This document shows positions 1 through 64,000 of a DNA stretch of 64,000 nucleotides, one piece after another. Made by a program: the position numbers and the translations under genes. Location: the NCBI GenBank assembly GCA_035506195.1, contig DATJPV010000041.1, forward strand, positions 112 through 64,111. The letters are read 5' to 3'. Origin of the DNA: Patescibacteria group bacterium. Its GTDB lineage: Bacteria; Omnitrophota; Gorgyraeia; Gygaellales; Profunditerraquicolaceae. Below the pieces are notes generated by a model. That model was not told the DNA's origin. It saw only the letters and a program-made list of their open reading frames with translations, and did no database searches. How positions within the stretch are numbered: the first letter of the stretch is position 1; every line of letters starts with the position of its first letter.

Positions 1-563
1 GCGGCAACTTCATGATGGCTGTATTCTACCTGTATCCCCAGGTTCTGCATGGTCAAAATGGTGTCCCTTCGTAAATCTTGGGCTACATCCAGCGGCACTA
101 GGTCGAAATAGCCGCCTTGATCAAGCGGCTGGGGCGTCTGCGCATTAGCAAAATAAAAATATTCCAGCTCAGGGCCCACATAGTAAATAAAGCCTTTTGC
201 CTTGGCTTTGGCCAACATGCGCTTTAATACATAGCGGGGGTCGCCTTCAAACGGTTTGCCACCAGGCTCATAGATATCACAGAACATCCGGCCTACCCTG
301 TAATCATCCTTGGTGCGCCAAGGCAGAATCGCAAAGGTATCCGGATCAGGCATGGCCACCATATCCGACTCTTCGATGCGGGCAAAGCCTTCAATGGATG
401 ACCCGTCAAAACCCATGCCCTCTTCAAGCGCCCCATCCAGCTCTTGAGGTGTAATGGCGAAGCCTTTCAGGAACCCCAAGACATCGGTGAACCACAGCCG
501 GATAAATTTTACGTTGTTCTGTTTCACTAGTTTGAGTATATCGGATTTGGTCTTTTTAGCCAT
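1..563 (-). CDS. glnA: Glutamine synthetase type I, N-terminal part only; the 3' end lies beyond window position 1
   Basis: Reverse-strand translation from the ATG at 561-563 reads MAKKTKSDILKLVKQNNVKFIRLWFTDVLGFLKGFAITPQELDGALEEGMGFDGSSIEGFARIEESDMVAMPDPDTF. This is the classic GS-I N-terminal beta-grasp (FIRLWFTD, DGSSI). No stop codon is reached before position 1. Confidence 0.85.
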   Translation of the reverse strand, partial: MAKKTKSDILKLVKQNNVKFIRLWFTDVLGFLKGFAITPQELDGALEEGMGFDGSSIEGFARIEESDMVAMPDPDTFAILPWRTKDDYRVGRMFCDIYEPGGKPFEGDPRYVLKRMLAKAKAKGFIYYVGPELEYFYFANAQTPQPLDQGGYFDLVPLDVAQDLRRDTILTMQNLGIQVEYSHHEVA

Positions 564-1713
564 GTCTTCTCCTTTTTAAAAATAGCTCGATCCGACCCAG
601 GGCCTCTTTTAAATGCTCAAGGCTGGAAGCATAAGAAATCCGCACAAAGCCCTCTGCGCAGACGCCAAAAGCGGTCCCCGGCACCACCGCAACTTTCTGC
701 TCTTTCAGGAGCCGTTGCGAAAAATCCATGGATGAAAGCCCGGTGCTGCGTATGGAAGGGAACGCGTAAAATGCCCCCTGCGGCTTCCAGCATTTCAAGC
801 CCAGGCGGTTTAAGCCGTCTACCACAAACTCCCGGCGCCTGCGGTATTCCCGCTTCATCTCTTCAAGCGCTTTTCCGCCGGTCTGCAATGCCTCGCAGGC
901 GGCCATCTGGGAGGTGATGGAAACGCACATGATCGTATACTGGTGGATCTTGGTCATTCCCGCGATCACTTCTTTCGGGCCGCAGGCAAAACCTACACGC
1001 CAGCCGGTCATGGCGTAACTTTTGGAGAACCCGTCAAGATATACGGTGCGCTCCTGGGCGCCGGGAAGGCTGGCAAACGGCGTATGCGGGAAGTCATACG
1101 TAAGCTCGCCGTAGACTTCGTCGGTAATGCACATAAGGCCGTGCGCGAGCACGACCTTCTTCAGGGCGTCAAGTTCCTTGCGGGTATAGGAAACCCCCGT
1201 GGGGTTGGAAGGGTAATTCAGCATCAACGCAATGGTCTTCTTATCAATGGCCTTTTCCAATACCGCCGGGGTCAGCTTGCATCCGTGTCTGGTCGTGTCA
1301 ATATACACCGGGACCCCGCCGGCAAGCTCGGTTACCGGGCCGTACGAAACATAACCGGGGACGGGTATCAGGACCTTGTCGCCCGGGTTGATAAGCGTAC
1401 GCAACACAAGGTCCACGGCCTCGCTGACTCCCACGGTAATGAGGATCTGGTCATCCGGCGAATACTGAAGGCCATACCTGTTTCTTAAATAACGCGCCAA
1501 GCTCAAACGCAGCTTATAGAGCCCTTTATTCGAGGTATACGACGTAAACCCCTGTTCCAGAGAGTAGATCCCAGCCTCGCGTATCTGCCAGGGCGTGACG
1601 AAATCCGGCTCTCCCACTCCCAGGGATATGACATCCTTCATTCCCAGCACCAGGTCAAAAAATGCCCGGATGCCGGAAGGCTGCATGTGCTCTACTTTTT
1701 TTGAAATATCCAT
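556..1713 (-). CDS. PLP-dependent aminotransferase, class I/II (aspartate/aromatic aminotransferase family)
   Basis: 385-aa ORF. The SKSYAMTGWRVG motif carries the PLP lysine, and LNYPSNPTG is typical of AAT-like fold type I. It overlaps the glnA start by 8 nt. Confidence 0.85.
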   Translation of the reverse strand: MDISKKVEHMQPSGIRAFFDLVLGMKDVISLGVGEPDFVTPWQIREAGIYSLEQGFTSYTSNKGLYKLRLSLARYLRNRYGLQYSPDDQILITVGVSEAVDLVLRTLINPGDKVLIPVPGYVSYGPVTELAGGVPVYIDTTRHGCKLTPAVLEKAIDKKTIALMLNYPSNPTGVSYTRKELDALKKVVLAHGLMCITDEVYGELTYDFPHTPFASLPGAQERTVYLDGFSKSYAMTGWRVGFACGPKEVIAGMTKIHQYTIMCVSITSQMAACEALQTGGKALEEMKREYRRRREFVVDGLNRLGLKCWKPQGAFYAFPSIRSTGLSSMDFSQRLLKEQKVAVVPGTAFGVCAEGFVRISYASSLEHLKEALGRIELFLKRRRHG

Positions 1714-1717
1714 GTGA

Positions 1718-2203
1718 TTAATACGATATGGCGATCCTCTTGTTTTCCTCTTTGCGCTTGAGAATGACGCCGTCCTCTTTATATTTCTTCAACAAAAAAT
1801 GGGTAACCGTGCCGCGGATATTCTCCAGCGGAGACAATTTCTCGGCGACGAAGCTGGAAACCGTATGCAGGTCGCGGCCTTCCACGATCAAAAGCAGGTC
1901 ATAGGTCCCAGAGATAAGATAACAGCTGGTGACTTCCGGGAACGAATAGATGCGTTCGGCGATCTTGTCGAACCCCAGGTCTTTCTGGGGGATGATATTA
2001 ACTTCGATGAGCGCCCTGACTTCAGAGTCGGTATCCTTAAACAGCTCTCTGTTGATTATTGCTTTATATTTCAGGATCACGCCTTCTTTTTCATATTTGG
2101 CAATGGCTTTTTTTACATTCTGAGCCTTTTTTTTGAGCATCTTGGCTATCTCTTCGGGAGTCAAGCGCGCGTCTTTTTCCAATACTTCTAATATCTCGTC
2201 CAT
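1718..2203 (-). CDS. Lrp/AsnC family transcriptional regulator
   Basis: An N-terminal HTH (MDEILEVLEKDARLTPEEIAKML) is followed by a RAM/ACT-like C-terminal domain. The start was chosen at the internal ATG, which is preceded by AGGAGGA. The ORF-track start at 2230 would overlap nadE. Confidence 0.8.
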   Translation of the reverse strand: MDEILEVLEKDARLTPEEIAKMLKKKAQNVKKAIAKYEKEGVILKYKAIINRELFKDTDSEVRALIEVNIIPQKDLGFDKIAERIYSFPEVTSCYLISGTYDLLLIVEGRDLHTVSSFVAEKLSPLENIRGTVTHFLLKKYKEDGVILKRKEENKRIAISY

Positions 2204-2220
2204 TTCGCATCCTCCTGGTT

Positions 2221-2937
2221 TCAGGGGCAATACATCCTGGGCATCTGCCGTTTATGCTGCGAACCTGTATGCATCCGGATTACCTTGGCGACTGCCGTTT
2301 TTGGGGCGGCCTGCCCTTTCTTATATGCCAGCCGTCCCAATATCTCATCCAGCTCCAGATAGCTGATCCCCATATCCGCCTCATCTGTCTGGCCGGGCTT
2401 CAGGCCGGCAGTAGGGGCCTTGGCAATGATCCGCCGGGGGATACCTATCTCGACCGCAAGTTGACGCACCTGCCTTTTTAGCAGGCCGGCAATCGGCAAT
2501 ATGTCAGCCGCGCCGTCGCCGTATTTGGTAAAATAACCGGTCAATAATTCTGATTTGTTGCTGGTGCCGCACACCAGATAATTGAGCTTATTGGCAAAAT
2601 AATAAAGCACCAGCATTCTCAGCCGGGGCTTCAGGTTTGTTCTCGCACGCTGGTTTGCCGGCGGAAGGACCCTAACCAGCTTATCGTATATATCGGATAA
2701 ATCTATGGTTTTAACCCAGATGCCCAGTTTCTGGCTGGCCAGCCTTGCATCTTGCGAGTCTTGCTTTTGGCTGTGGCAAGGCAACACTAAAGCCAAAACC
2801 TTTTTGCGGCCAAGCGCCTGCCTGGCCAACGCAGCAACAACGCAGGAATCAAGCCCGCCGCTGAGGCCGATCACCACGCCTCTGGCCCCGGACTGCTTAA
2901 CCTGCAGCTTGATCCAGGCAATGATTTTTTTACGCAT
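2221..2937 (-). CDS. nadE: NH3-dependent NAD+ synthetase
   Basis: The PP-loop SGGLDS sits in GVVIGLSGGLDSCVVAAL. Length is about 238 aa. Confidence 0.85.
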   Translation of the reverse strand: MRKKIIAWIKLQVKQSGARGVVIGLSGGLDSCVVAALARQALGRKKVLALVLPCHSQKQDSQDARLASQKLGIWVKTIDLSDIYDKLVRVLPPANQRARTNLKPRLRMLVLYYFANKLNYLVCGTSNKSELLTGYFTKYGDGAADILPIAGLLKRQVRQLAVEIGIPRRIIAKAPTAGLKPGQTDEADMGISYLELDEILGRLAYKKGQAAPKTAVAKVIRMHTGSQHKRQMPRMYCP

Positions 2938-2984
2938 GTTCTTTTTCGATTATTGTTGAATTATAGCACCCAGCTATGGGAGGG

Positions 2985-3662
2985 TCAAGGAGATATTGGC
3001 GCTTTGCAGACATTGACACAGACGCCGCAGATATACTGGTCCACCAGGCGTAGCTTCTGAAATTCCTTCAGCTTTTCAAAACACTTCAGGTAGTCGAAAT
3101 CCGCCGGTTTTTCCTTTATGGAGCCGCTGGGGCAGACAGCCACGCACGCCCGGCATCGGCCACAACCGTCTTTAACGGGCTTATCGGCCTTTAAGGGCAT
3201 ATCGGTCAGGATGGTCACCAGCCGGAACTGGCTGCCCAGCCTCTTATTCACGAGCAGATTATTACGGCCGATCCATCCCAGCCCCGCAAGATAGCCGACC
3301 TTTTTGTGGGAGAGATGGGCCTTCTGATTCTGCCAGTCGATAATCTGGGAGGCCGGCACAGGCAAAGCAAGAAAACCCTTGGATTGAATGAAATTGACCG
3401 TCCGTAAAGCCAGCTGATCCAGGAACGCATTTAAAGTCCGGTAATGGTGAAAATAAAGTTTCGTAGGGTGGTCGCTGATCTCCTGCAATGCCGCCGCGGA
3501 GAGCCTGGCACCCAGCACGATCGCATTGCCCATCGCCTGTGTCAGTTCCGCAGGCAGAATGAACTCTTCTCTGATATGCGTAATATCCGCAACGCCGAAC
3601 GCATCCGCTCCCCAGTGGCAACAGAATTTTTTGATGGCCGCGTAGTTTTTTTTCTTATCCAT
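2985..3662 (-). CDS. 4Fe-4S dicluster protein, short epoxyqueuosine-reductase (QueG)-like
   Basis: Two ferredoxin-type cysteine clusters are present (CGRCRACVAVCP and CGVCVNVCK). The start was set at the internal MDKKK. The longer ORF-track start at 3737 is possible. Confidence 0.5.
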   Translation of the reverse strand: MDKKKNYAAIKKFCCHWGADAFGVADITHIREEFILPAELTQAMGNAIVLGARLSAAALQEISDHPTKLYFHHYRTLNAFLDQLALRTVNFIQSKGFLALPVPASQIIDWQNQKAHLSHKKVGYLAGLGWIGRNNLLVNKRLGSQFRLVTILTDMPLKADKPVKDGCGRCRACVAVCPSGSIKEKPADFDYLKCFEKLKEFQKLRLVDQYICGVCVNVCKAPISP

Positions 3663-5514
3663 TGAATTTGCGCAGGTGTACCATGAGGATCGATATCGCT
3701 GCCGGCGTAACTCCGGAAATACGCGAGGCCTGGCCAAGGTTCAGGGGCTTGAACCCCGTCAACTTCTCCCTTATCTCCCGCGAGAGGCCGGCGATAGCGC
3801 CGTATTCGATCCCGGCAGGTATCCGGATCTTTTCCAGGTTCCGGAACCGCTCTACCTCTTTTAATTGCCGCTGAATAAATCCAGCATATTTTACCTCAAT
3901 TTCAACCTGCTGGGAAACGAATTCTGGGATACCCGCGGCATCGGGACACAGCTCCTTAAGCTGCCCCAGGCCCACCTGAGGCCTCTTAAGCAGTGCTTCC
4001 AGGTACACGGCCTTGGTTATGGGGGCGGTCTGCAGCCGGCTCAAGCCGGCATTGACCTGCGGGCCGGGTTTAAGACGGATACTCTGCAATACCTTGATGC
4101 CGTCGGCAACGGCTTTTTCTTTTTCCTGGACCCTGCGATAGGCGGCATCGCTTAGCAGACCGACTTCTTGGCCTATCTTGCCCAGACGCATATCCGCGTT
4201 ATCTTCGCGTAAAAGCAGGCGGTATTCTACCCGCGAAGTGAACATCCGGTAGGGTTCACTGGTGCCCTTGGTGGTCAGGTCGTCGATAAGCACACCTATG
4301 TAGCCGCGGGAACGGTCCAGGACCAAGGGGGGCCTGTTTTTTACGCGCAGGCCGGCATTTATCCCGGCGATCAGGCCTTGTGCCGCCGCCTCTTCGTAAC
4401 CGGTAGTGCCGTTGATCTGGCCGGCCAGAAACAGGTTCTTTATTCTTTTTGTTTCCAGCGTCGGGTACAACTGCGTCGGTTCGACCACCGTATGCTCTAT
4501 CCCGTAGCCGAAATGGATCACCCGCGCCTCCTGGAGGCCCTCAATGGAATGAATGATCGCCTCTTGCACGTCCTCCGGCAGGCTAGTGGCCAGGCCGTTG
4601 GGATAGATATCATCGACATCATATCCTTCGGGTTCCAGGAATATCTGGTGCCGGGGCTTATCCCCGAACTTCACGATCTTATCTTCAACCGAAGGGCAAT
4701 ACCGCACGCCCGTGGCCTTGATGAGGCCGGTGTACAGAGGAGAACGGTCGAGGTTTTTCAGGATGATGCCATGGGTCTTTGCGTTAGTATAGGTAATATG
4801 GCAGGGGACCTGTTTCTGCGGCAGGCTTACGGTGGAAAACGAAAACGGCCGGGGAGGCATATCCGGTTGCTGTGCGGCCAGGCGCGAAAAATCAATGCTC
4901 TTTTTATCCAGGCGCGGGCAGGTGCCGGTCTTGAAACGCAACAAAGCAAAGCCTAAATCTCTTAAATTATCGCTCAACGCAACGGCAGCCGGCTCGTTGA
5001 TCCTGCCTCCGTTTACATGATTCAGACCGACGTGGATGAGGCCGTTCAAAAATGTGCCGGGCGCGATCACCACGCAGGCAGCCGGGATTGTTTCCTGTTC
5101 AGAAGTAACCACTCCCCGGACAACGTGATCCTCTATAACCAGATGCCTGACTTCCGAAACCCTGATCTCCAGATTTTTCTGCGCGCGGAGAGTCTCCCGC
5201 ATGTAGTTTTTGTAGAGCTGCCGGTCGATCTGGGCGCGCGATGACTGCACGGCCGCGCCTTTGGAAGCATTAAGGATTCTGAACTGTATGCCGCAGGCAT
5301 CGGCTGCCTTGGCCATTTCACCGCCCAAAGCGTCTATTTCTTTTACCAGCTGGCCTTTGCCCACTCCGCCGATTGCCGGATTACAGCTCATATGACCGAT
5401 GGTATCCGGCCGCAGGGTGATCAAAAGCGTCCTGGCGCCCATACGGCTCGAAGCCAGGCCCGCCTCGATTCCGGCATGCCCGGCGCCGATTATGATGACT
5501 TCATAGCTCTTCAT
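3655..5514 (-). CDS. mnmG: tRNA uridine 5-carboxymethylaminomethyl modification enzyme MnmG (GidA)
   Basis: An FAD-binding GAGHAG lies at the N-terminus (MKSYEVIIIGAGHAGIEAG). Length is about 620 aa. Conserved MnmG blocks run throughout. The first in-frame start codon in the track is a TTG, so the ATG at 5514 was preferred. Confidence 0.9.
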   Translation of the reverse strand: MKSYEVIIIGAGHAGIEAGLASSRMGARTLLITLRPDTIGHMSCNPAIGGVGKGQLVKEIDALGGEMAKAADACGIQFRILNASKGAAVQSSRAQIDRQLYKNYMRETLRAQKNLEIRVSEVRHLVIEDHVVRGVVTSEQETIPAACVVIAPGTFLNGLIHVGLNHVNGGRINEPAAVALSDNLRDLGFALLRFKTGTCPRLDKKSIDFSRLAAQQPDMPPRPFSFSTVSLPQKQVPCHITYTNAKTHGIILKNLDRSPLYTGLIKATGVRYCPSVEDKIVKFGDKPRHQIFLEPEGYDVDDIYPNGLATSLPEDVQEAIIHSIEGLQEARVIHFGYGIEHTVVEPTQLYPTLETKRIKNLFLAGQINGTTGYEEAAAQGLIAGINAGLRVKNRPPLVLDRSRGYIGVLIDDLTTKGTSEPYRMFTSRVEYRLLLREDNADMRLGKIGQEVGLLSDAAYRRVQEKEKAVADGIKVLQSIRLKPGPQVNAGLSRLQTAPITKAVYLEALLKRPQVGLGQLKELCPDAAGIPEFVSQQVEIEVKYAGFIQRQLKEVERFRNLEKIRIPAGIEYGAIAGLSREIREKLTGFKPLNLGQASRISGVTPAAISILMVHLRKFNG

Positions 5515-5586
5515 TATGGCTTGGTTAGTTTTTTGCAACGCCGGATACAGCGCTGCTTAAGGCGAGATGGGAGTAAGATTAAACCC

Positions 5587-7875
5587 CTAACACTTCGAAA
5601 AGCCGCATGCCGCGCACTTGACGCATCCTTCTTCGTGGCGCAAGGCCCCTCCGCAATCAGGACAGACGCCCACAATGTCCCCTTTGGCTTCTAGTCCCAC
5701 GGTGACTTCTTCATCGTCATGGGCATGCTTCATCGCCACCGAAGAGGCCTCTACGGGAAGACCGGTGATGGGATTAACCAGCCTTTTTTCGATTACGCGG
5801 GCAATGGCGTCGGCGCAGGAAAATATCCTTTGCCCTTTTTCCCAGGAGGGGCTGGGACAGCGGATATTGCGCAGCTGTTCGACGATGGATCTGACCTCGA
5901 CACCGGAACGGAAGGCCATAGAGACCAGCCGGCCGATAGCTTCAAGCTGACTGGCGGCGCAACCGCCGGCCTTACCCATCTGGGTAAATAGCTCGAAGGG
6001 CTTACTCTGTTCGTCAAGGTTGATCGTTACGTAGAGATTACCGCAGCCGGTAGCCACCTTGGTCGTAGTCCCGATAATGACTTCCGGCCGGGGGCGCGGA
6101 GCGATTTTACCGGGCTCTGCCGTTTTTTGTTCGCTGGGCTTTTCTTTGCGGCCGACATTCAAAACCTGCTCTTCGCGACTGCCGTCGCGGTAAATGGTGA
6201 TACCCTTACAGCCTAATTCGTATGCTAAAAGATACGCCTTTCTTACCTCTTCCTGGGTCGCATCATGAGGGAAATTGATGGTTTTGGAGGTGGCGTTATG
6301 GACATATTTCTGGAATGCCGCCTGCATACGCACATGCCATTCGGGAGAAATATCGTGGGCAGTCACGCAGACTTTCTTGACATCTTCGGGAACGCCTTCA
6401 ATGTGCTTGAGCGAAGTGGTTTCAGCGATCTTTTCCATCAACTGACGGCTATAGAAACCCCGCTCGCGGGCAATCTCTTCGAACAGCGGATCAACCTCAA
6501 CAAGCTTGTCGTTGTCCATGACGTTGCGGTAATAGACGATCGCAAAGAGCGGTTCGATCCCCGAAGAGCACGGGCCGGCGATGATACTGATGGTACCCGT
6601 AGGGGCGATGGTGGTCAAGGTGGCATTGCGCACCTTGGTACCGCCCTCCTTCTTGTCGTACACGCTGCCCTTGAATGCCGGGAATGTGCCTCTTTCCTTA
6701 GCCAGCTTCTGTGATTTCTTGTTCGCCTCGCTTAACACAAAAGACATGACTTTTTCTGCAAGGGCCACGGCCTCTTCCGAGTCATACGGGATACCCAGGC
6801 GGATAAGAAGGGTCGCCCAACCCATAACCCCCAATCCGATCTTACGGGTCGCCTTCGTGGCCTTTTCTATTTCGGGAATAGGGAATTTATTGACGTCGAT
6901 CAAATTGTCCAGGAAATGCACGGCCAGTTGCGTAACCTCGGCAAGCCGGTCCCAATCGATCTCATAATGCCAGCCGCCCGCCTTCTTGTACAGTTTGGCC
7001 AGGTTTATCGAACCCAGATCGCAACTTTCGTACGGCAGAAGAGGCTGTTCGCCGCAGGGATTGGTGCTTTCGATGGCGCCAAGCTTCGGGGTGGGGTTAT
7101 ACTGGTTGATCCGGTCGATAAAGATAATGCCGGGTTCGCCGTTTTTGTGCGCGTACTTGACGATCAGGTCAAACACATCTTTGGCATGAAGACGCTTAAT
7201 TACCTTTTGGGTGCGCGGGTCGATCAGGTCGTAGTCCTCTCCTTTTTCCAGCTTCTGCATAAAATCATCGGTGACCGCAACGGAAATATTGAAGTTATTG
7301 ATCTGCTTGTTATCTTCTTTGCAAGCGATGAACTCCAGGATATCGGGATGGTCGATACGCAGGATCCCCATATTGGCTCCCCGGCGCGTACCGCCCTGCT
7401 TGACTGCTTCGGTTGCCGAGTCGTAGACGCGCATGAAGGAAACCGGGCCGGAGGCTACTCCGCCGGTAGTCTGGACTACCGCATTCTTTGCGCGCAGGCG
7501 GGAAAAAGAAAAACCCGTGCCCCCGCCGGACTTATGGATGATCGCGGTTGCTTTCAGGGTCTCGAATATCGACTCCATCGAATCCAGGACCGGCAGCGTA
7601 AAACAGGCGCTGAGCTGTCCTAACTCCCTGCCCGCATTCATCAGGCACGGCGAGTTCGGCATGAATTCAAACTCGGTCATCATCCGATAAAAGGCTTCTT
7701 GAAGGACCACGACCTCTTTGTCTGTCTTGCCGTAGACCTTCTCCGCTGCGGCAATCGTCTTGGCGACGCGGGTAAATAACTCCTGCGGAGTTTCGATGAC
7801 CTTGCCGTTTTCGTCTTTTTTCAGGTATCTTCTCTCCAGCACTTTTAACGCATTGTCACTTAAGCTTAACGCCAT
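5587..7875 (-). CDS. nrdJ: Adenosylcobalamin-dependent (class II) ribonucleoside-diphosphate reductase
   Basis: The N-terminus MALSLSDNALKVLERRYLKKDENGKVIETPQELFTRVA is diagnostic for class II RNR. The protein is 762 aa with a C-terminal Cys-rich tail (CPDCGG...CVKCAACG). The start ATG at 7873-7875 follows a GAGGTG Shine-Dalgarno. Confidence 0.9.
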   Translation of the reverse strand: MALSLSDNALKVLERRYLKKDENGKVIETPQELFTRVAKTIAAAEKVYGKTDKEVVVLQEAFYRMMTEFEFMPNSPCLMNAGRELGQLSACFTLPVLDSMESIFETLKATAIIHKSGGGTGFSFSRLRAKNAVVQTTGGVASGPVSFMRVYDSATEAVKQGGTRRGANMGILRIDHPDILEFIACKEDNKQINNFNISVAVTDDFMQKLEKGEDYDLIDPRTQKVIKRLHAKDVFDLIVKYAHKNGEPGIIFIDRINQYNPTPKLGAIESTNPCGEQPLLPYESCDLGSINLAKLYKKAGGWHYEIDWDRLAEVTQLAVHFLDNLIDVNKFPIPEIEKATKATRKIGLGVMGWATLLIRLGIPYDSEEAVALAEKVMSFVLSEANKKSQKLAKERGTFPAFKGSVYDKKEGGTKVRNATLTTIAPTGTISIIAGPCSSGIEPLFAIVYYRNVMDNDKLVEVDPLFEEIARERGFYSRQLMEKIAETTSLKHIEGVPEDVKKVCVTAHDISPEWHVRMQAAFQKYVHNATSKTINFPHDATQEEVRKAYLLAYELGCKGITIYRDGSREEQVLNVGRKEKPSEQKTAEPGKIAPRPRPEVIIGTTTKVATGCGNLYVTINLDEQSKPFELFTQMGKAGGCAASQLEAIGRLVSMAFRSGVEVRSIVEQLRNIRCPSPSWEKGQRIFSCADAIARVIEKRLVNPITGLPVEASSVAMKHAHDDEEVTVGLEAKGDIVGVCPDCGGALRHEEGCVKCAACGFSKC

Positions 7876-7952
7876 GATACACCTCAAAAGTTTGAATTGT
7901 TTATGTGCGTTCTAAAAACGAACTATAACACCTTTTTAAAATCTTGTCAACA

Positions 7953-8006
7953 GAAAATACAATATGTAGTATAGCGCTTTATCTTTTTACACTATAAATT
8001 GTATTG
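7953..8006. promoter_or_regulatory. Two candidate NrdR boxes upstream of nrdJ
   Basis: ATACAATATGTAGTAT (about 7955-7970) and ACACTATAAATTGTAT (about 7989-8004) match the 16-bp NrdR operator consensus acaCtAtATaTaGtgt at 12-13 of 16 positions. They lie 34 bp apart, 70-120 bp upstream of the nrdJ start. Confidence 0.3.
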
Positions 8007-8050
8007 ACGCCGGCTGGCCTGAGAACGGGGAGATTGTGTAAGATGAAGAC

Positions 8051-9070
8051 TTATGCGATCGTTCTGCACGATTCCCTGACAACCAGCTCTGTGGGAAGAA
8101 CGAACTTTCTTGCCCCTCCTTTCTTGCCGCCCATCAAAAGCGTCAGTTCTTTTACAGCCTCATGCGCCATCTTCAGTAAAGGTTGTCTGACGGTGGTCAA
8201 GGCAACCGATCCGTATAGTCCTGATGGATTGTCGTCGAAACCGACGATAGACAGATCTCCGGGGACATCCCTGCCCAGTTCTTTGACAACGGTCATCACT
8301 TCCAAGGCCATGGAGTCGGAGGCGACAAATACCGCGCTCGCAGGATTATCCATCTCGATTAAGCGTTCGGCGATCTGCCTTGCCTGTCCCCGCGAATAGT
8401 CGGTCTTAAAGATGTAGTCGGGGTTTGCCTCAATGCCGCCTTTCTTCAGCGCTCTCTTATACCCCTCGAGCCGCTGACCAGCTGCCTGAGTGATCAAATC
8501 GCCGGTGATGTGGGCGATCCGTCTATGGCCCAGGCCGATCAGGTAATTAACGGCGCTTTCCGCCCCGCCGGTATTATCGATAGAAATACAACTGACATCT
8601 ATATCCGTTACGTGGTTATTGATCACGACGCAGGGGGTCCCTGTTGCGAGGGCATCCAGCAGCTGCTGCCGATTCCCGATGACATCGGCAAAAATAATCC
8701 CGCCTGCCCCTTTCAGGTTGAGAGGCGCATTCGCTTCGGTGATATGTAACAACAGGTCCAATTTTAACGATTCGCAGATGGTTCCGATGCCCCGGATCAG
8801 TTCCAGTGCGTAAAACGAATAAAAGATCCCTTCGTAACGCGGCACGATCAGGGCCACGACGTTGCTTTTCCCCGTGGCTAGCCTTTGGGCCAGCACCGAA
8901 GGCTGATAATGAAGCTCCTTTATGGCGCTTAAGACCTTAACGCGATTCTTTTCTTTGACCGACGAGAACTTATTGAGGACTCGCGAGACGGTAGTGATCG
9001 AGACACCTGCCAGGCGGGCGACATCTTCTATGGAAACAGTCGTAGAGGAGGTCTTTTTGACGCGTGTCAT
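8051..9070 (-). CDS. LacI family transcriptional regulator
   Basis: An N-terminal HTH (VSIEDVARLAGVSITTVSRVLN) is followed by a periplasmic-binding-protein-like sugar-binding core. Confidence 0.85.
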   Translation of the reverse strand: MTRVKKTSSTTVSIEDVARLAGVSITTVSRVLNKFSSVKEKNRVKVLSAIKELHYQPSVLAQRLATGKSNVVALIVPRYEGIFYSFYALELIRGIGTICESLKLDLLLHITEANAPLNLKGAGGIIFADVIGNRQQLLDALATGTPCVVINNHVTDIDVSCISIDNTGGAESAVNYLIGLGHRRIAHITGDLITQAAGQRLEGYKRALKKGGIEANPDYIFKTDYSRGQARQIAERLIEMDNPASAVFVASDSMALEVMTVVKELGRDVPGDLSIVGFDDNPSGLYGSVALTTVRQPLLKMAHEAVKELTLLMGGKKGGARKFVLPTELVVRESCRTIA

Positions 9071-9090
9071 GAGTCAGTAAAGAAGGTAAT

Positions 9091-10362
9091 TTATTTAACT
9101 ACATCCCCAATTTTTACCGGGAGCACTTCTTTCTTAATGTCGCATGCGGCAATGGACCTGCGCAGTTGTATGACCTGGACGGTCGCGATCGCTTGGGCTG
9201 CCTTATACACCTGGAATACATCGCCGACCTTTATGCCCGAATCTTCGCCCAGGTCGATTACGATGAAATTATGCTCGCGATTGACCGCGATAACCTTGCC
9301 TGCCAGGGCTTCCGTCGCCTGAGGCGCGGTTTCCTGCGCGGGGCGCACGATGATCGGCGGCAATTCTACGGACTCCGTAGAGGCAGCCTCCTCGGGTTTC
9401 TGCGCCGCAGGGTGAGGCGCGGCCGCTTTCTGTGGCGTGGCCGCGGCGGGGACGCTGGAAGCCGCTTCTTCCGCAGCAGGCGCAGTCGTTGCCTCTTCCA
9501 CTTTTTGTGTCAGGGTGTCCAGCGTCGCGTTCTTCTCTTTCACAAACGCTTCCATCTCGGAGAGCTTCTTCTGCAAGAGATTGTGTTTCTCCTCTAAATC
9601 AGCGATCTTTTTCTCCAGAATGATCTTGCGGCTGCTTAAGAATTTTACTTGCCGCCTTAAAAGGCTGTTCTCCTGGCGCAACGGCTGCATAGACTCCTGG
9701 ATGCTGAGCTTATCCGTCTTTTCCCTGACTACATCCGAAGCAAGGCTGTCAAGCATGAGCTGATTATGGCCGAGCTTGCTGGACATCTCTTTCTTTGTAA
9801 ATTCCAGTTGCCGTTTTAAATCCTGATTCTCGCGGTTGACGTTATTCATCTCCAAGGTCAACATGCCTTTTTCCTGGCGAAGCTTATCCTGCTCAATCGC
9901 GGTTTCTTTGAGCTTGCCGCTGAGCTCCTGCAACTGCACTTCCAGATCGGCCTTGGCTTTCAAGATATTTCCCCAATACGCCTCTTGGCCGGCGGGGGCG
10001 GGAAATTCTTGCGCATGGGCAGGCTGAGACTCTGCCTTAGGCATAGACTTGATCTTGTCTTCAAGCTCCTTGTTCTGCTTGACTAGCAGATCGTATTTGC
10101 CTTGAAGCTCTTGCTGTTCGCCGGTGATTTTATCAAGCTGGGTCTTTGTTTCCTGGAAGCGGGTATCGAGGTTTTTCTTTTCCTGCAGAACGCCATTGAT
10201 CTTCTTGGTGAGCTCTTCGTTCTCTTTGGTAAGCGTACTTCTTTCCTGTACGTACTGTTTTTTAAGTACCTCTTTGGAATTAAGAATATAGAACGCGTAC
10301 CCTATTACGAACAGGAGCAGCCCGATAAGGCTTAAAATCAAAAACCTTATCCTCTTTTCCAT
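9091..10362 (-). CDS. Membrane-anchored long coiled-coil protein with a C-terminal beta-rich domain, function unknown
   Basis: It has one N-terminal TM helix (FLILSLIGLLLFVIGYAFYIL) and about 250 aa of heptad-rich, K/E/Q/L-rich sequence. A Pro/Ala-rich spacer and a C-terminal domain of about 70 aa (NFIVIDLGEDSGIKVGDVFQVY) follow. The start ATG at 10360-10362 sits directly after GAGGAGGGGG. Confidence 0.6.
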   Translation of the reverse strand: MEKRIRFLILSLIGLLLFVIGYAFYILNSKEVLKKQYVQERSTLTKENEELTKKINGVLQEKKNLDTRFQETKTQLDKITGEQQELQGKYDLLVKQNKELEDKIKSMPKAESQPAHAQEFPAPAGQEAYWGNILKAKADLEVQLQELSGKLKETAIEQDKLRQEKGMLTLEMNNVNRENQDLKRQLEFTKKEMSSKLGHNQLMLDSLASDVVREKTDKLSIQESMQPLRQENSLLRRQVKFLSSRKIILEKKIADLEEKHNLLQKKLSEMEAFVKEKNATLDTLTQKVEEATTAPAAEEAASSVPAAATPQKAAAPHPAAQKPEEAASTESVELPPIIVRPAQETAPQATEALAGKVIAVNREHNFIVIDLGEDSGIKVGDVFQVYKAAQAIATVQVIQLRRSIAACDIKKEVLPVKIGDVVK

Positions 10363-10479
10363 GCCCCCTCCTCGCAATGAAAATAGCTATATTCTTTATT
10401 CGCAGCGCATAACAGTAAAAAATACTTGTTGGTACTATAACATGAAAAAATAAGTGTGTAAAGAATTTTTTGAAAATAC

Positions 10480-11595
10480 TTGATTTCGCCAAAAATTTAT
10501 TATATATTGCCTTCTATGAGGATACCGCAATGTCATCTGGTCTTCGGGGCTGCTGCGTTTGCCGCTTCAATCGCAGCCGGCTATCCTTGCACAGGCTCCT
10601 GCGCGCCGATACAGGTCTCGTCAAATGAATTACGCATGTTTGTTGACGAAACGATCGCGGAGCACAGGCAAGAAGCTATACGTTCTGCCCTGAACACGGG
10701 AGAAGCCGCGCAGTCGGCCGTCATCACACCTATGCCCGTACTTGCCGCAGCCCAGGAACCCGCAGGGCCCGCAGAACCCGTAGAACCCATGGCACCTGCC
10801 GCCAAAAAAGAGGCGCCCTCGCCTCTGGGGCAGGTTTCCGCCGCAGAAAATGCCCCTCCCGGGGAAAAAGGTGCCTGGACCGTTCCTGGAGGAAAACTCT
10901 ATTGCGAACTCTATAATAAATATTATTGGCACCACGCGCAATTCGACGACGACGGCCACAGGGTCGGCTGGGCTTACGGCGGCAAATACAACGAAACCAC
11001 CACGGATCTAAAGCTGGAGTATGGCCTTAAGGATACGACCTCGCTGCTGCTGGAGCTTCCTTACAAGGTGGCGCATTGGAAGGATGATTTTGGGCGCTAT
11101 ACGACCCGGGGCCTGGCGGATTGGTGGACGGGCGTTAAATACCGGCTGGCAACCGAACCGCTCATTACCAGCGTACAGGCAAGGGTAAAGATCCCCGGCG
11201 ACTACAATAAGAACGCTATCCCTGCCCTGGGGAGAAAACAAACGGATTACGAATTAAAGTTGCTCTTCGGCAAAGACCTGTCTAGGCTTATCAACGGTTA
11301 CGCAAAACTGGAAACGGGATACCGTTTCCGTACCCACCTGCCGACGGACGAGATCCCCTACTTCCTTGAATTTGGATATAATCTGACGAAAGCCCTGATA
11401 TTGAAGACGACCTTAGACGGAGTCAAGGGAATTCCAGGTACGGGGGAGATCGAAGAGGACTACACCAAATGGACCCTAGGCACTATCTGGAAGATAAAAA
11501 ATTACGGTATTGAACTGGGCTACGGCGATACCTTCATGGGCAAGAATACCTCTGCCGCCCAAGAAATGATCCTCTCTCTTTCCGCTTTGTTCTAA
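10480..11595 (+). CDS. Secreted protein with a Pro/Ala-rich N-terminal extension and an outer-membrane beta-barrel-like C-terminal region
   Basis: It has an N-terminal signal-like hydrophobic segment and a Pro/Ala-rich run (PAGPAEPVEPMAPAAKKEAPSP). Alternating amphipathic beta-strand patterns follow, and the C-terminal residue is Phe (SLSALF), as in many outer-membrane proteins. The true start may be the ATG at 10516. Confidence 0.45.
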   Translation: MISPKIYYILPSMRIPQCHLVFGAAAFAASIAAGYPCTGSCAPIQVSSNELRMFVDETIAEHRQEAIRSALNTGEAAQSAVITPMPVLAAAQEPAGPAEPVEPMAPAAKKEAPSPLGQVSAAENAPPGEKGAWTVPGGKLYCELYNKYYWHHAQFDDDGHRVGWAYGGKYNETTTDLKLEYGLKDTTSLLLELPYKVAHWKDDFGRYTTRGLADWWTGVKYRLATEPLITSVQARVKIPGDYNKNAIPALGRKQTDYELKLLFGKDLSRLINGYAKLETGYRFRTHLPTDEIPYFLEFGYNLTKALILKTTLDGVKGIPGTGEIEEDYTKWTLGTIWKIKNYGIELGYGDTFMGKNTSAAQEMILSLSALF

Positions 11596-11612
11596 TACTC
11601 GCGTTTTACAAA

Positions 11613-13055
11613 TCAGATCTGGCTATAGGCGTTGCGGCACACCAACGCGGCCATCCCTAAGGAAACGGCATCTTCCTTGAACTGCGAAGGAATGACCTTG
11701 ACTGTCTTGGCGGTCTCACTGAGCGTCCACCTGCGCACCGTCGCAAGGAGGGTGTCAAAAAATACAAGCCGCGATTCCTCATCCACCTTGCCGACGATAA
11801 CGACATCGGGGTGAAGCAAGTTGACCAGATAGGCGATCCTTACCCCGAAGCGCATCCCCATTTCTGCGGCATTAGCCGCACTCAATGGTTCTATCTCATG
11901 CCTAAGAATGCAGTTGTCCTGCAACCAGCAATGCGCCGGGTCTTGGTGGTCCTTATCCCTTGAGGCGGCCAACCACATGGAGAGCTTATTGTTCTGCGAG
12001 CCTCGGTACACTTCCCCTTTAAGCATCATGCTGAAGTCGCCGCCTGAGCCCTGGCCGTCAACGCCCACGTATATGATATTATGCCGCTTAGACAACTCAA
12101 AGTTAAGCCACTTTTCCGCAAGGATGCTGGCTACGGAACCGTCTTCCACGAGTGCGGGGAGCCCAAGCTTTTCCTCAAGCAGGTCCTTGAGGCTGGCGTC
12201 ATAGCCGTTGGTCTGGCCGGTCAACCCAAGGCAGATGCCCATCATGCGGCCGCGGTCTGCCTCGGAATCTTTGACAGCCTGGTGCACCAGCGTAATCAGG
12301 CCTTCCTGCAGGCTCTTGCCTGCAGGTTTCAAGGAGACCGTCTTTTTAGCCATGACGCGCAGGACAAAGTCCGTCACCAGAACGGTCATATAATTTTTGA
12401 CAAAGTTGACCTCGGCGCCCACCATATAGCCATACTCGGCATTCAATTCCAGGAGGCTGGGGCGCCTTCCTCCGGAAGACTCATCGAACCCCCGTTCGTA
12501 GATGATGCCTTTCTTTTTGAAGTCTTCGATATAATTCGAGATGGTCACGATGTTCAAGTCTACTTCCTGGGCGATCTGGGTTTTGGAAACGGTATTTTGA
12601 CGACGCAGGACATCGAGTATCTCCAGGTTCCTCTTCTCGCGGTCAACCAGCTGCGTATCCGGGGACTTCAGGGATTTTAGCCTGGGGCAGGTATGGAAAG
12701 AAAGTTTCGTCAAACAGCTATCCAGTTTTTTTCTTTCCTCCGGGAATGCCTCGGTGAATTTGACTCCTATGCCCAGGATCTTATCTTCTTGCAGGCTTCT
12801 CTTTATCCAGCTGAGCTGCCCCAGGAACCTGACCGCTCCGCGGGTATCGGGGATCTCGATCTCCATCTCAATCTTCTTGCCCAGGTCCTCTTCCTTGAAA
12901 AGCCGGTTAATAAAAAGCCCGCCTTCCCCGATGTCGCCGGTAGGCGCATCGCAGGTCAGCGGGCGTTTTATGTCTAAAAACTTAAACCTCGTAGGCAAAG
13001 CGACTTTATAACGTGGCGCCTGCCTTCTTTCCAGTTTTACGTTCTGTTCACCCAT
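11613..13055 (-). CDS. PilZ domain fused to a ROK family (NagC/Mlc-like) transcriptional regulator
   Basis: The N-terminus carries PilZ signatures: RRQAPR (RxxxR) and DIGEGGLF, a D-x-S-x-x-G-like motif. The middle has a MarR-like HTH (ILDVLRRQNTVSKTQIAQEVDLNIVTISNYIEDF). The C-terminal half has the ROK sugar-kinase fold. Confidence 0.7.
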   Translation of the reverse strand: MGEQNVKLERRQAPRYKVALPTRFKFLDIKRPLTCDAPTGDIGEGGLFINRLFKEEDLGKKIEMEIEIPDTRGAVRFLGQLSWIKRSLQEDKILGIGVKFTEAFPEERKKLDSCLTKLSFHTCPRLKSLKSPDTQLVDREKRNLEILDVLRRQNTVSKTQIAQEVDLNIVTISNYIEDFKKKGIIYERGFDESSGGRRPSLLELNAEYGYMVGAEVNFVKNYMTVLVTDFVLRVMAKKTVSLKPAGKSLQEGLITLVHQAVKDSEADRGRMMGICLGLTGQTNGYDASLKDLLEEKLGLPALVEDGSVASILAEKWLNFELSKRHNIIYVGVDGQGSGGDFSMMLKGEVYRGSQNNKLSMWLAASRDKDHQDPAHCWLQDNCILRHEIEPLSAANAAEMGMRFGVRIAYLVNLLHPDVVIVGKVDEESRLVFFDTLLATVRRWTLSETAKTVKVIPSQFKEDAVSLGMAALVCRNAYSQI

Positions 13056-13058
13056 ATA

Positions 13059-14195
13059 TTACCAGCTGGACTCGATATACAATACTCCCCAAGTCCTCAT
13101 CCCCTTAAAACCACCCCTCATTAGTGCCCAGTTAGAAAGAAATCTTATTTTACTGTACACAAAAAACTTGCTCCGTGGCTTAAGAGATAACACTGGCAAA
13201 AAGTAGGCGACGAGAAACACCAGAAACAGAACACCCCATACCGCCAAAAGCGGGCTCTGGGCCCCGGCCACCAGGCCGAGCGCTAACTGCGTCAGAAACA
13301 TTATACCAAAAAGATGCATAAAATGGAAGTTCCCAATATATACCACGCCTTTAAAGAAGAACGGCACGGGTATATACACATAACCGAAATACTGGATGCA
13401 GATCTCCACGATATTCTTGCAGTGTTTCTGGACGGTCAGGGGATGGCCAAAACCATACCCAAAGAGCTGACGGCAAAAATCCGCCAAGGTCACCCGATGC
13501 ATATGCTCAACGATCGCGTCCGGCTTGAAATAAAGCTTAAAGCCGTTTTGCAGGATGCGTAGCGAAAAATCGACATCTTCGCTGGTGAGCTCATGCCAGA
13601 ACTCGCGGCCGATCTTATCCGCGGCGGCCTTGCTGACTGCGGCGTTGGCAGTGGCAAAAAATGGCGAATCGATATTGCCGTTGACCTCATGCGGCAAGTT
13701 CTTCTTCAAAACAGGATAATAGCCTTCCTGCGTAACCCGGCATCTGCCGCTGACGCTTAAAAATTTGGTCACCTCGCAGTACCCCTCAACGTCGTTGTGC
13801 GGATCGGTGCGCAAGGTCAAGATCTCTCCTCCCACCATGCCGACGGTAGGGTCTTTTAAAAATGGCTCCAGCATCTTATGTACCCAGTTCTTACGCGGTG
13901 CGCAATCGCCGTCAGTAAACAGGATGTAGTCACCCTGCGCGACCTTCAAGGCGGCATTCCGCGCCTGGCCGGGCGATTTGCAATTGGCAACCTCGACCAA
14001 TTTTATGAAAGGAAACTTTTTCTGCCAGTTCTTGATGATCTCTACGGTGCGGTCTTTGCTGCCGCCGTCGGCAAATACGATCTCCATCTTATCCTTGGGA
14101 TAATCGAGCTCGATTAAGTATTCCAGGTTTTTTTCGATGGTTCTGTCGATGTTACGGACCGGATTGATGATGGTGATAAAAGGTAAATTACTCAT
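13059..14195 (-). CDS. Family 2 glycosyltransferase with a C-terminal multi-pass membrane domain
   Basis: It has a GT-A fold with FADGGSKD and FTDGDC (DXD). The last 110 aa or so form 3-4 hydrophobic helices. A Shine-Dalgarno AAGGAGGG precedes the start. Confidence 0.8.
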   Translation of the reverse strand: MSNLPFITIINPVRNIDRTIEKNLEYLIELDYPKDKMEIVFADGGSKDRTVEIIKNWQKKFPFIKLVEVANCKSPGQARNAALKVAQGDYILFTDGDCAPRKNWVHKMLEPFLKDPTVGMVGGEILTLRTDPHNDVEGYCEVTKFLSVSGRCRVTQEGYYPVLKKNLPHEVNGNIDSPFFATANAAVSKAAADKIGREFWHELTSEDVDFSLRILQNGFKLYFKPDAIVEHMHRVTLADFCRQLFGYGFGHPLTVQKHCKNIVEICIQYFGYVYIPVPFFFKGVVYIGNFHFMHLFGIMFLTQLALGLVAGAQSPLLAVWGVLFLVFLVAYFLPVLSLKPRSKFFVYSKIRFLSNWALMRGGFKGMRTWGVLYIESSW

Positions 14196-14228
14196 GTCTG
14201 GCGTACGCCCTCCTTTTTTTGTGAAACG

Positions 14229-16577
14229 CTATCCCATGGTTACGGTAACTGAATGTTCGCGACCTTGCTTGCATATGGGTATAATATTACCCTTTATTTT
14301 CTTTTCGTCAAGCTCTATACTCTTTATTCCGCAGGAGACATGGTGTGGATTGCGGACTTCGATATTATAGGCGGCACCCCGAAAAACCCGTTTCAACCTG
14401 AAGGAATCCCACTCTTTCGGAATACAGGGATCAATGAGCAGGCCGTCATAATCGGGACGCACCCCCAGGATATACCGGCTCACCGCTACCAGGTTCCAGC
14501 TGGCGGAACCCGTCAACCAGGAATTGCGGGAACGACCGAACTCCGGGCTTTCGTCTCCGGCGATGAACTGCGCGTAGACGTACGGTTCGGTCTTCTGGAT
14601 ATCGGCAATATCGTTGCGCGCCGACGGACAGGTCTTTTTGTAATATTCGTACGCACGGTCGCCCCTGCGCATGAGTGTCTCGGCAATGACCACCCAGGGG
14701 TTGGCATGGCAGAAAATGCCGCCGTTTTCCTTGAGCCCCGGACAAAAAGTACCCACCGCTCCGATATACGGATAGAACGTTTTATAGGCAGGCCAGGCGA
14801 GCTTGACCCCGTGCCTGGTGTCTAGGAACCTCTTAACCGAATCCATACAGGTAAGGCTGCGAGCCTGATCCGCAATGCCGGAAAGCACTGCCCAGGTCTG
14901 ACTGTTAAGGTGGATCTTGCCCCCCTCCTTACACTTCTTGGAACCGACGGGCCTGCCCTTATAATCAAAGACGCGGACATACCAGGCGCCGTCCCAAGCC
15001 CGTGCATTGATCGTATCTGCCATCTTCTTGTAGAGCCTTTGAAGCTTAACGGCATCTTTTTTCTTTCCGGTACGGCCTGCCAGGATAGCCAACTCTCTTG
15101 TCGCATAGCAGAGGAATTGGCCTACCCAGACGCTCTCTGCGCCCTCGCCGACATTATTGAGACAGTCATTCCAATCGGCGTAGCCTATATGCGGGATACC
15201 GTGCACACCGCAGTCCTGGAAAGAAAACCCGACCGCCCGCAAAAGGTGTTTGTATATCGGCTCGGCGGGGCCGTCGGCATAAGGCACTTTTTCTTTCAGA
15301 AAACCAAAATCGCCGGTTTCTTTAATATAATGGCCGGCAGAAACGACAAGCCATAAATGATCGTCGGAGTAGCCGGTCTTGTCTCCGGCCCTGGTGAGAG
15401 GAAAATACTGATGATAGCTGTCTCCTCTCTTGAACTGATTTTTTGCCAAATCGATAATGCGCTGTTTAACCGCCGGGGCGATGGTGTGTAAAACCCCCAA
15501 CGTATCCTGGTTGGCATCGCGAAAACCCATCCCTCTGCCGATGCCCGACTCATAGAAAGAAGCGGAGCGCGCCCAGTTAAAAGTGGTGCGGCATTGATAC
15601 TGATTCCAGACATTGACCATCGTGTTGATATCGTCGTCCGGGGTTTCAACCTGCAGGTTAACCAGTGTCCGATCCCAGTTTTGCGCAAGCTCCTGAAATT
15701 TTTTCTGTACGAAGGGCACGTCCTGGTATTTCCGGATCTTAGCGGCTGCCGAAGCCTTGTTTTCTTCGATGCCCAGGATAAAAATAAGGCATGCCTGCTC
15801 TCCCGGGCCGAGCGCTACCTTGAGGTGATGGCTTCCTATGGGATTACCGCCGCGATTGACGGAACAGAGGCTCCTGCCTTCCTCGACCACCAGCGGCCTT
15901 GCTTCATCGCGATAGTTGCCGATAAAGGCTTCGCGGTCGGTATCAAAACCTTCGATCGCGCGGTTTACGCTAAAGAACGCAAAGGTATTCCGCCGGACAT
16001 GCGGATAATAACCGGTCAAATGATATATGGTGTTCCCTACGCATTCGGCCCTGGAGATATTCAAGGAATACTGGAAATCCTGCATGTCCATAAGGGCCTG
16101 CCACAAGCAAAACTCGACATAGCTAAATACGGAAAGCTGACGGCTTGACGCCCGGAGGTTGTCTATCCGCAACAGATAGACCTCCAGGTTCTCTTTCAGG
16201 GGGACGAAGTAGGTGGTCTCGGTTCTGATATCGTTATAGGCCGAGGCTATTTTAGTGTAGCCCATACCGTGACGGCACTCGTACTGATAACCGGACAGGT
16301 CCTTGACGACCGGCTGCCAGCTGGTCGACCAGTACTCTGAGCTTGCGTTATCGCGTATATATACGTAGCGGCCGGGTCGGTCCACGGGGATACCGTTGTA
16401 ACGGTAGCGCAGGAGCCTGCGGTCGCGGGGGTCCTTATGAAAACTATAACCGCCGGCGGTATTAGAGATCATGGCACAATACTCGTCCTGCCCCAAATAG
16501 TTGATCCAGGGGGTCGGCGTATCGGGACGCGTGATAACGTATTCCTTGTTTTTCTTATCGAAGTATCCGTACTTCAT
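14229..16577 (-). CDS. GH94 glycoside phosphorylase (cellobiose/cellodextrin/chitobiose phosphorylase family)
   Basis: The N-terminus MKYGYFDKKNKEYVITRPDTPTPWINYLG is nearly identical in pattern to characterised cellobiose phosphorylases. The protein is 782 aa. Confidence 0.85.
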   Translation of the reverse strand: MKYGYFDKKNKEYVITRPDTPTPWINYLGQDEYCAMISNTAGGYSFHKDPRDRRLLRYRYNGIPVDRPGRYVYIRDNASSEYWSTSWQPVVKDLSGYQYECRHGMGYTKIASAYNDIRTETTYFVPLKENLEVYLLRIDNLRASSRQLSVFSYVEFCLWQALMDMQDFQYSLNISRAECVGNTIYHLTGYYPHVRRNTFAFFSVNRAIEGFDTDREAFIGNYRDEARPLVVEEGRSLCSVNRGGNPIGSHHLKVALGPGEQACLIFILGIEENKASAAAKIRKYQDVPFVQKKFQELAQNWDRTLVNLQVETPDDDINTMVNVWNQYQCRTTFNWARSASFYESGIGRGMGFRDANQDTLGVLHTIAPAVKQRIIDLAKNQFKRGDSYHQYFPLTRAGDKTGYSDDHLWLVVSAGHYIKETGDFGFLKEKVPYADGPAEPIYKHLLRAVGFSFQDCGVHGIPHIGYADWNDCLNNVGEGAESVWVGQFLCYATRELAILAGRTGKKKDAVKLQRLYKKMADTINARAWDGAWYVRVFDYKGRPVGSKKCKEGGKIHLNSQTWAVLSGIADQARSLTCMDSVKRFLDTRHGVKLAWPAYKTFYPYIGAVGTFCPGLKENGGIFCHANPWVVIAETLMRRGDRAYEYYKKTCPSARNDIADIQKTEPYVYAQFIAGDESPEFGRSRNSWLTGSASWNLVAVSRYILGVRPDYDGLLIDPCIPKEWDSFRLKRVFRGAAYNIEVRNPHHVSCGIKSIELDEKKIKGNIIPICKQGREHSVTVTMG

Positions 16578-16612
16578 ATACCGCTGTTGTTTTTTGCTAT
16601 GTTACTGTAGTA

Positions 16613-19021
16613 TTACGTATGCGGGATCGGTTTATGATACCACTCCTTGATGACTTCCTGTGCGGGTTTGTTTTGCGGCGTATATCCGCGGTTGAACTCA
16701 CCACCCATATTCGTATGCGTCCCCCAATACCACCAGTATAACCCGTAAAACCACGGCTTATTCCAGAATAGCTCCAGCATTACCTCGTAACAGTCTTTCT
16801 GCAACTGAAGCTCAACCTGCTTGCCTGGCTGCGCCACCCAGGGCTGATCCGTGGTAGCGGTAGAACTCTTGTATCCGATCTCGGCGAAAATGATCGGCTT
16901 CTTGACCTTGGCCTGCCAGTCCTCCAACAGGTTCTCCCATACCTTCCAGGCGGTCTTTATTTCTTCTCGGGAGGGCCTGTCCTTCTCGATCAACGGGAAA
17001 TAGGGGTCCACGCCTGCGTAATCCAAAAGATCCCAGAACTCTATCCGATAATATTCATCGTACCAGTTCGCCGCATACGTCAGCCGGCCGGGATAGGTTG
17101 CGCGGACCTCTTTGATCAATTGGCGCCAGCGGTTCGGTTGAGTAAGCGCAGAGCGCGTCAACTCGGTGCCTATGCAAAATAGCTCAACCCCTTGTTCCGC
17201 AGCCATCTGTGCATAATGCAGAATGAAGGCCTGGTAGTTTTTAAACCAGGTTTCCCATTCCTGGTCAGAGTTGAATTCGATCTCTCCCCGCCAGCGGCCG
17301 TCTGACTGGTCGACCAAATCGAGGTGAGGCTTAAGCATGATCTTCATCCCCAGCTCATGGGCTTTTTGTATTGCGTGGACAAGGCCTTCATCGGTGGGCG
17401 TCTTGCCGTTGGAATGCATAGCAGTAGAATTGTATTGCTCTTGATACCAGGTAGGGCTAAAAGAAACCCACTCTACGCCCAGAGGTTTCAAGAGGCCCAA
17501 TGATTCGTCCGAAGAGGCATTTTTAAAGCTGTCTTTGTTCCAGGTTAAATAGCACATCCCTTTCTGCCAGGCCGGATACGGAACGTCTTTTATATTCGCC
17601 GCCGGCACAACGGTTTTTGCGGCAACAGGAGTAGCCTCCGGCGTCGCCACGGGAACGCTGGCCTTTGCTGATGCAAGAAGGATGTTTCCGGGTTCTGGTG
17701 TCGCAGAGGGTGCGGCGGCCGAACCTGTGGACACAGGAACGGGAACAATCGGAACGGGCGGCGTCTCGGCTTTTGCAGCAGGAGCAGGGGCAGGAGCGGC
17801 TACGGGAGACTCTGCGGTAGAAGACTCGGGAGCAGATGCGGCAACAGCTTCGGCAATCGGAGCTGCAGGCGGAGCAATCGCTGCTTCCTTCTTACTCAAT
17901 CCTTCCTTTAAAACCCGCAGGTAATAGGCTTTTTCTATGCCGGGATCGGGCTTGCTGTACCATTTAGTCAATATTTCTTCAGCGGGTTTCCCCCGAGGCG
18001 AAAATCCTCGCGTCATAGAAAGGCGAGGATTGATCGAAACCTGCCAATACCACCAATAGATACCCCAAACCCATTTCTTATAATAGAATGTTTCCAGAAA
18101 AGCGCGGTAACAATTAGCCTGGGTCTGAAGACTAAGCGGCCCCTGAGGGGCATGTTCCCAGGGGCTGTCTGCTGCGCTTTCCGAACTCTTGTACCCGATC
18201 TCCGCAAAAATAACAGGCTTTTTTAGCTTATCCTGCCATTCTTCTAATTGTTTCACCCACGGCTGCCAGGCCTTTTTAAGCTCTTCGACGCTGGGCGTCT
18301 TGGCTTCCGTTAAAGGAAAATACGGATCAACTCCGGCGTAATCCAAGAGGTCCCAGAAAGCGATTTTCTGATATTCTTCGTGCCAGTTTGCCGCGTACGT
18401 CAAGTGCCCCTTATACATGCCCCTGACTTGCGCAATCAACTGGCGCCACTGCTCCGGATGGTTAAGCGTACTTGAAGCCAACTCCGTGCCCAGGCAGATC
18501 ATCTCGACGTTCTCGGCGTTGGCAATCTCTACATAATGCAGGATGAAATCACGGTATTGATTAAACCAATTCTGCCAATCCTGCGGATCAGTGAAGTCGA
18601 TCTCTCCGCGCCACTTGCCCCCGGAAATCTCCAGGAGATCCACGTGGGGCTTGAGCATCACCTTAAAACCCAGATCATGGATCCTGCGGATGGCATGCGC
18701 AAGGCTATTGTCGCTGGGGGTCCGATGAGTAGCTTTTATCTGGGGGGTATTATAGGAATCCTGGTACCAGGTCACGACAAGGGCGACCCATTCGGCCTTG
18801 GTCCTGGCCAATTCTTTCAGGGAGTCATCAGAGGCAAACGTAGCATAGCCCTCCTTGGTCCAATCGGCGTAAATCATGCCTTTCTGAAAAGCCGGGAAAT
18901 TCGTCGATTGGTTTTTTTGTTTTAAACCGATCTGCTTAAGGGCTATTGCCGAACCGACTAACATAAGCGCGGCAAGGACAAAAAATACTCCCCGGGGAAG
19001 CTTGCGATATGAAAAAGGCAT
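16613..19021 (-). CDS. Secreted protein with two tandem clan GH-A (beta/alpha)8 glycoside hydrolase domains (GH5/GH26/GH113-like, likely beta-mannanase/glucanase)
   Basis: A signal anchor is present. Two catalytic domains of about 330 aa are roughly 50% identical to each other. Each has a GTEL acid/base-like motif and an (F/A)EIGY nucleophile-like motif. They are joined by a Pro/Ala-rich linker (APPAAPIAEAVAASAPESSTAESPVAAPAPAPAAKAETPPVPIVPVP). Confidence 0.7.
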   Translation of the reverse strand: MPFSYRKLPRGVFFVLAALMLVGSAIALKQIGLKQKNQSTNFPAFQKGMIYADWTKEGYATFASDDSLKELARTKAEWVALVVTWYQDSYNTPQIKATHRTPSDNSLAHAIRRIHDLGFKVMLKPHVDLLEISGGKWRGEIDFTDPQDWQNWFNQYRDFILHYVEIANAENVEMICLGTELASSTLNHPEQWRQLIAQVRGMYKGHLTYAANWHEEYQKIAFWDLLDYAGVDPYFPLTEAKTPSVEELKKAWQPWVKQLEEWQDKLKKPVIFAEIGYKSSESAADSPWEHAPQGPLSLQTQANCYRAFLETFYYKKWVWGIYWWYWQVSINPRLSMTRGFSPRGKPAEEILTKWYSKPDPGIEKAYYLRVLKEGLSKKEAAIAPPAAPIAEAVAASAPESSTAESPVAAPAPAPAAKAETPPVPIVPVPVSTGSAAAPSATPEPGNILLASAKASVPVATPEATPVAAKTVVPAANIKDVPYPAWQKGMCYLTWNKDSFKNASSDESLGLLKPLGVEWVSFSPTWYQEQYNSTAMHSNGKTPTDEGLVHAIQKAHELGMKIMLKPHLDLVDQSDGRWRGEIEFNSDQEWETWFKNYQAFILHYAQMAAEQGVELFCIGTELTRSALTQPNRWRQLIKEVRATYPGRLTYAANWYDEYYRIEFWDLLDYAGVDPYFPLIEKDRPSREEIKTAWKVWENLLEDWQAKVKKPIIFAEIGYKSSTATTDQPWVAQPGKQVELQLQKDCYEVMLELFWNKPWFYGLYWWYWGTHTNMGGEFNRGYTPQNKPAQEVIKEWYHKPIPHT

Positions 19022-19031
19022 ACGTATCTCC

Positions 19032-19625
19032 TTATTCTATAAGCCGCACATTGTCTATATAAATCGAGCCTTTATAAGCGGGCTTCATGTTCGACTCGAT
19101 ACGAACTCCCAATTTTCTGATATCCTGACGGAAGGCATCGGTTACTGCGGGATGACGCCAATCGGTACTGCCGGGTTTCAAGTGCGCGGCTATAGTCGTC
19201 CATTTGCCCGGCTCCAAGGCAAAGCCCCTGGACATCTCCGTCCACTCCCAGCCTTCGCCGACAGTAAGGATCAATTTAGCCTTCAGACCCGCCGGCGCAT
19301 CAGGCGGCAAAAACACCTCTACGGCAACCTGCGCATAAGGCGTCCAATCAAAATACTCGACAATCTCCATATACGCGCCTGTCCATTTGCCTCCGGGAAA
19401 ATCAACCTTGAATTCCAAAGAGGATTTACCTTCCACGGCGTATTTCTGGCTCAACGCAAGGCTGTCACCCACGTAATCTTCTTTTTCCATGGCCCAATCC
19501 GGGATCTCCCAACCCTGGGTGTCCTGCTCAAAGCCTGCCAACAGTTTTTCTGCGGCCAGGACTGCCGTCCGGCTCAGGCAAGCTATCAGGCATGCACCGA
19601 TGAGTACGCATACTATTTTTTTCAT
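19032..19625 (-). CDS. Small secreted protein, possibly a carbohydrate-binding module
   Basis: It has a signal peptide (MKKIVCVLIGACLIACLS) and is 198 aa, beta-rich and Trp-rich. The start ATG at 19623-19625 follows GAGGTG. The ORF-track version that extends to 19799 overlaps the upstream gene and is unlikely. Confidence 0.5.
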   Translation of the reverse strand: MKKIVCVLIGACLIACLSRTAVLAAEKLLAGFEQDTQGWEIPDWAMEKEDYVGDSLALSQKYAVEGKSSLEFKVDFPGGKWTGAYMEIVEYFDWTPYAQVAVEVFLPPDAPAGLKAKLILTVGEGWEWTEMSRGFALEPGKWTTIAAHLKPGSTDWRHPAVTDAFRQDIRKLGVRIESNMKPAYKGSIYIDNVRLIE

Positions 19626-19633
19626 ACGCACCT

Positions 19634-21349
19634 CTACTTGATCTTGTTCGTATACCAGTCGCTCAACAGGCCCTCCGCGATCTTGCCGCGAATGATAAAA
19701 CCGGTCGGATTGAACCTTTCCTGCGGGAAATACTGCCACCAATACATGCCCTTGAACCAGGTTTTGCCGACCAGGGCTTCGACCATGGCCTGAAGGCAAT
19801 CCGCCTGTTCCTGTTCATCTATCTTGACATCCGGTCCGGAGCGCGGCTTCCAGGGTTCAAGATTGGTGCCTTCGGCACTGCTATAACCTATTTCGGTAAA
19901 CACTACGGGCTTTTGCAACGATTCTTTAGCAAGCCACGTTTCGATCTTTGCCCCGATAGCACCCCAAGAATGAGTAAGCTGCTGGAGCGTCGGCTCTTTG
20001 GTTGAGGTCAGCGGAAAATATGCGTCGATGCCGATAAAATCAAGCTGCTTCCAGAATGACACATAATAATATTCGTTCCAGTTGGCCCCGTAAATAAGCG
20101 GCCCCTTATACTGCTCCTTTATCTTACCGATGATCCTGTCCCATTTGGCGGCATATCCGCCGATGGTAGCATTGGCCAGTTCCGTTCCGATGCAATATAA
20201 TTCTACGTTATAGGTGGCGGCGAACTTTGCGTATTGCACGATAAAATTCTCGTAACTGGCGAACCAATCGTCGCTGGGGTTGATGTCCCCGCGCCAGGCG
20301 CCGTCCTTGGTATCCACATGGGGCTTAAGCATTACCTTCATGCCTAATCGGTGGCAGGTATTAATCGCGTGCGCCAGCGCCTCGTCCGTGGGCGTATCTT
20401 TCTGGGTATCCGCATAGATGACTTTCGAATCGATAGTATCCTGGAACCAGGGGACCATGATGGCGATGCTCCTGACCCCCTTGGCATAGAGGTATGCCAA
20501 CGTCTTGTCGGAGGCGGCCTCTCCGAGTTCGGTGCGACCCCAGGACGTATACACGACCCCTTTCTGGAACTCTTCTACGGTCATCACTCCTAAGCCCGAT
20601 AAAGGCTCCTCCATGGTCGTACCGAGAGGCTGCTTCAGCTCTTCGGTGAAGGTCTTATGACCCGGCAAGGCCTCTTCGATAGGCCTATCATCAGGGTTAA
20701 GGTTTTTGGGGCCGTAAAATTCTACTTCCCACATGGAAATTCCCCATTCCGGATTCGCTCTTTTAAGGCCGAGTATCTTGACGTAGCGGGTAGCGACGGG
20801 CTCCAGGGGAATCTCGGCAGTGCCGCCGGACTGATCTTTGAGCACTTTCAGGCTCTGCCAGTTTTGCCCGTCATCAGAAGCAAGGATTTCATAGTCAACT
20901 GCATAACCGCGTTCCCATAATATTTTGATAAGAGTGACGGTCTTTTTCTCGCCGAAATCAAAAGATATCCATTGATTGTCTATGCCTAGCTTAGAGGCCC
21001 AGCGCGTATTCAGGTCTCCGTCCAGGGGTGCCATAGCATTTTGCGGCGGCGCCCAGTCAGGGGTATCGTCAAAAGAAGATGTCGTTACTGCCTGAACCTT
21101 CAAATAAACCAGGTCGCTGGGAGTCTGCGTTGTCGGTTCTGGAGCTGCCTGCGACTCTACCGCTCGTTGCTGGCCTGCCGGCTCCCTGGCTGCTTGCGGT
21201 TGTGTCGTTTGTTGTTGGTCTAGCGGTGCTTGAGTTTTCTGCGTTTCGGTTGTCTGTTGCTGCGCTGCCTGTTCCTGAGCCGCACGAGTGCAGCTGGCCG
21301 ACATAAGTACCAAAAACGCCAGTAACCAAATCCTTTGTTTTTTCAACAT
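19634..21349 (-). CDS. Secreted F5/8 type C (discoidin/CBM32-like) domain plus clan GH-A glycoside hydrolase domain, a paralog of the 16613..19021 domains
   Basis: A signal peptide is followed by a Gln/Thr-rich low-complexity linker and a discoidin-like block (NTRWASKLGIDNQWISFDFGEKKTVTLIKILWERGYAVDYEIL). The catalytic domain carries CIGTELA and VFTEIGY motifs. Confidence 0.7.
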   Translation of the reverse strand: MLKKQRIWLLAFLVLMSASCTRAAQEQAAQQQTTETQKTQAPLDQQQTTQPQAAREPAGQQRAVESQAAPEPTTQTPSDLVYLKVQAVTTSSFDDTPDWAPPQNAMAPLDGDLNTRWASKLGIDNQWISFDFGEKKTVTLIKILWERGYAVDYEILASDDGQNWQSLKVLKDQSGGTAEIPLEPVATRYVKILGLKRANPEWGISMWEVEFYGPKNLNPDDRPIEEALPGHKTFTEELKQPLGTTMEEPLSGLGVMTVEEFQKGVVYTSWGRTELGEAASDKTLAYLYAKGVRSIAIMVPWFQDTIDSKVIYADTQKDTPTDEALAHAINTCHRLGMKVMLKPHVDTKDGAWRGDINPSDDWFASYENFIVQYAKFAATYNVELYCIGTELANATIGGYAAKWDRIIGKIKEQYKGPLIYGANWNEYYYVSFWKQLDFIGIDAYFPLTSTKEPTLQQLTHSWGAIGAKIETWLAKESLQKPVVFTEIGYSSAEGTNLEPWKPRSGPDVKIDEQEQADCLQAMVEALVGKTWFKGMYWWQYFPQERFNPTGFIIRGKIAEGLLSDWYTNKIK

Positions 21350-21365
21350 CTTTAAAATCCTCCCA

Positions 21366-21412
21366 AAAAATAGGCCAGATTCTCCTTGTCCTACAAATCT
21401 GGCCTTATCTGC
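21366..21412 (-). terminator. Candidate intrinsic terminator after the PMM/PMI gene
   Basis: On the minus strand there is a hairpin AGGCCAGAT-(15 nt)-ATCTGGCCT with a 9-bp stem. It is followed by AUUUUUUGGGAGGAUUUUAAAG and then the ATG of the 19634..21349 gene. The U-tract therefore runs directly into the next gene's GGGAGGA ribosome-binding site. Confidence 0.35.
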
Positions 21413-21507
21413 GACCCGAAATTTGGCCTTCTCTGTCTGTACAGGTTCATTAATTATAGCAAAACGCTCTTAAAAAGTCAAGTCGGATAACTTATCTGGC
21501 AGACCCG

Positions 21508-24294
21508 TCAAACCGGCGTAAAAATATCCAAAAGCTGCGCCTGGGTATCGGACAATACCGAAAAACTCCCCGAAGAAGCCGGAACCAAAAGCATCTCTGA
21601 GCCGGCCTTAGCCTCGGGAATAGGAAATTTCTTGCCTGCGATAACCAGGTGTGCCCGGCCCTTTATAATTACCAGCATATGGCAACTCTTCACGTTCTCA
21701 TTCAAATATTTTTCATTCGCAGGGATCGTGATCCGGTTAACCTGCATACCCTTTGCCTCAAAGCCGCCCGGCAATCTCTCGACCGATACGCCCCCCCGGG
21801 TATCGACAAGCTGGCTATCCCCCGGAGTCCATTTTTTTGTGCATATTTCGCCTATCCTGTCCAAATCCAGCTTCTTCTTTCCTGACGCAACGGGATAATC
21901 CGGGAAAAAATACCTGACCGGATATGTCGCGCCATCCTCCAAGGACTGTGTCGGGCCGGGTATCTGGGGTTCAACTATGGTAATGCCCGGGCCTAAGGCA
22001 TGCAGCGTGCCCTGAGGCACCGGGATAACATCCCCGATATCCACGGGTACGTGGTGGTAAAAACCGTCCAACGCCTGTTGCGCTTTTAGAAATACTTTCA
22101 ATTTGCCGCTGACGGCTTCATCTTTCCTCTTTAAGCCCTCTGCCGCCTCGACAACATTTCCTGCTTCTTCCAATTCTTTTTCGAAACCGCTTTTTTCAAG
22201 ATATGCGATAAGCTCATTTAAAAGTTTTCCATAATTTCTCAATGCCTTTTCATATTCTTCTTTTATGCGTTCTCCGTATGCGTCAATCAACGAAGGACTG
22301 AATCCGCAAATAAGGGAGGGGTGCGAGCCTGCCGTTTCTTTATGTATCCCCGTAACCACCCATAGCTCATTCTTCTTATCATGAAATTGAACCGATAGGC
22401 GCCCCTTAGGGGTCAATATCTTTACCAGCGGAAGGAATGTGCCGAATTTCTCGATAACTGATTCGCCTAAAAGATCGACGCCTGCATCGGCAAGCAATTG
22501 ATCCATCGGGATCAAGCCTTCCCGAATAACTCCCAGCGAACTTTTCTCTCCGGCCTCGGCTCCGTACCAATATTCGCCGATACCTCCAACTCCCCATACC
22601 TTCTTTTCTTTATAAGGCTTTATGTATAAAGGGGTCCCGGCCTTTACTAAATCTATCAGAGAAACGATCTCAACCAGTTTCGGGATTACCTTCGCAAGGC
22701 CTATCCGGACCATATCCCTGGTTCGCTCCTGCGAATCCGCAATGGCATAATTCCTGAATTCCGGCGCATTGCCGGAAGGCCTCAGGTGCGAGATCTCGCC
22801 GTTATCGAAGAATATTCTTATGCCGTCTGTATAATTTACATCCGCGACTTTTCCAAAACCATCGTCATGCAAAAATACTTTTTCTATTCTCTTTTTTATT
22901 TTTCCCAGTTCTTTTGCGTCGTTAAGATCTCCGGGGGTTAGATAATCGATTATGGCCCTGCTCGTTCCCATAGGAAACTCTTTTTCTCTATCTGCGTGCG
23001 TGAACCTTGAGGGAAGCGTCTTTATCAGTTCCGAAACGTTCTTTCCGCTTTTTGCGATCAAATGTATAACGCTTACAAGAGGAAGCACCGCATCTCTGGT
23101 GGGCAGCGCTTTAAGGGTTTTACCTGCGATGGCAAGGTCGGTTCCTGTCAGAAATCCGCCGTTTGATTCCCATGCAAACACATTCCATTCACCTGCATGG
23201 CTGCCGATAGAATCATTCATTGCCGCAATGACAAAAGGGGACCCTATCTTGGTCAAGGTCAATACGATGCCTTTATTCCTGCAGACCTTGGCGATAGCAT
23301 CATTGGCGCTTACGGGCACGCAGACGGCATCTACCCGGACATGTAAATTCTGTAAACCCAATATGGCAAGCAACCCCAGGATATCGCCGGATATATATGT
23401 AACATTGTCCGTCGGCTTGCCGTTTTCGTATTCCCGGTAAACCAGGAGCGGCCTATCCGAATCACCGTCTAATGTTATCCCGATATCAAGGTTATTATCT
23501 ACGAGGACCTTCTTAAAGATACCCAAGGTCTTATCGGAAACGCTTTCGGTATCGACCGGGACAAACTCGCTACTTCTTAAGGGCTCGTTGTGTATCCGGA
23601 TGTCGGGAGCAAAGACCTCCGCGCCTAAGCCTTCAAAAATGTCTCTTACTATATCCCTGCCTACGGCAGAGTGCTGGTAGAGAAATATCTTTGTCCCTTT
23701 CGGAAAAAAAACGTTGCCGAACACGCTTCTATACCTATCTATATAGAACTGACAGGACTCGCCTGTATAGCACTCATCCTTTAAGAGCCCCTGATACTTA
23801 GACTCAAACGCTGCCTTAAAAGTTCCCTTATTGTCGAAGACCGATCCTTCTTGTGCAGCAGAATAGACTTTCAGCCTCTCTTTTCTGACGTTTTCCAGGA
23901 TGCCCGACTCATCCGATTTTAATATCTCTCCCGAGCGCTTGGTAAACTTTATGCCGTTCCTATCCGCCGGTATATGGCTGCCGGTAACCATAATGCTGGC
24001 CATCGCATTGCACATGGCATAATAAGCCAGGGCCGGGCTGGGGACCTGGCCCTGGTCGCTTACCTTGCCCCCCATATCGGCAATAGCGGCAGCAACAGAC
24101 CTTTTTATCCTATACGTGCTGGGCCTCCTGTCTCCACCTATGGCGACGGTATCGCCCTTCTTGAATTCTCCGGAATCCTGGAGATATGCGATAAAACCCC
24201 TTGCATTGATATAGCATTCCATATCGGTCATATGTTCGACCGTGTCTCTCAATCCGCTCGTGCCGAATTTCAATTCGTTGACTTTCGCATTCAT
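21508..24294 (-). CDS. Bifunctional fusion of a phosphomannomutase/phosphoglucomutase (alpha-D-phosphohexomutase) domain with a C-terminal type I mannose-6-phosphate isomerase (cupin) domain
   Basis: The N-terminal roughly 560 aa carry the phosphohexomutase active-site loop (FGTSGLRD near the start, GGDRRPS). The C-terminal roughly 370 aa form a PMI-type cupin with QFHDKKNELW...H metal ligands. The start was set at MNAKVNELKFGTSGLR. The ATG at 24318 is an alternative. Confidence 0.75.
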   Translation of the reverse strand: MNAKVNELKFGTSGLRDTVEHMTDMECYINARGFIAYLQDSGEFKKGDTVAIGGDRRPSTYRIKRSVAAAIADMGGKVSDQGQVPSPALAYYAMCNAMASIMVTGSHIPADRNGIKFTKRSGEILKSDESGILENVRKERLKVYSAAQEGSVFDNKGTFKAAFESKYQGLLKDECYTGESCQFYIDRYRSVFGNVFFPKGTKIFLYQHSAVGRDIVRDIFEGLGAEVFAPDIRIHNEPLRSSEFVPVDTESVSDKTLGIFKKVLVDNNLDIGITLDGDSDRPLLVYREYENGKPTDNVTYISGDILGLLAILGLQNLHVRVDAVCVPVSANDAIAKVCRNKGIVLTLTKIGSPFVIAAMNDSIGSHAGEWNVFAWESNGGFLTGTDLAIAGKTLKALPTRDAVLPLVSVIHLIAKSGKNVSELIKTLPSRFTHADREKEFPMGTSRAIIDYLTPGDLNDAKELGKIKKRIEKVFLHDDGFGKVADVNYTDGIRIFFDNGEISHLRPSGNAPEFRNYAIADSQERTRDMVRIGLAKVIPKLVEIVSLIDLVKAGTPLYIKPYKEKKVWGVGGIGEYWYGAEAGEKSSLGVIREGLIPMDQLLADAGVDLLGESVIEKFGTFLPLVKILTPKGRLSVQFHDKKNELWVVTGIHKETAGSHPSLICGFSPSLIDAYGERIKEEYEKALRNYGKLLNELIAYLEKSGFEKELEEAGNVVEAAEGLKRKDEAVSGKLKVFLKAQQALDGFYHHVPVDIGDVIPVPQGTLHALGPGITIVEPQIPGPTQSLEDGATYPVRYFFPDYPVASGKKKLDLDRIGEICTKKWTPGDSQLVDTRGGVSVERLPGGFEAKGMQVNRITIPANEKYLNENVKSCHMLVIIKGRAHLVIAGKKFPIPEAKAGSEMLLVPASSGSFSVLSDTQAQLLDIFTPV

Positions 24295-24383
24295 CTCCGC
24301 AGCCCTACAGCTATACACGCATGGAATTCAAACATTGGAACATTATATCAGATTTGTTTGTAAAACCCAAAGGCGAAAAAAAC

Positions 24384-24414
24384 TTGTACCGCACACCTTA
24401 AAAAGGTGTACAAT
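24384..24414 (+). promoter_or_regulatory. Candidate sigma70-type promoter for the PfkB kinase gene, overlapping an inverted repeat
   Basis: TTGTAC (24384-24389) and TACAAT (24409-24414) are separated by 19 bp. The GTG start at 24469 lies 55 nt downstream with AAGGAG at 24455-24460. The flanking sequence GTACCGCACACC ... GGTGTACAATGGTAC forms an imperfect inverted repeat. Confidence 0.3.
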
Positions 24415-24468
24415 GGTACCGCTCAATTTCCTTGCGGGAAAGGGCCTTTTTAGCAAAGGAGCTTATCG

Positions 24469-25755
24469 GTGGACATCGAAGGCGTAGTATCAAAGAATCT
24501 TGGCATACGCAAGCTTACGGGGCCTGCGTTGAGAGAAGCCGTAGCGTATCATAATAACCGCCTTCCCGATGCTGCGAAGAGGCGCATAAACCGTGAAATC
24601 GCCCATTGCGTCATAAAAGCCGTAAGGGCCGCAAGGGGCAAGAAAAAATACGAAGGCATGGGGAAAATGGAGTCTTTGCCGGGCACTAAAGTACTGGCGA
24701 TCAATCATGCCGGCCCCCTTGATGTGACGATCGAATGGAAAACCCAAGCCGACGGTACCCTCAAACCTGCAGGATGCCACCTAGATTCAGGAGGAGACCA
24801 GATCAACGTGTCAAAGGTATTCAGCCACTTTAAGGAACCCATTGCGCTGGTGGCGCTCGCAGGAAAAGAAGGAGAAGAAATTACGGATGAATGGGAAAGG
24901 AATTTTTTGAACCCCGGCATAATCCCCGCGCTGATCCGCACCACCCAAGAAGACCAGCAGGTGGAAGTGTATAACATGATTGACGGCGATACGCTTCCCG
25001 GAATGCACGGATGGGCGGATGAGCTATCGTCACACACAGTAGAGCGCATCAACCGGGAAGCCTTGGCAATGCTTGAGCAGATGCGCAGAAACGGATCCGG
25101 CAACATCTGGATGGTCCTTTCGGCGGGAGGGCCCGTGCGGTATAACGCGGATCTTGCCTATTATGCAACGCTCGTAAAACAAGTAAAAAAAGAATACCGG
25201 GACAAGGTGAAATTACTGATCGATTTCAAGTCCATGTCCGACCCCCAAGAGGCCATGTCGGTTTTGGACATCCCCAGGCGCAAGCCGCAGGACATAATCA
25301 AACCGAACCTGGAAGAATTCATCCAAGTCTTGATCTCAAGCGGTTTGGCGCAAACGGGTAAAATAAACAGGGATACGCTGACCGAAGAGTCTGTTAAAAC
25401 GCACGCGATTGCGTTGAGAAAAAAATTTAATCTTCTAGGGGTGCTTGTTTCGATGGATAAATCCGGATTGATCATGGTTACGCAAGACCGGATCATCAAA
25501 GAAAAGGGCATCAAGATACGGCAGGCATGTCACACCGCCGCCGGAGACTCGCTCAAGGCGGGAGTCCTTTACGCGCTTTCTAACGGAAAGTCGTTTGAAG
25601 AGGCCGTGCACACCGGGAATCTCTTTGGGGCTTCAACGGCTTCTATGGAAGGCTCTCAAACTGTCACGCCCCGGAGGTTTACGAAAATAAAGACCTTGGC
25701 GCGCACGCAACGCGTCAAGCCGCAAGTCGAATATGTAGCAAGCGCAAAACGGTAA
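24469..25755 (+). CDS. PfkB family carbohydrate kinase (FruK/LacC-like subfamily)
   Basis: The ribokinase fold shows NHAGPLDVT near the N-terminus and the anion-hole/catalytic motif HTAAGDSLKAG (DTxGAGD-like) near the C-terminus. The GTG start at 24469 has a good Shine-Dalgarno. Shorter starts at 24658 or 24667 are possible. Confidence 0.7.
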   Translation: MDIEGVVSKNLGIRKLTGPALREAVAYHNNRLPDAAKRRINREIAHCVIKAVRAARGKKKYEGMGKMESLPGTKVLAINHAGPLDVTIEWKTQADGTLKPAGCHLDSGGDQINVSKVFSHFKEPIALVALAGKEGEEITDEWERNFLNPGIIPALIRTTQEDQQVEVYNMIDGDTLPGMHGWADELSSHTVERINREALAMLEQMRRNGSGNIWMVLSAGGPVRYNADLAYYATLVKQVKKEYRDKVKLLIDFKSMSDPQEAMSVLDIPRRKPQDIIKPNLEEFIQVLISSGLAQTGKINRDTLTEESVKTHAIALRKKFNLLGVLVSMDKSGLIMVTQDRIIKEKGIKIRQACHTAAGDSLKAGVLYALSNGKSFEEAVHTGNLFGASTASMEGSQTVTPRRFTKIKTLARTQRVKPQVEYVASAKR

Positions 25756-25756
25756 C

Positions 25757-27211
25757 TTACACCGTACCCCTGCGCGCTTCGAGGCTCCTGCGGATCTCTT
25801 CGATCTTTTGTCTTGTCAAGGGTACGCGCAAAACAAAAATGATCGCGACGATCAGGCCCAGGACGGGCAACGAAGCCAGGCTGAAACGGATCCAGAAGAT
25901 GGTCTCGGGTGCCTGCACCTTGAGCTTCCAGGTAAATCCCGCCCAGGTCAGAATAAGGCCGGAAAAATAGTACCCGAAGGAATTCCCCAGCTTAAGAATA
26001 TAGGAAGCGCAGGCAGTAAAAGAACCTTCCCTTCTCTTCCCTGTTTTGAGCTCATCGTAATCGATGATATCGGCGCCGATAGAGCTATGCAGCATCCACA
26101 GAGACGCCGCGGCCATCCCCATTAAACCCGAAGAGATCGTCTGCAGCCAGATAACCGCCGGCGTATACAAGAACCAGGAGCCGGCATAGCCACAGATGCC
26201 TACGATACAGGCCACCACTGCCGCCTCGCGTTTTCCGATCCGGTGCGACAGAGACGCATGCACAGGAACGCCGATAAGGCCGCCGAGCATAAAGGCCACG
26301 CCCATCCAAAACTGCCAGTTATCTCCGATGATCTTGTCGCCGCCGGCTACGTAAAAAACCGTGGCATAGTAACCGAGGGAACCTACCATGCTCGTGCCTA
26401 AGGTAAAAGCGCCGCCCATGACCATCATCTGGCGGAACGGGTGGCAGCGGAGAGTCTCGCCCAGGCCGCTCAAAACGGAGATCTTCTCTTTAACCTTTAC
26501 CACCACTTTTTCGTAGTAACGTTCTTTGACCCTGAAGAAAATGATGACGGCAAAAATAGCCATGACCACGCCCAATATCGCGGTGTAGACCTGCATCCCC
26601 AAAAGGGTATTCTTCTGCCCTGTCCCCGGGATAAGAAACCAGGCCAGGTTGGTAAAACGCAGGGCATAGAAATTGCCCAGCTCAGAGATCTTTTGGGCTA
26701 CGCTGCGATAAGACATGATCGAGGTGCGCTCCTCATAATCGGGAGACATCTCCGCGCCCAAGCTGTAATACGGCACGGTGAAGGCGCTGACTATGGGCAT
26801 ATACACCATGGTGGATAATAACATATACCAGAATACCGCAGAGACCCCGAGGAATTTTATCTCCGCCCAAGAAGGCGATATTAAAAATAGGACCGGCAGA
26901 CACAGCCCGCTGATAATGCCGGCAATCAGAATAAAAGGCCTGCGGCGGCCGTGCCTGGAGCGCAAATTATCGGAAAACCACCCCATTAAGGGATCGGCAA
27001 AGGCATCCCAGACTCGGATCAGGGTAAGCGCCAAACCCACTAGCCAGGGTTGAACCCCCAAGTACAGGTTAAAGACCGCGAACGCAACGGACGGGTATAA
27101 CCAGAGTCCCCACATATCAACGGCCGTACCGAGGCTATAGGCCGCTTTGGTTGAAATCGGAAGACGATCCCGCTGGAGCTTCTTTCCACTAACAACATTA
27201 GCTTCTTGCAT
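25757..27211 (-). CDS. Glycoside-pentoside-hexuronide (GPH):cation symporter family sugar transporter (MFS)
   Basis: The GPH signature D-x-x-x-DP-x-x-G-x-x-SD-x-x-R-S-R-x-G-R-R-R-P is present as VWDAFADPLMGWFSDNLRSRHGRRRP. About 12 TM helices. The start ATG at 27209-27211 follows GGAAGGAG. Confidence 0.85.
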   Translation of the reverse strand: MQEANVVSGKKLQRDRLPISTKAAYSLGTAVDMWGLWLYPSVAFAVFNLYLGVQPWLVGLALTLIRVWDAFADPLMGWFSDNLRSRHGRRRPFILIAGIISGLCLPVLFLISPSWAEIKFLGVSAVFWYMLLSTMVYMPIVSAFTVPYYSLGAEMSPDYEERTSIMSYRSVAQKISELGNFYALRFTNLAWFLIPGTGQKNTLLGMQVYTAILGVVMAIFAVIIFFRVKERYYEKVVVKVKEKISVLSGLGETLRCHPFRQMMVMGGAFTLGTSMVGSLGYYATVFYVAGGDKIIGDNWQFWMGVAFMLGGLIGVPVHASLSHRIGKREAAVVACIVGICGYAGSWFLYTPAVIWLQTISSGLMGMAAASLWMLHSSIGADIIDYDELKTGKRREGSFTACASYILKLGNSFGYYFSGLILTWAGFTWKLKVQAPETIFWIRFSLASLPVLGLIVAIIFVLRVPLTRQKIEEIRRSLEARRGTV

Positions 27212-27279
27212 TGTGCTTTCTCCTTCCGCAGTGGCGGACACCAGCCTATCCGATAAGGCTGGGTGTAACAAATAACAAA

Positions 27280-28221
27280 TTACCGATTATAACAGGCGTC
27301 GATAAGCCGCTCTACGCTCGTAGTGGCCACGCATTGAACCGTATCAGCGCCGCCGTAATACAGTTTGATCTCGCCGTCATCTTCCACCACGGCCCCGCAG
27401 GTAAACACGACGCTGGGGGTCTGTCCTACGAGCTCATATTGCTCCTCGGGAATCAAGATCGCATCTTCGCTCATTGCCTTGACTTTTGACGGGTCGTTTA
27501 GGTCCAGGAGGCAAACGCCTAATTGATACACAAAATGCGCCCGGCATTGCGTACGCACTCCGTGAAAAATGGTCAACCATCCTTCGGGTGTCCTGATGGG
27601 GGTGGCCCCCGGCCCGATCTTTACCCAGGCCCAACGGATTCCCTCCCAGTTCCTGAATACGCATTTACTCTTCCCCCAAAAGACCAGGTCCGGAGAATAG
27701 GAAACCCAAATATCCCCGGTATCGGATCCGGTATTGGGCCGGTCAAGGCGCGCATACAATCCGTTGATCTTTTCCGGGAAAAGCACCCCATTACGGTTAT
27801 CGGTTTCGGAAATGAACCCCATCCATTGGAATTTCTTAAAGTCCTCGGTCTTGACCAGGCTTAAACGGCAGGTATGGCCGGAGTGCGCGGCATGAACAAT
27901 ATAATAGGCGTCGCCTACCTTGGTTACGCGCGGATCGTAGTACATACCGCAGGTATACTCCTTGAACTCCGGATCGTCATGGGGCAAATCTATGGGCTTG
28001 GAGCGCGGCTTAAAGTGGTAACCGTCCGCGCTCTCCGCGATCCAGAAACGGTCAAGCAAAGCGGAATTCTCCACCCGGCAGACCATTGTATAGACGTCGT
28101 TGCATTTCACGATGCCGGAGTTGAATACATTTTTGATATCGGCCTCGGCGGGAAAATCCTTGCCCGTCAGAATGGGATTTTTCTCATACCGCTTGCATAT
28201 GGGGTATTTGTTTGCTTTCAT
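27280..28221 (-). CDS. GH130 family beta-mannoside phosphorylase (for example 4-O-beta-D-mannosyl-D-glucose or beta-1,4-mannooligosaccharide phosphorylase)
   Basis: Five-bladed beta-propeller motifs are present: YEKNPILTG near the N-terminus, VFNSGIV, YYIVHAAHSG, FPEKINGLYARLDRP, KIGPGATPIRTPEGWL. The start ATG at 28219-28221 follows AAGGAGAGGG. Confidence 0.85.
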   Translation of the reverse strand: MKANKYPICKRYEKNPILTGKDFPAEADIKNVFNSGIVKCNDVYTMVCRVENSALLDRFWIAESADGYHFKPRSKPIDLPHDDPEFKEYTCGMYYDPRVTKVGDAYYIVHAAHSGHTCRLSLVKTEDFKKFQWMGFISETDNRNGVLFPEKINGLYARLDRPNTGSDTGDIWVSYSPDLVFWGKSKCVFRNWEGIRWAWVKIGPGATPIRTPEGWLTIFHGVRTQCRAHFVYQLGVCLLDLNDPSKVKAMSEDAILIPEEQYELVGQTPSVVFTCGAVVEDDGEIKLYYGGADTVQCVATTSVERLIDACYNR

Positions 28222-28255
28222 GTCCGATTCCCTCTCCTTGTGTGCGCTGCTGTTG

Positions 28256-29035
28256 TTAAGCAATATCCAACCACTCCGTATTGGCTCTGTTCCATTCTAA
28301 GATCGGATGCCCTCTGCCCTCAAAGTATGCCCGGACTCTTTCCTGGTCGTAGTCTAAGAGGTCCTCAAAAATAGGGACTAATAAAGAAAGGACGTTATCG
28401 GATATGACGCTTCTGCGGCAGATGTGCCCCATATAAGGCGACGGAGAAACGGTTATCGTATAACCATCGTAAGACATGACGTGCAGCATGACATGGACAT
28501 CGCTTGAGCCGTCTCCGATATAGATTATGGCGTTCCGGGGGACATTTTCCTTTTCCTTTAACATATCCAGGGTGGCTACCTTGGCATGGCCGGCATTGGT
28601 CCTTTCCACATCCTGGACGACGTTATCTTTATACATAAATGTGGTGCCGTAGACGTTCTCGACGGGCAGAATCTGCCCTACCGCTTTCTCAACGCACTCC
28701 TTAGGCGCCGCAGAGAGTATATACGTACTGAAACGGTAATTGTCGATCCCCTCGGACAGGATCTTCATCAGGTCGGTAACCCCTTTTTTGAGCTCGACCT
28801 CCTGTCCTACTTCGTAGAGAAGATCCTTGGTTACCTTGCCGGCATAATCGGGGTCCCTGGCTATCAAATGCGCAAGCTCCCCTCCGAGCTGTACGATATT
28901 CCTGCGTTTTATCTCTTCGATCTTTTGGTCGAACTGCTTCGCAGACACTCCCAGCTTTGCGCTTAGTATGTACCCGATATCCCCCACGGAAAGGGTCTTG
29001 TCGAAATCAGAAACAAAGAGAAATTTTTTCTTCAT
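28256..29035 (-). CDS. HAD superfamily hydrolase (phosphatase), subfamily IB-like
   Basis: Motif I is FVSDFDKTL (DxDxT) and motif IV is IYIGDGSSD. A GGAAGGAG Shine-Dalgarno is present. Confidence 0.7.
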   Translation of the reverse strand: MKKKFLFVSDFDKTLSVGDIGYILSAKLGVSAKQFDQKIEEIKRRNIVQLGGELAHLIARDPDYAGKVTKDLLYEVGQEVELKKGVTDLMKILSEGIDNYRFSTYILSAAPKECVEKAVGQILPVENVYGTTFMYKDNVVQDVERTNAGHAKVATLDMLKEKENVPRNAIIYIGDGSSDVHVMLHVMSYDGYTITVSPSPYMGHICRRSVISDNVLSLLVPIFEDLLDYDQERVRAYFEGRGHPILEWNRANTEWLDIA

Positions 29036-29067
29036 CGTAAGCGCACTCCTTCCCCAGGGTATTCGCC

Positions 29068-29874
29068 CTACATTTCATATTTCAAGGCGTAACTTTTTAA
29101 CATCTGTACCGCCTTGGGGATATACACCAGTTCATCCTGTTTGTGCATATCCTGGCCTTCAAACTCCAAAGAAAAGAAACCCCGGTAATCGTGCTTTTTC
29201 AATATCTTGAATATCTTATCGTAATCAAACTCCAATTCACGGCACTCATCGGTTATGTGATGGCACTTGGCATGGATATGCGGGGCATAGGCTATGGTGT
29301 CTTCAATAGCCTTGTAGATATCCGGGTCATGGTAATTGCCGGTGTCCAAGTTGATCTTGACCCACTCGGAGTTTATTTCCTTTATCAGCCTTAAGGTATC
29401 CACCGCGGTCGGCAGGAAGCCTCCCGCATTATGCGGTTCGATTGCCAGAACAATACCGGCTTCTCTTGCCGGGCCTTCGCATTCCTTTATGCATTTGACC
29501 ATTTCCGGCCAGAGCCTGTCTTTATCCTCAGGCGGCTGGGGCCATCCGGAAAATATCCTTAACACCGGCGCACCTAAGATATAACCCACATCCAGCCATT
29601 TCTTAATCGCCTCTACCTCCTGTTTTCTTTCCCCGGAGCCGGCTTTACCGAAATTGTTCCCCGGGGATAAACAGGCGATACTCAAATGCAGGTCGACAGC
29701 CATCTTCTTGTATCCGATCAGGCTTTTTTTGTCGGTCTTGGGCAAGTGATCAGCGATAATATCTACGCCGCCCAACCGGAGGTCGCGAGCGCAGAATGTA
29801 AGCAGCTTAACGAAATCAAGCCTGCCCGATTCTAAGGATTTATGAGCTGACCAGGTACATAGCCCTAACTTCAC
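29068..29874 (-). CDS. Sugar phosphate isomerase/epimerase (xylose isomerase-like TIM barrel)
   Basis: 268 aa. It matches the AP endonuclease 2 / Xyl_isom-like TIM barrel pattern (MKLGLCTWS..., metal-binding E/D/H positions). Confidence 0.75.
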   Translation of the reverse strand: MKLGLCTWSAHKSLESGRLDFVKLLTFCARDLRLGGVDIIADHLPKTDKKSLIGYKKMAVDLHLSIACLSPGNNFGKAGSGERKQEVEAIKKWLDVGYILGAPVLRIFSGWPQPPEDKDRLWPEMVKCIKECEGPAREAGIVLAIEPHNAGGFLPTAVDTLRLIKEINSEWVKINLDTGNYHDPDIYKAIEDTIAYAPHIHAKCHHITDECRELEFDYDKIFKILKKHDYRGFFSLEFEGQDMHKQDELVYIPKAVQMLKSYALKYEM

Positions 29875-29889
29875 GGCAATCCTCCTGCC

Positions 29890-30927
29890 TTACTTGACTT
29901 TTACCCACTTGCCTGTCTTCTGTGACTCATAGCCGGCCAGGATAACCTTGATGGTCTCCCTGCCTTCTTCCCCGCAGATAAACGGTTTTTCCCCGCTTAT
30001 GACGCAATCGATGAAATAGTGCACGGCATTCTCCCAGCCCCCTCCGGGGCCAAGCTCCGGGATCCTCTCTTCCAGGGTACAGTTGGGGTCCTTACCCTTG
30101 CCGGTCTTAGCCAGGGTAACCAAGATCGGCAGTTTTCCGCCGACGCTGGTAGCTATTTTGCCTTTTTCCCCGTAGACGTAGGTGAGCACTTCGTAGGGCC
30201 TTGTGGTCCAGCTGCATTCAAAGAAGCCTTTTGAGCCGTCGGCAAAACGCAGCAGGACGGTGGCGTTATCGTCGATAGGAAGCTTTTTTTCGAGGGTTTG
30301 AATGGTGGCAAAGACTTCGGTAACCTGTTTACCGGAGAACCAGCGCACCAAATCGCAGATATGTACGCCGATATCGATCATCGCACCGCCGCCCGATTTC
30401 TTTTTGTCGTAGAACCAATGCCCTTTACCTTCTGACCAGTACTCCGGGCCGGCGTGGCCGATGCGGCCGCGGATATTGTGGATGCGGCCGAGGATCCCGG
30501 AATCGATGACTTTCTTGGCTGCCTGGTGGATGGGGTCGAAGCGCTGAGTCTGCTCAACCATCAGCAGCACTCCTGTCCTGCGGGCGGCTTTGATCATAGC
30601 ATCGGCAGCCTTGACTGAAATGGTAATCGGCTTCTCGACTAAGACGTGTTTTTTATATGTTGCCGCCCCCACCGTCATCTCCTCATGCAAATAGTTAGGG
30701 GTATCCACAAAAACGGCATCCACATCGCTTCTTTTGACCAACTGTCTCCAATCCGTGGTAATAGCCGCTCCGGGGAGGTTGAATTTTTGCGCCAGATTCT
30801 GCGCCTTGGATTTGTCGATATCGCACAAACAGGTTACCTGGCATTTTTCTTTATCATTAACCAGATTGGGAATGCTGGCCCGTTCTGCTATTTTACCGCA
30901 ACCAATGACACCTACCTTTACCGCCAT
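29890..30927 (-). CDS. Gfo/Idh/MocA family NAD(P)-dependent oxidoreductase
   Basis: It has an N-terminal Rossmann fold (VKVGVIGCGKIAERA) and a C-terminal alpha/beta domain. The motif EKPIT contains the EKP signature. Confidence 0.85.
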   Translation of the reverse strand: MAVKVGVIGCGKIAERASIPNLVNDKEKCQVTCLCDIDKSKAQNLAQKFNLPGAAITTDWRQLVKRSDVDAVFVDTPNYLHEEMTVGAATYKKHVLVEKPITISVKAADAMIKAARRTGVLLMVEQTQRFDPIHQAAKKVIDSGILGRIHNIRGRIGHAGPEYWSEGKGHWFYDKKKSGGGAMIDIGVHICDLVRWFSGKQVTEVFATIQTLEKKLPIDDNATVLLRFADGSKGFFECSWTTRPYEVLTYVYGEKGKIATSVGGKLPILVTLAKTGKGKDPNCTLEERIPELGPGGGWENAVHYFIDCVISGEKPFICGEEGRETIKVILAGYESQKTGKWVKVK

Positions 30928-30945
30928 TGCGTATTCCTCCTTTAC

Positions 30946-31971
30946 CTATAGGTATATCCGTTTGCCGGTCCGGGCGGATTGATAGATGGCCCAGACTGCT
31001 TTTTGCGTTTTGAGCCCTTCCGTACCGTCGATTTCCGGCTGTCGGCCTTGCTGCAGGGCCCGATAAAACTCTTTTATCTGCACACGATGGCAAAAACCCC
31101 AGTAATCCTTGTGATTCTTGCCGTAGCGAATATAGTCCTTAGGATCGGGCTGGGCAGCCACGGCAGTGCCGTTGTAAAGCCTTATGCGGGCGGAGTCTTT
31201 GACTATATGCGCCCTGCCCTTCTGGCAGTCGATTTCGATCTCGGGATCGGCGTCATAAGAATAAAAATTGATCAGATAGAAACAGATATAAGCGCCTTTT
31301 TTAAAATGGATAACGCCTTCGGCCAGATCCTCGACTTCGATGGCGCTATGCAAACGCCGGGCGGTATGCGCCTCCACGTAATCGGGGCGGTCCCGTATCA
31401 GCCAAAGAAGCACATCCACAAAATGGATCGCCTGGTCGATGAGCACCCCGCCGCCCTCCTTGCTCAGCGTACCCTTCCAATCGCTCCTGCTGTAGTAGGC
31501 ATCCGGCTTATGATAGGCAAGGACCAGCCTTGCCGCTTTCACCTTACCCAGGCGGCCGTTGTCTAAATATTTTTTTACCAGCCGTGAGCCGGGGTTGTAT
31601 CTATTCTGGAATACGACGCCCAATGCCACCTTGTTCCTGCGGCTGGCGTCGATCATCTTTTCGGCATCCCGAGGGTCGATAGAGACAGGTTTCTCCGTAA
31701 GCACATTGATCTTTTTCTGCATGGCTTGCATGCTCATGGAGGGATGCAGATAGTGGGGGGTCAGGATATGCACGGCATCCAGCGTTTCGCTTTCCAGCAT
31801 CTGCGCATACTGCGTATACGCACGACACCGGTATTGCCGGGCAGCTCTCCTGGCGCGTTCCGCCTTGATGTCGCAGACCGCGCGTATCTCTATGTTCGGT
31901 ATGTTAATGAGCGACTGTGCGTGTACCGGGAAGATATTGCCGCAGCCGACCAGGCCGACCTTGAATTTCAT
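30946..31971 (-). CDS. Gfo/Idh/MocA family NAD(P)-dependent oxidoreductase (paralog)
   Basis: It has a Rossmann fold (KFKVGLVGCGNIFPVHAQ) and TEKPVS. Confidence 0.85.
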   Translation of the reverse strand: MKFKVGLVGCGNIFPVHAQSLINIPNIEIRAVCDIKAERARRAARQYRCRAYTQYAQMLESETLDAVHILTPHYLHPSMSMQAMQKKINVLTEKPVSIDPRDAEKMIDASRRNKVALGVVFQNRYNPGSRLVKKYLDNGRLGKVKAARLVLAYHKPDAYYSRSDWKGTLSKEGGGVLIDQAIHFVDVLLWLIRDRPDYVEAHTARRLHSAIEVEDLAEGVIHFKKGAYICFYLINFYSYDADPEIEIDCQKGRAHIVKDSARIRLYNGTAVAAQPDPKDYIRYGKNHKDYWGFCHRVQIKEFYRALQQGRQPEIDGTEGLKTQKAVWAIYQSARTGKRIYL

Positions 31972-31972
31972 G

Positions 31973-32827
31973 TTAATGCGCCAACTTCCTTACTGAATTA
32001 CGCGAAATGATCTGGGTATTGTTGAGCAGGACCTTGACCGGCTCCTTTTCTTTCTTATCGATGAGATTCTTGAGGTAGCGCACACCCAGCCTGCCGACTT
32101 CATACAACGGCTGCTTAACGGTAGTCAAGGAAATCAGGCTTGAAGAAGCCAGGGGTATATCGTCAAAACCGACCACGGACAATTCAGACGGCACACCGAT
32201 GCCGCGATGCTTGGCCTCTTCGATCAGGCCGATCGCCATTTCGTCGCCGGCCACAAAGACCGCGGTCGGAACGGGCTTTAACTTCAAGATCCTCTCCAGG
32301 CCCTTCTTGCCGGCATCCTTGGTCCAGTCGCCTTTAAGTATATATTCGTCGATAACGGGGATGCCGTTTTCCTGCAGGCCTTTCTGGTAACCCGCGAGCC
32401 GGTCGATCCCTGCCTGAGCGTGCAGTTTACCGGTGATGGTAGCGATATGCTTATGTCCGATCCTGACCAGATAGTCTATGATTTCGCGCGCAGCCGCTTC
32501 GTTGTCTACCCCAATGCAGTTATCTTCTGATTTCTTATCGAAATAATTCAAAATGATATACGGGATCTTCTTTTCCTTGGCCTTTTCTACCAGCTGTTCG
32601 TTGCCCATGATATCCGCAAACAGCAAGCCCGAGGCAAAAGAAGTGCTGAATATCTTCAGGTCCATATCGGTCTTCTCTCCTTCGGCCTGATGGGCAATGT
32701 GGATCAGGAGATCAACGCCGAGGCTCAGCGCCCCCTTGCTGGCGCCCTGGATGAGCTCCATAGTATAGAACGTCGAGAACATGTGGGGATAATGCGGCAG
32801 CACTAGTCCGAGGGTTACCTTTTTCAT
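31973..32827 (-). CDS. LacI-type periplasmic-binding-fold ligand-binding protein lacking the N-terminal HTH DNA-binding domain
   Basis: It begins directly at the LacI core (MKKVTLGLVLPHYPHMFSTFYTMELIQG...), with no HTH. Its ATG at 32825-32827 overlaps the TGA of the upstream gene (ATGA overlap). Confidence 0.65.
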   Translation of the reverse strand: MKKVTLGLVLPHYPHMFSTFYTMELIQGASKGALSLGVDLLIHIAHQAEGEKTDMDLKIFSTSFASGLLFADIMGNEQLVEKAKEKKIPYIILNYFDKKSEDNCIGVDNEAAAREIIDYLVRIGHKHIATITGKLHAQAGIDRLAGYQKGLQENGIPVIDEYILKGDWTKDAGKKGLERILKLKPVPTAVFVAGDEMAIGLIEEAKHRGIGVPSELSVVGFDDIPLASSSLISLTTVKQPLYEVGRLGVRYLKNLIDKKEKEPVKVLLNNTQIISRNSVRKLAH

Positions 32828-33963
32828 CGTACCTCCTTGACGCGGCACAGGCATCCGCCCAATCCGGAACCGGGCCCCAGAAAGGCGTATTTGCCGTCTT
32901 TAAGACGCTTAAGGTCAAAACCGAGTTTTATGTTTGCAAGCCCCGCAGCAATGCCGTCGTTGACGATATGGAGATGAAAATCAGGGAAGCCGCATCTTGC
33001 TAATTCATTTTCTACGGCGGCAGTAAAATGAAATCCGTCCTTTTTTGTAAAAAAGGGCAGGTAATCCGTCGAACCGAGTAGATAACCGTCAGCGGAGGCC
33101 TCGCCGGGTAAGGCCAGGCCTACGTGCGTGGAATACGCGATACCTATTTTCTCGGCGTGGGCCTTGGCGCGAATGATCAAACCGGCTAGCTGATGGATAA
33201 CCCTTGCGCGCAACTGAAGGCCGAGGCTCTTCTGCTTTGCAAAGCACTTTATCCGGCTGTTGCTTCGGACCGTCCTTACGGAAAACCTATATTTCCAGAG
33301 AAAAGACGTGTTTTTAATTATACCACAGGTCCGGGGATTTACCATTAAAATCCCGACCCCTGTTTTGTCCCTGCCTAGATCGATGCTGATAACGCCGGCT
33401 CGCGAAAGGCCCCTGGCTTTAGTCTGACGGCAAGCAACTTCCAGCACATTGACCGCCGCGCCTAAAAAACCCGATTCTTTACCGGGGAATCGCGCCTTGG
33501 TCACAGCGATATTGCCAAGCCCTTCCTTGGCGAGACGGTCTTTGATGCCCGCAACGACGATGCTGCCGGTTTTCCCCCGGGAAACGCCGCCGCCGATAAT
33601 GACGCAAGAAAGCCCCTTCCAAAGAGCGGACTCTTGCCTTGTCCAGCCAGGCTTATACCCCCGGCCAGCTGCCAAGGCCGCAATGCCGCTTCCGGCACTC
33701 GCGGCTACTTCCTGTACTATCGCAAGGGCGGCTTCCTGCGCCTTCCTGTTGCGCCGGTCCAGAAGCGCCAGGGTCACCGACATACCGGTGATGCCGGCCT
33801 TGCCTTTTTCAATATAACGACCGAAAATTCCCGGCCTTAATCTAGCTTTTTCCTCCAGGACGCGGCCGCAAAATACGTCTTCAAAAATCACGCCGGGATG
33901 CGCAGGGTCGATGCCGCGGACATCCCAGACCTGGCCGTCTCCCAGGACGGTTATTTTTTTCAT
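32824..33963 (-). CDS. ASKHA superfamily (ROK/glucokinase-like) sugar kinase homolog with an atypical N-terminal domain
   Basis: The C-terminal half has ROK-like motifs (ISIDLGRDKTGVGI, VNDGIAAGLA, FLGPGSGLGG). The N-terminal roughly 185 aa are not a canonical ROK N-domain. Confidence 0.45.
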   Translation of the reverse strand: MKKITVLGDGQVWDVRGIDPAHPGVIFEDVFCGRVLEEKARLRPGIFGRYIEKGKAGITGMSVTLALLDRRNRKAQEAALAIVQEVAASAGSGIAALAAGRGYKPGWTRQESALWKGLSCVIIGGGVSRGKTGSIVVAGIKDRLAKEGLGNIAVTKARFPGKESGFLGAAVNVLEVACRQTKARGLSRAGVISIDLGRDKTGVGILMVNPRTCGIIKNTSFLWKYRFSVRTVRSNSRIKCFAKQKSLGLQLRARVIHQLAGLIIRAKAHAEKIGIAYSTHVGLALPGEASADGYLLGSTDYLPFFTKKDGFHFTAAVENELARCGFPDFHLHIVNDGIAAGLANIKLGFDLKRLKDGKYAFLGPGSGLGGCLCRVKEVR

Positions 33964-34010
33964 GAAGTAAAGAATTTATCACAAGTTTTGGGGGCGGTCA
34001 AGCTATTTTA

Positions 34011-34373
34011 TCAGGCTCGCAGGGCCCGACCCACTCCCATAAAGTCAACTTTGTCGAAACAGACGCCGACCCGGTATTGCCCCATATCTTGAGGCTCAAT
34101 CCAAGCCACCCTACCCCGTTCATAGAGGGGTTCGTGGCCATCGGGAATCCTCAGCCAGATATCCAGAAACGCATCGGGCCTTAAGGGCTGGTCGACGATC
34201 AGGCTGACTCCTTTTGCGCTCATGTTGACGACTTGACCGACGACCTCTAGGCCTTCCTGAGGGGCCAAAACCCTCAAAGGAAACTGCGCTTGAAAGCGAC
34301 GGAATATCCGCCGGTCATCCATGGCCGGTTTTAAAAAATCCTTTACCAGATGGTCCCACCAGGGCTTATCCAC
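34011..34373 (-). CDS. Stand-alone PilZ domain protein (predicted c-di-GMP receptor)
   Basis: The canonical motifs RRIFRR (RxxxR) and NMSAKG (D/N-x-S-x-x-G) are present. It uses a GTG start and lies 53 nt downstream of the giant ORF stop. Confidence 0.8.
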   Translation of the reverse strand: MDKPWWDHLVKDFLKPAMDDRRIFRRFQAQFPLRVLAPQEGLEVVGQVVNMSAKGVSLIVDQPLRPDAFLDIWLRIPDGHEPLYERGRVAWIEPQDMGQYRVGVCFDKVDFMGVGRALRA

Positions 34374-34426
34374 GCCTGACTCCTTTCTGTTTATTATATG
34401 CCTAAGCCAAAAAATGTCAAAACAGT

Positions 34427-37400
34427 TTACGGGCTTTTCTTCTTCGCAGGCTTAGCCAGCCACACCTTTGTGCCCCGCGAATCGACCCCGTAATGCGCAT
34501 CGGGGTTAAGGCCTCCGTGCCCCGGCACAATAACTACGGTGTAATCCTTAAGGCGGCCGGTGTGCTGCTGATACCATGCAATAATAGTGTTTAGATCGTT
34601 TATTTTCTGCGTAAATGCTTTTTGGCGAAGATTGAACAATCCTTGCAGCGATCCGAATTCGACAAGGAGCGTATCGTAATCCAAAATGCCGGACACCCCG
34701 CCCTCCCACTCTTCGGTGACCACTACCCCTCTTCTGACTATCAGCCTATAGGTTTTTGCTTTTTTCCTGAAGAACACCATCAATCCACCGGAGGTATTAA
34801 GGTGTCCTTCGACGACCACTACGTTCTGGCCCCATTGCTCTTTGACTTGACCGATGAGACTTTCGTGATAACCGTATCCCTTGATATTGCCTTTCGGTTC
34901 ATAAAAATCGTAGCCGTAATACTGCGCAAGCCACTCATAGAGATAGTGGTTGGCGACCGGCTCGGCATAGAACCTTGCCTTTTGTTCTGTGGCGTATGTC
35001 TTGATGCCCTCAAGGATATGCCGGTACCCCTCCGCTGCGGTCTCTTGCGGCGGATTTTGCGCTGCCGGCATGCATAATGCCGTAGCCATAACCACGGTAG
35101 CTATGAATGACACGGGCGAAGAAACTGAACCGGAGGGGCCGCGGACTTCCGCGATATGCGCTTGATCCACCAATGCATCGATGATCTCTTTTACTACCCC
35201 CTTGGCATCAAGCGTACGAATTGTTTCCAGTTTCTGGACAAACACATGAGACCACGGCTTGAACCCTTGCCATACCTCTATGATCCGCTTGCCTTGAGTA
35301 ATAAACTCATGTACCTGGCTATCCGTTAACGAGCCGCCCTCTTCGGGATTTTCAACAATAAGCCGCAGCCGGTTAAATAGATCATCCTCCTCTTCCTTTG
35401 TGGCCAATGCTGCCAGGCTCATCTCGAGCTTGTCCTTGACGTCTTCTCCCATCGGCGAACTGCCGGAGACTGCAAACGAAGGTATCTGTTCAAAAAAACC
35501 TCTCTGCATTGCGTATCTGCCTATGATCTTAAAGGCAAAGTCAAACGAATCTGCGCCAGAATCAAGGTGAGTGTGCCGCAGGGGCGGAATGGCTTTTATT
35601 TTCTCTGTTTCAAGCAGATAGAGTATCCTTACGCCCAGGTCTTCTTCTGCGCGCGTGAAGGGGACGTGCACGATCCTGTCGTATCTGTCGTAGGTATCCG
35701 TATCGATCCATATTTCCTGAATGTCGTCAAGGGACAGGGGAACAATGATCTGCGGGTACGGATCTACTATGCCGGTATATCTATTTCCTACTACCCTTAA
35801 GGTGGCTTTACCTTCATGCAGGAACCGGTTGAAGGTAGCCGTAGAAACGACAAAGATAGCCGGGCTTCTGGAGCGGTCATCAAATTGACCGATCGCATAT
35901 TGATGCACAACCCGGGTCAGGGGGATTTTCCCCGTAAGGTAGTTGTTTAAAATGACTTCGTCTAAACCGTCCCTGCCGTGATAGAGCAGGCCCGGGGCGA
36001 ACTCCAGGGGCTTGTTGCTCATTACCAGCTCCAGTTGTTCGGGCCTGGTGTCGATCCCGTCTTCGGGGTCCAGCAACGCATGATCCTTCATAACCGCCAC
36101 ATCCCCCAGCGGCGAACTGGAATCCGTATCGGAATCCCCGCGTCCTTTAAGCTGCAGAGACATCTGCTCGATCTGCGCGGTTAACAACGCAAGCTTCTCT
36201 TCAATAGGGATGCCTTTGGTAAGGCATTCAAGCGCACCCCGCGCATACAATGATATATGCTCATACCGCACGTCATGATAAAGCGTCGACAGGCGCCTTA
36301 ATTGCGCAATGAAGCTTCTGAGCATTTTTTCAAGAATAAGGACCTCGTTTAACCGTTGCGGCCCCTTGTTTTCCTTCAAGGACGCAAGCTGGCGCTCGAT
36401 CTGCGCTATCCGCTCGGCGGGATCTCCTCCGGAGGCATCTTTCCTTTTCAGCGGCGAGCTGGCGCCGATACGGCTTTCCTTCTTTTTGGCTTCCCCCTTC
36501 CTTTCAAACAAGAGCAATTCGGTCATCGGACAGCCTACCATAGAGAATGCATACAGGAGGGTATCGGGGCTATTATCGGAATCCAATTCATCGTCAACGT
36601 CGATCTGCCTCAAGAGCGCCTGGTAATCCTGCCTAAGGTACTGTTCTATTTCGCCTCTTTTTTTCACGCCTCTTGGTGAGAATAATTTGCTGAACGTATT
36701 TTTTTCATCGTCATTGGTGGGCGTATTGAGCACAACCAAATAACCCGGCCTTGACAAAAACGGGATGCTCATCGATAGCACCTTCCGGAAATCAACGTAA
36801 TTAAGGACATCCGAAAGCGCAATAATATCGAACACTCCCTTATACCGCTGCCAGAACAAGCTTGTATTCCGATGCCGCCCGGAAACGTCAAGAAACCGCT
36901 TAAAGTTACGAGGCAGCCTTAATTGGTCGAGCTTTTCTGCGTCGCCCTTGAGTATAACGAGGTTTCCTTCCTGGCGGATATCTTCGGGAAGGCCGACATC
37001 GACCCCTACTACCCGAGTGCGAGAGCCTGAAAGCTTCAGTTCCGTACTAGCCTCCCCGCCATGACAGCCGATATCCAAGATCAATACGGGGTTACGTTTT
37101 TGCGACAGCCTGAATTGAACGAGGTGTTGCACCAGAACCCTCACTCCCCACTTCCCGCCTGAGTCAGAATAATTCCGCTTCCCGTACAGTTCTTCCCATT
37201 TCCGATGGTTTTGCGCCGGTGAGCTGCTTTTTTGAAAAGCCTCCCGCAAGCCGCGTAACCGTACAAGGCAATTGTTCGCATCCGGGTCCAGCAAGGTATC
37301 ATTCCAGCCGGGCTTCTGACATATCGCCTGAAGTATCGACTCTATAAACAGCTCGATCCTGTCCGGCGGGATCGGATTGCCCCGTGCATAAAGCCGCTGC

Positions 37401-40400
37401 TTCTCTGTCTCCAGAAACTCCAATACTAACGGAAGCCTAGTTTGTATGTACCGCAGGGAAAAGACAGAGTCGCTTTCAAAATCTGTTTCTTCGAAATTAT
37501 CATCCCAGTCAGCCAGCTTGTTGAGCCTCTCTCCCGGTTCGGTCAATTGCGTAATAAAGAACAATTGCGCAGCCTCAACGGACTCGTTGGTGATAAGCCC
37601 CTTGGGAACTTTAGTAAAGTGCATTACCTTTTCCAGGAGCCGGTCGCCAAGCAGTTCCTGCATTAAATGCCCTGCTGCATTAGCGATGTAGAATTCTGCA
37701 TCCTGAGACTTAACGCTTTTGAGCATGGGCCACTGCTTCATTATGCCCCTAGAGGCATCCTCGATCGTATCGTGCGCAACCGCAACGCAAGCGTCTTGCG
37801 TTGCCTCGGATTCAACTTCAAGCTCGGCGATGCCGTATTTGATGACAAGTTTGTTCTGGACCCTTAAGGGGTGAAGAAAGAAAGGCCGGTCCTGGTTCGG
37901 CCCTCTGCCAGGCCGAGCCGTATGCAGCAGGAGGGCAAAAGGAAATGTCCGGGCAATCAATTCTAACGAGGGACGGCAGTACCCTTGTTGCTTGAGATAA
38001 GCAACGGTCGAAGCATAGACACCTTCGGCCTCCAGGGCGTAAGAACGTGCACTTGTTTCGCTGATACCTGCCGGCGGGACCCGGACAAAAGACTGGCATA
38101 GCATATCTAGGAAGTCTTCTCGCGTAGCCGGGTAACCAACGACGATCTCTGCGCAACGGGAATATGCGCTTTTAAAATTATCGGGAGTAAGCCTGGCAGG
38201 AATGATCTCTGCAACCGGACTGCTGGCCTCTTTATTATAGGCATCGCGTGCCAATCGTTGCAGCGCATCCGTAAGCGCCTGGTCGCGCAGCGGCGGTACC
38301 TGATTCCTTTCGAAATTCGTTCCGACAAAACCGCTTGCCTTGCTGATAACCACAGAACGGTAATTCAGGTAGAGAAAAGACCCTTGCGCATAAAGCCCGG
38401 TATGCGTATCGAAACAGCACAAGGCAAACTGCCCTTCTTCTAAGGCCGTGCGCAAAGAATCATCCCGCGTATAATCATCGTAGGGAAGCATAAGCCCTGC
38501 AACGGGCTCGATGGCCGGTGAACTGGCTCCAGAATCAAGCCAAGCCTGGCGTACGATATCCGCGTGTATTTCGCCATACCACCGGCTTCTTTTGGGATTT
38601 ACCAAAAGCCCTTTTTCTGTCAAGCGCCGTAGCAACTGCAGGTCGTCCTTGCTCGGAGAAACCCAGCGCAGCGCGGCAACCTGCGGGTATTCGCATATCG
38701 CAAAGCGCAATAAGGCCTCGCTGACCCCTCCTCCTTCATATTCTGCCCTGGTGCGGATATCGGTTACCGCAAGCCTTTTGCCTGTGCCTTCCGGCCTTGC
38801 CGTCAAATGGCCGAACCATTCTTCACCGTCAAAGAGATCTATGATCAGGCAGCGCTTATCGAGGTTATCGCGCTTGGTAATGGCTACCCCGTAATCCGGG
38901 TTTGCGTCCTCGAGCCTGCGCAACGGTTCTTCCAGGAACGCCATTAACCTCTGCTTCCTGCTGCTGGCGCCTGCTGCTGACAGCGCCTGGGCCTCCTGGA
39001 ACCTGCGTGCCAGATAAGACTGTTTCTTGATAAGCTCCATCAGCGTAGCGGAAGTAAAGCCCGTAAAAGACTTCGGCAGTCGTTCTATCATGTCACGGAT
39101 CATATACAACACTTCATCGGGCCTGACCCCTCCCGGCAAGAACAACCCCCATACCGCATCTTGATCTTCAGTGAGTACGTATTCTATGTGCCGGATAAAC
39201 CAGGAAGGCGTAATATATATCTCATTGGCCTGTCGCAGGGCCTGAGCCAATCGATGCGCAAATGCGGTTTCAAAAGGATCCCGATCCGCTCTTTTGTCGT
39301 CGCCGTGAAATATATCGAAATCATCAACCAGGGGCATCTGGATGGTTTCTAACGCAGTTACCAATACGCTTTTTCTGGCGACGCCAGATCGAATAACAGC
39401 GTTATGCAGCTGGTCTTTGGCCTCCTGCGATAGCCTCTTATCAGAACGCACGCGAGCCGTTTCCATAACCAATGACATATCAAGGCAGGCGTGGCGCAAG
39501 GACCTATTCCCTTTCGTGAACCAAAACGCTGCCTGCAGCGCCCAGCTAGCCCTCCTGAGTTGGTCATGCGCAAGGGCATTGAGAACAAAATGCGTGATCT
39601 CTTCGCTAAACCTGAAGGGCGCCCCTGGATCCAGCATGGCATCTCGAATGCGTTCACGAGCGGTATAATCAATATGCACCAAGGTATCAGTCCCCTCTCT
39701 GTATACCCGCCGGATAAGCCCTCTTGTCCTCAAGATCGACCGCAGAGGCAGGATTTCATCCGCGGCCGAACCAAGCGCGGTGCCGCTTCCGGGCGCGTAA
39801 GAGCCTAAACGCATTTTTATCTGGTTCATCGCCCGCAGTAGGCCGGCTCCGTCATGCTTCCGCAATAACTCGGCGGTATCATACCGGTCACGGCTAACCG
39901 GCGAACTGGAGGCGCTTCCGGCGTATTGCTCGTACGCATCAACCAAGGCATGCGTAAAATCGCCGAAAGGCATGCTGTATTCGCTATCTTTGAAGATCTG
40001 CATGCCTAATGCAAAAAGCACGCGCCAGCTGATCCGGTATCCTCTGGCCCGAAGCGTCTCGATGATTCCTTTCAATGACTGGCGGGCATACACATGCTGA
40101 GGGTCGGGATCCGTTCTTTCGGATTCCTTGAATATGAATGCGATCTCTTCCTCGATTGTTTCCGGCCATCCCATCTCCTCACAGATGCTTAAGGCTCCCA
40201 TGTCTGCAATCATTTCATCGGTCACAAATATGACGGTATCATCCGAAGGATTCATAAAGTTGTGCGGCATCTCATGCGACAAGAATGCGATGAACAGGTG
40301 CTTGGAAAGCTCCCTGACCAAGAGGGCCCCTATTCTAAAAGACGCCCTTGCGTCATCGAAGGCATCGTCAAAATGGGCCCTTTCAAGCACATTCAGCGCC

Positions 40401-43400
40401 ACATTGAAATATTCGCTTTCATTCAACAAGTGGAAGAGGTTCTGATATACGATCAAAATTGCCAGAAAGTATATTTTCAATTCTTTGTCCCTTTCGGGAT
40501 TACCCAAGAGCGTCTTGACGGAGGTATTTTCGTTCAATGCGGCCTTTGCTTCCCAGAGGTACCCTGCGTGGCTGGCGCCCACAAAGTCGGCCATGAACGG
40601 CTGGCTTTGTCGTATGCCTTGCATGATCTCTATGAATGTATCCGCGCCCATGCGAAAGATCCTGTAGAATGCCTGCGTGAACCCGAAAAAGTCATCCCGG
40701 AAAATCCCGCGTAGCTGCGCTTCGCCGATGACCTGCACCAGCCGGCTGAAGACCGCCGGGCTCTCCTGTTCCATGGTTTTGACGAAATGCTCAAACCAAA
40801 AATCGCAGTCCTGCCGGGCTTCTTGCCCGAAAATGCGGATCAGTTGCTCGCGTACGCCTGAAACCGGCGAGCTGGCCTCTGACCGGCGGCCTATATTTGT
40901 TAGCGCTGCGATAGCATCGAAAAAGGGCTCTATCTGGCTGCCATCCGCCAAGAATTGCTTACGGAACAGGTACGGGATGCCAGCCACAGCTGCGTACTCG
41001 TCGATTATCTCTTGGAATGAGGCGGTAATCAGGATGACGGGGATTACGGCAGATTGCACGACCGAGCGGATCCAGCAGGCTAACATAACGCCGTCTCCGA
41101 CCCTCATGTTGAAATCGGTCACCACCAGGTCGAACGGCGTGCCGTTATCTTGGGCCTGCTTGTACATCTGGAAGGCTGGCTGGGCATCTTCGGCTTCGGC
41201 AATTTCGACCCGCTCAATATGAAACTTCACAGGCAACAGCGCAAGTTGGCTGCGTAGTTTTTCTCCCTGGGCCGGATCGTCATCGGCAATAAGTACCCGC
41301 AGGACCCGGGACGGCTCTTCTGCCGGGGAACTGGAACCCGTCTGCGACAAGGATACCCGAACCCGCTCTACCTCTGCCGGGGAAAACCTCCAATTCGCCG
41401 CAACAAACGCCCGGGATTTTATCCCTCGCATCAATCCCTCGCTTGCCCAAGAGCGTACCGTTGCCGGATCCTTGCGCAGGATCTGAGCTGCCCTTTCCGT
41501 AGACAGCCACGTTGACGTATATTTCTTCAAGGTAGCCAGGCCTTTTGCGATGCGCACAAGATCCAGGATATGGATAGCCCTGCCCTCTCTGCCGGTAAAA
41601 CCGAACAGGCTCGGTTGCACAAGATCCGTGCTACGCCCTCCCGCCTCATCGTTGCTCTTGCCAAAAATCTCCTCCACCCATTCTGCGCCGACCAATTGGT
41701 CCAGGTGCTGGGCATAATAATAAAATTCTCCCCTGCTCATCGCTAGCGCGGCCTGCTTAAGCTGGCGGTGGGCCTGGCTTAACGGAACCAAGCATGCTTC
41801 CCGGCGATAGGTTTGTCGTAGCGCCTCTAAAGAAACAAACCATATTCCCCCCACTTTCAGGGCCTGCCATTCCTGGCGGATCTCGGGCTGCTCTAGAAGC
41901 TTGCGGGCCGTATCCTGCGTTATGCCGAGTATCCTGGTCGCCTCTTTCGCAGAAACATAATTCAAAAGTTTATATACCGAAGCGTAGGGGATTTGATACC
42001 GCAAAGGCCTGCCTTGATAACGCTGGCCTACGGGTACTGCCTGGATAAAACCCTGGGCGATGAGTTCTTTTATTTTGTCTGCGCTGCGATGTGTTATTAT
42101 CCTTACCTCTTCCAGAGGATACTCTGCTTTTTCCTGCGGCGGATGCCTTAAGGCAAGTTCATGCGCTGCCAGATACAGGTAAAGATCCTGCCCTGTAAAG
42201 GTGCCTTGCACAATGCCGCGCAGGAGATTCTTCTTTATTACCTTGCCGTCCTGGCCGCACACGAAAATACTAAAATCCTTTTCGAACGTCAACCGCTTGG
42301 GAAGAGGCTGGCCGGTAACGGATACTGCCTCAGAAAGAACAGATGCCCCGGGCCGAGGAGGCAACGACTCGATCGGGAAGTGATAGACCTTGCGGTCTTC
42401 ATGAAACCATATCCTGGCTACAAAACGTTTTCTGGAATATATGATACCGACAACCCTGCCGATGCCGTAGTCGTTATGCACGACTGACGCGCAGCCCCAC
42501 AGATTCTTTAAGAGATCCAGCTTTTTCTCATGCGCAGGCAATGCGTCTGCGGCTTTTGGGGCAGGCTGACGGGTCGGCGAGCTGGCGAAAGAGCCGTCTG
42601 AGGCGTACGCCTCCCATGCCGTGCGGACAATATCATAACCGATCCTGTCGCATTTTAATACGGCGTTACATAACCGGTCCCAGCCGGTTTCCTTTAGGAG
42701 CCCACGCTGCTGCAAATGCCAGGCCATGCCAAGGTCGCCATGATTGGGCCGGCTCCACACAAGACGGCTGGCAAGCGGATGTTCAATGACGGCAAAACAA
42801 AGCAATGCCGTAGCTACGCCCGCCCTCAGGTAGCCTGCCCTGACGCGAACCGAATCGATCTGCAACCTGTTTTTCTGCGGGTGCCATTGTATCGCCAGGT
42901 TCCCGAACCAGCTCTGCGTGTCGTTATCGGATACTGTTATATCCCAGACTGTCTTTTCAATTTGCTCTTCTTCCCGGAAAGAAACAACGTAACCTTGCCT
43001 GCAGACCCCGCGTAAGCGTCCTAGCGGCGGGGATAATAATGAGCGTACTGTTTCTTCGTGAAAAACCGGCGAGCTGGAACTGCGTGCGGCATTTGCGATC
43101 CAGATCCCCCGGATACAAAGAGAGGGTTTACCGTCTTTTTGGGTCACGATGGACTGGCTGTGGAACGTATACGGCGAGCTGTCGGTTGCACATTGTGAAA
43201 CGGGCATTACCGCCTGCGCCTTCACGATAATTGGCCTGAGGCGCAGCGTGAAATGGGGTGTCTGCGGAACAACCGGATTAAGGGCATGGTAGATGCCGGG
43301 GAAAAGCTCTCTGGAGAGGGTTTCGGCACGGGCGTGTGCTGCCTGGCGCTGAAATCCGGCGGCCAGACAAAGCAGCTCTGTGTTTAACCGAAAGGCGATC

Positions 43401-46400
43401 AATTCTAGATAGGGGGTTAGGTCATGCGCGAAGGCGCGTGCGAATCTTTCTGCAAGATCTTTAGAAGAGAAGAATACCTCTAGCGCTCTGTGCGGAATGA
43501 GGCGAGCAACAATGAAGCCTACGGGAGGGCCCCGGGCAAGCTCTTTTGAAATGAAGAAAAACTTCGCGCGGATACCGTCGGTTTTGATAATCGCCCCATT
43601 GAAAACCGTAAGCTCGGCGAATGCGCCGTATTCGATGAGCGCTTTGACCTCCCCTTGATACGTAGGATAATAATCGCCCACCCAGGCATAAGGCGATGCA
43701 TGCTGCAGGGGAGAGCTGCTCATCGGCACGCCGCTATTATCGAGATGCCCCTGCGCGGCGTTTTTACGCGCCACCATGCGCCAGCCCAAAAGGACGGCAC
43801 TTTCCTCGTCATAAAATTCAGCCGGCGGGACTTCGAAGTCAAAACCGTGGCGCCAAAAAAGGTCTTCCCACTCAGCGGATGTTTCAAAAAGGCAGGGCAG
43901 ATTCACCAGTTGTATTGAAAGCCCTTTCTTGAAATTATATATCTCCGTGGCCCGTGCCCAGGAATCCAGGGCTTCGGCATTGCTATCCTGATATCCCGCC
44001 TCCGCCATGATCCTGTCGAGCGTATCCAGGATCAGGCTTCCCAGGCCAAATACATCTGTCTGGACATAATCAAGGACCTCCAAGAGACGGTCCTGCTTGA
44101 GGCGCGACGACATGTCCCGCAGATATTCCATGGCACGCTCGAAAATACCCGTCCTGTCAATCTGCTGGATCAGATAAACAAAGTGCCTGGAGCGTTCCAG
44201 GATCGCCGATTCCGGATGATGGGCAACCAGCGCCATCCTACCGTGCGTATGCAAGAGGCGCGCTAACGCTTCCAGCGACCGGTCTGCCCTTGTGTATTCA
44301 AGCGCATATTGCGAGGTAACCACCTCAAACTTTCCGTTACGTCCTTTTAACCGCCTGGCTTCTTCGATAGACCCGCGATGGACAACAATACCGTCTGAGC
44401 CCGGGATGCGCTCAGCCCGGATAGCGGCTTGATCGATGCCGTGTAAAACGAAACGGGAAGATGCCTCCTTGGCAAGCCGTAATAGCCACAGGTTTCCGCA
44501 CCCCACATCAAGGATAGCTGCTTCAGGCATTACGCAAGCCAAATTAAGGAAAAACTGCGTCCAATGCTGCCGGTAAGGAGCCAGCGTCTTGACATCGGTC
44601 ATTGCGGCAATGGCGGTGTCAAATCCCAGGTCCCAGAACATGTCCCAATCGCATCCTTCCGAAAGGCGACTATCGAATCCCTGAATCGAAGAGCTGGACT
44701 GACGTTGCGACCTTATTTCTACGGACCTATCAATTAAGACAGGCGTTCCCTTCCAGCCCGGCAACCGCGTTACTTTTTCAAATGGCTGGCCATCGAGATA
44801 AATCTCAGCTCCTTCTTTGAGTCGTTTCGGATTTGCCGCCTCCGAACCATCAAGGAATTCCTGACGCATATGGGGTTGTACGCGCAGATAACTGTCGATC
44901 TTACCGCCAAGGGTGGTGAAATATCGCTCGAGGCTGTAAAGCTCATTGCCGGTATAGCGTATATGCAGGCGTTTTGCCGTCCGAACTAATCCCAGCATAT
45001 TGGCAGATTGATCTGCGCACATCTGTTCAGTTAATGCCGGGTGTACACTGCGCACGTGCCAGCTGAAATTACTGTCCTCGCCCTGCACGTAGTAGACCAC
45101 GCCCGTAGGATCGAAAAGCATGCGCGGTATTTTTACATTGTCAAATTGACGGTCATGCCGATTAACGAAATGATTGGGAGAGGCCTGTCCTTGGAAGGAA
45201 TCAGCAAGGAGCGCGGCGCGGCCATCAGCCATCAAGGCGCTGCACGGATGCAGTTTTGCCTGAAGATCCCTCCTGAGTTGTGTAGGCAACGTATCCATAA
45301 TGCGTTGCATGGTTGTATTAAATTCATGATCGCCTTCTCCCAAGACAGGTCTACGGATGATTAAATCAATCTTCGTTCCGAAAGTCTTCAGGAACCAGGC
45401 GATATTTTTCACGTACGCCTCAGTGCCGATGCGGCGAGCCCACTTGCTTGCAGTAACCAAAGACAGCCTTACAGGATTGTAATCTTTGCCCATCAAAATC
45501 GGCGCGCCGGCCCAGAAGCGCGGGTCTTGGGCCATCTGGAGAGCCGCACGCGCAGAAGGAGTATGAAGTTCAACGCCCGCGGTAAATACCTGGAAATACC
45601 CTTCGAATAATGAGGCAACATCATAGAAATCCTTATCGTAAACAGGGTCGTAGTAATCCTTCAGCGGGTCGCTATCGAAATAGAGCCACAGGTATTGTAT
45701 CTGGCCGCTGCGGCGTAGTGTATTGACTACCCGGGCGATCTCAACTACCCACGGCCAGGGCATATACCGCACGAGTCCGGCCGCAGCAAGATGACAGATA
45801 TCGCAACGTATGGAACAGCCTTGCGTAACGTTAACCACAAGATGATATACATACTCATCCCTGAACAAGCTCGCTATACGCTTAAGATCGTCTATCCCCT
45901 CAAAATAAGGCCTGAACCAGTCATAGGGAGGATTCCTGAGAGTGCACAAGATTTGTCTTAATGAGGAAGAATCCATGTCGCGTCTTTCCAGCGCTGCCTT
46001 AAAAGCCTGTATATCTGCGGCCCCCTGCTTACTTAAGGGACAAGGGTATTGATCAAACAAAGCCAGATGCCGAGAAATCTCCTTGCGCCAAAAGCTGGCT
46101 GTAACCGGAGAGCTGGTCAACTGTGCAATGAGTTTCTCCGAGCGCCGGTATCCTACGCCGCTCCTATAGAGTTGGCGCAGAATGAGGTAGTACAGCTGCG
46201 GCACAAATGATGGGTGTTCGTTGGCTGCGGTTGCGATACGCTTGAAAAACGCCCGATAGGGATGAGGCGCATAAAACATCTCTGCCTGTTTGGCCTGATG
46301 ACGGCCTAAGGGATCAAAGTGCCACAACCTGCTTAATTGATCCATATCCTTCTGGCCGTTATGCTGCCGGATAAATTCCAATATGTCCAACGGTGCCAGT

Positions 46401-49400
46401 GCCTGGAATACCAACACCTCCCAGAAGAAGGGCCGGCCCGTTGAGAGGAGATTTAAATACAGAATGTTGGCAAGGTTATCCTGCCCGCTTATCACGGTCG
46501 GCAGATCATCGCAATAGAGGAATAACTCATTGAACAGCTTACGGGGAACGGAATAATCCAAAATAATGGTCACGTTATTATCCCGGCAGATGCGCCGGCA
46601 TTGCAGGTCTCCTTTGTCATTCGCATACTCGAAGAAGCTGTAGTCGTGCCCCCGGGAGAGATCCGAGACGGTTCGGTGTACTTCTGTATCGCGACGGCCG
46701 CACATAACAAAGAACGTGGACCTTTGTGTGCGAAAGTCAGGATGCAATGCCCGGGCCTGTTCAAATACGGCAAAGTAATCGCGCACGCTCTGGGCGGTAT
46801 GACAATAGAGAAACCCCCATTCCGAATCAACGACGTGCTGTATATCATTACCCTGATCCAAGAGCTCCCAACCGGGGAACTTTTTAATGATCCTGGCGCG
46901 TGCGACACGGATCTTTTCATCAACCCTGGGATATTTCTGAGAGTACAACTCTTGGCTGACCGGAGAAACAGGGGGCATCCCGATCTCCTCGTCCCCGAAA
47001 CCCAAATATGCTTCGCCGGCTGAGAGTGGATTAAGCGTAGGGCTTTTGAAGCCCAATTCGTAAATATGTACCTGCGCTTTTGCGTTGCCGCCATAAAGCC
47101 TCAGGGCCGTGCAATCAATGTCTTTTTCTTCGGCCCCCAACGCATACACAATTGAAACATCGTTCTGGCCAATGATCTCTTGCTGCGCGCGATACCATGC
47201 CCTGTTTTGCACATCGAACAACACCTCCTCGCTCTTTCCAAAACGTTCCTCGCTGTACAATGCGGTATTGATAACGCGTATACCCTCTGCGCTTTGCATT
47301 GCAGCCTGCGGATTGATACCCTTGAGGAGTTTTGTCTCGGAGACAAGTTGGATATCTTCCGGCGTATGGAAAATTAAGCGTATTTCTTTATCCGGAAATA
47401 AACGGCGCATTGCCTGAGCCGTATTAACGACAAATACAAAATCGCCCAACCCTGCCATCCGATGATGAAGGATAACATTTACCGCAGCAAAGTCATGCGG
47501 CTGCAGTAGCAGATGAGGATAATCTCTGCTTACGGCCCTGATCGCCTCGCTAAGATCCCATCCCATGCGTTTCGTAATGACACGCAGTATATTAGTGAGG
47601 CGGGCGGAATGAAACGGAATGGACAGCTCCAGCCCGTCAGCGCCGATATTCACACCATACGACCGGGAAGGGATAACGGATATCTTACGGAGGGCTGCGA
47701 CGTCTTTGTGGCGCAGGAGAATATTGACTGCGGTAAGGATTTCATAGTAAGGCAGGAGGCGCCGCGCGCCCTGTTCGATATTGCTGGCAAAATCAGCAGA
47801 TACGGGAATCTGGATTACCGGCATCTCCTCAAGCGGCGAGCTGGCGGCATCATCGAGCAGCTGGAGTTCTGCTTCCACTCCGAATTGCCGCTGGAGCTCG
47901 TCTTTGATCGCCTGGGGCGTTTTTCGTTTCGTTTCTGCAGAGACCCTGTACTCCTCATATTCCGTCATATCAATGACTTCTGCCGTATTTTCATCTACCC
48001 TATACCACACGATTCCCCTCCTCGATAGGATGAAATAACGCTGCCCGCAAGAAGACTGCAAATCGGTAAATGACGGTAAGAAATAGGAGAGGATGCCGTG
48101 CCGGTCAGGGTAATGCGTATGCCCGATAAAAACAAAACCGTTGTTAAATGTCTTGAAAGCCGTTTCTTCGTCCTCTATCCGAAGCTTGTATTCAAAAGGA
48201 GCGGACCTGCCTTGAGCGATCGAAATTTCTTTTGTGCACGAAAGCAGAATAGCATGTAAAGATACGCATTGAAAGATGTCAGCTTCAAGCTGAATGATAA
48301 TCTCTTTGCCTTTGTGCGCGTTATATACAAATTGTTTTAAGCGGGATTCGACAGTGGCATCCGCCGGCGAGCTGGCCCAGTCATAGCCAATTTGAGTAAT
48401 GCGAAGAGTTTTATATGGCTTCCATCCTACCGAGACAAAAGCATAGGTCCGCGGTGCCTGCAATGCATAGGTGTCATCACGATAGGTTTCCCACCCCCCC
48501 CATGTGGATAGTTTCTTGTGTTCCAATTCCAATACGTATCCGTTCTCATCGACGAGCACCGAGGCTTCCAGGCGCCTATCGTCAGAATCGCACTCAGTAA
48601 CAACCAAGACGTGGAAAGAAACAGAAGCGCTGACGAGGGCCACGTTAAAGCGCAATGTAACCGTTGAGGCATTAAAGCCGCGGAATGGCGCCAGCCTGAA
48701 TCCTCTGGGGGTTTTGTTGATATGCAATAAGTGCCGCGCGTGATCCCGCCTTACCATTTCCTTTATGTACTCCTCCGACGAACCTAAGTGTATCTGGCTG
48801 CCAGCGGTCTCGTCCGTGAATAGATGGAAAGGCGGAGACGCCAGGCGAGAACCCCCTTCTTCGGCGCGGCCATTCGACAACGGCGAGCTAGACTCTTGCG
48901 GCACAGCCCAGGCTATTGCTACCAATTCCGAAGGCACTGTTATAAAACCAAAAGCATTCAAGCCTCCGAAGCGCCCCGATATAACATCAGGCTGCTTAAA
49001 TCCGCCATGCTCAAAATAGTGCCTGACCAGATCAATGCGTTCCTGGAAAGAACTATCTTTCCAGATACGGGTTGTTTTGAGAAGATAGCTGTGCTCGCTG
49101 AAAACTACTACAAAGACGCCTTGCGGCTGAAGGAGCCGGTTGGCCTCCTTGAACACATCGAACGGGTACTTGAGGTATGCGATACCGGAGACCATCACGA
49201 CGGCACCAAAGCTATTGTCGTAGAAAGGTAAGTGCGGCGATACATTAACATCATGGACTATCCGACTGGTAAGCCGCGAGTTCGCGCGCATCTCTTCCTT
49301 GCTTACGCCCAGGCCGACTACCGCCGAGACTCGCGGCTTTCTAGGCACATACGAATGGTACCCCGACATTAAATCAAGGACGCGGCTGGCGGGAGGCACC

Positions 49401-52400
49401 AGCGAGCGTAGTTGCCTATAAACGAAACGGGCGGCATCCCTGGGCAAGTATCTCTGGATCCCTCCTCCCATCTCCCGCCAAAATTCCGTATCGGGTGCGG
49501 AATTCGGCGTATCAAAAGACCCCTGCGGGAATAAAAGCGGGTTCTGTGCCGAGATGTCGGATGCGCCTAACAGCCTGGACTGTTTGTACAATAACCGCAG
49601 GCCGGCCTCGACAATCCGCGTCGTGCGTTTACCTACGATAAGTACGGTTTTATCGTCGGTTATTAAATCCAACAGCAGGCTGTCGTTATCGGAATCTTTT
49701 TCGGTCATCAGAATGGCCGGCAAGCCACGGTCGATCCTGCGGGCTTCCTCGATCAGTTTTATCCCGCATACCCCCCCGGGCATAATGAGGTCCGTTATTA
49801 AAAGCGCGATTTCATTATTCTTAATAATCTCGAGGCCTTCATGGGATGCCTGCGCATGGTACATACATTTAAACCCTAGATCGCTAAAAGCCCGATGCAA
49901 TGCTTCGTGATACCATGGCCGGTCATCGACGATGAGGATGCCCGCATTCTGAATAGCTTCATCTGCTATCGGCGAGCTGCCGACAAAGGTGCCCAAGAGA
50001 TTAAGCATCCTCGTATATCTGTGGCGGCCAAGCGTACCCCAGTCAATGCTCGGCTGGTATCCGGCGTGAAGCAGGCAGCGACCGAAAGGCGTTTCCGGAA
50101 GCACTGTTTCCAGTTCGCGTTGGAACGTCTCGTAACGGCCGAAACCTGCATGAGCGGCCATAGCCCTGAAAGGAACTGTCTGAAATTGCCGGTACCTCCC
50201 GCTGTAGGCAGCCAGATCATCCCACCGGGGAGAATCCAACATATCCGCTAAACGTTCGTTAATGGTCCGTATGGTCACGGGGTTTTGTACGTCTTTCATG
50301 CGCAGCTGCACCGCATCTTTGGCTACCCGGGAAACGATTTTAAGAAGGCAGGTGAATATCCCCATGCCGGTGAGGTTGACAGGAAATGCCCTATCGATAT
50401 AGATGCTGTTTACATATACCGAATCCCAGGAAAGCATGATCCGGCCGCTGCGAGAAAACAGCCAGCTGGCCGCAATGGGCGCCTGGCTTATTCTTTGCAA
50501 GAGGCAACCGCGATCAGGTTCAAGGTTGATGGTAAACGACTTTCCGGAAGGCTGGATTTTCGAATACATATCCACGCCTGCCTGCCTTACTCTAAAAGTA
50601 TGCGCATCGATGGATACGCGATGCTCGCATACCTTAAGTTCAATAAGATCATCCGAAAGATGCGTGATGCCGATCGGCCAGTTACCCCCTGCGGAATCAT
50701 AGTCAGCGTTGATGGTGCCTGTCCGGATATTGATCCTATGGATTCGTCCGTTAACCATGAACGGCAACAGATCGTCTCCGTTTTTGTGTCCAACCGCCAT
50801 AAAGATATCTTGTCCGGGGCGCAGCCATGTCATCACGTGCTGATGGCCGAGTGCATTTTCTACGTCCATGGCTATCGTCAGCATCCTGTCTTGCCGGGAT
50901 TGCTGAACCGGCGAGCTGACAACGGCATCCCCGGCGGACGGCGCATGCGCGTCTACATAACCAAGGAACGCCTCAAAATCCTTCCAGATCGTCAAGCGCA
51001 CCGTTGCGCAAGTGACGGAATTACGTGCCAACAGGCTCATGCGCGTGCTATCTTCGTCCAGAGAAATAATCTCACCCGTACTTTCCAGCAATCTGGTGCG
51101 GTAAATATCCGCAACCGCAGGAGAGAACCGGGCTAACGACTGGATTGAATAAACCGGGCCCCCTAGCGGGATATGCAACTCATAATTGTTTTGATAGCGG
51201 TTCATCTCCTTGAGCAGGCGTTCTACCTGCCTGCGCAAACAGCCGAGGAAATAGCCGCCGACCAGGATAAATATCCTCTCCGGATAATTGATGATCTGAT
51301 GGTCCACAAAGTTACCGTATACATGCCCGCGATGAACCAGATAAGAATCCAGGAATACTACTTCATGAATGCGGGAGACCGCAGGAGCAGTCATCAATCT
51401 TTCGATGGAAGGCTTAGCGTGTATGCTGGGCCCGAATATTTCGCTGGCGTGGACGACCAGTAAAGCAAAACCCTTATTCGGGGCAAGCGACGAACTGGCA
51501 AATGGCGATGCGTCTGATGTTGCTGCGTATGAGGAGCCATACCAGGCTGCCCCGATGGTCGTAATGATCCAGCGGTTGTTTAATGGCCGCAGCGTCCTGC
51601 CGCTTATTTTCTGTAGCATTACAGACCCAAGCCAGCCCTGGTGCGTATTGACGAACGCATTGAGAATAAATTGGCTGTGCATTGCCGGAGAATAGTCAAG
51701 GCGCGACCTTTTGCTATATGCGGAACGGGCGAAATGTACCGCAACCGGCAGAAGACCTTTCTGCCTATACGCATTAACAATGCCCTGCATCTTGGCGAGC
51801 ATGGCCGAACGAGTAGGATCGGGGCTGCCTTCTCCCGAGAAGTAATCCGCACAATAAGTCAATACCGTGTTCGGCCGACTTGGCTGAACAGACGAAGCAT
51901 CCTGCGTTACCGAATCGATGGTATTGCCGGTTTCCGGGAATGGCTTTAGCGGCAAACACACCCAAATTATCTCTCCCGCAAGACGACGCTGCAGTTTAAT
52001 GACGCGCCCCCAATTCTTGATAAGCAGCGGTTCTTGCCCTTCCGGAGCGAGTTCATAGCGTTCGTCATCCGGATGGAAATCATGCGTAACGATAGTCACA
52101 TCCTGACCAGGCAATCCCAGCTTGGCTACAAAATCGACAACTTCGTCATGATCGACGGACTCCAGGGCAGCAATGACGCGACCAGCATTGGTGATATAGC
52201 CGGCAATAGTAATATACGAAACATCCTCGCGGATTGTGTGCTTATCTGCGCCGGGGACCTGTTCTACCAAATCAAAACCACTGAAGAGCCAGTTCTTGCC
52301 ATTTTCCTCGATCCATATATAGGGGATCCCGTCTTGAAATCTAAAGTGGAAAATCCGACCGCCGGTGAGCTCAACGATATGGTTGCCGACTTTCTTCGCA

Positions 52401-55400
52401 GGGTTCCTCCAGGCGATCGTCACCCTTGAAAGCTGAGCCAGCGGGTCGTATTCGAAATCGATACGCGTAATGGCTGCCTTCTTGCCAATGAAAGCGATCT
52501 GCCGCACAACCTGTTCGTTATCGCGCGCCTCCCCTGCCTTGCCCTCTTCTCTTATCTGCATCAGCTCATGCGTTGTTTTTCCGGTCACCTGCATGCCTTC
52601 TGCCGGCGAACTGGACTGGCCTTCTTTTTTCTTCGTGAGCAATCCGATGGTCAGGGCTATTGTTGCCGCCCCCAAGAACAAAGGAAGGACCCAGGAATGA
52701 CTATCCTGCTGCACCATCCTCCTATCCCGGCTTGGCATTTGGCCTCTAAGGTGATAACGATTGTCGCCAAGATAAGATGCTTTCGGATTAAATAAGCTGC
52801 TTCTTCTCCATGCCCGTGCCGCAAATGCATTGGCAGTGGTGCTTTCAATGCGCCAGCCGGCAAATTGGCCAAACTCCGGATGTGTTGCCATCCAGTAGTA
52901 TAGAAGAGGCATGACCCGCTTGTGTTGGTACGCTTCTTCTACAAGGGCAACGTCTCTTAAGAGCTTGCGCTGCTGTTGATCGACGGCTAAAGAAAACCCG
53001 CCGACTATTTCTCCGTCATAATCACGCAGGAGCTCAATCCAATACCCGATGATTCGATCATCGTAGCCTTTGACTGCCCGATCGCGCGGCCAGACCCCCC
53101 TGATTGCTAAGACCTGGCTTACGATGTCATGAATCGCATCGTTCGGTAAACGAACAAGCTTACGTAACCCCTGGTCGATTACCTGCTTCTGTGCACTAGA
53201 TAGCTGCATAATCAACTCTACAGGCTCAATCACCGCCGGTGAGCTGGAAGCCTCATTGTCCAGTGCTTCCTGCTGGATCCGGATTGCTTGATACGCAAGC
53301 TCTAATTCTGAAACAGGCCGTTCGCGCAATCCGGCTTCATGGCGCAGCCTGTCGCGTATGGCCTGGTTATCGCGGAACAGCCTTCCTAACCATGCTCCGT
53401 GCAGGCGCTGGCTTTGAACGTCGGCACCGATAAAGAGCTGTTGTGCGGTTACGCGCAACTTAGGGGCATGCACGTACTCCTGAGCCTGTAAAGCCTCCCG
53501 GGAAATACGCCTCAATACAGAGCTATGGTTTTTTAAATTGATATCCCATATATGCCACTCATCTTCAGCCGTCCTGAACATAACATCGATATCAGAATCA
53601 AGGGTAAGAAAACCGTTAAAACTGCCTATCAGCCAGATCTGTCCGGCATGCAAGATCTGCCTTATTCTTTCTCCGGGCCCGACTTCCCCGAGGCGCATCA
53701 ATGCCGATTCAATTTGACCTTGGCGCAGCGTTGGTGTCTCTAATACTTTGAATATCTTCCTGAGTAGGCGCCGGTCAATAAAAGGAGTCGCGAAATAGTT
53801 TTCCAGGGATAGCTGTAATGCATGTTGCCAGTAGGGCGTTTCCGGGCCCGTCATGTGCATCAAAGCCGCAATCTCTTTGGCAACAGCTGCGGGGGTAACG
53901 ATCCCGGCCTTACGCTGATTGTCAATCCATACCGCCAGTTCAAAAAGATCCCTTTCTCCTTCTTTGATGGCCATCTGTAACATGCGCGCGGATTCCTGCG
54001 CCGGAGAGCTAGCCTGGCGACGCCGGTCCTTTGTTGCGGATCGGACGGACATATAAAACGCTTCGTGCCTGGCAGCAAGGAGCTCATACGTATATTGCCC
54101 CATAATGAACCTTCTGCCCTTTTGGCCCATCCGGATCCTCAATTCCCTATTCGCGCAGAGTTCCTCAATGCGCGCCGCAAAACCATTGATATCGCCTGCC
54201 TTGACAAGGAACCCGGTCTCGCCCGGTATCATTGCGGCCGCGATGCCGCCCGCATCAAAAGCAACCACCGGCTTTTCCATCGCCTGCGCTTCCAGGAGCG
54301 CCCTGCCCAGGCCTTCGCTCGTACTGCATAGCACCGATACATCGGAAGCGGCAATGTAGTCTCTAATCTCTTGCTGCGAAAGCCCGCCGGTAAAAATAAC
54401 GTTGTCGTCCAAGCGGCATTCCTTGACAAAAACGACTACCCTTTCCTTAAACACCGGGTCGTAATCGTTACCCGCAAAAATAACCTGTACCGGCCTGCTA
54501 CGGTCTCTGAGGATACGCGCTATCTTAAGCAGGTCAAGGTGGTTTTTCTCGGGGCTGATACGCCCTGACAAAAGCACTACCGGTGTATCGAAATGTACGC
54601 CGGCATCCCGGGCTTTTTTAGGATCAAAGAACTCCGGATCGATGCCATTCCCGAGGTTCACAAACCGCCGACGCAGGTACCACGGCACACTCTTTTCGGA
54701 AATACCGCTGATGCCCGCCGCCCAATGCACGAGCATACGAGTGGCGATATCCCTTAATAATATGTTCCCGCCGTGATTCTCCAGAAGGACTGGAATGCCC
54801 CGCGCATAACTTTGGCGCATCAGGAGCGCTGCCTCCGGAAAGGCGATCGAATGCACCATGACCAGGTCAATACGGTGTTGTGCGAATATTTCGTTTAACC
54901 GAAGCTTGAAGGTGGCGATATCCAGATTAATGATGCCGCGGCTATAGAACCTTCTGATAAGAGGCAGGCGCTGCATCAAGCCCATGAATCTGGTGGTGAC
55001 GAGCCAGTAGCGAATGAGTCCTTTGACGCCTAACTGCTCGAAGAATCTATTGAGTATACTGAAGAAGTGGTTTTCCGCGCATTTTGTGCATTGCGCGATG
55101 CTATTGTCGTGCAAAAGGACCGGCACGCGGATCAAGGTGCCCTTACCGATCTGCTCGCTTCTCACAAAAGCGCCTGCCGCATCCGTGGTAAGATATAACT
55201 GAATAATGGTTACTCGGTTCCGCCTCAACAAGGCGGCGTTGAGCCCCTGTAAATGCTGTTGCAGGCCGCCAAGGTTATCGTAGGAATAAGAAAACCGCAG
55301 GATCGTCAGACCATCTAGGCGGCCTTCTGCCGGAGAGCTGCTCTGTGCGCGGCTCGCAAAGGCTGCATGTATCGCCTCCGTAAACCGGCGTCCCATCTCT

Positions 55401-58400
55401 TCGATACCGATACCGTCGGGGCTGATAACGATATCCGCCGGATGCGCAGGGTAATCGTTTCTTTCCAGGGGTGTGGCGAGCAGTTGGCGGGCTATGTCGA
55501 CGGCTATGCCGCTGGCTATCGCGCGTTCAAAACGGCTTTTATAGCTACTGTTGAAACGCACGAGTAATTCAGGCTGGCCTTTCTCCTGATCAGCATACTC
55601 AAACAGCTTAGTAACGCATTCAATGAATAGCACATGCGCTTCCGGCGCCTCGTTGTGTGCCCATTCAGCAAGAGACCTTGTGTCCACGCGCATAGAACGT
55701 AACCCGTGATCCTGCAGCGCCTTACTCGCCAGATTAATGAGCATTGTCTTGGCTGTTGCGGTCGGCCCAATAAAGACGATATGCGCCGGCCGGCCGAGTT
55801 GGCGCTGCTCATTGGCAGTAGCTATGCGCACGATCATGGAGGCGAGTTTCTCTATGCCGCTTTCCTGTACGGGCGAGCTGGTTTTACCGCGCTGCCACCC
55901 CGAGAAGGGAGAACGGACCAGGCGGGGGAAACGCGCTATAACCAGACGGCTGCCGAGCTTCGTATCTGGCTGTTGGGTTTCGGAATTATCTATCTTGAGG
56001 GGAGCATATATCTCATCGGCGATTTGGCGCACCCGATCGTTGACGCTATCGGTCACCAGGATCCCGGCATTCTTCAGCGCCTCGATATAGAATCCGATGA
56101 ACCTAGCCCTCACCAGATGGAGATACTCAAATAACACAACCTGAACCATTGTCTTTTTTGAGCCGGAGTCAGAAAGCAAAGATACCGCCTCCTGAAGCAT
56201 GGCGATGCGCGCTTCCCGCAGATAATTGCTCGCCTGCATATGGAATGCGTGACGGGAAAAATCCTTTCCGTCAAAACGATCTGCCTTCGCAAGTGCCTCC
56301 AGATTAAGTTCATCCAGAGACATGCATATGTTTTGGAATTGCGATGCCAAAACAGGAACAAGCACAAAGGCGCGTTCGAAAGCACGGCGAGCCGGCCTTC
56401 TTAAGAGCGCCTCTATTGCCTTTGCGGGTTGAGGATAGGTATATCGCGTATCCGCGTCAGCGCGCTGATGAGCAACAGCAGGACGAATACCTTGCCGGCG
56501 AAAACTTATTTCTTCGAGTTCATGGAATACGAGCGGATCAAGATGGCGGCGGAGCGCGGATGAGAATTCTTCCTGGAAGCTTTCAACGAGGGTCTTTGAA
56601 GAGAAGTATAACGATAGGGTGCCGTTTGTTTTCCGAGCCCAGATGAATGTTGGCGGAGCGCGTGCGGTATTCTGCGTAAGATAAAAGAATCCGACCTTGA
56701 CATCGCCAAAACTTGGAACCGCCCGGTTGAAGGCAGGGACGGCTTCATAACAACCCTTGGCAATGAGTTGTTTTATCTCCTTGATATCCTGTCGGTTCAG
56801 GTTCCCGAGATAGCCATGCCCTTGAGAAACGGGGCTGGCAGCCCTCATGGGGCCTACTCCGTCCCGCGAAGGCTGCTTGACCCGGACCACAAAACGCTCA
56901 ATTAATCTATCGCTCAATAAACGCATGGGATCATTTGAAATATACGAAGGCAACGCAAAATCTCCGCCGCCATCTTGATCAATCGGAGATCTGCCTAATG
57001 CGTCTTGACGCCTTTCGAAAAAACGCGGCAAGCCGTAATGGGTCGGGACAAACTCTGCCGGGTGGAGATAGACATGTGCATCCTTAAACTTTGAGCACAC
57101 GTTACCGTAACTGCCTACGATACCGAAGTGCGTCATCTTCCCGGAAGCATCAAAATACACCACAAGAGAACCTGGCTGTGCTTTTTCTTGCGAGACAACC
57201 TGGAATGACATTGATAATATATCAAGCAGTTGCTGGTAGCCCAATCCGTTGAGCTCAGGGAAGAATTGTTTCACGTACCCCAGACAATCCATGCATGAGG
57301 GCAGGTCCTTGGTATCTTCAATAAGCATTATTCCCGGCAACACCGCAATGCTGTCGAAATCATGCTGTTCCAAGAGCCAATCGATGCATTCACGGATCTC
57401 TTCAACCGTATCGAATAGCGGAGAGCTTGTCCCCGGAAGGCGGCGTACGGTATAGATAAGCGTACCTTTGTTAATATCGTCGGCCTGTTCGCTGAAATTT
57501 CCTACGGCAGTATAACTCAGGCGCTTGCCTAACGAAGAAATATGGAAAATGCCACGGTCATTGTACACAGCCGCATTACGCGAATACGGCAATCCTATTC
57601 CTCCCCAGAAACGTGCGATTCCTTTCCTTGTTGAATATCCTTTGGTCATTGCCTTGCGCAGATCCTTAATACCCTTGCCTAGATCGCGCACCAATATCTC
57701 AAGGAACCCTGCATCGGCAGAAAGCACCACCGCGCCGGGCGCACCGGCATGCACTACGATATTAGTAGCAAGTTCATCAACTATAAAACGGATCGACTCG
57801 TCACCAGAAACAAGCTCATCCTCCCTGTCGTTTACGATTGATTCCTGCGCAAAGCCCAACGATGCGGCAAATGCCTTGATGTGCCGTCCGTATACGCTTT
57901 CCGGGGCAAATTCGTATTGATCGCTGCCTACCGGCAAAAGCAGGAATCCGCCGGAGGCAAACGGCGTGAATCCCTCCCTGCCTGTACGCGCAAGCAACGA
58001 ATCCACCTTCCTGACCACGTGCCCTTCTAGCTCGGGATACTCTGGAAGCGGAGAGCTGGAATACTGTTGAGACGCATTAAACAGCAAAACAATATTCTCT
58101 CCTTCTTTGAATTTTGTGACTCGCAGGCTAAACCGCGTATCCGGCGGATATGCCTGTCCGATACTTTCAACGAGGAAATCCTGCATAAGTGCAGTGGATT
58201 CCCCACGGCCAAGCGCGGTATCCAAAATGACCTCATATTTCATGTCTGGGCCGGGTTTATCCGCCAGTTCATACGGACGCAAGGGAACGTCGTATTGGAG
58301 GCGTGTAAGGTTGCCCCGGCGGATCAACCCTTCGATCCATACATAGAGTTCCTGGAAAGACAAACCGGTGATATCGAAATACCTATCGCCCCTGGCCGGG

Positions 58401-61400
58401 GAACTTGCGCCGTTCAAGGCTGCAATTGCCTGATACGTCGCGCCTCCAACACGGTATGCGGCCACAACGGTTTTAGATCCATGCTCGCTGAATTCTTTGG
58501 CATCGTTTTTAGCGGCAGCCGGATACTTTATGGAACTATACCCACCCAGGATTGCCGGGAATGCCCCTGAAAGAACGTGTTTTCTGAGCGTATCATGAAC
58601 CGGATAATACGGGCCAACATTCGCCAGCCTGATTGACGGCTCGGATATCCAGCGTTGGCGAATATGGGCAAACGCCGGATCGCACCATGCATGCAAGTCA
58701 CAATGCAGAAGGGAAAATCTATTCTCAGCCGGCACGGGAGGATACAGCCATTCGCTTCTTTGAAGAACTTCGCCCGGGCCATATCCTGCCTCGCGCAAGA
58801 CTTGCGCTGCGGCATAGAGAAGTTCGTCCTTACCGTCAATGCCAATGAGCCGCTTGATCCCCAGCCGGAATGCCACGAGCGCCAAGTCTCCTCTACCTGT
58901 GCCGTATTCCTCCGCGGTCATGCGGTACAGATCCTGTTGGCGCATTAAGGCTATAATCGGAACAAGGTATTCCAGGAACATAAGCGGCGCTTTCACGACA
59001 AGCCCCTGAGCCTGAGCCACCAGCCCCCAAGGCATGCTTTGGCGCAAAAGGTCAGCCAGGATGATAACATCATCTACCCTCAGGTACATATTGTTGGCTC
59101 CCGCAACTACTGCCAGATGCTTCTGTGGCGCATCAATCTCTACGGTATCTTGCCTTAAGGACGCAAAAAGTACCTTGCGGATATAATGTTCCAGCTGTTC
59201 TATGGCCCCCTCGGCAGGTTCCTCAACCGGCGAACTGGAAAATCGCGAACCTGGCCGCGGGCCGCCCGAATCCCTGAGTTTACCGGGGGTCAAGACGCGC
59301 ACTATTGTCTCCTGTAATCCTGCGATATACTCAATAGAAGTTGCAGGCCCTAATCCAATCCCTATTACTATATATTCGGCCAAGAGGCGGATAAGCTCAA
59401 TGACATCCGTATCGGGATTTGAAAGCATATCGGAATCAGTGACAAACACATCGAATATCATTACCGGCCCTTTATCGGAAAGGATGATATTCCGGGGGTT
59501 ATAGTCTAGACCGCGCAGATCCTCTATGCGTTCGTATAGGAAGGCGCATACATCATAAATAGTCGTCACGCTTCGTAATAGAGTGGGAATAAGGGCACTT
59601 TGATTAATGAGGGCGCGCCCTTCGGTATACTGCGCCGCCATGTCTCTGATGTATTGATACAGATTCCTGCCTTCGACAAACTTCCATATGAGAATAAGGT
59701 TTCCGATCCTGTCCTGCGTATAAAATCCCTCTACCACGCCCGGCGTTCTGGGCGTAAGCCCGTTAACCGCATCGACAACCTTCTTTATCGCATCGATGTC
59801 TCTGACGTCAGGGCGCCGGGCCATCTCTTGGGTTATTATCTTTATAGCTACCACGTCTGAAGGCTGATTGACTGCGTGCGCTTTCCAGGTATTGGCTGCA
59901 AGTTTTTCATCAAGTATGTAGGTAGCTCCCTCTGGCAGATAGCGCCTCTGTTTAGGCAGGATAACTTTCTGGCCGGGCTTGAAAGCCGGGAAGAGAGAAA
60001 ATGCAGTAAACGATGCGAGGGCTTCGGTGAGGTCCTGGAACACTTTTTCCGGATTCTGCTGGCCGTTTATTTTTATGGTAACCGCTTTGTAATAATCGAA
60101 TACCGCCTGTTCATATTCGCGATATTGCCGGATACGCGTGCGTATCGTGTCAGCATCGTCATCCCCCCTTCCTTCCCTGGGGTGGCCGACGAGCCTGCGC
60201 ATCGACTCCTTGTCGCTGATGTGCAGTTCGATAGCACAATCAATATAAATACCCTGTTCTGTCATATAACGGGCCGATGAGACGGTAGGCGGGTATCTAT
60301 CGAGGATAAACCCTGTCTGCATATCCTTTCGGCTGAGGTAAACCTGCATTATCTTGTCCATAATATCGTCGGGCACAAGCCTGCCGTCCAAGACGCGTTC
60401 TTGAATCACCGCTAGCTCCTCGCCGGTTAAATGGTAGGCTTGCGCTTTAGCGGGGTCGTGCAGGATATCGCGCAGGACCTGCCCCGCAGAAATGTGCGGT
60501 ATGCCTAACAACCGCGCCAGCCTGTCTGCCTGCGTATGTTTTCCGCTCCCCGGCTTACCTTTTATTACGATCCTTCTGGGCATATCTGCGGTGTCTATGG
60601 CTGAGCTGGCATCGAGTTCCGGATATCGCACGAAATATGCGTCTTCCTCCGGGCCGAAGGGAACGAATCCCAATCCCGCATAGAATTCTTCCAGCGCTTG
60701 TTGCCCTTGCGGGTGGCGCCCGAAATAAACAAGATGCGCGAGGATTGTTTCGGTAGCGCCATAGGTCCTTACAAATCTTTCTACGAGAAAATGGCCGTAG
60801 CCTTTTCCTTTGGAAAGGCGGTCTGTTTCAACAAAATCGATGAACTTGAAATCACCCAGATCTTGGCGCCTATCCGAATAACTTAATAACAGGCTGACCG
60901 CGGAATCATTTTCTGCTATATAGTAAAGTTCGTACGAGCGATGGTAACCGCGCAGAGAATAGTCGCCAAAGACCCGGTCTTTGCCGTTCTTCCACTTGTT
61001 TAATAACGATAGCATCTCCTGACGATCGCGGACGACGTGCACGATGGGCACGCTGGTGCTTTCCGCAAGCTGCACTTCAATATCTTCAAGTTCTTCCCAT
61101 AAAGTCGTTGCATGTGCGGATAAAGACAGGGCTTGTGCCTGCCTGCTGAATAATCCTCGGTTAGGCCGCTTATGCCTGGTAGATTGCGTAAGGTCTTGGA
61201 AAATTTCCTTCATTTCGCGGACAAGCTGCGCCTGCCGATCAAGGTTTGCATCCAGCCAAGCCCCGATCACCTGTTGCCTCTTCAGTAGGTACTGCAAAAC
61301 AGAATCCGATTTTACCGGCGAACTGACGGCTGGCAATCGGGTGGAGATTCTATCGATAGGAGCCTTACTTTCCTCGATATCAACTCTAAATTGTGTAAAT

Positions 61401-64000
61401 CCACCCATCGAATGCCAAGTGCCATAGTGCTCGGATATGTATTTATTGCCTGACGTTATCTGCGCGTATTCTTCAATCGCAAGTGTTTTATTAGGATCGA
61501 AATTAGTCCCAAGCAATAATGAATAATCCATATCGATCGTAGTCGGATATATGAGTATGCGCCCACCCGAAGTTGAAACCCGCATTAGTTCTTTGAACGC
61601 CCTCTTCACGAGTTGCTTCCCAGAGATGCCTCCGGGAATACCGAACAACCAAGTCACGATAGTGTAATCAAAACTATTATCTGCATACGGAAGCCCCTCA
61701 TTGAGATCGGCAACCTGAGCGGTTATATCACCGGGATAAGGAATGGGGGAGGCGTCAAGCCGAACATATCGTTGCAATGTCTTAGCCATCCGGTGAAGAA
61801 GCTGTACCCAAGGATCCCCCATCTCCAACACATATCGCAACCATTTCTTCCCGCCGTAGAGTAATTGCGCCTTCAACCAGGCCACAGTAGCTGGATTAAT
61901 ATCTACTATGCTAATGCTGGGTGGCGGGTTCATTAACTTAAAAGGCTCTTGCTGCATCAAAGAGTATTGTAAGCTTTGTGCGGCAGGAATAATCAGTAGG
62001 CGGCGGCTCGCATAAAGAGGCTCACTGACTGGCAGGGATTTCTCATATTCTCGCCAATTAGTAAAAACTGGCCTTAGGGTATTTTCCCCAAATGCGGCAT
62101 AATCAAGTAGATTATTTTGCGATACATCAAGGGAAATGATCTCTTTTTCTTCGGGTGTCAAAAGATTTTTCACCGGCGAGCTAACAGAGGGAACGGTATC
62201 TTGAATATGCTGCAAAAATGCCTTAAGCCCCCGATGGCTGGCCTCTTCCTCTAGTGCCGCCAACGGATTGATTACTTCATACATGCCTGTGCCGCGGCTG
62301 GCCACCCACTCCTGCTGAATATCCATCCGCTTGGCCCAGGCGGGCATTAGCTCCAGCGCATTCATTAACCGCAAACCGGGAAAACCGAATACGGGGGTTA
62401 CCCTGTCATTGCGCATGCCTAAACCTTCGTGGGGCTCAAGCATATAGCGTGTCCCGATCCTGGCCGCAAGGGGGATGATATTACGGCTGACCAAATACGC
62501 AGCAATCAGCACCTTGATCCCGTTGGTATTCTCAGTTGCCGTGCGGTGCGAGAAGGGGTTACTTAAAAGAATGGTTCTGGCGATGTCATTCGCATATGAT
62601 ACATTACGCTGAAAGACATAATCGGCCTTTTTGCCGCGCATGACATTGCCGACCACGGTGCGCATCCGGGATATATCAAAGAAATTAACGTAATCCGCCG
62701 TCATCAATAACCCATCACCATTAAGGTGGCGAGAATCCGATGCCGGGACGTATACGGCGTGCAAGGCGTTGCCGCACGCAAAATACTTATTATTGGCAAC
62801 GTCCACAACATGCGGGTTTCCATCAAAACCATAAAAGCGGACCTTCCAGTCCTGCCACGGCTCACTCAGTTCGATAAGGACTTTGTAAAAACTCTGCACC
62901 ACCATGATTGCTTCCAGAGGATTCTCGCCTAACCCGAATCCCGCAAAGACCATCGTGCGATTCCCATGGCCTGGCTCATTTCTTGCGCGGATGATTCTCT
63001 TAAAATCTGCCTCCATAAGCTGCCTCTGGAACCTATCTTCGCAGTCATCGGTGAAATTAAGATCAGCGGTGTAATCCGCATGCCGGTCTACAATATAATT
63101 CACCAGGCGGAATAAGTCCTCGCCGGTAAATCCGATAGTTTGTAACTCGGGCAACAAGGGGACGATTGCTTCCAAGACGCCCTTCCTTAATTGCTCCAGC
63201 TCCGCCTCCATCGGCGAGCTGGCGCGCCCGTACGATTCGTCTTCCAGGGGCAGATAACTGACTTCTGCGCCTAACTTTGCTATGAGAATTTTTATCTTTT
63301 CATCTTGGAATACGTGCGATAGCATGATTTTTATGTGCGGATTGGCAACGACAAAAATTACCCTTGCGAAATGAAGGACTTCTTTGAGCTCGATATAGCG
63401 CTCCAATTTAGCGCTTATCTCCTTCAATATTTTCTGCTTAACCTCAACGCCGAACCAACTTTTAGTTTCGACGATACACAGGCGGCCCTGCGTATCTGCA
63501 ACTAGGGCATCGAATTGCGTCGCTTCGCTACCGGCCGATATGACCCTATAACCTAGATGCTGCAGGAATTCCAGTGCCCTAAATTCGTTCCATAAACAAA
63601 ACAGGTCGCTGAACGCCCCCTTAGGATGAACCCGGGCAAGCACGTTAGCCGGCAACTCGACTCCCAATCTTTGCATCTTTAGCCATGAAGGGACGATTTT
63701 TTCCAGGAACCTTGCTTCCATAAATGCAGCCCACTGCTGCTCTATCCTCGCGAAGTCTTTTGGAGGGATATCCTCCAATGATCTTCCTGTCTGAAGGCAT
63801 CTGTCTGCGTATTCGAATACCGGCCTGATTATATCGAACCCGGCTTCCCCGAGACCCTTAAGAAGATTGTAATGAATATACATGGAATTCCTGCCTGCGT
63901 GAATCAATGCAAAACCCATCGTAAAGACATCATTGGCTTCTCTCAAAAGAACGACTAATCTGCGCTGTTGTAGGGTGGGCCTACCGGAAGAAAAGAGCAC
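34427..64000 (-). CDS. Giant multi-enzyme modular protein (at least 9,857 aa; the N-terminus lies beyond window position 64000) of about 30 unrelated catalytic or regulatory modules joined by Ser-Ser-Pro junctions
   Basis: The minus-strand frame is uninterrupted for the whole 29.6 kb. In 55% GC DNA a stop would be expected about every 20-25 codons. Recognisable enzyme motifs occur throughout (see sub-features). The stop codon TAA is read at about 34428-34430 by my count, whereas the track gives 34427. Confidence 0.85.
   Translation of the reverse strand: [9857 protein letters not shown]
36471..37214 (-). other. Giant-ORF module: class I SAM methyltransferase
   Basis: It has [15 protein letters not shown] (motif I) and VVGVDVG. 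Confidence 0.5.
37227..38215 (-). other. Giant-ORF module: HD-domain phosphohydrolase resembling the (p)ppGpp hydrolase domain of RelA/SpoT
   Basis: [12 protein letters not shown] (the His of HD motif I) and [12 protein letters not shown] (HD motif) are present at about 37745-37780. The spacing matches the SpoT HD domain. Confidence 0.55.
40874..41323 (-). other. Giant-ORF module: stand-alone response-regulator receiver (REC) domain
   Basis: It has [18 protein letters not shown]...[15 protein letters not shown]...IPVILITAS. Confidence 0.6.
43727..46105 (-). other. Giant-ORF module: radical SAM domain followed by a class I SAM methyltransferase
   Basis: The CX3CX2C motif is [16 protein letters not shown], encoded at about 45790-45815. 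The downstream methyltransferase has [13 protein letters not shown] (motif I) and [11 protein letters not shown]. Confidence 0.65.
46115..47833 (-). other. Giant-ORF module: GT9-like (heptosyltransferase-type GT-B) glycosyltransferase
   Basis: [38 protein letters not shown] resembles the WaaC/WaaF N-terminal motif (irlsalGD...P...lr..fP.a.i). Confidence 0.45.
47843..48364 (-). other. Giant-ORF module: metallophosphoesterase-like
   Basis: It has [10 protein letters not shown], with a GHxH-like motif V. Support is weak. Confidence 0.35.
48890..49969 (-). other. Giant-ORF module: response-regulator receiver (REC) domain followed by a class I SAM methyltransferase
   Basis: The REC part is [25 protein letters not shown]...[21 protein letters not shown]...AILMTEK. 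The methyltransferase part is [12 protein letters not shown] and [14 protein letters not shown]. Confidence 0.6.
53246..54001 (-). other. Giant-ORF module: Pol-beta-like nucleotidyltransferase
   Basis: It has [21 protein letters not shown] (G-S ... D-x-D). Confidence 0.45.
54011..55329 (-). other. Giant-ORF module: GT4 (GT-B fold, retaining) glycosyltransferase
   Basis: [13 protein letters not shown] is present, and the EX7E region is [24 protein letters not shown]. Confidence 0.7.
55342..55870 (-). other. Giant-ORF module: P-loop NTPase
   Basis: Walker A is [13 protein letters not shown]. A hhhhE-like Walker B is HVLFIEC. Confidence 0.45.
57428..58048 (-). other. Giant-ORF module: GHKL/HATPase_c-type ATPase (anti-sigma-factor / histidine-kinase-like)
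   Basis: It has an N-box-like segment [14 protein letters not shown], a G1 segment [11 protein letters not shown] and a G2 segment RFWGGIGL. Confidence 0.45.
59237..61316 (-). other. Giant-ORF module: GNAT acetyltransferase, adenylate kinase and protein-kinase-like domains in one junction-bounded segment
   Basis: The GNAT motif A is [17 protein letters not shown]. The adenylate kinase motifs are [35 protein letters not shown] (about 60541-60600). The kinase-like motifs are VAIKII (about 59830-59860), DYNPRNIIL and MIFDVFV. Confidence 0.6.
61326..62174 (-). other. Giant-ORF module: class I SAM-dependent methyltransferase (Methyltransf_11-like)
   Basis: The motif I-like region is [11 protein letters not shown]. 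The post-II motif is [14 protein letters not shown] (LPF-D-SFD). Confidence 0.5.

Follow-up and report, generated by a model that had tools for sequence, protein, structure and literature searches.

The window, a stretch of 64,000 nucleotides on contig DATJPV010000041.1, contains a minus-strand gene that begins with ATG and encodes 480 amino acids plus a stop codon, in the position given by the initial annotation. Its product is identical to GenBank HTY45740.1, where it is named just “PilZ domain-containing protein.” The protein carries an N-terminal PilZ domain, a winged helix-turn-helix (wHTH) and a reduced ROK scaffold, and its gene belongs to an operon of glycan-active genes (Table 1). It is small and soluble-looking, and it is amenable to direct in vitro testing.

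Table 1. Features of the PilZ-wHTH-ROK gene, its operon and other elements of the window, in window coordinates.
Feature	Position	Strand	Basis or remark
PilZ-wHTH-ROK gene	11613..13055	-	ORF translation, Pfam, identity to HTY45740.1
PilZ domain, aa 9-118 (loop at the N-terminus, beta-barrel of six strands, C-terminal helix at aa 105-118)	12702..13031	-	Pfam, AF2, Foldseek
RxxxR motif R11-Q-A-P-R15, within invariant E-R-R-x-x-x-R	13011..13025	-	Family alignment
Second PilZ motif D41-I-G43-E-G-G46	12918..12935	-	[D/N]hSxxG with Ser replaced by Gly
Variable linker, aa 119-137, PilZ helix to first HTH helix	12645..12701	-	pLDDT, conservation
wHTH, ROK-repressor type, aa 138-205	12441..12644	-	HTH_24, alignment to Lmo0178/XylR
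Reduced ROK (sugar-kinase-like) scaffold, aa 206-480	11616..12440	-	Pfam, alignments, Foldseek, family profile
GT2 glycosyltransferase, hydrophobic C-terminal region	13059..14195	-	Directly upstream of the PilZ-ROK gene, same operon
GH94 glycoside phosphorylase	14229..16577	-	485.8 and 283.7 bits
Tandem double GH113 protein, signal-peptide-like N-terminus	16613..19021	-	Two GH113 stretches in profile search
Small secreted mannan-binding-domain protein (Mann_GBD_bact), 197 aa from internal ATG	19032..19625	-	
GH113 protein with F5/8 type C carbohydrate-binding domain; first operon gene	19634..21349	-	
Leader hairpin, perfect 10-bp inverted repeat AGGCCAGATT N14 AATCTGGCCT	21372..21405	-	T-run after it, 25 nt before start codon
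Candidate operon promoter TTGACT-17-TATAAT, TG-extended	21453..21481	-	11/12 matches
LacI-family repressor gene	8051..9070		
Stand-alone PilZ protein	34011..34373		Canonical RxxxR and NxSxxG; directly after giant gene

The PilZ-ROK gene starts 3 nt past the GT2 stop codon. At every locus compared it is the distal gene of a beta-glycan operon, following GH113, Mann_GBD and GH94 genes and then GT2 or, in deep relatives, a GH116 gene in the GT2 slot; ABC-transporter genes often join these operons. This position is the same at 82%, 46%, ~30% and ~27% protein identity. For example, the GH113 gene with the F5/8 type C domain is conserved as the first gene of the operon in loci L001, L005 and L087, orthologues of the Mann_GBD_bact protein are found in L001, L003, L087 and L088, and GH94 is conserved in L001, L003 and L087. 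The tandem GH113 gene corresponds to two separate genes in L001. These partners (GH113, Mann_GBD, GH94, GH116 or GT2, and in many cases ABC-transporter genes) indicate a catabolic beta-glycan locus. The initial annotation had linked the regulator to adjacent GT2 and GH94 genes; a tight and conserved linkage to glycan genes was found, but it is not specific to those two, since GH113 and Mann_GBD are partners as well. In addition, synteny of the LacI-family repressor gene with a ROK or PilZ-ROK gene is seen in the window, in L001 and L003 and in the ROK-only locus L085. This synteny was absent from the deep-member loci L087 and L088.

The sole strong promoter candidate lies ahead of the first GH113 gene, 8.4 kb upstream of the PilZ-ROK gene, and L001 and L005 share its -35 box. 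The initial annotation had proposed operators upstream of positions 14195 and 16577. However, these are intra-operon gaps of 33-35 nt with no strong promoter. The leaders of L001 and L005 also contain a stem followed by a U-tract, with different stem sequences. The inverted repeat in the window leader could be an attenuator acting as RNA or possibly an operator acting as DNA, and an attenuator-like hairpin makes it possible that the operon is controlled partly or wholly by a different mechanism. No Rfam family, the c-di-GMP riboswitches included, reached its gathering score in the whole window, and the leader gave only chance-level matches; a riboswitch in the leader was accordingly rejected.

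ROK regulators are typically encoded inside sugar operons and autoregulate them through 23-bp palindromes (PMC3553997). Footprinting of the non-coding regions at seven PilZ-ROK loci revealed no shared palindromic operator above shuffled controls; the best motif was AT-rich and occurred in three of the seven loci, and the controls reached up to three. CCAGAT/ATCTGG half-sites, suggested by the leader repeat of the window and an 11-mer that also occurs in L001, were rejected as a general operator because they were not concentrated close to promoters of other loci. In the ROK-only sister group, eight loci have the palindrome TGACACT-N10-AGTGTTA flanked by the -35 and -10 boxes of the promoter ahead of their own gene, which supports DNA-binding autoregulation in the protein family. 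Its core, ACACT-N10-AGTGT, was rejected as an operator in the window, where five matches with up to two mismatches were found and 10.7 were expected, none of them intergenic.

The window also contains a giant ORF that runs to 9,857 aa or more, and the stand-alone PilZ gene follows directly after it, which speaks for c-di-GMP signalling in the organism. On the other side, neither GGDEF nor EAL nor HD-GYP domains were detected anywhere in the window, its giant ORF included. Passages of a preprint on Omnitrophota giant proteins describe these as often carrying GGDEF, with genes for PilZ, a solute-binding protein, transporters and glycosyl hydrolases after them (bioRxiv 10.1101/2023.11.21.568195).

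Three modules of HTY45740.1 (PilZ, HTH_24 and ROK) score above their Pfam gathering cutoffs. The AlphaFold2 model of the full-length protein has a pLDDT of 84.4 and a pTM of 0.78, and its best Foldseek matches in the PDB are HTH-bearing ROK repressors, namely Lmo0178 with its operator (E 1.5e-20), Mlc and MecR2. Every module is under purifying selection when compared with the 82% orthologue, with dN/dS values of 0.175 for PilZ, 0.013 for the wHTH and 0.099 for ROK. The PilZ-wHTH-ROK architecture is real, and the protein has a three-module build. The proposal of the initial annotation that PilZ is fused to an HTH-bearing ROK-type protein is borne out by Pfam and by the folds, but its details of the PilZ and ROK motifs are not. 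From its modules the protein is predicted to be a one-component transcription regulator. We hold this at slightly better than even, a grade that covers the modules, origin and mechanism of the best explanation jointly.

The architecture had been called uncommon, and it is indeed rare: it was found in ~16 clusters among 1.84 billion representatives and in three of 185,579 species genomes, and no description of it was found in the literature searched. The named relatives are nearly all from Omnitrophota, and all 23 members of the clade match PilZ. The closest ROK-only relative is P0009, and the synteny of ROK, coiled-coil and LacI genes is held in common with it. In a bootstrapped neighbor-joining tree of the HTH-ROK part, the main PilZ-bearing clade was recovered in 56 of 60 replicates, and the deep members P0051 and P0057 always fell outside it. 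The tree thus falls short of proving that PilZ was gained once and that the pocket eroded afterwards. Both deep members have a full-length ROK module and retain AGE, and P0057 retains ND too. The clade would have arisen by addition of PilZ N-terminal to a resident ROK regulator of a beta-mannan/beta-glucan operon.

The initial annotation had made its PilZ assignment depend on the N-terminal region reaching the PilZ HMM threshold, and this region passes the Pfam threshold (PF07238, 29.9 bits against a gathering cutoff of 22.5, E 7e-7), matching profile positions 1-100 of 102 over aa 9-115. An AlphaFold2 model of PilZ only has a pLDDT of 81.3, with strands at 21-26, 34-40, 46-53, 61-67, 74-86 and 93-103 and then a helix at 105-122. 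In the model the module has the canonical fold of an N-terminal loop, a barrel and a C-terminal helix. Its best 36 Foldseek matches in the PDB are all PilZ domains, mostly complexes with c-di-GMP, and these neighbours include MotI, Alg44, YcgR, MapZ, BcsA, PlzA and MrkH. Both PilZ signatures had been reported in the initial annotation. RxxxR is indeed intact, with R11 and R15 each kept in at least 90% of the 23 aligned members. The second motif departs from the canonical [D/N]hSxxG by having Gly (G43) in place of Ser; its D, hydrophobic residue and last Gly are kept. Among the 23 members this position is Ser in 14, Gly in six and Ala in two; G46 is invariant, and the D/N and the hydrophobic residue are conserved as well.

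Ser-to-Ala at this position impairs binding in some PilZ proteins, and no characterized PilZ domain with Gly there was found. Binding of c-di-GMP by HTY45740.1 is predicted and plausible, and the Ser-to-Gly change weakens the inference. Because G43 alters a motif that contacts c-di-GMP, the PilZ domain of the Gly subclade could instead be blind to c-di-GMP, as in the PA2960/XAC1133 type, and serve as a protein-protein adaptor or structural element of a regulator that answers another partner or signal or is constitutive. Non-binding PilZ domains acting by protein-protein contacts are documented (bioRxiv 10.1101/814665; PMC11800159), and the window encodes no c-di-GMP-metabolizing enzyme. However, ERRxxxR is invariant and the rest of the second motif is retained. 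Gly and Ala are the sole replacements at the Ser position, and they occur in three or more sublineages with sister lineages that keep Ser, which suggests a tolerated small-residue position rather than decay of the site. In addition, the PilZ dN/dS indicates that the domain is maintained within the Gly subclade. We therefore regard a c-di-GMP-blind PilZ as rather unlikely.

The ROK module recognized in the initial annotation retains its fold, but all four signature motifs of the family are missing (alignment; motif definitions from PMC5458393). Foldseek matches to ROK repressors cover ~390-400 alignment columns of the two-lobed ROK/ASKHA fold at E 1e-20 to 1e-17, and the family profile matched the PDB sequences of Lmo0178 (8e-42), 2hoe (TM1224, 3e-26) and, also among the best, MecR2 (4ija). 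The 2hoe protein is the Thermotoga ManR tested in PMC3553997. The Pfam match (PF00480, 34.2 bits against 22.9) is confined to aa 387-473, equivalent to profile positions 206-292 of 294 in the C-terminal third, and the NCBIfam equivalog scores fall far below their cutoffs (Mlc, 47 bits against 530; NagC, 45.5 against 650). The DxGxT site reads G213-A-E215-V-N-F-V. This motif is also degenerate in aligned ROK regulators, for example “GVDI” in P0035-P0046, so its absence excludes a kinase and not ROK membership. The catalytic and sugar-binding Asp is lost, with E304-D-G306-S-V aligned to the canonical E-N-D-A/S-N. ExGH is lost together with its His, K357-L-S-M-W-L362 being aligned to S-G-E-x-G-H. 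The zinc motif CxCGxxGCx(E/D) is reduced to C376 and C382 in “HCWLQDNCILR,” in a region predicted to be disordered (pLDDT 49-62), and it is wholly missing in P0010 and P0012. Two segments of ~19 aa and ~47 aa are deleted, and the pocket losses comprise a hairpin deletion and the 47-aa deletion along with the change of END to EDG and the loss of AGExGH and of most of the zinc motif.

The loss of the four motifs together with the two deletions makes canonical sugar sensing unlikely. Judged by its residues, the scaffold appears to keep its fold without the canonical sugar, ATP and zinc sites, and the reading of the protein as a sugar regulator, made in the initial annotation, has to be revised: with its pocket residues gone, it probably does not sense a sugar. 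A dimerizing role of the reduced scaffold is predicted and is probably retained, although the deletions might compromise dimerization. PilZ looks like a replacement input instead of an added one. Alternatively, the protein may have a dual input: a non-canonical pocket in the eroded ROK module would continue to accept a carbohydrate or phosphosugar, for instance a breakdown product of mannan or cellodextrin, and c-di-GMP would only modulate the response. The gene lies within a catabolic glycan operon, like those of sugar-responsive ROK regulators (PMC3553997), and the ROK module is under purifying selection. The pocket elements kept in P0051 and P0057 also make a dual input plausible as the ancestral state. 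For HTY45740.1 itself a dual input is improbable, all canonical sugar-contacting elements being substituted or deleted and the zinc loop modeled with such low confidence.

The wHTH lies N-terminal to the ROK domain, as is the case in the ROK-repressor subclass. HTH_24 was matched at 22.0 bits against a cutoff of 21.9 over aa 141-185, and the region aligns to the HTH of Lmo0178 and XylR, with the recognition helix L-N-I-V-T-I-S-N-Y and the wing/linker S-S-G-G-R-R-P. It is preceded by the linker, which has a lower pLDDT (74-79) and is poorly conserved; a flexible connection of ~20 aa would thus join PilZ to the wHTH. The wHTH is the most constrained module, being 97% identical to that of the 82% orthologue, and it retains 47-66% identity where the remaining modules have 19-34%. 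That it is by far the most conserved module is the pattern expected of a DNA-reading head. This conservation bears on a third explanation, a c-di-GMP-gated anti-repressor like MecR2 that does not bind DNA itself and antagonizes another regulator, for which the LacI-family protein is the obvious candidate. MecR2 ranks high in both the fold and the sequence comparisons, and the LacI gene is syntenic at the four loci noted above. Such a role is nevertheless very improbable given the dN/dS of 0.013 in the wHTH, the promoter-embedded palindrome of the related ROK-only group and the lack of LacI synteny in the deep members. Lastly, a c-di-GMP-regulated ROK sugar kinase acting on hexose from GH94, GH113 or GH116 can be dismissed: ROK kinases are known from such operons and GH94 phosphorolysis yields free hexose that would supply one, but this function is effectively refuted by the absence of DxGxT, the catalytic Asp and ExGH, and the protein has a highly constrained wHTH and repressors as its best structural matches.

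The explanation that we lean toward is a putative operon regulator of ROK type in which c-di-GMP has taken the place of sugar as the input. A dimer of the regulator would bind an operator of its own operon, which is served by the candidate promoter. In an ordinary ROK repressor, a sugar acts as the switch by closing the ROK cleft. In HTY45740.1, the switch would be the binding of c-di-GMP to the loop and barrel of PilZ, which would shift PilZ relative to the neighbouring HTH or bridge two PilZ domains. Our preference, a weak one, is for c-di-GMP as an inducer that would relieve repression. At high c-di-GMP, for example on attachment, the genes for glycan degradation and uptake would then switch on. 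The glycan-degrading operon is probably under second-messenger control. Tentatively, there may also be a wider sensor replacement, in which a ROK repressor of a glycan operon gained PilZ, its sugar pocket decayed and c-di-GMP rather than the substrate came to govern the operon; it would form the transcriptional link in Omnitrophota from the GGDEF giant proteins and their adjacent pilZ to the downstream glycoside hydrolases and transporters. If so, second-messenger signalling, for instance upon contact with a host or prey cell, would turn on glycan degradation and uptake.

These predictions would be of interest for several reasons. First, c-di-GMP-responsive transcription factors are few and structurally diverse, and joining PilZ to a classical wHTH/ROK repressor would couple c-di-GMP to gene expression in a new way. 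Secondly, it would be a traceable case of an input swap in a regulator, since the ROK pocket is still partly intact in some members of the family and eroded in others. Third, c-di-GMP would be tied to carbohydrate foraging and not to motility or exopolysaccharide synthesis. Lastly, the Omnitrophota are an uncultured phylum of very small bacteria that are possibly predatory or epibiotic, and to our knowledge essentially nothing is known of their regulation.

Several known systems can be compared with the locus and its regulator. In the passages concerned, West-Roberts et al. describe “Archaeovorin” loci (bioRxiv 10.1101/2023.11.21.568195) that resemble the window in having a giant ORF, then a small canonical pilZ and same-strand transporters and glycosyl hydrolases downstream. 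They differ in that GGDEF is reported in the giant proteins, whereas the portion of the giant ORF covered by the window yielded none. The passages of that preprint on GGDEF, c-di-GMP and diguanylate mention small pilZ homologues and no PilZ-ROK regulator.

In the canonical PilZ domain as Galperin and Chou define it, a loop with RxxxR at the N-terminus is followed by a barrel of six strands and then by a C-terminal helix (bioRxiv 10.1101/814665). Alg44, YcgR, MotI, MapZ and BcsA share these elements with HTY45740.1, which differs in the Gly of motif 2 and in having a DNA-binding module as its output, whereas theirs is a motor, a synthase or a methyltransferase. MrkH of Klebsiella and PlzA of Borrelia are alike in that PilZ is the c-di-GMP input of a transcription regulator, and both are neighbours of the PilZ model, MrkH being 22nd among its Foldseek matches. 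However, they have tandem PilZ-like domains (PilZN-type plus PilZ) and no HTH (bioRxiv 10.1101/814665). Regulators of the MrkH type depend on c-di-GMP and bind nucleic acid through the PilZ-type domains themselves. HTY45740.1 lacks the MrkH-type tandem of PilZN2 and PilZ, and combines a single PilZ with a separate classical wHTH and an oligomerization scaffold.

The ROK repressors of sugar operons (Lmo0178 of Listeria, XylR of Bacillus and Staphylococcus, ManR/TM1224 and BglR of Thermotoga, and NagC and Mlc of E. coli) share the wHTH, the S-x-G-G-R-x-P wing/linker and the two-lobed ROK domain, and the autoregulated Thermotoga ROK regulators are likewise encoded within a glycan-catabolic operon (PMC3553997). 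Compared with these repressors, HTY45740.1 has an extra N-terminal PilZ and two deletions, and it is without the CxCGxxGC zinc motif, ExGH and the Asn-Asp of the catalytic loop; the seven PilZ-ROK loci yielded no palindromic operator of 23 bp for it. MecR2 of S. aureus (4ija) also has the ROK fold with an N-terminal wHTH but no longer the canonical sites for sugar and zinc, and so provides a precedent for the re-use of ROK outside sugar sensing. Arede et al. reportedly described it in 2013 as a ROK protein with lost sugar and zinc sites that acts as an anti-repressor, and it is said not to bind DNA and instead to bind the MecI repressor. MecR2 has no PilZ domain, and the extreme constraint on the HTH of HTY45740.1 argues for DNA binding, unlike MecR2.

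The reading best supported by our analysis is that PilZ-ROK, a 480-codon ORF with an ATG start 3 nt past the stop codon that ends the preceding GT2 gene, encodes a ROK-type operon regulator with its effector input relocated from the ROK cleft to a PilZ domain at the N-terminus. GenBank holds the identical protein as HTY45740.1, from a “Patescibacteria group bacterium” MAG, titled just “PilZ domain-containing protein.” The N-terminus, whose PilZ assignment the initial annotation had left to the HMM threshold, passed it with a near-complete profile (residues 9-115, 29.9 bits; gathering threshold 22.5). HTH_24 was matched at residues 141-185 (22.0 bits; threshold 21.9) and ROK at residues 387-473 only, the final third of the profile (34.2 bits; threshold 22.9).

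The full-length AlphaFold2 model, built with 45 homologues as input, had a mean pLDDT of 84.4 and a pTM of 0.78. In a Foldseek search of the PDB its first match was Listeria Lmo0178 on its operator (E 1.5e-20), followed by the Vibrio Mlc homologue 1z05, E. coli Mlc and S. aureus MecR2; the leading matches are ROK repressors with an HTH. The N-terminal 135 residues modelled alone (pLDDT 81.3) show six beta-strands between an unstructured N-terminal loop and a C-terminal helix, the topology of the canonical PilZ domain as defined by Galperin and Chou (bioRxiv 10.1101/814665). All of its best 36 PDB neighbours are PilZ domains, mostly c-di-GMP-bound crystals, and include MotI, Alg44, YcgR, MapZ, BcsA, PlzA, MrkH and VCA0042. 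Given these matches, the three-module PilZ-wHTH-ROK architecture is real, and Pfam, AlphaFold2 and Foldseek agree on the fusion originally proposed.

Only one of the two PilZ signatures initially claimed is intact. RxxxR is present (R11..R15, within an invariant E-R-R-x-x-x-R), but the second motif reads D41-I-G43-E-G-G46, with Gly where [D/N]hSxxG has Ser; one c-di-GMP-contacting residue is non-canonical. The 23 PilZ-bearing relatives compared all retain the D/N, the hydrophobic residue and the final Gly, and the Ser position holds Ser in 14, Gly in 6 and Ala in 2. Gly-type members fall into at least three distinct sublineages, each with Ser-type nearest sisters. The position thus looks like a tolerated small-residue site and not a decayed motif. 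In addition, Nei-Gojobori dN/dS against the 82% orthologue was 0.175 for PilZ, 0.166 for the linker, 0.013 for the wHTH and 0.099 for ROK; the PilZ value indicates that this domain is maintained in the Ser-to-Gly subclade. The foremost rival is that the PilZ domain is a c-di-GMP-blind adaptor; the Gly substitution is consistent with this, and the intact RxxxR loop with binding. No GGDEF, EAL or HD-GYP domain was found in the window's large ORFs, the giant ORF with its 9,857 aa included.

The initial description of the remainder as a ROK regulator with an HTH holds for the fold and the HTH_24 match, but not for the ROK signatures. These are DxGxT, a catalytic Asp, ExGH and CxCGxxGCx(E/D) (PMC5458393, citing Conejo et al. 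2010). In the alignment, DxGxT is replaced by E215-V-N-F-V, the E-N-D catalytic loop by E304-D-G306 and S-G-E-x-G-H by K357-L-S-M-W-L362, and only C376 and C382 of the zinc motif are kept. Two segments are deleted: about 19 aa after G-I-G-L-G-L-T-G, which in ordinary ROK proteins is the hairpin that contacts the sugar, and about 47 aa beyond the former zinc loop. The region of that loop is the sole poorly predicted part of the model. NCBIfam Mlc and NagC scores were 45-47 bits against cutoffs of 530-650. A second rival is a dual-input regulator that would still sense a sugar; these losses make canonical sugar sensing unlikely. A third is a MecR2-like anti-repressor of the syntenic LacI-family regulator; MecR2 is among the structural matches, and the HTH stays at 47-66% identity across the deepest divergences, where PilZ and ROK drop to 19-34%, the behaviour of a module that reads DNA at a conserved target. 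Judging from these motifs, kinase activity can effectively be excluded.

PilZ-ROK is rare, as initially suspected. The full-length family profile, searched against 1.84 billion cluster representatives, matched 16,230 ROK-type proteins, and in only about 16 clusters did the match begin in the PilZ part. In 185,579 species, one genome each, relatives were encoded at 79 loci; residues 1-480 were covered at three, and at the others the match begins near residue 125-135. Pfam found PilZ in all 23 aligned members, HTH_24 in 20 and ROK in 18; three are fragments. Labels are nearly all Omnitrophota, or “uncultured Planctomycetia” (one submitter's bins). Our literature search found no description of such a protein, and a term search of the PilZ architecture survey (bioRxiv 10.1101/814665) turned up no HTH or ROK fusions.

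The closest ROK-only relative (P0009) has the same downstream ROK - coiled-coil/FlgT_C - LacI synteny, which suggests that PilZ joined a regulator gene already in place. A bootstrapped NJ tree was built from the HTH-ROK columns of 18 PilZ-bearing and additional ROK-only proteins, and 15-16 of the 18 group together in a single clade in 56 of 60 replicates. P0051 and P0057, the two members whose ROK module is complete, are placed outside that clade every time, with the ROK-only proteins. A common linker architecture and operon position argue for a single fusion, in which case faster ROK evolution would have distorted the tree; alternatively, some lineages may have lost PilZ, or fusion may have happened more than once. 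Given this placement, PilZ gain followed by pocket loss is offered only as a hypothesis.

PilZ-ROK is the final gene of a co-directional, tightly spaced array that opens with the GH113 + F5/8 type C gene and continues through the mannan-binding-domain protein, the tandem GH113, GH94 and GT2. Farther upstream on the same strand are a PGM/PMM fusion, an MFS sugar transporter, GH130 and other sugar enzymes. The arrangement recurs in L003 (82% identity) and L001 (46%), with ABC permeases upstream and a solute-binding protein downstream; in L005 (~30%); and in L087 and L088 (~27-30%), where GH116 replaces GT2 and a solute-binding-protein gene overlaps the regulator's stop codon. The conserved theme is beta-mannan/beta-glucan utilisation, and GT2 fills the slot adjoining the regulator in a lineage-specific way. 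The enzyme in that slot is a membrane GT2 for the window, L001 and L003, and of GH116 beta-glucosidase type in the deeper relatives; a synthase within an otherwise catabolic operon is odd. The trio next to PilZ-ROK (8051-11595) is conserved in synteny: L001 and L003 have all of it, and ROK-only locus L085 has it minus the unknown protein. Its divergent promoter region is highly conserved with L003. The 936-aa PGM/PMM protein has four such domains in its first ~540 aa and a ~400-aa tail without Pfam match, unusual for a phosphomannomutase.

Features of the window and of related loci
Feature	Position	Strand
Giant ORF	34427-64000	-
Stand-alone PilZ, 120 aa	34011-34373	-
379-aa ORF	32824-33963	-
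LacI-type ligand-binding protein, 293 aa	31973-32854	-
936-aa PGM/PMM protein	21508-24318	-
TTGACT-17-TATAAT	21481..21453	
Leader stem + U-tract	21372-21405	-
Leader stem + U-tract	L001 ~1645-1682; L005 ~4618-4638	
GGAGAATCTGG	21375-21385; L001 1601-1611	
GH113 + F5/8 type C domain	19634-21349	-
Mannan-binding-domain protein	19032-19625	-
Tandem GH113	16613-19021	-
GH94	14229-16577	-
GT2	13059-14195	-
PilZ-ROK	11613-13055	-
Trio: unknown protein, 300-370 aa, no Pfam match	10480-11595	opposite to regulator
Divergent promoter region	10378-10479	
Trio: coiled-coil protein, FlgT_C-like C-terminus	9091-10377	
Trio: LacI-family regulator	8051-9070	
GH116	L087 5821-7986; L088 5813-7984	
TGACACT-N10-AGTGTTA	L015 9814; L025 9577; L028 1429; L031 9826; L034 9828; L084 9857; L024 169; L029 175	

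Operators had been proposed upstream of 14195 and 16577, but those gaps are 33-35 nt and lack a promoter comparable to TTGACT-17-TATAAT, the best sigma-70-like site in 18 kb, which sits in the 158-bp gap ahead of the first GH113 gene; L001 and L005 share its -35 box and the sequence around it. No palindrome common to seven PilZ-ROK loci exceeded shuffled expectation, and a CCAGAT half-site failed as an operator. Pooling 87 loci revealed T-G-ACACT-N10-AGTGT-T-A at eight ROK-only loci, between the TTGACA (-35) and TATACT (-10) of a promoter some 150-190 nt ahead of the ROK gene. It is probably the autoregulatory operator of this sister group, and its classical promoter-embedded layout supports DNA binding in the protein family. 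It is absent from the window.

In the window, L001 and L005 alike, the operon leader 3' of the conserved promoter carries a 9-11-bp GC-rich stem and a U-rich tract. Its structure is kept and its sequence is not (Z-scores -1.9 in the window, -3.75 in L001, -3.2 in L005), and it is attenuator-like, with no Rfam match. The 11-mer GGAGAATCTGG lies in a leader hairpin arm in the window, and in L001 it falls within the orthologous promoter, in the -35/-10 spacer; its placement relative to the promoter thus differs. It also occurs once in L031.

The giant ORF, at least 9,857 aa and probably longer since it runs to the window edge, has Pfam matches to two receiver domains, several methyltransferase domains, a GT1 glycosyltransferase and an adenylate kinase domain. 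The stand-alone PilZ directly downstream (47.1 bits) has canonical R-R-I-F-R-R and N-M-S-A-K-G motifs and is no close paralogue of the PilZ domain in PilZ-ROK. According to West-Roberts et al. (bioRxiv 10.1101/2023.11.21.568195), Omnitrophota giant genes, which this ORF resembles, often carry GGDEF and are followed 3' by a small pilZ, then solute-binding proteins, transporters and glycosyl hydrolases, a layout the window reproduces. Together with the synteny and nearly all named homologues, this argues that the source is an Omnitrophota member and that the Patescibacteria label probably reflects a mistake in binning or classification. The 379-aa ORF, without Pfam match, shows ASKHA/sugar-kinase-like motifs by eye (IDLG..., NDGIAAG, GPGSGLGG) and overlaps the start of the LacI-type ligand-binding protein, in which, as listed, no LacI HTH was matched.

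For PilZ-ROK as a ROK-type regulator with relocated input, we infer ligand binding, DNA binding, target and sign of regulation. c-di-GMP would bind the RxxxR loop and barrel and reposition the PilZ domain, whose tether ends 20 residues on at HTH helix 1, or alternatively bridge two PilZ domains; either would change operator affinity. Derepression at high c-di-GMP is weakly favoured by analogy with effector-released ROK repressors. PilZ-ROK, real, rare and only trivially annotated, is a clean, testable candidate for a new class of c-di-GMP-responsive transcription factor, with its functions inferred, and for input swapping in a regulator. Thermotoga sugar-operon ROK regulators bind 23-bp palindromes and autoregulate (PMC3553997), and one of them, ManR/TM1224 (PDB 2hoe), is among the best profile matches to the family. 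PilZ-ROK joins two known kinds of protein, the PilZ receptor and the ROK repressor.

What the first reader, a model, noticed from the sequence alone, without database searches (positions are those of the whole stretch)
21508..24294. Phosphomannomutase/phosphoglucomutase fused to mannose-6-phosphate isomerase
The characterised bifunctional mannose enzymes are PMI-GMP (ManC type). Here a full alpha-D-phosphohexomutase is fused N-terminal to a type I PMI cupin. The locus has a GH130 phosphorylase that releases alpha-Man-1-P and a GH94 phosphorylase that releases Glc-1-P. In that context this single protein could convert Man-1-P to Man-6-P to Fru-6-P, and Glc-1-P to Glc-6-P, channelling phosphorolysis products straight into glycolysis.
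Basis: partly seen in the sequence, partly recalled or inferred. Interest (0 to 1): 0.65.

Follow-up and report, generated by a model that had tools for sequence, protein, structure and literature searches.

The report
Phosphomannomutase fused to divergent phosphomannose isomerase
One gene in a bacterial (Omnitrophota-like) mannan-degradation locus joins two consecutive sugar-phosphate enzymes (mannose-1-P to mannose-6-P mutase, then mannose-6-P to fructose-6-P isomerase) into one protein; the fusion is real, recent and uncharacterised, but it is built from known enzyme families doing their expected jobs.

Summary
Observation confirmed. Window 21508-24294 (minus strand) is an uninterrupted 928-aa ORF. 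Residues 1-545 are a complete alpha-D-phosphohexomutase with all four signature loops. Residues 546-928 are a very divergent type I phosphomannose isomerase. They fall below the Pfam and NCBIfam cut-offs, but the AlphaFold model (pLDDT 94) matches only type I PMIs at the top of the PDB, and the Gln/His/Glu/His metal ligands are invariant in the family.

The fusion is genuine. The closest relatives (66-84% identity) have two abutting genes. In the window the PMI start ATG has become CTG, the ribosome-binding site is gone, and a one-residue allele in a separate JGI dataset has the same junction. It is an independent, recent fusion inside an unfused clade. In 49 species-representative genomes, 17 have PMM-PMI fused and 20 have them adjacent.

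The locus is a beta-mannan/glucomannan utilisation cluster: two GH113 mannanases, a mannan-binding protein, GH130_2-like and cellobiose-phosphorylase-like GH94 phosphorylases, an MFS_2 importer and a PfkB kinase. Activity, direction and channelling are untested. Relatives often also fuse a putative NDP-sugar pyrophosphorylase, so an anabolic or amphibolic role remains a rival. No paper describing this fusion was found.

Verdict: new variant of a known kind, moderate interest.

The parts
21508..24294 (-). Whole fused gene, 928 aa plus stop codon (an alternative GTG start at 24318 would give 936 aa)
   Evidence: Identical protein HTY45746.1 and a one-residue JGI allele P0375, both 928 aa.
22660..24294 (-). 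Alpha-D-phosphohexomutase (PMM or PMM/PGM) module, residues 1-545
   Evidence: Pfam PGM_PMM I-IV. 4HJH phosphomannomutase, E 3e-65, aligned over residues 5-533. 70-84% identical to stand-alone ~545-aa mutases.
23968..23985 (-). Catalytic phosphoserine loop T-G-S106-H-I-P
   Evidence: Identical to the 4HJH motif IMVTGSHIPxDRNG.
23452..23469 (-). Mg2+-binding loop D276-G-D278-S-D280-R
   Evidence: Aligned to DGDADR of 4HJH.
23155..23172 (-). Sugar-binding loop W-E376-S-N-G-G
   Evidence: Aligned to FEANGG of 4HJH.
22753..22782 (-). Phosphate-binding loop R505-P-S-G-N-A-P-E-F-R514 (domain 4)
   Evidence: Aligned to RASGNAPELR of 4HJH.
22642..22680 (-). Fusion junction K-L-V-E-I-V-S | L546-I-D-L-V-K. 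The L546 codon (22657-22659) is CTG where relatives have the PMI start ATG. The mutase tail is shortened and the stop codon and RBS are lost.
   Evidence: DNA and protein alignment with L004, L006 and L008. The AF2 model places residues 540-551 in one helix.
21511..22659 (-). Divergent type I phosphomannose isomerase module, residues 546-928 (catalytic cupin, helical insert, C-terminal beta-sandwich)
   Evidence: 66-72% identical to stand-alone ~385-aa proteins.
22360..22395 (-). Metal-ligand/catalytic motif S-V-Q636-F-H638-D-K-K641-N-E643-L-W
   Evidence: Q and H aligned to ManA Q97 and H99. K-x-E-L matches ManA K132-P-E134-L. All invariant in A1.
21964..22011 (-). Second catalytic stretch G-T-L-H765-A-L-G-P-G-I-T-I-V-E775-P-Q
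   Evidence: Motif match to ManA ETPH255AYLQGVALE264. H, E, P and Q invariant in A1.
27280..28263 (-). GH130 phosphorylase (GH130_2-like), predicted source of alpha-Man-1-P
   Evidence: Pfam 6.6e-54. PDB hits TM1225 9e-59, UhgbMP 1.5e-54, RaMP2 beta-1,4-mannooligosaccharide phosphorylase 2.6e-47.
25757..27271 (-). MFS_2 (GPH-type) sugar importer
   Evidence: Pfam 2.6e-67. Conserved GH130-MFS-PMM order in relatives.
24469..25755 (+). PfkB-family kinase (1-PFK/hexose-kinase subgroup, below cut-off), divergently transcribed
   Evidence: A PfkB gene is also next to the PMI gene in L004 and L006.
19634..21349 (-). GH113 beta-mannanase with F5/8-type C domain and lipoprotein-like signal sequence, immediately downstream
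   Evidence: Sequence. Homologues are conserved downstream of PMM/PMI in 26 of 49 loci.
19032..19799 (-). Mannan-binding (Mann_GBD_bact) protein
16613..19021 (-). Second GH113 protein (802 aa)
   Evidence: E 8.4e-127.
14229..16577 (-). GH94 cellobiose-phosphorylase-like enzyme, predicted source of alpha-Glc-1-P
   Evidence: Pfam 1.3e-145. 3QDE cellobiose phosphorylase 9.5e-242 over the full length.
28256..29035 (-). HAD-IB family phosphatase, conserved upstream of GH130 in relatives

Best explanation
The gene encodes a genuine cytoplasmic two-enzyme protein. The N-terminal alpha-D-phosphohexomutase moves the phosphate between C1 and C6 of mannose (probably also glucose) through a phosphoserine (S106)/Mg2+ mechanism with a hexose-1,6-bisphosphate intermediate. 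The C-terminal metal-dependent type I phosphomannose isomerase interconverts mannose-6-P and fructose-6-P.

In this locus the most likely flow is catabolic:
1. Secreted GH113 mannanases cut beta-mannan or glucomannan.
2. An MFS_2 symporter imports the oligosaccharides.
3. GH130 releases Man-1-P and GH94 releases Glc-1-P.
4. The fusion protein takes Man-1-P to Man-6-P to Fru-6-P (and possibly Glc-1-P to Glc-6-P).
5. The adjacent PfkB kinase may phosphorylate the product or the released free hexose.

The fusion arose recently from two abutting genes. The mutase lost its short tail and stop codon, and the isomerase lost its ATG (now CTG) and ribosome-binding site.

Shown: the architecture, active-site motifs, fold, genuineness of the fusion and gene context. 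Inferred: both activities, sugar specificity, net direction, and any kinetic advantage. The fusion guarantees 1:1 stoichiometry and co-localisation, but channelling is not demonstrated.
For: Architecture and motifs.

PMI fold and ligands.

Fusion genuine:
- Junction alignment shows ATG to CTG and loss of the RBS.
- An independent JGI allele (927/928 identical) has the same junction.
- Full-length fused homologues at 44-48% identity come from many metagenomes.
- 17 of 49 species-representative loci are fused.

Recent independent event: the window's PMI module nests among unfused L006, L008, L009 and L010.

Catabolic context:
- GH113 x2, GH94, PfkB, MFS_2, GH130 and HAD in the window.
- Nearest relatives have a co-directional HAD-GH130-MFS_2-PMM-PMI operon.
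- Distant relatives place PMM/PMI in an operon with ABC sugar permeases, GH113, mannan-binding proteins, ROK, a solute-binding protein and GH130.
- Other fusion partners are a phosphofructokinase (P0254) and a PfkB kinase (P0249), consistent with Fru-6-P as product.

The same pathway, with separate PMM/PGM and PMI, was demonstrated biochemically in Roseburia intestinalis (PMC6385246).
Against: - No biochemical data exist for any member of this mutase clade or of this PMI-like family.
- The PMI module is only 13-17% identical to characterised PMIs and fails the curated Pfam and NCBIfam cut-offs.
- Only two of the four metal ligands are placed by a statistically supported alignment.
- Both reactions are freely reversible.
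- In many relatives the core is fused to a putative NDP-sugar pyrophosphorylase (Y), i.e. the ManA/ManB/ManC biosynthetic set.
- The window also carries a GT2 gene and a glycosyltransferase-rich giant ORF that could consume activated mannose.
- In the window, GH130 and MFS_2 are separated from the fusion gene by an oppositely oriented PfkB gene, so co-transcription with the phosphorylase is not given here.
Confidence: 0.65

Rival explanations
1. Same two activities, but the main physiological direction is anabolic or amphibolic: Fru-6-P to Man-6-P to Man-1-P, feeding an NDP-mannose pyrophosphorylase and glycosyltransferases (cell-surface glycans). Mannan-derived Man-1-P could also be diverted directly to NDP-mannose.
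For: - In relatives the PMM-PMI core is frequently fused to protein Y (Y-PMM-PMI about 1500 aa, Y-PMM about 1170 aa, Y-PMI 924 aa).
- Y's confident model (pLDDT 86, pTM 0.90) matches GDP-fucose pyrophosphorylase (7e-11), ADP-glucose pyrophosphorylases, a Man-1-P guanylyltransferase and RmlA. It has an invariant GxGxRxxP-type motif.
- The window has a GT2 gene in the same gene string and a >9857-aa ORF with GT1/GT4 domains.
- PMM and PMI are reversible (established enzymology).
Against: - The window encodes no Y or X homologue.
- In every locus examined the genes sit among import, mannanase, mannan-binding and phosphorylase genes, not O-antigen or capsule-type clusters.
- Fusion partners also include PFK and PfkB kinases, which point toward glycolysis.
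Confidence: 0.2
2. The C-terminal module is not a mannose-6-P isomerase. It would be a PMI-fold protein with another role: a different sugar-phosphate aldose-ketose isomerase or epimerase (for example acting on Glc-6-P or another hexose-P), or a sugar-phosphate-sensing regulatory domain. Alternatively or additionally, the mutase is specific for glucose or another hexose rather than mannose.
For: - It scores below the curated cut-offs for all PMI models.
- It is only 13-17% identical to solved PMIs.
- The family is small and isolated: 30 representatives at E<=1e-30 among 1.84 billion.
- The loop between the QxH motif and the Glu ligand is far shorter than in ManA.
- No curated equivalog assigns the mutase's specificity; the best is Arch_GlmM at 149 vs 439 bits.
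Against: - Metal ligands and the Lys/Glu/Arg positions mutated in Salmonella ManA studies have invariant counterparts.
- The only significant fold and profile matches are PMIs.
- It is persistently adjacent or fused to a mutase in mannan loci next to a Man-1-P-releasing GH130.
- The closest solved mutase is deposited as a phosphomannomutase.
Confidence: 0.1
3. The single ORF is an artefact. Two adjacent genes, as in the nearest relatives, were merged by a sequencing or assembly indel, or the locus is a decaying pseudogene pair.
For: - The nearest relatives have separate, abutting or overlapping genes in different frames, so one small indel could merge them.
- The contig is from a metagenome assembly.
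- The exact junction DNA was not found in the searchable metagenome collection.
Against: - The PMI start codon is CTG rather than ATG, the RBS is absent and there is no alternative start before M597, so a split version would leave the isomerase untranslatable.
- A JGI/IMG protein from another dataset, differing at one residue (S666N), has the identical junction.
- The sequence is recorded by NCBI, Logan and ENA.
- All catalytic motifs in both halves are intact.
- Fusion of these two genes occurred repeatedly elsewhere.
Confidence: 0.03

Closest known systems
Roseburia intestinalis mannan-utilisation enzymes RiPgm (PMM/PGM) and RiGH1_D2 (PMI), acting after RiGH130_2 (La Rosa et al. 2019, PMC6385246)
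   Same: Same proposed pathway logic and locus type: GH113, GH130 phosphorylase, LacI-type regulator, mutase converting Man-1-P (and Glc-1-P), then a PMI giving Fru-6-P.
   Different: There the mutase and isomerase are separate proteins and the PMI is fused to an inactive GH1-like domain. Here mutase and PMI are one chain, uptake is by MFS_2 rather than ABC, and no mannobiose 2-epimerase was seen among the annotated ORFs.
Type I phosphomannose isomerases: Salmonella/E. coli ManA (2WFP, 3H1M), B. subtilis 1QWR, Candida albicans 1PMI, A. fulgidus 1ZX5
   Same: Same three-part fold (Foldseek E 1e-16 to 1e-18, TM 0.55-0.71). Same Q-x-H ... K-x-E ... H metal-ligand and catalytic pattern.
   Different: Only 13-17% identity. 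Below the Pfam and TIGRFAM cut-offs. The 28-residue ManA loop between H99 and E134 is reduced to 4 residues. The helical insert is long (about residues 667-745). It is a separate small family centred on Omnitrophota.
Brucella melitensis phosphomannomutase 4HJH and the alpha-D-phosphohexomutase superfamily (e.g. P. aeruginosa PMM/PGM 1K35)
   Same: Four-domain architecture, TGSHIPxDRNG phosphoserine loop, DGDxDR metal loop, E-x-N-G-G sugar loop, R-x-SGNAPE-x-R phosphate loop.
   Different: About 65 extra residues of insertions relative to 4HJH, and a C-terminal tail replaced by the PMI module. No curated equivalog is reached, so specificity is unassigned.
Bifunctional type II PMI-GMP enzymes (AlgA, XanB, ManC type; from general knowledge, not tested here beyond Pfam)
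   Same: A natural two-activity enzyme of mannose-phosphate metabolism that contains a cupin PMI domain.
   Different: Type II enzymes join a nucleotidyltransferase to a small C-terminal cupin and catalyse non-consecutive steps 1 and 3. Here there is no NTP-transferase domain, PF01050 scores only E 0.045, the cupin is type I, and the two steps are consecutive.
Omnitrophota multi-enzyme long or giant proteins (bioRxiv 10.64898/2026.06.07.730766; bioRxiv 10.1101/2023.11.21.568195)
   Same: Same phylum-level habit of fusing sugar-metabolism enzymes. PGM/PMM Pfam domains are listed among their 'sugar metabolism' module. Relatives of this protein of 2000-3900 aa contain the same PMM-PMI core.
   Different: Neither paper turned up any mention of PMI or a PMM-PMI pair in the term searches run here (the PMI module escapes Pfam thresholds). 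The window protein is a minimal soluble two-module version.

Membership tests
Alpha-D-phosphohexomutase superfamily (PGM/PMM) | Four-domain architecture (Pfam PGM_PMM_I, II, III, IV) | tested here: met
   Domains I, II and III are above the gathering scores. Domain IV scores 20.6 vs 23.1 bits but is aligned through domain 4 to 4HJH.
Alpha-D-phosphohexomutase superfamily (PGM/PMM) | Catalytic phosphoserine loop T-x-S-H-x-P | tested here: met
   T104-G-S106-H-I-P109, identical to 4HJH.
Alpha-D-phosphohexomutase superfamily (PGM/PMM) | Metal-binding loop D-x-D-x-D-R, sugar-binding loop with Glu, and phosphate-binding loop R-x-S-G-x-x-P in domain 4 | tested here: met
   D276-G-D-S-D-R, W-E376-S-N-G-G, and R505-P-S-G-N-A-P-E-F-R514.
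Alpha-D-phosphohexomutase superfamily (PGM/PMM) | Man-1-P/Man-6-P (and Glc-1-P/Glc-6-P) mutase activity | not testable with these tools
   No NCBIfam equivalog cut-off is reached. Specificity is inferred from context and from the depositors' name for 4HJH.
Type I phosphomannose isomerase (PF20511 / TIGR00218 manA) | Score above the curated HMM cut-offs | tested here: not met
   PF20511: 17.8 vs 22 bits. TIGR00218: 31.2 vs 116.2 bits. PRK15131: 16 vs 571 bits. About half of the homologues do reach PF20511 in precomputed annotation, and PGAP names some of them 'type I phosphomannose isomerase catalytic subunit'.
Type I phosphomannose isomerase (PF20511 / TIGR00218 manA) | Type I PMI fold (catalytic cupin + helical domain + C-terminal beta-sandwich) | tested here: met
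   Model pLDDT 94.1. The top 17 PDB hits are all type I PMIs (E 2.5e-18 to 5e-16), with the next hits at about 5e-9.
Type I phosphomannose isomerase (PF20511 / TIGR00218 manA) | Zn ligands Gln, His, Glu, His (ManA Q97, H99, E134, H255) | tested here: met
   Q636 and H638 are placed by hhalign and hmmsearch. E643 and H765 are placed by motif match only. All four are invariant in 48 sequences. The geometry in the model could not be measured.
Type I phosphomannose isomerase (PF20511 / TIGR00218 manA) | Man-6-P to Fru-6-P isomerase activity | not testable with these tools
   Needs an enzyme assay or complementation.
Type II bifunctional PMI-GMP (ManC/AlgA type) | N-terminal nucleotidyltransferase domain plus PF01050 C-terminal cupin | tested here: not met
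   No NTP-transferase hit, and PF01050 scores E 0.045, 14.4 vs 23.6 bits.
GH130-dependent beta-mannan catabolic locus | Co-located mannanase, oligosaccharide importer, GH130 phosphorylase, mutase and PMI | tested here: met
   GH113 x2, Mann_GBD, MFS_2, GH130_2-like and the fusion gene lie within 16.6-28.3 kb of the window. The same set is present in relatives.
GH130-dependent beta-mannan catabolic locus | Mannobiose/cellobiose 2-epimerase partner (for the GH130_1 route) | tested here: not met
   No epimerase family appeared among the ORFs scanned. The GH130 is closer to GH130_2 enzymes, which do not need it.

The most novel reading that the evidence does not exclude
The PMM-PMI pair is the conserved core of a modular 'mannose-phosphate metabolon' peculiar to Omnitrophota. 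The same four partners are found as separate genes, as every pairwise or triple fusion, and as roughly 3000-aa proteins in which the Y-PMM-PMI cassette is nested inside a split X. The partners are an unknown scaffold-like protein X, an unannotated NDP-sugar-pyrophosphorylase-like protein Y, the mutase and the divergent PMI, with PFK or PfkB sometimes added. This would imply a physical complex that partitions mannan-derived Man-1-P between glycolysis and NDP-mannose. The window would then capture the youngest, independently formed minimal fusion, meaning selection for physical coupling (channelling or stoichiometry) is ongoing.
Probability: 0.2. Interest if true: 0.6.

Novelty: new variant of a known kind. 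Interest (0 to 1): 0.4.

Why it matters
Fusions of consecutive pathway enzymes are classic 'Rosetta-stone' evidence. Here the fusion does three things.

- It assigns a function to a small PMI-like family that curated HMMs miss and that is mostly labelled 'hypothetical'.
- It ties an unassigned mutase clade to mannose phosphate metabolism.
- It gives a natural one-polypeptide Man-1-P to Fru-6-P converter, which could be useful in phosphorylase-based cell-free or engineered sugar pathways.

The recurrent fusion and fission (about 8 transitions, 17 of 49 loci fused), plus a datable junction (ATG to CTG, RBS loss), also offers a clean natural system for asking whether fusing sequential enzymes gives a kinetic benefit. 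It does not reveal a new chemistry or a new kind of system.

Tried and rejected
- **hhalign of the family profile to E. coli ManA.** It aligned only the N-terminal catalytic segment (residues 33-106), so E643 and H765 rest on motif matches and invariance.
- **Exact look-ups of the source contig.** Both the 928-aa and 936-aa products returned nothing.
- **Exact scan for the junction DNA in metagenome contigs.** Zero hits.
- **Degenerate junction-peptide scan.** It found only unfused close relatives plus more distant ones, so no second DNA copy of the window-type junction could be read. Independence rests on the protein-level JGI allele.
- **Literature searches for a described PMM-PMI fusion.** Four searches found none.
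- **Sequence-level searches for the unknown partners X and Y** (NCBIfam, PDB phmmer/hmmsearch, Pfam). These gave nothing significant. Only the fold search identified Y. X was not pursued.
- **EPS-biosynthesis reading prompted by GT2 + PilZ.** Considered, then down-weighted once the conserved operon in relatives proved to be import, mannanase, binding-protein and phosphorylase genes.
- **Type II PMI-GMP membership.** Rejected.
- **Promoter/terminator scan.** Counts were at shuffle level, so the individual sites are only noted.


Full report
**1. The observation**

The minus strand of the window carries one uninterrupted ORF from 24318 (GTG) or 24294 (ATG) to the stop codon at 21508-21510. From the ATG it is 928 aa, which is the length both NCBI and JGI call for the identical or near-identical protein.

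Pfam finds phosphoglucomutase/phosphomannomutase domains I-III above threshold and domain IV just below it. The first 533 residues align end to end with the solved Brucella phosphomannomutase 4HJH (E 3e-65).

The four signature loops of the alpha-D-phosphohexomutase superfamily are all present:
- phosphoserine loop T-G-S106-H-I-P
- metal loop D276-G-D-S-D-R
- sugar loop W-E376-S-N-G-G
- phosphate loop R505-PSGNAPEF-R514

**2. The C-terminal module**

Curated HMMs alone do not confirm the PMI. PF20511 scores 17.8 bits against a cut-off of 22, and TIGR00218 scores 31 against 116, although the latter alignment covers residues 572-916. I therefore collected the family. It consists of about 115 close relatives, mostly stand-alone proteins of about 385 aa from Omnitrophota, with some from Scalindua and Desulfobacterales. 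A few of these PGAP already names 'type I phosphomannose isomerase catalytic subunit'.

- A 48-sequence profile hits only type I PMIs in the PDB: Salmonella ManA at 1e-8, and B. subtilis 1QWR, Candida 1PMI and A. fulgidus 1ZX5 at about 1e-4.
- An AlphaFold model built on that alignment is very confident (pLDDT 94.1, pTM 0.90).
- Its first 17 Foldseek hits in the PDB are all type I PMIs (E 2.5e-18 to 5e-16, TM up to 0.71). Generic bicupins follow at about 5e-9.

Profile alignments place K625, Q636 and H638 on ManA K86, Q97 and H99. The motifs K641-N-E643-L-W and G-T-L-H765-A-L-G-P-G...E775 match ManA K132-P-E134-L-V and E-T-P-H255-A-Y-L-Q-G...E264. Every one of these residues is invariant across the 48 sequences.

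The family is nevertheless distinct. It is 13-17% identical to solved PMIs, and its loop between the QxH motif and the Glu ligand is much shorter. Only 30 representatives reach E<=1e-30 among 1.84 billion cluster representatives.

**3. Is the fusion real?**

This needed checking, because the nearest relatives of each half are not fused. The mutase half is 70-84% identical to stand-alone proteins of about 545 aa, and the PMI half is 66-72% identical to stand-alone proteins of about 385 aa. On the relatives' contigs the two genes are adjacent but separate, with a 34-nt overlap, a 9-nt gap or an ATGA overlap.

Aligning the junctions shows what happened in the window:
- The mutase's short variable tail and stop codon are gone.
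- The reading frame continues directly into the isomerase.
- The isomerase's start codon ATG is now CTG (L546, nt 22657-22659).
- The upstream ribosome-binding site is lost.
- There is no alternative start before M597, which would delete conserved N-terminal motifs.

A simple sequencing indel would not explain the ATG to CTG change or the RBS loss. A second protein from JGI/IMG, on a different contig, is 927/928 identical (S666N) with the same junction. I could not retrieve its DNA, and it might come from a related sample, but it is a distinct allele in a separate assembly. I rate the artefact explanation at about 3%.

**4. How common is the fusion?**

Full-length fused homologues of 926-976 aa exist at 44-48% identity in many metagenomes. 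In one genome per species (GTDB representatives), 49 loci encode the PMI-like protein. In 17 it shares a stop-to-stop frame with the mutase, in 20 the mutase is a separate adjacent gene, and in 12 no mutase is adjacent, partly because of contig ends.

On a neighbour-joining tree of the PMI modules, the window sequence nests among unfused sequences (L006, L008, L009, L010). Parsimony needs about 8 fused/separate transitions. The deep branches are star-like, so that number is rough. The independence of the window's fusion is robust.

**5. Context**

The window is a beta-mannan/glucomannan utilisation locus.

| Coordinates | Strand | Feature |
|---|---|---|
| 28256-29035 | - | HAD-IB phosphatase |
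| 27280-28263 | - | GH130 |
| 25757-27271 | - | MFS_2 importer |
| 24469-25755 | + | PfkB kinase |
| 21508-24294 | - | the fusion gene |
| 19634-21349 | - | GH113 with an F5/8 domain and a lipoprotein-like signal sequence |
| 19032-19799 | - | mannan-binding protein |
| 16613-19021 | - | second GH113 |
| 14229-16577 | - | GH94 |
| 13059-14195 | - | GT2 |
| 11613-13055 | - | PilZ-HTH-ROK (Mlc/NagC-like) regulator |
| 8051-9070 | - | LacI regulator |

The GH130 is closest to the GH130_2 enzymes TM1225, UhgbMP and RaMP2, a beta-1,4-mannooligosaccharide phosphorylase. The GH94 aligns over its full length with cellobiose phosphorylase at 1e-241.

The nearest relatives have a co-directional HAD-GH130-MFS_2-PMM-PMI operon with a convergent PfkB gene. 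More distant Omnitrophota place PMM/PMI in an operon with two ABC sugar permeases, GH113+CBM, two mannan-binding proteins, another GH113, ROK, a solute-binding protein and GH130.

The biochemical precedent is Roseburia intestinalis. There GH130 products are converted by a PMM/PGM and a PMI, as separate proteins, into Fru-6-P (PMC6385246).

**6. Mechanism**

The best-supported reading is a bifunctional cytoplasmic enzyme for Man-1-P <-> Man-6-P <-> Fru-6-P, probably also Glc-1-P <-> Glc-6-P. In this locus it would act mainly after phosphorolysis of imported manno-oligosaccharides.

Shown here: the architecture, motifs, fold, junction and gene context. Inferred: both activities, sugar specificity and direction.

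Nothing supports true substrate channelling. The fusion does guarantee equimolar, co-localised enzymes, and the junction lies inside a predicted continuous helix with essentially no linker (the pLDDT there is moderate).

**7. The main rival**

Following the larger relatives gave a complication. Many carry an N-terminal extension of about 555 aa, which is the unknown protein Y encoded just upstream in unfused operons. Y has no Pfam, NCBIfam or PDB sequence match.

Its confident model (pLDDT 86, pTM 0.90) has the nucleotidyltransferase + beta-helix fold. It matches GDP-fucose pyrophosphorylase (7e-11), ADP-glucose pyrophosphorylases, a Man-1-P guanylyltransferase and RmlA. It also has an invariant G-R-G-E-R-x-S-P-F-T motif like the GxGxRxxPLT signature.

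Y-PMM-PMI would then be the complete ManC/ManB/ManA set. The core could therefore also run toward NDP-mannose, or partition Man-1-P between glycolysis and activation. The window has no Y or X, and other fusion partners include PFK and PfkB kinases. I keep the catabolic reading first (0.65) and the anabolic/amphibolic reading second (0.2).

**8. Comparison with known systems, and novelty**

Both modules belong to known superfamilies. The pathway is known and the locus type is known. The known bifunctional mannose enzymes (type II PMI-GMP) have a different architecture, which is not present here.

I found no paper describing a PMM-PMI fusion. A 2026 preprint on Omnitrophota long proteins lists PGM/PMM Pfam domains in multi-enzyme giants but contains no occurrence of 'mannose' or 'fusion', and the term search of the 2023 giant-gene preprint likewise found nothing on a PMM-PMI pairing. 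The PMI module escapes Pfam thresholds, which may be why.

The proteins are already in public databases as 'hypothetical protein' or 'phosphomannomutase'. This is a new variant (domain architecture) of known kinds, not a new kind of system. Interest is moderate at 0.4. It would be raised somewhat if the recurrent X/Y/PMM/PMI fusions turn out to reflect a physical metabolon.

Noticed in passing
window 34427-64000 (-), runs off the window end: A single ORF of more than 9857 codons. Sampled 1000-aa segments contain methyltransferase and GT1/GT4 glycosyltransferase domains. That matches the 'multi-enzyme' class of Omnitrophota giant proteins described in recent preprints.
   Followed up: partly
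relatives: L059:6553-8235, L058:8326-9984; proteins P0376-P0394, alignment A2: Protein Y is a roughly 555-aa Omnitrophota-only family, all annotated hypothetical, with no Pfam, NCBIfam or PDB sequence hit. It is predicted to be an NDP-sugar pyrophosphorylase-like fold (nucleotidyltransferase + beta-helix) with an invariant GxGxRxxP-type motif. It occurs as Y, Y-PMM, Y-PMI (P0243) and Y-PMM-PMI.
   Followed up: yes
relatives: L058:4748-7957 (protein X); giants P0236, P0237, P0239-P0241, P0244-P0246, P0253, P0254: In proteins of 2800-3900 aa, the N-terminal ~680 aa of unknown protein X sit at the N-terminus and its C-terminal ~360 aa sit at the C-terminus. Y-PMM-PMI lies nested in between, which is a domain-insertion-style super-fusion. 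P0238 and P0242 are ...PMM-PMI-X_C. X has no family or structure match by sequence.
   Followed up: partly
relatives P0254 (3927 aa) and P0249 (2019 aa): P0254 adds a phosphofructokinase (PF00365) domain to the X/Y/PMM/PMI chain. P0249 joins the PMI-like module to a PfkB kinase, a carbamoyltransferase and a methyltransferase.
   Followed up: no
window 24469-25755 (+): The PfkB kinase (428 aa) is longer than the ~300-residue PfkB and 1-PFK family profiles and lies in the 1-PFK/hexose-kinase subgroup, below cut-off. Here it sits between the MFS importer and the fusion gene on the opposite strand. In the nearest relatives it lies downstream of the PMI gene, so the locus has been rearranged around the fusion gene.
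   Followed up: partly
window 11613-13055 (-): An unusual regulator architecture: an N-terminal PilZ (c-di-GMP-binding type) domain, a winged-helix HTH and a ROK domain (Mlc/NagC-like). It suggests c-di-GMP input into control of this sugar locus. The relatives' ROK genes are shorter (419-426 aa), and their precomputed annotation lists only the ROK domain.
   Followed up: no
whole window / protein HTY45746.1: The identical protein is deposited under 'Patescibacteria group bacterium'. However, every close relative of the mutase, PMI and MFS genes (up to 84% identity), the synteny and the giant ORF all point to Omnitrophota, so the taxonomic label is probably wrong.
   Followed up: partly
window 24388-24414 (-) and 21453-21481 (-): A 12-bp-stem terminator-like hairpin with a T-run lies about 95 nt upstream of the fusion gene's ATG, with no upstream gene on that strand to terminate. 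It could be a leader or attenuator, or a relic of the rearrangement. A near-consensus promoter (TTGACT-17-TATAAT, extended -10) lies between the fusion gene and the downstream GH113. Overall site counts are at shuffle level.
   Followed up: no
window 29068-33963 (-): Upstream of the HAD/GH130 genes lie a xylose-isomerase-like TIM-barrel protein, two GFO/IDH/MocA oxidoreductases, a LacI-type ligand-binding protein with no LacI HTH hit (293 aa) and a 379-aa ORF with no Pfam hit. This may be a separate sugar-oxidation or isomerisation module.
   Followed up: no
L058:1-4535: The fused relative's contig carries another multi-enzyme giant gene of more than 5918 aa just upstream of X. Its domains include DUF4922, PEP-utilizers_C, DHQ synthase, GT2 and HATPase_c.
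   Followed up: no

Follow-up and report, generated by a model that had tools for sequence, protein, structure and literature searches.

The minus-strand open reading frame that fills the far end of the window (the whole 64,000-nt stretch of DNA analysed here) is a string of at least 33, and probably 39, gene-sized cassettes, comprising enzymes, receiver domains and DNA-binding proteins that are mostly unrelated to one another, and these are separated by a short recurrent junction peptide that is restricted to the module boundaries and occurs far above chance frequency. We lean, with no great assurance, towards reading this arrangement as polyprotein-like, with the junction being the probable processing site.

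The frame extends without a stop over 29,571 nt (9,857 codons), for which ln P is approximately -473 given three stops among 64 codons, and is still open at the window edge (64000). As the source contig measures 66,375 nt and its end itself cuts the giant gene, at most 2.4 kb is left past the window. When genomes and metagenomes were scanned with the first 892 aa (N-terminal) and the last 3,300 aa (C-terminal), no match came back and the 5' end stayed unextended; homologous-protein searches with aa 1-5000 and aa 1-892 as queries gave no match either. The ENA assembly contig L002, an independent one, agrees with window positions 31098-39140 at 99.95% identity with zero indels, and the modules common to the window and its syntenic orthologue show dN/dS of 0.13-0.17 at dS of 1.0-1.6; the single frame of over 29 kb, as proposed in a preliminary description of this DNA, is thus real, and purifying selection acts on its modules.

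The tripeptide Ser-Ser-Pro is found 32 times in the frame versus 1.9 times expected (P ~4e-28), every time between modules, within the consensus [small]-Ser-Ser-Pro-[Val/Ala/Leu]-(Glu), written AGC TCG CCG. Its codons are almost always AGY-TCN-CCG, the first Ser being AGY in 31/32 junctions (P 1e-13) and the Pro being CCG in 29/32 (P 7e-9), with the junction at the end of M32 (Table 1) being the sole one spelled TCT TCG CCC. These 32 junctions delimit 33 segments, and six further decayed ones raise the number to 39 (median 239-255 aa), which bears out the "about 30 modules" of the preliminary description; that description also speaks of junction-bounded segments, with the junction itself, its codon conservation and its role as a breakpoint having gone unreported there. 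No Pfam domain crosses a junction, low pLDDT is seen where M31 ends and where M33 starts, and conservation around the junctions fades past ~20 nt. Outside the giant gene the motif is at chance level (4 versus 4.2 expected), which rules out a Chi-like or uptake-sequence genome-wide signal; an altered genetic code with sense-codon stops was rejected too, as AGC, TCG and CCG are used freely within modules and the neighbouring genes have standard stops.

Table 1. Giant reading frame, its modules and junctions, and the adjacent gene (window positions; "junction" gives the Ser-Ser-Pro codons that end the module)
Feature	Residues (aa)	Positions	Strand	Content	Junction
Giant ORF	9,857 codons + stop (34427-34429)	34427-64000	-	5' end past window and contig	
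M01	1-263	63212-64000	-	no family; very weak NERD-like match	63212-63220
M02	264-609	62174-63211	-	no family	62174-62182
M03	610-895	61316-62173	-	class-I SAM methyltransferase (Methyltransf_11, E 8e-4)	61316-61324
M04	896-1591	59228-61315	-	composite; adenylate kinase 60083-60562	59228-59236
M04 decayed junction ASSA		60599-60607	-	precedes adenylate kinase part	
M05	1592-1868	58397-59227	-	methyltransferase, weak match	58397-58405
M06	1869-1984	58049-58396	-	no family	58049-58057
M07	1985-2194	57419-58048	-	GHKL / anti-sigma-F-like ATPase 57497-57796	57419-57427
M08	2195-2710	55871-57418	-	N-terminal NlpC/P60-like (E 0.1), DCLGY...H motif by eye	55871-55879
M08 decayed junctions		56984-56992, 56831-56839	-		
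M09	2711-2890	55331-55870	-	weak P-loop (GPTATAKT)	55331-55339
M10	2891-3333	54002-55330	-	full-length GT4 (Glycos_transf_1, E 9e-35)	54002-54010
M11	3334-3588	53237-54001	-	no HMM match; nucleotidyltransferase-like GS..DxD by eye	53237-53245
M12	3589-3799	52604-53236	-	no family; transmembrane-like helix 52634-52690	52604-52612
M13	3800-4364	50909-52603	-	no family; decayed junction ASSS 51488-51496	50909-50917
M14	4365-4677	49970-50908	-	no family	49970-49978
M15	4678-5040	48881-49969	-	REC receiver 49682-49939 + SAM methyltransferase	48881-48889
M16	5041-5212	48365-48880	-	no family	48365-48373
M17	5213-5389	47834-48364	-	no HMM match; GHTH by eye	47834-47842
M18	5390-5965	46106-47833	-	no family	46106-46114
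M19	5966-6764	43709-46105	-	radical-SAM-like CxxxCxxC 45776-45835 (Pfam E 0.087)	43709-43717
M19 decayed junction SSSS		44687-44695	-	followed by SAM methyltransferase	
M20	6765-6943	43172-43708	-	paralogue of M08 C-terminal part (BLASTP)	43172-43180
M21	6944-6978	43067-43171	-	35-aa mini-segment flanked by two junctions	43067-43075
M22	6979-7142	42575-43066	-	GNAT-like; paralogue of M26 C-terminal part	42575-42583
M23	7143-7559	41324-42574	-	HTH_17 / excisionase-like DNA-binding; 75% identical to L011	41324-41332
M24	7560-7712	40865-41323	-	REC receiver; missing in L011	40865-40873
M25	7713-8034	39899-40864	-	no family; missing in L011	39899-39907
M26	8035-8495	38516-39898	-	N-terminal part common with L011 (56%); C-terminal GNAT	38516-38524
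M26 decayed junction GASSR		38960-38968	-	also L011 homology breakpoint	
M27	8496-8595	38216-38515	-	with M28, common only to P0002	38216-38224
M28	8596-8928	37217-38215	-	HD-like, HPLRV...HDTIED by eye; 59% identical to P0002	37217-37225
M29	8929-9183	36452-37216	-	SAM methyltransferase (Methyltransf_23)	36452-36460
M30	9184-9297	36110-36451	-	no family	36110-36118
M31	9298-9516	35453-36109	-	ADP-ribosyltransferase fold, Tpt1 / DarT-like	35453-35461
M32	9517-9629	35114-35452	-	no family	35114-35122
M33	9630-9857	34430-35113	-	Amidase_3-like fold, PGHGG motif; 66% identical to L011; start signal-peptide- or transmembrane-like (35057-35113)	
PilZ-domain gene		34011-34373	-	directly downstream of giant gene	

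About 12 distinct families tile the visible chain, without any of them prevailing in copy number, and the HMM searches called for in the preliminary description did find enzymatic domains, with roughly half of its domain list being confirmed in this way: adenylate kinase (E 4e-26), GT4, two REC domains, the HTH (as HTH_17), at least four methyltransferases (five or six of class I are present) and, weakly, the GHKL ATPase. Radical SAM, HD, P-loop, nucleotidyltransferase, metallophosphoesterase (GHTH) and PD-(D/E)xK (NERD), as well as NlpC/P60, stand at the level of motifs seen by eye or of E > 0.05, while the protein-kinase-like domain, GT9 (M18) and "at least 4 GNAT" found no confirmation (one weak GNAT and its paralogue were found). 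That the modules are unrelated was upheld, as the all-against-all BLASTP of modules yielded only two paralogous pairs and Tandem Repeats Finder detected no tandem repeats in the frame; together with the lack of repeat Pfams, this also speaks against a giant repeat adhesin or RTX surface protein, just as the lack of C/A/T or KS/AT/ACP domain matches does against an NRPS/PKS megasynthase, both of which had been discounted from the outset. Several modules look like whole proteins: adenylate kinase, GT4 and REC are present full-length, another protein (P0064) holds a complete ECF-type sigma factor within one SSP-bounded module, and M31 homologues form one module in ~60 other long proteins and also stand alone (265-278 aa), the M31 profile search having returned stand-alone homologues only.

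The record is labelled "Patescibacteria group bacterium"; the host is, judging from sequence similarity, probably a member of Omnitrophota, to which the preliminary description had already pointed, as the neighbouring GH130 and MFS proteins cluster at >=90% with proteins of NCBI Omnitrophota MAGs and the best genome match of M31 is an Omnitrophota MAG. The neighbourhood includes MnmG, RNR, NAD synthase and a mannan locus, with downstream genes for sugar metabolism, and the PilZ gene keeps its position beside the giant gene in three lineages. No tRNA genes were found, the 34 kb downstream contain no recombinase or integrase, and PADLOC and PHROGs gave nothing specific, leaving a defence-system or phage origin without support from either.

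Comparison with relatives points to the junction as the place at which cassettes are exchanged. The flanks of the syntenic L011 are 82-84% identical to the window, and yet the two giant genes have no more than M23, M33 and the N-terminal part of M26 in common. L011 homology ends 6 nt past the junction of M23, its DNA homology returns with the very first base of the M25 junction, and the third break lies 2-3 aa before a junction; the decayed GASSR junction of M26 is also a breakpoint. Entire cassettes thus distinguish L011 from the window gene, with the breaks at junctions, which demonstrates the exchange joint for one relative. Another genome with the same synteny, L022, encodes a 12,506-aa product at the corresponding position, the C-terminal 1,142 aa of which, to which the comparison was limited, have no module in common with the window, and the SSP-type P0002 (7,270 aa) has counterparts of M27 and M28. 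Other giant proteins have junctions of their own (RSEVR, RAEVR, RRSPSG, TSPAE, EDGPGA and APADA), and the M31 family, which ends at SSP in the window, ends with RSE in both P0041 and P0045 and with RRSPSG in P0075; each giant gene or lineage has a junction motif proper to it. The peptide at the junction, and not DNA alone, is under selection, as P0068 and L022 show (see below). Giant frames with no junction motif (L008 and L004) exist as well, which tells against the polyprotein-like reading.

The giant frame has no internal translation starts: a Shine-Dalgarno sequence with ATG/GTG follows 3/32 junctions (2.6 at random positions) and Met follows 11 (versus 8, P 0.15), neither being enriched, which rules out starts following junctions. 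In the polyprotein-like reading, the gene would be translated whole, a partner specific to the lineage (a protease being the likeliest) would recognise the junction and free the cassettes as separate proteins, and some of these, e.g., the amidase-like last module, might then use their own N-terminal signal peptides. In the M33 family, signal-peptide-like starts do lie directly behind junctions (the TAT-like SRRAFI of P0033 among them), and signal-like segments are about twofold, i.e., modestly, enriched after junctions in 14 giant proteins (10/190). The codon uniformity within one gene would be a by-product of cassettes being copied or exchanged via the junction, by short-homology recombination or gene conversion, and no separate nucleic-acid signal would then be needed. 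A broader and more speculative view, towards which we stay on the doubtful side, is that of "punctuated cassette arrays", in which a bacterium would keep dozens of genes as one frame, the lineage-specific punctuation peptide being the cut site that yields separate proteins and its DNA the joint for cassette gain, loss and swapping; such an array would, just as tentatively, combine a cellular polyprotein strategy with integron-like cassette turnover.

Rather unlikely, in our opinion, is an uncleaved mega-protein, i.e., an enzyme string or membrane-tethered scaffold in which the junction would be a linker for docking or for phosphorylation/glycosylation of Ser/Thr-Pro. The protease searches came out empty, with nothing but a very weak NlpC/P60 match in the visible 9,857 aa (Pfam, NCBIfam and PDB), no peptidase families in the scans of L011, P0021 and P0064 and no peptidase among the recorded Pfam matches of P0023, P0068 and P0069; M33, which co-occurs with SSP-type genes, was rejected as the cognate protease, as it resembles a cell-wall amidase, not an endopeptidase. 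Moreover, Ser/Thr-Pro is present in many junction types, the frame has glycosyltransferase and putative kinase-like modules (the latter label, for the C-terminal part of M04, which has no family, being that of the preliminary description only), the transmembrane segment that follows the last junction might do no more than put the amidase-like domain on the outer side of the membrane, and cleavage is an open question in the literature (West-Roberts et al. 2023, 10.1101/2023.11.21.568195). Against this, RAEVR and APADA junctions are devoid of Ser/Thr, complete sigma factors, single REC domains and a TAT-type signal peptide would be hard to use unreleased in a chain of >10,000 aa, and plain linkers are not normally conserved in sequence over dozens of unrelated joints.

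Somewhat less probable still would be a MARTX-like effector-delivery toxin, whose cassettes would be exported and released in prey or host cells instead of serving the producer. The ART fold of M31 does resemble DarT, Tpt1 and ADP-ribosylating toxins, the amidase-like M33 would suit cell-wall attack, the complete relatives P0023, P0068 and P0069 begin with Sec signal peptides, a predation role has been proposed for Omnitrophota giants, and MARTX toxins both autoprocess and exchange effector domains; however, the visible part and the downstream region are free of RTX repeats, CPD and secretion genes, housekeeping-like cassettes are numerous (ADK, REC, HTH and methyltransferases), the start of the SSP-type P0002 has no signal peptide, the PADLOC and PHROGs results offer nothing notable, and the N-terminus of the window gene is missing.

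An improbable option is that the junction acts on nucleic acid, either as an in-frame integron-like DNA recombination site or as an RNA processing/pause site, with the peptide being incidental. Codon uniformity does far exceed amino-acid needs, not only in the window: the P0023 junction reads CGC TCC GAG GTG CGG at 11-15 of ~19 sites, and that of L006 has the codons GCTCCCGCGGATGCCG. AGC TCG CCG recurs in three SSP-type genes (window, L011 and L021) despite dS of ~1 or more, for which selection on the peptide is hardly a sufficient explanation and which gives a nucleic-acid role some room; the cassette-exchange breakpoints fall at the junction, and P0023 sits between two large serine recombinase genes. 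On the other hand, the 14-aa junction of P0068 is kept as a peptide, with synonymous sites free to vary, and L022 spells (A)SSP as TCT TCG CCC, not AGC TCG CCG, from which it follows that the junction peptide, and not DNA alone, is under selection. Hairpins do not gather at junctions (1/21 near one versus 10% expected), there is no Rfam match, on which ground catalytic RNAs and introns were rejected, and the ~20-nt reach of the conservation, the motif not being enriched outside the gene and the recombinase-free 34 kb downstream argue in the same direction. A GCTC nucleotide core common to the junction types was discarded, being too short to tell from chance.

An artefact is scarcely credible, whether the frame be taken for a chimera of the assembly, for a pseudogene in decay or for an open stretch that does not code, since, even with the source contig coming from a short-read MAG and a Logan contig ending near the gene end (window position 34115), the stop-free length and dN/dS given above are joined by 4.7 kb being identical in the independent assembly, orthologous frames open over 3,314 and 1,142 aa as far as read, the L022 counterpart being called as a single product, strong Pfam domains lying in frame, and 9-nt repeats being too short to join contigs at k-mer 141.

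Giant frames account for a large part of Omnitrophota genomes, and they may act as one protein or as many; according to West-Roberts et al. 2023 (10.1101/2023.11.21.568195) the cleavage points are unknown, and this blocks structure prediction and functional dissection. A recurring, lineage-specific junction offers an objective way of cutting such frames into units for annotation and folding, as well as a precise proteomic prediction, namely, protein termini at the motif, and exchange of cassettes at the joints may be why giant genes are "sequence-unique" between close relatives. Should processing prove true, no cellular polyprotein system of this size would have a precedent.

The window gene is a member of the Omnitrophota-type multi-enzyme giant frames, a kind already reported as class 1 of Nielsen & Lui 2026 (10.64898/2026.06.07.730766) and as the glycosyltransferase/methyltransferase-rich giants of West-Roberts et al. 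2023 (10.1101/2023.11.21.568195); the view that it belongs to no known class therefore falls, as the same Pfam set is found in both papers, and the junction is the added result, neither text mentioning junction motifs, linkers or cassette exchange. Shared features are a length of >=10 kaa, many Pfams tiling the chain with none dominant, sequence uniqueness between genomes, and the repertoire listed by Nielsen & Lui 2026, namely, PF08241, PF02518, PF00583, HD, PF00534, PF00072 and PF04055, all present in the window gene (PF02518, PF00583 and PF04055 weakly, HD by motif only). According to West-Roberts et al. 2023 (10.1101/2023.11.21.568195), every full-length giant has a SecA DEAD-like domain and many transmembrane helices, whereas the visible 9,857 aa, from which the N-terminus is missing, have only ~2 transmembrane-like segments, no SecA match and no C39/S8 peptidase; the SSP-type relative P0021 carries SecA_PP_bind. 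MARTX toxins are likewise large polypeptides with a variable set of unrelated enzyme cassettes, which recombination swaps from strain to strain and which are set free when the inter-cassette linkers are cut (PMC6315884, PMC5555677), but the window gene (visible part and downstream region) lacks RTX repeats, CPD (Peptidase C80) and T1SS genes, has 10x more cassettes and has a fixed junction motif instead of X-Leu sites, cleavage here being putative. Polyvalent proteins, for which built-in peptidase processing has been proposed (Iyer et al. 2017, PMC5512222), also unite disparate enzymatic domains in one polypeptide; they have 2-15 domains and reside on mobile elements, whereas the 33-39 modules of the window gene lie on a chromosome among genes for housekeeping and mannan utilisation, with no zincin peptidase, PHROG or PADLOC signal. 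With viral polyproteins it shares one frame with no internal starts and a short, lineage-differing consensus at each protein boundary, but it lies on a cellular chromosome, its protease was not found, and its accessory cassettes are unrelated and turn over rapidly. In polymorphic toxins and chromosomal integrons (with species-specific attC), too, a short lineage-homogeneous sequence marks the swap point of unrelated cassettes. Integrons have attC hairpins between separate genes, used by IntI, while the window gene has no junction hairpins and no integrase in the window; polymorphic toxins, the demarcation motifs of which include VENN of CdiA and PxxxxDPxGL of Rhs, have a single C-terminal swap point, whereas the window gene has dozens of in-frame joints within one reading frame.

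The long minus-strand frame flagged in the preliminary description is confirmed: it runs stop-free from position 64000 to a stop codon at 34427-34429, i.e., over 29,571 nt (9,857 codons), with the second-longest frame in the window reaching 2.8 kb and the ln P of such a run (at 3 stops per 64 codons) being approximately -473. At NCBI the source is held as a third-party MAG record, a contig 66,375 nt long (proteins HTY45731-HTY45756, locus tags VMD52_...), and, as it extends at most 2.4 kb past the window while the frame runs off the window, it is the end of the contig that cuts off the giant gene, N-terminus included. Contig L002, from an independent ENA assembly, matches window 31098-39140 at 99.95% identity with zero indels, so that the final 4.7 kb of the gene, including six copies of the junction peptide discussed below, are reproduced. 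Tandem Repeats Finder returned no tandem repeats, and Rfam had no match anywhere in the window. A Logan unitig-type contig (L001) from SRR8879134, one of the source samples (SRR8879134/31, ERZ27256510), ends at window position 34115, about 310 nt short of the giant-gene stop codon, and short Logan contigs cover only the last few hundred bases of the gene, a hint that strains differ in it or that its coverage is low in that sample.

The ORF is followed downstream by a PilZ gene, a mannan/manno-oligosaccharide cluster (GH113, GH130, GH94, MFS, PMM, GFO/IDH/MocA) and the housekeeping genes for MnmG, class II RNR and NAD synthase, the setting of a chromosome and not of a phage or plasmid; PADLOC and PHROGs added nothing. 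The cluster, whose synteny is kept in relatives L010-L012 and L022, encodes a GH94 phosphorylase, two to three GH113 enzymes (one with F5/8 type C domains), a GH130 phosphorylase, an MFS/GPH symporter, a HAD protein, a xylose-isomerase-like TIM barrel, two GFO/IDH/MocA proteins, a LacI-like protein devoid of an HTH, and PfkB. Its phosphoglucomutase/phosphomannomutase has four PGM_PMM domains ending near aa 540 and a C-terminal extension of ~400 aa without a family (PGM/PMM being a Pfam common within Omnitrophota giant proteins), and an unusual fusion of PilZ, winged HTH and a ROK-family sugar-kinase/regulator is also encoded in the window. The label of the record, “Patescibacteria group bacterium”, is probably wrong: with its class II RNR, MnmG, large glycan locus and 52% GC, the gene content is unlike that of CPR, the GH130 and MFS proteins cluster at 90% with several MAG proteins listed by NCBI under “Candidatus Omnitrophota”, and, of six genome loci found with an alignment of module M31 (modules are numbered M01 to M33, N- to C-terminal), two are Omnitrophota MAGs, the best match among them. 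The earlier pointer to Omnitrophota was, on the evidence of these clusters and of that best match, right.

The chain is punctuated by a short peptide, S-S-P, present in 32 copies vs 1.9 predicted from composition (P ~ 4e-28), with small residues before it and V/A/L/M (often then E/Q) after it, spaced 35-799 aa apart (median 255), and none of the Pfam domains crosses an SSP. A position weight matrix added five decayed junctions (ASSA, GRSP, AASP, ASSS, SSSS), and a sixth, GASSR, was read directly where a block of homology to the syntenic locus L011 ends, which together with the intact copies results in about 39 segments. As all-against-all BLASTP found only two paralogous module pairs, the junction was not spread via tandem duplication of modules.

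Pfam, NCBIfam and PDB sequence searches leave roughly half of the chain unassigned to any family; for the rest, the adenylate kinase, GT4, receiver, HTH and SAM methyltransferase domains first read by eye were recovered by HMM, while the kinase-like and GT9 domains proposed with them found no support. Full-length adenylate kinase, GT4 and receiver domains, stand-alone M31 homologues, and a complete ECF-type sigma factor within one SSP-bounded module of the related protein P0064 show that modules equal whole proteins. Two family-less modules were modelled from alignments of homologues: M31, a widespread family without a Pfam model (motif LYHGRDGLD ... SPAIFV ... DPYP ... EIWI), is predicted to have an ADP-ribosyltransferase fold, and M33, likewise without a Pfam model (conserved NHYLY, EGHLN and PGHGG motifs), a predicted Amidase_3-like one. 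M31 also occurs as a stand-alone gene (~270 aa; homologues of 265-278 aa) in high-GC MAGs (L005, L007, L009), adjoining amidohydrolase, PLP-enzyme, M19 dipeptidase and transporter genes, and M33, among long matches, is found mostly in SSP-type giants, usually near the C-terminal end and behind a signal-peptide-like segment.

Features of the window and its giant ORF, junction motifs of related giants, and module blocks in common with locus L011
Feature	Location	Details
PilZ/winged HTH/ROK fusion	window 11613-13055	480 aa
Manno-oligosaccharide/mannan utilisation cluster	window 14229-30927	minus; plus 24469-25755 (+)
Phosphoglucomutase/phosphomannomutase	window 21508-24318	936 aa
PilZ gene	window 34011-34373	120 aa
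M33	window 34430-35113	
M31	window 35453-36109	
Adenylate kinase, complete, short-type	aa 1147-1306	E 4e-26
GT4 glycosyltransferase, complete		E 9e-35
Receiver domains		two; Pfam/NCBIfam/PDB searches
HTH_17/excisionase-like DNA-binding segments		Pfam/NCBIfam/PDB searches
Class-I SAM methyltransferases		five or six; Pfam/NCBIfam/PDB searches
GHKL/anti-sigma-F-like ATPase		weak match
GNAT		one, weak match
Radical SAM, HD, P-loop, nucleotidyltransferase, metallophosphoesterase, NERD, NlpC/P60		motif only or E > 0.05
RSEVR junction	P0023, P0041, P0045	
RAEVR junction	P0067	
RRSPSG junction	P0075, P0069	
[R/K]TSP[A/V]E junction	P0083	
TGxTTPGxEDGPGA junction	P0068	
APADA junction	L006	
M31-family module end	window	...IPSFAVSG-SSP
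M31-family module end	P0041	...IPAFRR-RSE
M31-family module end	P0045	...IPSFEIKDAR-RSE
M31-family module end	P0075	...IPHFMGRRQFSR-RSPSG
L011-window common block	M23	75% aa
L011-window common block	M26, N-terminal part	56%
L011-window common block	M33	66%

With the last 1,200 aa as query, an exhaustive HMMER search returned 109 related proteins (P-numbers), many of which are 2-7 kaa fragments of giant proteins, and all but one of which match over a single stretch (the exception, P0005, has two matches, i.e., two M31 copies); M31 homologues are present in ~60 of them, at varied positions. The nearest relative, P0002 (7,270 aa), has only M27 and M28 in common with the window and contains SSP 26 times vs 1.6 expected, and other giants each have their own over-represented motif, spaced like modules, with no junction motif found in giant ORFs L008 and L004. 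As one and the same module family ends at different junctions in different genes, the junction is a property of the host gene or lineage and not of the module. In P0002 (aa 359, 1976, 2211, 2453) and in P0033 of L021 (aa 1861, 2114, 2131), the reading frame runs through a perfectly palindromic DNA element, TCACACTCCCGGGGTGTGA, adjoining SSP junctions and translates it as “SHSRGV”; in P0033 the element lies just ahead of an ATG that is followed by a TAT-type signal peptide. No copy of it was found in the window, and it resembles a once-intergenic hairpin or REP-like element that has come to lie within an ORF. Locus L019 (GCA_043825275.1, JBDRSA010000025.1) carries two giant ORFs head to tail, one of 3,687 aa (complete, with a signal peptide) and, 64 nt on, another of at least 4,204 aa.

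Syntenic loci were reached in JGI metagenomes via the PilZ gene immediately downstream of the giant ORF. Although the downstream genes of L011 are collinear with those of the window (82-84% DNA identity), the last 3,314 aa of its giant gene have only three blocks in common with it. Between M23 and M26, the two modules of the window (475 aa) face 2,298 aa in L011, made up of five different SSP-bounded modules (nucleoside hydrolase, sigma-70 region 4, HD, PCMT, B12-binding plus radical SAM), whereas from the N-terminal part of M26 to M33 it is the window that holds 1,290 aa (GNAT, M27-M32) vs 22 aa in L011. Homology (of DNA or protein) ends 6 nt past the junction at 41324-41332, restarts at the first base of the one at 39899-39907, and ends 2-3 residues ahead of the decayed one at 38960-38968, with positions within 15 nt of a junction making up ~4% of the gene. 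In L022, a third lineage of the same synteny (product of 12,506 aa), the last 1,142 aa have no module in common with the window or L011. The dN/dS of the shared modules (0.13-0.17) makes the locus a hypervariable array of selected cassettes at a conserved chromosomal position, and the alignment with L011 shows the junctions to be the joints of the array, at which cassettes are turned over. The small PilZ (c-di-GMP-binding) gene directly follows the giant ORF in all three lineages, in which the giant-gene modules differ, and encodes 128 aa in L011 and 235 aa in L022.

Is one protein made, or many? A lineage-specific partner probably cuts the chain at the junction, a putative processing analogous to that of viral polyproteins and MARTX toxins, as sigma factors and single receiver domains would serve little purpose inside a chain of >10,000 aa, and as signal-peptide-like segments directly follow junctions. 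Such a segment stands right after the junction in the M33 family of four or five genes (TAT-type, SRRAFI...AWA, in P0033), and across 14 giant proteins they follow 10 of 190 junctions vs 2.7% at random and 1% upstream (a twofold enrichment). No protease was found in Pfam/NCBIfam/PDB searches of the visible ORF or in scans of L011, P0021 and P0064, which counts against cutting, and an uncleaved scaffold is a serious rival; an effector-delivery role is possible.

A purely nucleic-acid role of the junction is disfavoured, even though its DNA is strikingly uniform (AGY-TCN-CCG): Ser1 is AGY in 31/32 (background 35%, P 1e-13), Ser2 TCG in 20/31 (27%, P 1e-5) and Pro CCG in 29/32 (41%, P 7e-9), the preceding codon is C-ending in 26/32, and the gene has the motif 33 times in sense orientation but not once in antisense, with a chance-level frequency outside it (4 vs 4.2 expected). 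L021 (P0033) and the syntenic orthologue L011 use the same AGC TCG CCG, despite a window-L011 dS of 1.0-1.6, and in P0023 the junction CGC TCC GAG GTG CGG has 12-15 nt identical at 11-15 of ~19 sites. Against such a role, the 14-aa junction of P0068 is kept only as a peptide, with Gly and Pro codons varying freely, and the more distant L022 writes its (A)SSP as GCC TCT TCG CCC (the single odd window junction, at aa 9627, is TCT TCG CCC). Together, these data show purifying selection on a lineage-specific junction peptide, along with homogeneity of its codons within a gene or lineage, the pattern left by concerted evolution or by the spread of a founder copy; they give no indication of a universal nucleic-acid signal. 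P0023 itself is a complete, RSEVR-type gene (4,509 aa, signal peptide) flanked on both sides by large serine recombinase genes (Resolvase/Recombinase/Zn_ribbon_recom; L017/L018), an arrangement suggestive of carriage by an integrative element. Codon reassignment is ruled out, as AGC, TCG and CCG are used freely within modules. Conservation around junctions does not extend past ~20 nt, hairpins are not concentrated there (1/21), Met is not enriched after them, and an SD core with an in-frame ATG/GTG follows 3/32 vs 2.6 for randomly chosen positions (a GGAGG-type site is present in roughly half of the window's ordinary genes); the modules thus bear no sign of separate translation, and internal initiation is absent.

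Neither West-Roberts et al. 2023 (10.1101/2023.11.21.568195), who stated cleavage points to be unknown, nor Nielsen & Lui 2026 (10.64898/2026.06.07.730766), with 5,761 ORFs of at least 10 kaa, uses the words linker, junction, fusion or motif with this meaning, and searches for Omnitrophota and polyprotein, or for conserved linkers in giant proteins, returned nothing relevant; no description of the punctuation signal was found in the searchable literature, and it makes the long-standing question (one protein or many, and cut where) directly testable. The gene itself is real, under selection and of a known kind, the preliminary description having been mistaken in placing it outside any known class: its architecture is exactly that of the Omnitrophota giants of the former authors, rich in glycosyltransferases, methyltransferases, HATPase_c and radical SAM, and of the “multi-enzyme metabolic clusters” defined by the latter, whose commonest Pfams are PF08241, PF02518, PF00583, HAD/HD, PF00534, PF00072 and PF04055.

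Follow-up and report, generated by a model that had tools for sequence, protein, structure and literature searches.

Ser-Ser-Pro junctions with a conserved codon order between the modules of a giant Omnitrophota-type open reading frame

The window (the whole stretch of 64,000 nucleotides of DNA that was analysed) contains on its minus strand a giant open reading frame (ORF) that ends in a TAA stop (34427-34429) and is open at the window edge. Its 5′ part lies outside the window, and the 9,857 aa (at least 29,574 nt free of stops) are therefore a minimum. Pfam matches in this ORF include ADK, GT1, several methyltransferases, two receiver domains, HATPase_c, GNAT and HTH_17, a set that agrees with the domain tiling published for Omnitrophota giants, here in a single ORF of more than 20 kb. 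The gene, from an uncultured Omnitrophota-type bacterium, strings together at least 33 unrelated, enzyme-like modules, which measure 35-799 aa (median 255) and among which a complete glycosyltransferase, an adenylate kinase, methyltransferases, receiver domains, a GNAT and a metallopeptidase were recognized; module M19 is paralogous to a part of M07. The available 9,857 aa contain a single clear hydrophobic helix, at aa 3771-3789, and no C39 domain was seen in this part of the ORF. Inspection by eye suggested a radical-SAM-like N-terminal half of M18, from a stretch resembling CxxxCxxC, but Pfam gave no match there. The neighboring genes in the window include MnmG, ribonucleotide reductase, mannan/sugar utilization genes and LacI-type regulators, with no phage or conjugation genes in the neighboring 34 kb and no recombinase among the 24 neighboring genes.

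Table 1. Coordinates of the giant ORF, its Ser-Ser-Pro (SSP) junctions, probable or possible decayed junctions and related features. L001 and L005 are relatives discussed in the text.
Feature	Position	Strand	Residues, codons and remarks
Giant ORF	34427..64000	-	9,857 codons; runs off the window edge; Pfam domain matches
Junction 1	63212..63220	-	ASSPM, GCC AGC TCG CCG ATG
Junction 2	62174..62182	-	VSSPV, GTT AGC TCG CCG GTG
Junction 3	61316..61324	-	VSSPV, GTC AGT TCG CCG GTA
Probable decayed junction	60599..60607	-	DASSAI, GCC AGC TCA GCC ATA; ~10 aa upstream of adenylate-kinase domain
Junction 4	59228..59236	-	SSSPV, TCC AGT TCG CCG GTT
Junction 5	58397..58405	-	ASSPA, GCA AGT TCC CCG GCC
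Junction 6	58049..58057	-	SSSPL, TCC AGC TCT CCG CTT
Junction 7	57419..57427	-	TSSPL, ACA AGC TCT CCG CTA
Probable decayed junction	56984..56992	-	GRSPI(DQDGGG), GGC AGA TCT CCG ATT; like the composite SSPID..DGG linker of L005
Probable decayed junction	56831..56839	-	AASPV, GCC AGC CCC GTT; start of L001 homology
Junction 8	55871..55879	-	TSSPV, ACC AGC TCG CCC GTA; orthologous junction in L001, followed there by a different module
Junction 9	55331..55339	-	SSSPA(EG), AGC AGC TCT CCG GCA; start of complete GT-B glycosyltransferase module
Junction 10	54002..54010	-	ASSPA, GCT AGC TCT CCG GCG; ~10 aa past the end of the GT1 fold
Junction 11	53237..53245	-	SSSPA, TCC AGC TCA CCG GCG
Junction 12	52604..52612	-	SSSPA(EG), TCC AGT TCG CCG GCA; directly after the hydrophobic helix
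Exact 14-nt copy of the junction sequence at 53232-53245, out of frame	52358..52371	-	
Possible decayed junction	51488..51496	-	ASSSL, GCC AGT TCG TCG CTT
Junction 13	50909..50917	-	VSSPV, GTC AGC TCG CCG GTT
Junction 14	49970..49978	-	GSSPI, GGC AGC TCG CCG ATA; receiver domain 12 aa on
Junction 15	48881..48889	-	SSSPL, TCT AGC TCG CCG TTG
Junction 16	48365..48373	-	ASSPA, GCC AGC TCG CCG GCG
Junction 17	47834..47842	-	ASSPL, GCC AGC TCG CCG CTT
Junction 18	46106..46114	-	TSSPV, ACC AGC TCT CCG GTT
Probable decayed junction	44687..44695	-	SSSSI, TCC AGC TCT TCG ATT; ~30-60 aa upstream of methyltransferase domain inside M18
Junction 19	43709..43717	-	SSSPL, AGC AGC TCT CCC CTG; module M19 next
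Junction 20	43172..43180	-	DSSPY, GAC AGC TCG CCG TAT
Junction 21	43067..43075	-	SSSPV, TCC AGC TCG CCG GTT; GNAT-like module M21 next
Junction 22	42575..42583	-	ASSPT, GCC AGC TCG CCG ACC
Junction 23	41324..41332	-	SSSPA(EE), TCC AGT TCC CCG GCA; coil between HTH_17 and receiver domains
Junction 24	40865..40873	-	ASSPV, GCC AGC TCG CCG GTT; coil between receiver domain and metallopeptidase module
Module M24	39905..40870	-	Thermolysin-like (gluzincin) metallopeptidase fold, HExxH...ExxxD; AlphaFold model (pLDDT 86) and motif
Junction 25	39899..39907	-	SSSPV, TCC AGT TCG CCG GTT; low-confidence C-terminal edge of metallopeptidase model
Probable decayed junction	38957..38965	-	GASSRK, GCC AGC AGC AGG; M21 homology begins 3 aa on
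Junction 26	38516..38524	-	ASSPA, GCC AGT TCA CCG GCC
Junction 27	38216..38224	-	ASSPV, GCC AGC AGT CCG GTT; AGY-AGY exception
Junction 28	37217..37225	-	SSSPA, AGC AGC TCA CCG GCG
Junction 29	36452..36460	-	ASSPL, GCC AGC TCG CCG CTG
Junction 30	36110..36118	-	SSSPL, TCC AGT TCG CCG CTG
Junction 31	35453..35461	-	GSSPM, GGC AGT TCG CCG ATG
Junction 32	35114..35122	-	VSSPV, GTT TCT TCG CCC GTG; TCN-TCN exception

The tripeptide SSP occurs 32 times in the giant ORF, while its composition predicts 1.9 occurrences, and all sites listed in the initial annotation were recovered in frame where it had placed them. The two serines are encoded as AGY-TCN at 30 sites; the initial annotation had counted 31 with a single exception, 38216 (AGC-AGT), and the strong bias holds, but 35114 (TCT-TCG-CCC) is a second exception. 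A recount returned the same 29 of 32 CCG codons for the proline. The small residue previously described before the motif (S, A, V, T or G) was found at 31 of 32 sites (p ~2e-14) and a hydrophobic or small one after it (V, A, L, M or I) at 30 of 32 (p ~2e-12), both preferences being spread across several codons and thus expressed at the amino-acid level, while E/Q is frequent at +4 and +5. At the DNA level, the 9-mer CGGNGARCT was found 34 times (4.4 expected from shuffles), and the dominant 12-mer GCC-AGC-TCG-CCG is present in six copies (0.02 expected from shuffles), of which the one first placed at 36462 starts at 36452. On the coding strand of the giant gene there are 32 copies of AGYTCNCCG, of which 30 are within the gene and 28 of these in its frame.

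The junction is the top repeat family of the giant gene. The aligned junctions carry no information beyond positions -3 to +11, in agreement with the unrelated flanks noted earlier, and within the motif only third codon positions vary, always synonymously; both codon exceptions still encode SSP. Uniformity at these synonymous positions exceeds the prediction from context-matched codon usage: C is found at the third position of codon -1 in 26/32 (~0.41-0.47 predicted), TCG is used at 20/31 (0.33-0.49) and CCG at the above 29 sites (0.40-0.43). Junction subfamilies (QSSSPAEG) have ~10 extra nucleotides in common, and the rare AGY-AGY variant is common to neighboring junctions. Deletion of one codon from SSSP forms could give rise to both codon exceptions and to the local AGY-AGY variants.

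The initial annotation had located the junctions between recognizable domains, and this is supported. All 32 sites lie outside Pfam envelopes, a hydrophobicity trough spans -7 to +7 around them, receiver domains begin 12 aa after the SSP site in two modules, and the GT-B enzyme occupies one module end to end. In two AlphaFold models the SSP sites are coil at domain edges rather than parts of a fold: the M24 model has a pLDDT below 50 only at its two junctions, and both junctions of the receiver-domain model are in coil. A helix begins at, or within ~2 residues of, the proline in both models, while at junction 7557 of the receiver-domain model SSP is followed by coil and a β strand, with no helix. 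Homology blocks common to relatives end at SSP sites; those of M24, for instance, align to aa 7728-8036, between SSP 7710 and 8032. The SSP sites are short hydrophilic coils (~15 residues) that separate autonomous modules.

All named relatives of the modules are large proteins of Candidatus Omnitrophota or Omnitrophica, which have single modules in common with the giant ORF, beside different neighbors. One relative (2.5 kb) of the SSP lineage was recovered. P0016/L001 aligns from the decayed junction 2388 to junction 2708, i.e., over the same module with the same bounding junctions, and retains ...TCC AGC TCC CCG GCG at the junction, whereas the module is flanked by GNAT and FTHFS, unlike the neighbors on both sides in the giant ORF. 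Another relative, L005, carries between unrelated modules an exact 83-nt linker repeat that contains AGC-TCG-CCG and is followed by differing downstream sequence. In the genome of L005 (35% GC), AGC and TCG make up 5% and 7% of the Ser codons and CCG 11% of the Pro codons, and its AGC TCG CCG lies in AT-rich surroundings. In L007 a 173-nt linker is present in three copies between unrelated modules. Junction-like SSP in L006, L007 and the first copy of L001 is encoded as TCN-TCN. Some relatives are punctuated by DGG (10 observed and 0.67 expected in L004), and one linker unites the SSP and DGG motifs (GGSSPIDTNKDGGK); the giant gene of the window has a single DGG. Third codon positions of the DGG punctuation are free, and the over-conservation is therefore specific to SSP. 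SSP is not a universal feature of Omnitrophota giants, as two that carry M24 (L002 and L003) have neither SSP nor any other over-represented tripeptide. Word-indexed protein searches, whether run with aa 1-4950 or M24, gave no match, nor did genome and metagenome contig scans with 2,000-aa pieces or metagenome and viral scans with alignments of M24 or the M07 family.

Module M24 had no Pfam match, and its peptidase fold was revealed by modelling the SSP-delimited module. The HExxH...ExxxD motif is invariant, M24 is the module best conserved among the Omnitrophota relatives, and its similarity to thermolysin-type folds amounts to 13-14% identity; a sequence profile search of the PDB with M24 returned no match. 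Judged from the model, M24 is a candidate processing protease, apparently catalytically complete and encoded in the same chain.

We hold it to be slightly likelier true than false that the 32 SSP sites are the core of one homologous inter-module linker family in an Omnitrophota-type giant multi-enzyme ORF. All copies would share a common descent and would have been spread by recombination. The fixed AGY-then-TCN order would be the mark of this descent, since no single substitution leads from one serine codon family to the other without loss of serine on the way, and the ancestral arrangement would have been kept under purifying selection. The linker may have spread and been partially homogenized as recombination within linkers duplicated, swapped, inserted and removed modules, and this would also account for the excess identity at synonymous positions. 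In the protein it would be retained because the modules are delimited by it, and the confinement of variation to synonymous positions argues for mainly protein-level selection. The earlier suggestion that the junction has been repeatedly copied or recombined is supported by the module swap in L001, by the 83-nt and 173-nt repeats and by the exceptions derivable from SSSP. On the other hand, descent and protein-level selection alone do not predict the excess of CCG and of C at -1, nor AGC-TCG-CCG in a genome of 35% GC, and a single AGY-TCN ancestor needs extra events (e.g., codon deletions), given the TCN-TCN encoding in other relatives.

As to what such a linker does in the protein, processing of a polyprotein is the function that we would tentatively prefer, without considering it probable: the chain would be cut before the hydrophobic residue after the proline, by M24 or by a peptidase in the 5′ part beyond the window. 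Its support is circumstantial and consists of the embedded thermolysin-like module and the hydrophobic residue after the proline, where the P1′ preference of thermolysin-type enzymes is transferred to M24 by analogy of fold. A proline at P1 is an unusual scissile context and counts against cleavage after SSP. Cleavage after the second serine by a signal peptidase I-type enzyme was rejected, because signal peptidase I is blocked by a proline at +1. The peptidase module can do without SSP, as M24 is present in L002 and L003, where SSP is absent. An uncleaved structural linker is comparably possible, and no likelier. The protein would then work as one chain, with SSP insulating domains from one another or serving as a hinge, and in many cases as a helix N-cap (Ser as N-cap, Pro at N1, then E/Q), the codon pattern being due to descent. 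This reading agrees with the helix starts in both models, with the frequent E/Q at +4 and +5, with the tolerance of about six decayed junctions, and with the treatment of these giants as single membrane-anchored polypeptides by Seymour et al. 2023 (PMC10066038) and in a 2026 preprint (10.64898/2026.06.07.730766). However, a generic hinge needs no invariant tripeptide at 32 sites, ordinary linkers being compositionally biased and not fixed in sequence; junction 7557 leads into coil and a β strand, and the ORF contains a peptidase module that appears to be catalytically complete.

The initial annotation had also raised the possibility of a function for the nucleotide or RNA motif itself, which we now consider improbable. 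In this reading AGCTCGCCG(G) would serve as a DNA site or microhomology with which a recombination system shuffles cassettes, or AGC-UCG-CCG as a translational signal, i.e., a codon- or tRNA-specific pause or a 2A-like skip of the peptide bond before the proline that separates modules. What survives of this proposal is the over-conservation of synonymous positions, its specificity to SSP, the use of AGC TCG CCG by L005 against its own codon usage and the out-of-frame exact 14-nt copy. Against it, the motif is frame-locked, every variable position is synonymous, the neighboring preferences are at the amino-acid level, other lineages have TCN-TCN, there are no inverted repeats and no flanking information, and no recombinase is found among the 24 neighboring genes. 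An integron-like attC was rejected on the same grounds (no information beyond -3 to +11, a frame-locked motif and no nearby recombinase). A genome-wide uptake- or Chi-like DNA word was rejected, as there was no enrichment outside the giant gene in the window. A structured RNA element was likewise rejected: Rfam gave 0 matches in the window, and the marginally stronger folding of junction RNA (MFE -24.4 compared with -22.3 kcal/mol for random in-gene windows) is expected for a GC-rich 9-mer. Internal translation starts can be dismissed, given that SD-like motifs and start codons after junctions are no commoner than at random positions, and so can 2A-like "StopGo", as there is no conservation upstream of residue -1, no conserved upstream nascent-peptide motif and no D(V/I)ExNPG-P. 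The boldest form, in which AGC-UCG-CCG is a nucleic-acid instruction (a codon- or tRNA-specific break or pause on the ribosome before the proline, or a dedicated in-frame recombination site), is very improbable indeed, and is kept alive by the over-conserved synonymous positions and by AGC-TCG-CCG in the relative of 35% GC. If true, the ribosomal reading would amount to an "operon in one reading frame" with more than 30 enzymes released without a protease, and the recombination-site reading would mean that Omnitrophota assemble and reshuffle giant genes by a dedicated in-frame site. Finally, independent convergence or plain codon bias, by which SSP arose many times as a good linker and AGC-TCG-CCG is simply its preferred encoding, deserves hardly any credence. 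AGC and CCG are indeed the commonest Ser and Pro codons of the giant gene, and TCG is somewhat favored before C. Nevertheless, AGY represents 35% of the Ser codons, so that ~0.23 AGY-TCN is expected against the 30/32 found (p ~1.5e-17), SS pairs outside the junctions are encoded mostly as TCN-TCN, the other 24 genes of the window (10,691 aa) have 0 SSP and no AGY-TCN bias, and a choice of the best codon would make both serines AGC. Neither of the two refutations that the initial annotation had named, ordinary codon preference and a location of the sites within folded domains, was borne out in these tests.

Giant ORFs of 20-250 kb are characteristic of the Omnitrophota. According to West-Roberts et al. 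2023 (bioRxiv 10.1101/2023.11.21.568195), these giants are suspected to be cleaved at points that are unknown; published work describes the lack of known cleavage points as blocking their structural analysis. With the SSP sites, explicit candidates for module boundaries, and possibly for cleavage, become available for the first time in these enigmatic proteins: they allow a rational splitting of giant proteins for structure prediction, as exemplified by the M24 model, and make the choice between one chain and cut products testable via neo-termini at SSP in existing metaproteomes. They also suggest a mode of growth for giant genes, namely recombination between homologous linkers in the manner of exon shuffling, while the conservation of synonymous sites could hint at something beyond a linker role.

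The giant ORF resembles the "Archaeovorin-type" or multi-enzyme giants in being poorly conserved, in exceeding 20 kb and in its tiling by methyltransferase, HATPase_c, GNAT, GT1 and receiver domains, and its only identifiable relatives are from Candidatus Omnitrophota. Unlike the published Omnitrophota giants, for which N-terminal C39/S8 peptidases, SecA-like domains and many TM helices have been described, it has its module boundaries marked by a specific tripeptide with fixed codons; no punctuation motif is reported in West-Roberts et al. 2023, Seymour et al. 2023 or the 2026 preprint, and no published description of the SSP motif was found in the literature. The polyvalent proteins that are encoded by phages and conjugative elements (Iyer et al. 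2017, PMC5512222) also combine many unrelated enzymatic domains with an embedded HExxH zincin-like domain, for which autoproteolytic release of the others has been proposed, and M24 has both the fold and the motif. However, they have 2-15 domains, a mobile-element context and no described conserved junction motif, in contrast to the at least 33 modules and the chromosomal sugar-metabolism and housekeeping neighbors observed here, and the giant ORF was not classified among them, as the neighboring 34 kb contain no phage or conjugation genes.

In MARTX toxins and viral polyproteins, modules are split by exposed linkers with a recurring site that is cut by a protease of the same chain. The sites in MARTX are of the Leu-X kind and the enzyme is a cysteine protease domain, viruses have Q/G-type sites and 3C-like proteases, and cleavage has been demonstrated in these systems. 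The giant ORF has a similar layout, with a recurring short site in exposed linkers between folded units, but site, protease class and biology differ, and cleavage is only a candidate here. Double-glycine leaders are processed by C39 peptidases, which recalls the DGG punctuation of related Omnitrophota proteins and the C39 domains reported in Omnitrophota giants, although the gene in the window, with its one DGG, is unlike such systems. The codon order itself has a precedent in the "two serines" argument, reportedly made by Brenner in 1988, in which AGY and TCN codons are lineage markers of conserved serines; here the argument is applied to 32 linker copies in one gene, and not to catalytic serines across a family.

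The giant ORF runs on the minus strand from position 64000, where it continues past the window, to a stop codon at 34427-34429 (9,857 codons), and its protein carries SSP 32 times against 1.9 expected from composition. All 32 positions listed in the initial annotation were matched exactly, and no other tripeptide of the protein is nearly as over-represented as SSP (17-fold). The Ser-Ser codons at these sites (junctions) read AGY-TCN in 30 cases; the claimed pattern thus stands, while its count of 31 was one too high, as there are two exceptions. The same count as before was obtained for the Pro codon (CCG in 29/32), and the six copies of the 12-mer CGGCGAGCTGGC (0.02 expected) were recovered, although the one placed at 36462 begins at 36452. 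A check of codon preference and SSP density supported the pattern: AGY accounts for 35% of the Ser codons of the giant gene and its neighbours, against which 30/32 gives p of about 1.5e-17, SS pairs away from junctions are mostly TCN-TCN, and SSP is absent from the remaining 24 genes in the window (10,691 aa).

The bias extends to synonymous positions. Compared with context-matched codon usage, C is enriched at the third position of the preceding codon (26/32 vs about 0.41-0.47), as are TCG as second Ser codon (20/31 vs 0.33-0.49) and CCG (0.40-0.43 expected), while the AGC:AGT ratio equals background and the flanks beyond nucleotides -3 to +11 carry no information. Variation within the motif is confined to third codon positions, and SSP is still encoded at both codon exceptions. 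The preceding residue is small at 31 sites and the following one is V/A/L/M/I at 30, both preferences being spread over several codons. AGYTCNCCG occurs 32 times in the window on the coding strand of the giant gene (28 in its frame, two out of frame within it and two elsewhere, in the remaining 34 kb) and twice on the opposite strand, both times in those 34 kb. An Rfam search of the window gave no match, predicted RNA folding at junctions was just marginally stronger than at random in-gene positions, and SD-like motifs or start codons 3' of junctions were not more frequent than at random positions. The primary constraint on the SSP sites is best placed at the protein level.

Coordinates of junction-related and neighbouring features (loci of relatives in their own numbering)
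Feature	Position	Strand	Sequence or remark
Codon exception	38216	minus	AGC-AGT
Codon exception	35114	minus	TCT-TCG-CCC
Decayed junction	ten residues before adenylate kinase domain		GCC AGC TCA GCC
Decayed junction	about 30-60 residues before methyltransferase domain in module M18		TCC AGC TCT TCG
Out-of-frame copy	52358-52371		SSPA in own frame; exact 14-nt copy of junction at 53232-53245, about 0.9 kb off
Out-of-frame copy	46873-46881		SSPV in own frame
Hydrophobic helix, aa 3771-3789	52634-52690	minus	directly before junction 12, followed by KKKEGQSSSP
L001, in-frame TGA	2417-2419		inside formate-tetrahydrofolate ligase domain
L004, DGG-punctuated	9-8010		usual form x-D-G-G-[SRK]-[KR]; DGG 10 vs 0.67 expected
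L005, DGG-punctuated			same usual form; DGG 6 vs 0.3 expected
L009, DGG-punctuated	103-4164		same usual form; DGG 4 vs 0.4 expected
L004, N-terminal segments	38-139, 2853-2954		102 nt, 84% identical; M..KCKTKxQNSKxLNFKLWF
L005, repeat	1-83, 4881-4963		identical 83 nt encoding GMVLGGSSPIDTNKDGGKTFAKEEFEEP
L007, linker copies	2756-2928, 5021-5193, 9560-9732		in 3,547-aa Omnitrophica protein

The SSP sites are linkers between autonomous modules. They divide the protein into 33 segments, 35-799 aa long with a median of 255, each site lies in a stretch of about 15 positions where hydrophobic residues are depleted, and none of the 32 falls inside a Pfam envelope (chance P about 0.01). Both receiver domains start 12 residues past an SSP, and a complete GT-B glycosyltransferase fills one module, its PDB homologues ending about 10 residues short of the next SSP. 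An AlphaFold model of module M24, a thermolysin-like metallopeptidase (aa 7711-8040, seven-sequence alignment), had a mean pLDDT of 86 and a pTM of 0.88, with values below 50 solely at residues 1-3 and 322-330, its two junctions. In a model of aa 7505-7765 the receiver core reached pLDDT 85-97 and the SSPs at 7557 and 7710 were both DSSP coil, a helix beginning at the Pro of 7710. Envelopes and models thus agree with the initial claim that junctions separate domains. About six probable or possible decayed junctions lie at further domain boundaries within long modules; the N-terminal half of M18 is without a Pfam match. Just two pairs of paralogous modules are detectable (M07/M19 and M21/M25, 30-31% identity), and a junction, intact or decayed, stands before each copy. 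The family of M07 and M19 (FFYLT..ARAPP.FIWAR..L.VYFSS) is without a Pfam model and appears specific to Omnitrophota large proteins. The helix at aa 3771-3789 is the sole strongly hydrophobic, transmembrane-like one in the protein.

An exhaustive HMMER scan of 1,200 aa against 1.84 billion representatives returned only seven matches below 1e-10, so that the giant gene is, judged by sequence search, very divergent. All named relatives are Candidatus Omnitrophota or Omnitrophica, and their homology comes in single-module blocks ending at junctions of the window gene. The alignment of the seven M24 relatives is confined to aa 7728-8036, between SSP 7710 and SSP 8032, and they have nothing else in common with the giant gene. 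The closest relative (P0016, locus L001; 59% identity across 347 aa) matches from a decayed junction (AASPV in the window, AGSPV in L001) to the junction TSSPV, where L001 reads GSSPISSSSPAG, the second copy in it being encoded TCC AGC TCC CCG GCG. Since the shared block ends at junctions and its neighbours differ on both sides (in L001, GNAT upstream and formate-tetrahydrofolate ligase downstream), L001 is direct evidence of module exchange with the junction as breakpoint. Beyond the TGA of L001 the ligase domain carries on in the same frame, which may reflect a sequencing error, a pseudogene or read-through.

Linkers are also repeated at the DNA level. Within the window the junction ranks first among direct-repeat families, about ten extra nucleotides are common to three junctions (QSSSPAEG), and the rare AGY-AGY variant occupies two neighbouring positions, 8346 and 8593. 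Both codon exceptions may derive from SSSP forms (TCC AGY TCN CCG; AGC AGC TCN CCG) through loss of one codon. The sequences downstream of the two L005 repeats differ, and L007 has a 173-nt linker (about 58 aa; ...GSHGTFEKxEEAPVVTLARQTGAPIMR...RRLSPxYGTAD...) in three copies of 60-93% identity between unrelated modules, ending GTADNTSSPM, GTAEDGSEEP and GTADNGSGKS. Together with the exchange in L001, these repeats support the proposal of repeated junction copying or recombination. The DGG punctuation of other relatives is possibly a double-glycine-type site; the L005 linker carries SSP and DGG together, and a decayed junction of the window, GRSPIDQDGGG, looks in sequence like this composite. 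Punctuation is not universal among Omnitrophota giants, as L002 and L003 lack both SSP and DGG and show no over-representation of any other tripeptide. The L004 N-terminal segments open two large ORFs (944 and 1,721 aa) that adjoin each other with a single stop between them; downstream come a toxin-antitoxin pair and genes for a V-type ATPase.

Ser codons of the AGY and TCN families cannot be interconverted by a single substitution while remaining Ser, so copies of one ancestral linker under purifying selection would keep their order, and common descent is the best reading of the AGY-then-TCN arrangement. The ancestral linker would have been copied, its arrangement being preserved by purifying selection, and the linkers would have spread and been partly homogenised by recombination among them, which could be the source of the excess synonymous-site identity. 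A nucleotide- or codon-level function of the junction string is kept as a minority rival: L005 (35% GC) retains AGC TCG CCG exactly, among AT-rich flanking codons, although these account for 5%, 7% and 11% of its Ser, Ser and Pro codons, which is not comfortably explained by descent and protein-level selection, and DGG, unlike SSP, varies freely at third positions. Against a strict nucleotide requirement, junction-like SSPs are encoded TCN-TCN in L006, in L007 and in the first of the L001 copies.

As to what the linker may do, thermolysin-type enzymes favour hydrophobic residues at P1', and such a residue (V/A/L/M/I) follows the Pro at 30 of the 32 sites. Cleavage of Omnitrophota giants has been proposed, with the cleavage points unknown (West-Roberts et al. 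2023, bioRxiv 10.1101/2023.11.21.568195), and zincin domains have been proposed to process polyvalent proteins (Iyer et al. 2017, PMC5512222); on these grounds, and by analogy of fold, a putative processing site of a polyprotein would be the most attractive function for SSP-hydrophobic. However, L002 and L003 have the peptidase module without SSP, and a hinge or helix N-cap that stays uncut has to be taken seriously as an alternative.

Window positions 1-34400 are ordinary chromosome, with MnmG, a class II-like ribonucleotide reductase, LacI-type regulators, an MFS sugar transporter, phosphoglucomutase and GH113/GH130/GH94 mannan and cellobiose genes, and no mobile-element genes; a small PilZ-like ORF lies shortly past the stop of the giant gene. 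Giant multi-enzyme ORFs of Omnitrophota have already been described (West-Roberts et al. 2023; Seymour et al. 2023, PMC10066038; 2026 preprint 10.64898/2026.06.07.730766), and the searchable literature on them makes no mention of a codon-fixed tripeptide marking module boundaries. The SSP motif is specific to this lineage, and its function is put forward here as a proposal. The sites give the question of whether and where Omnitrophota giants are cut a concrete set of positions to test, and offer a practical recipe for dissecting giant proteins. In its domain content, the giant gene corresponds to the "Archaeovorin-type" or "multi-enzyme" giant ORFs of Omnitrophota reported in the literature.
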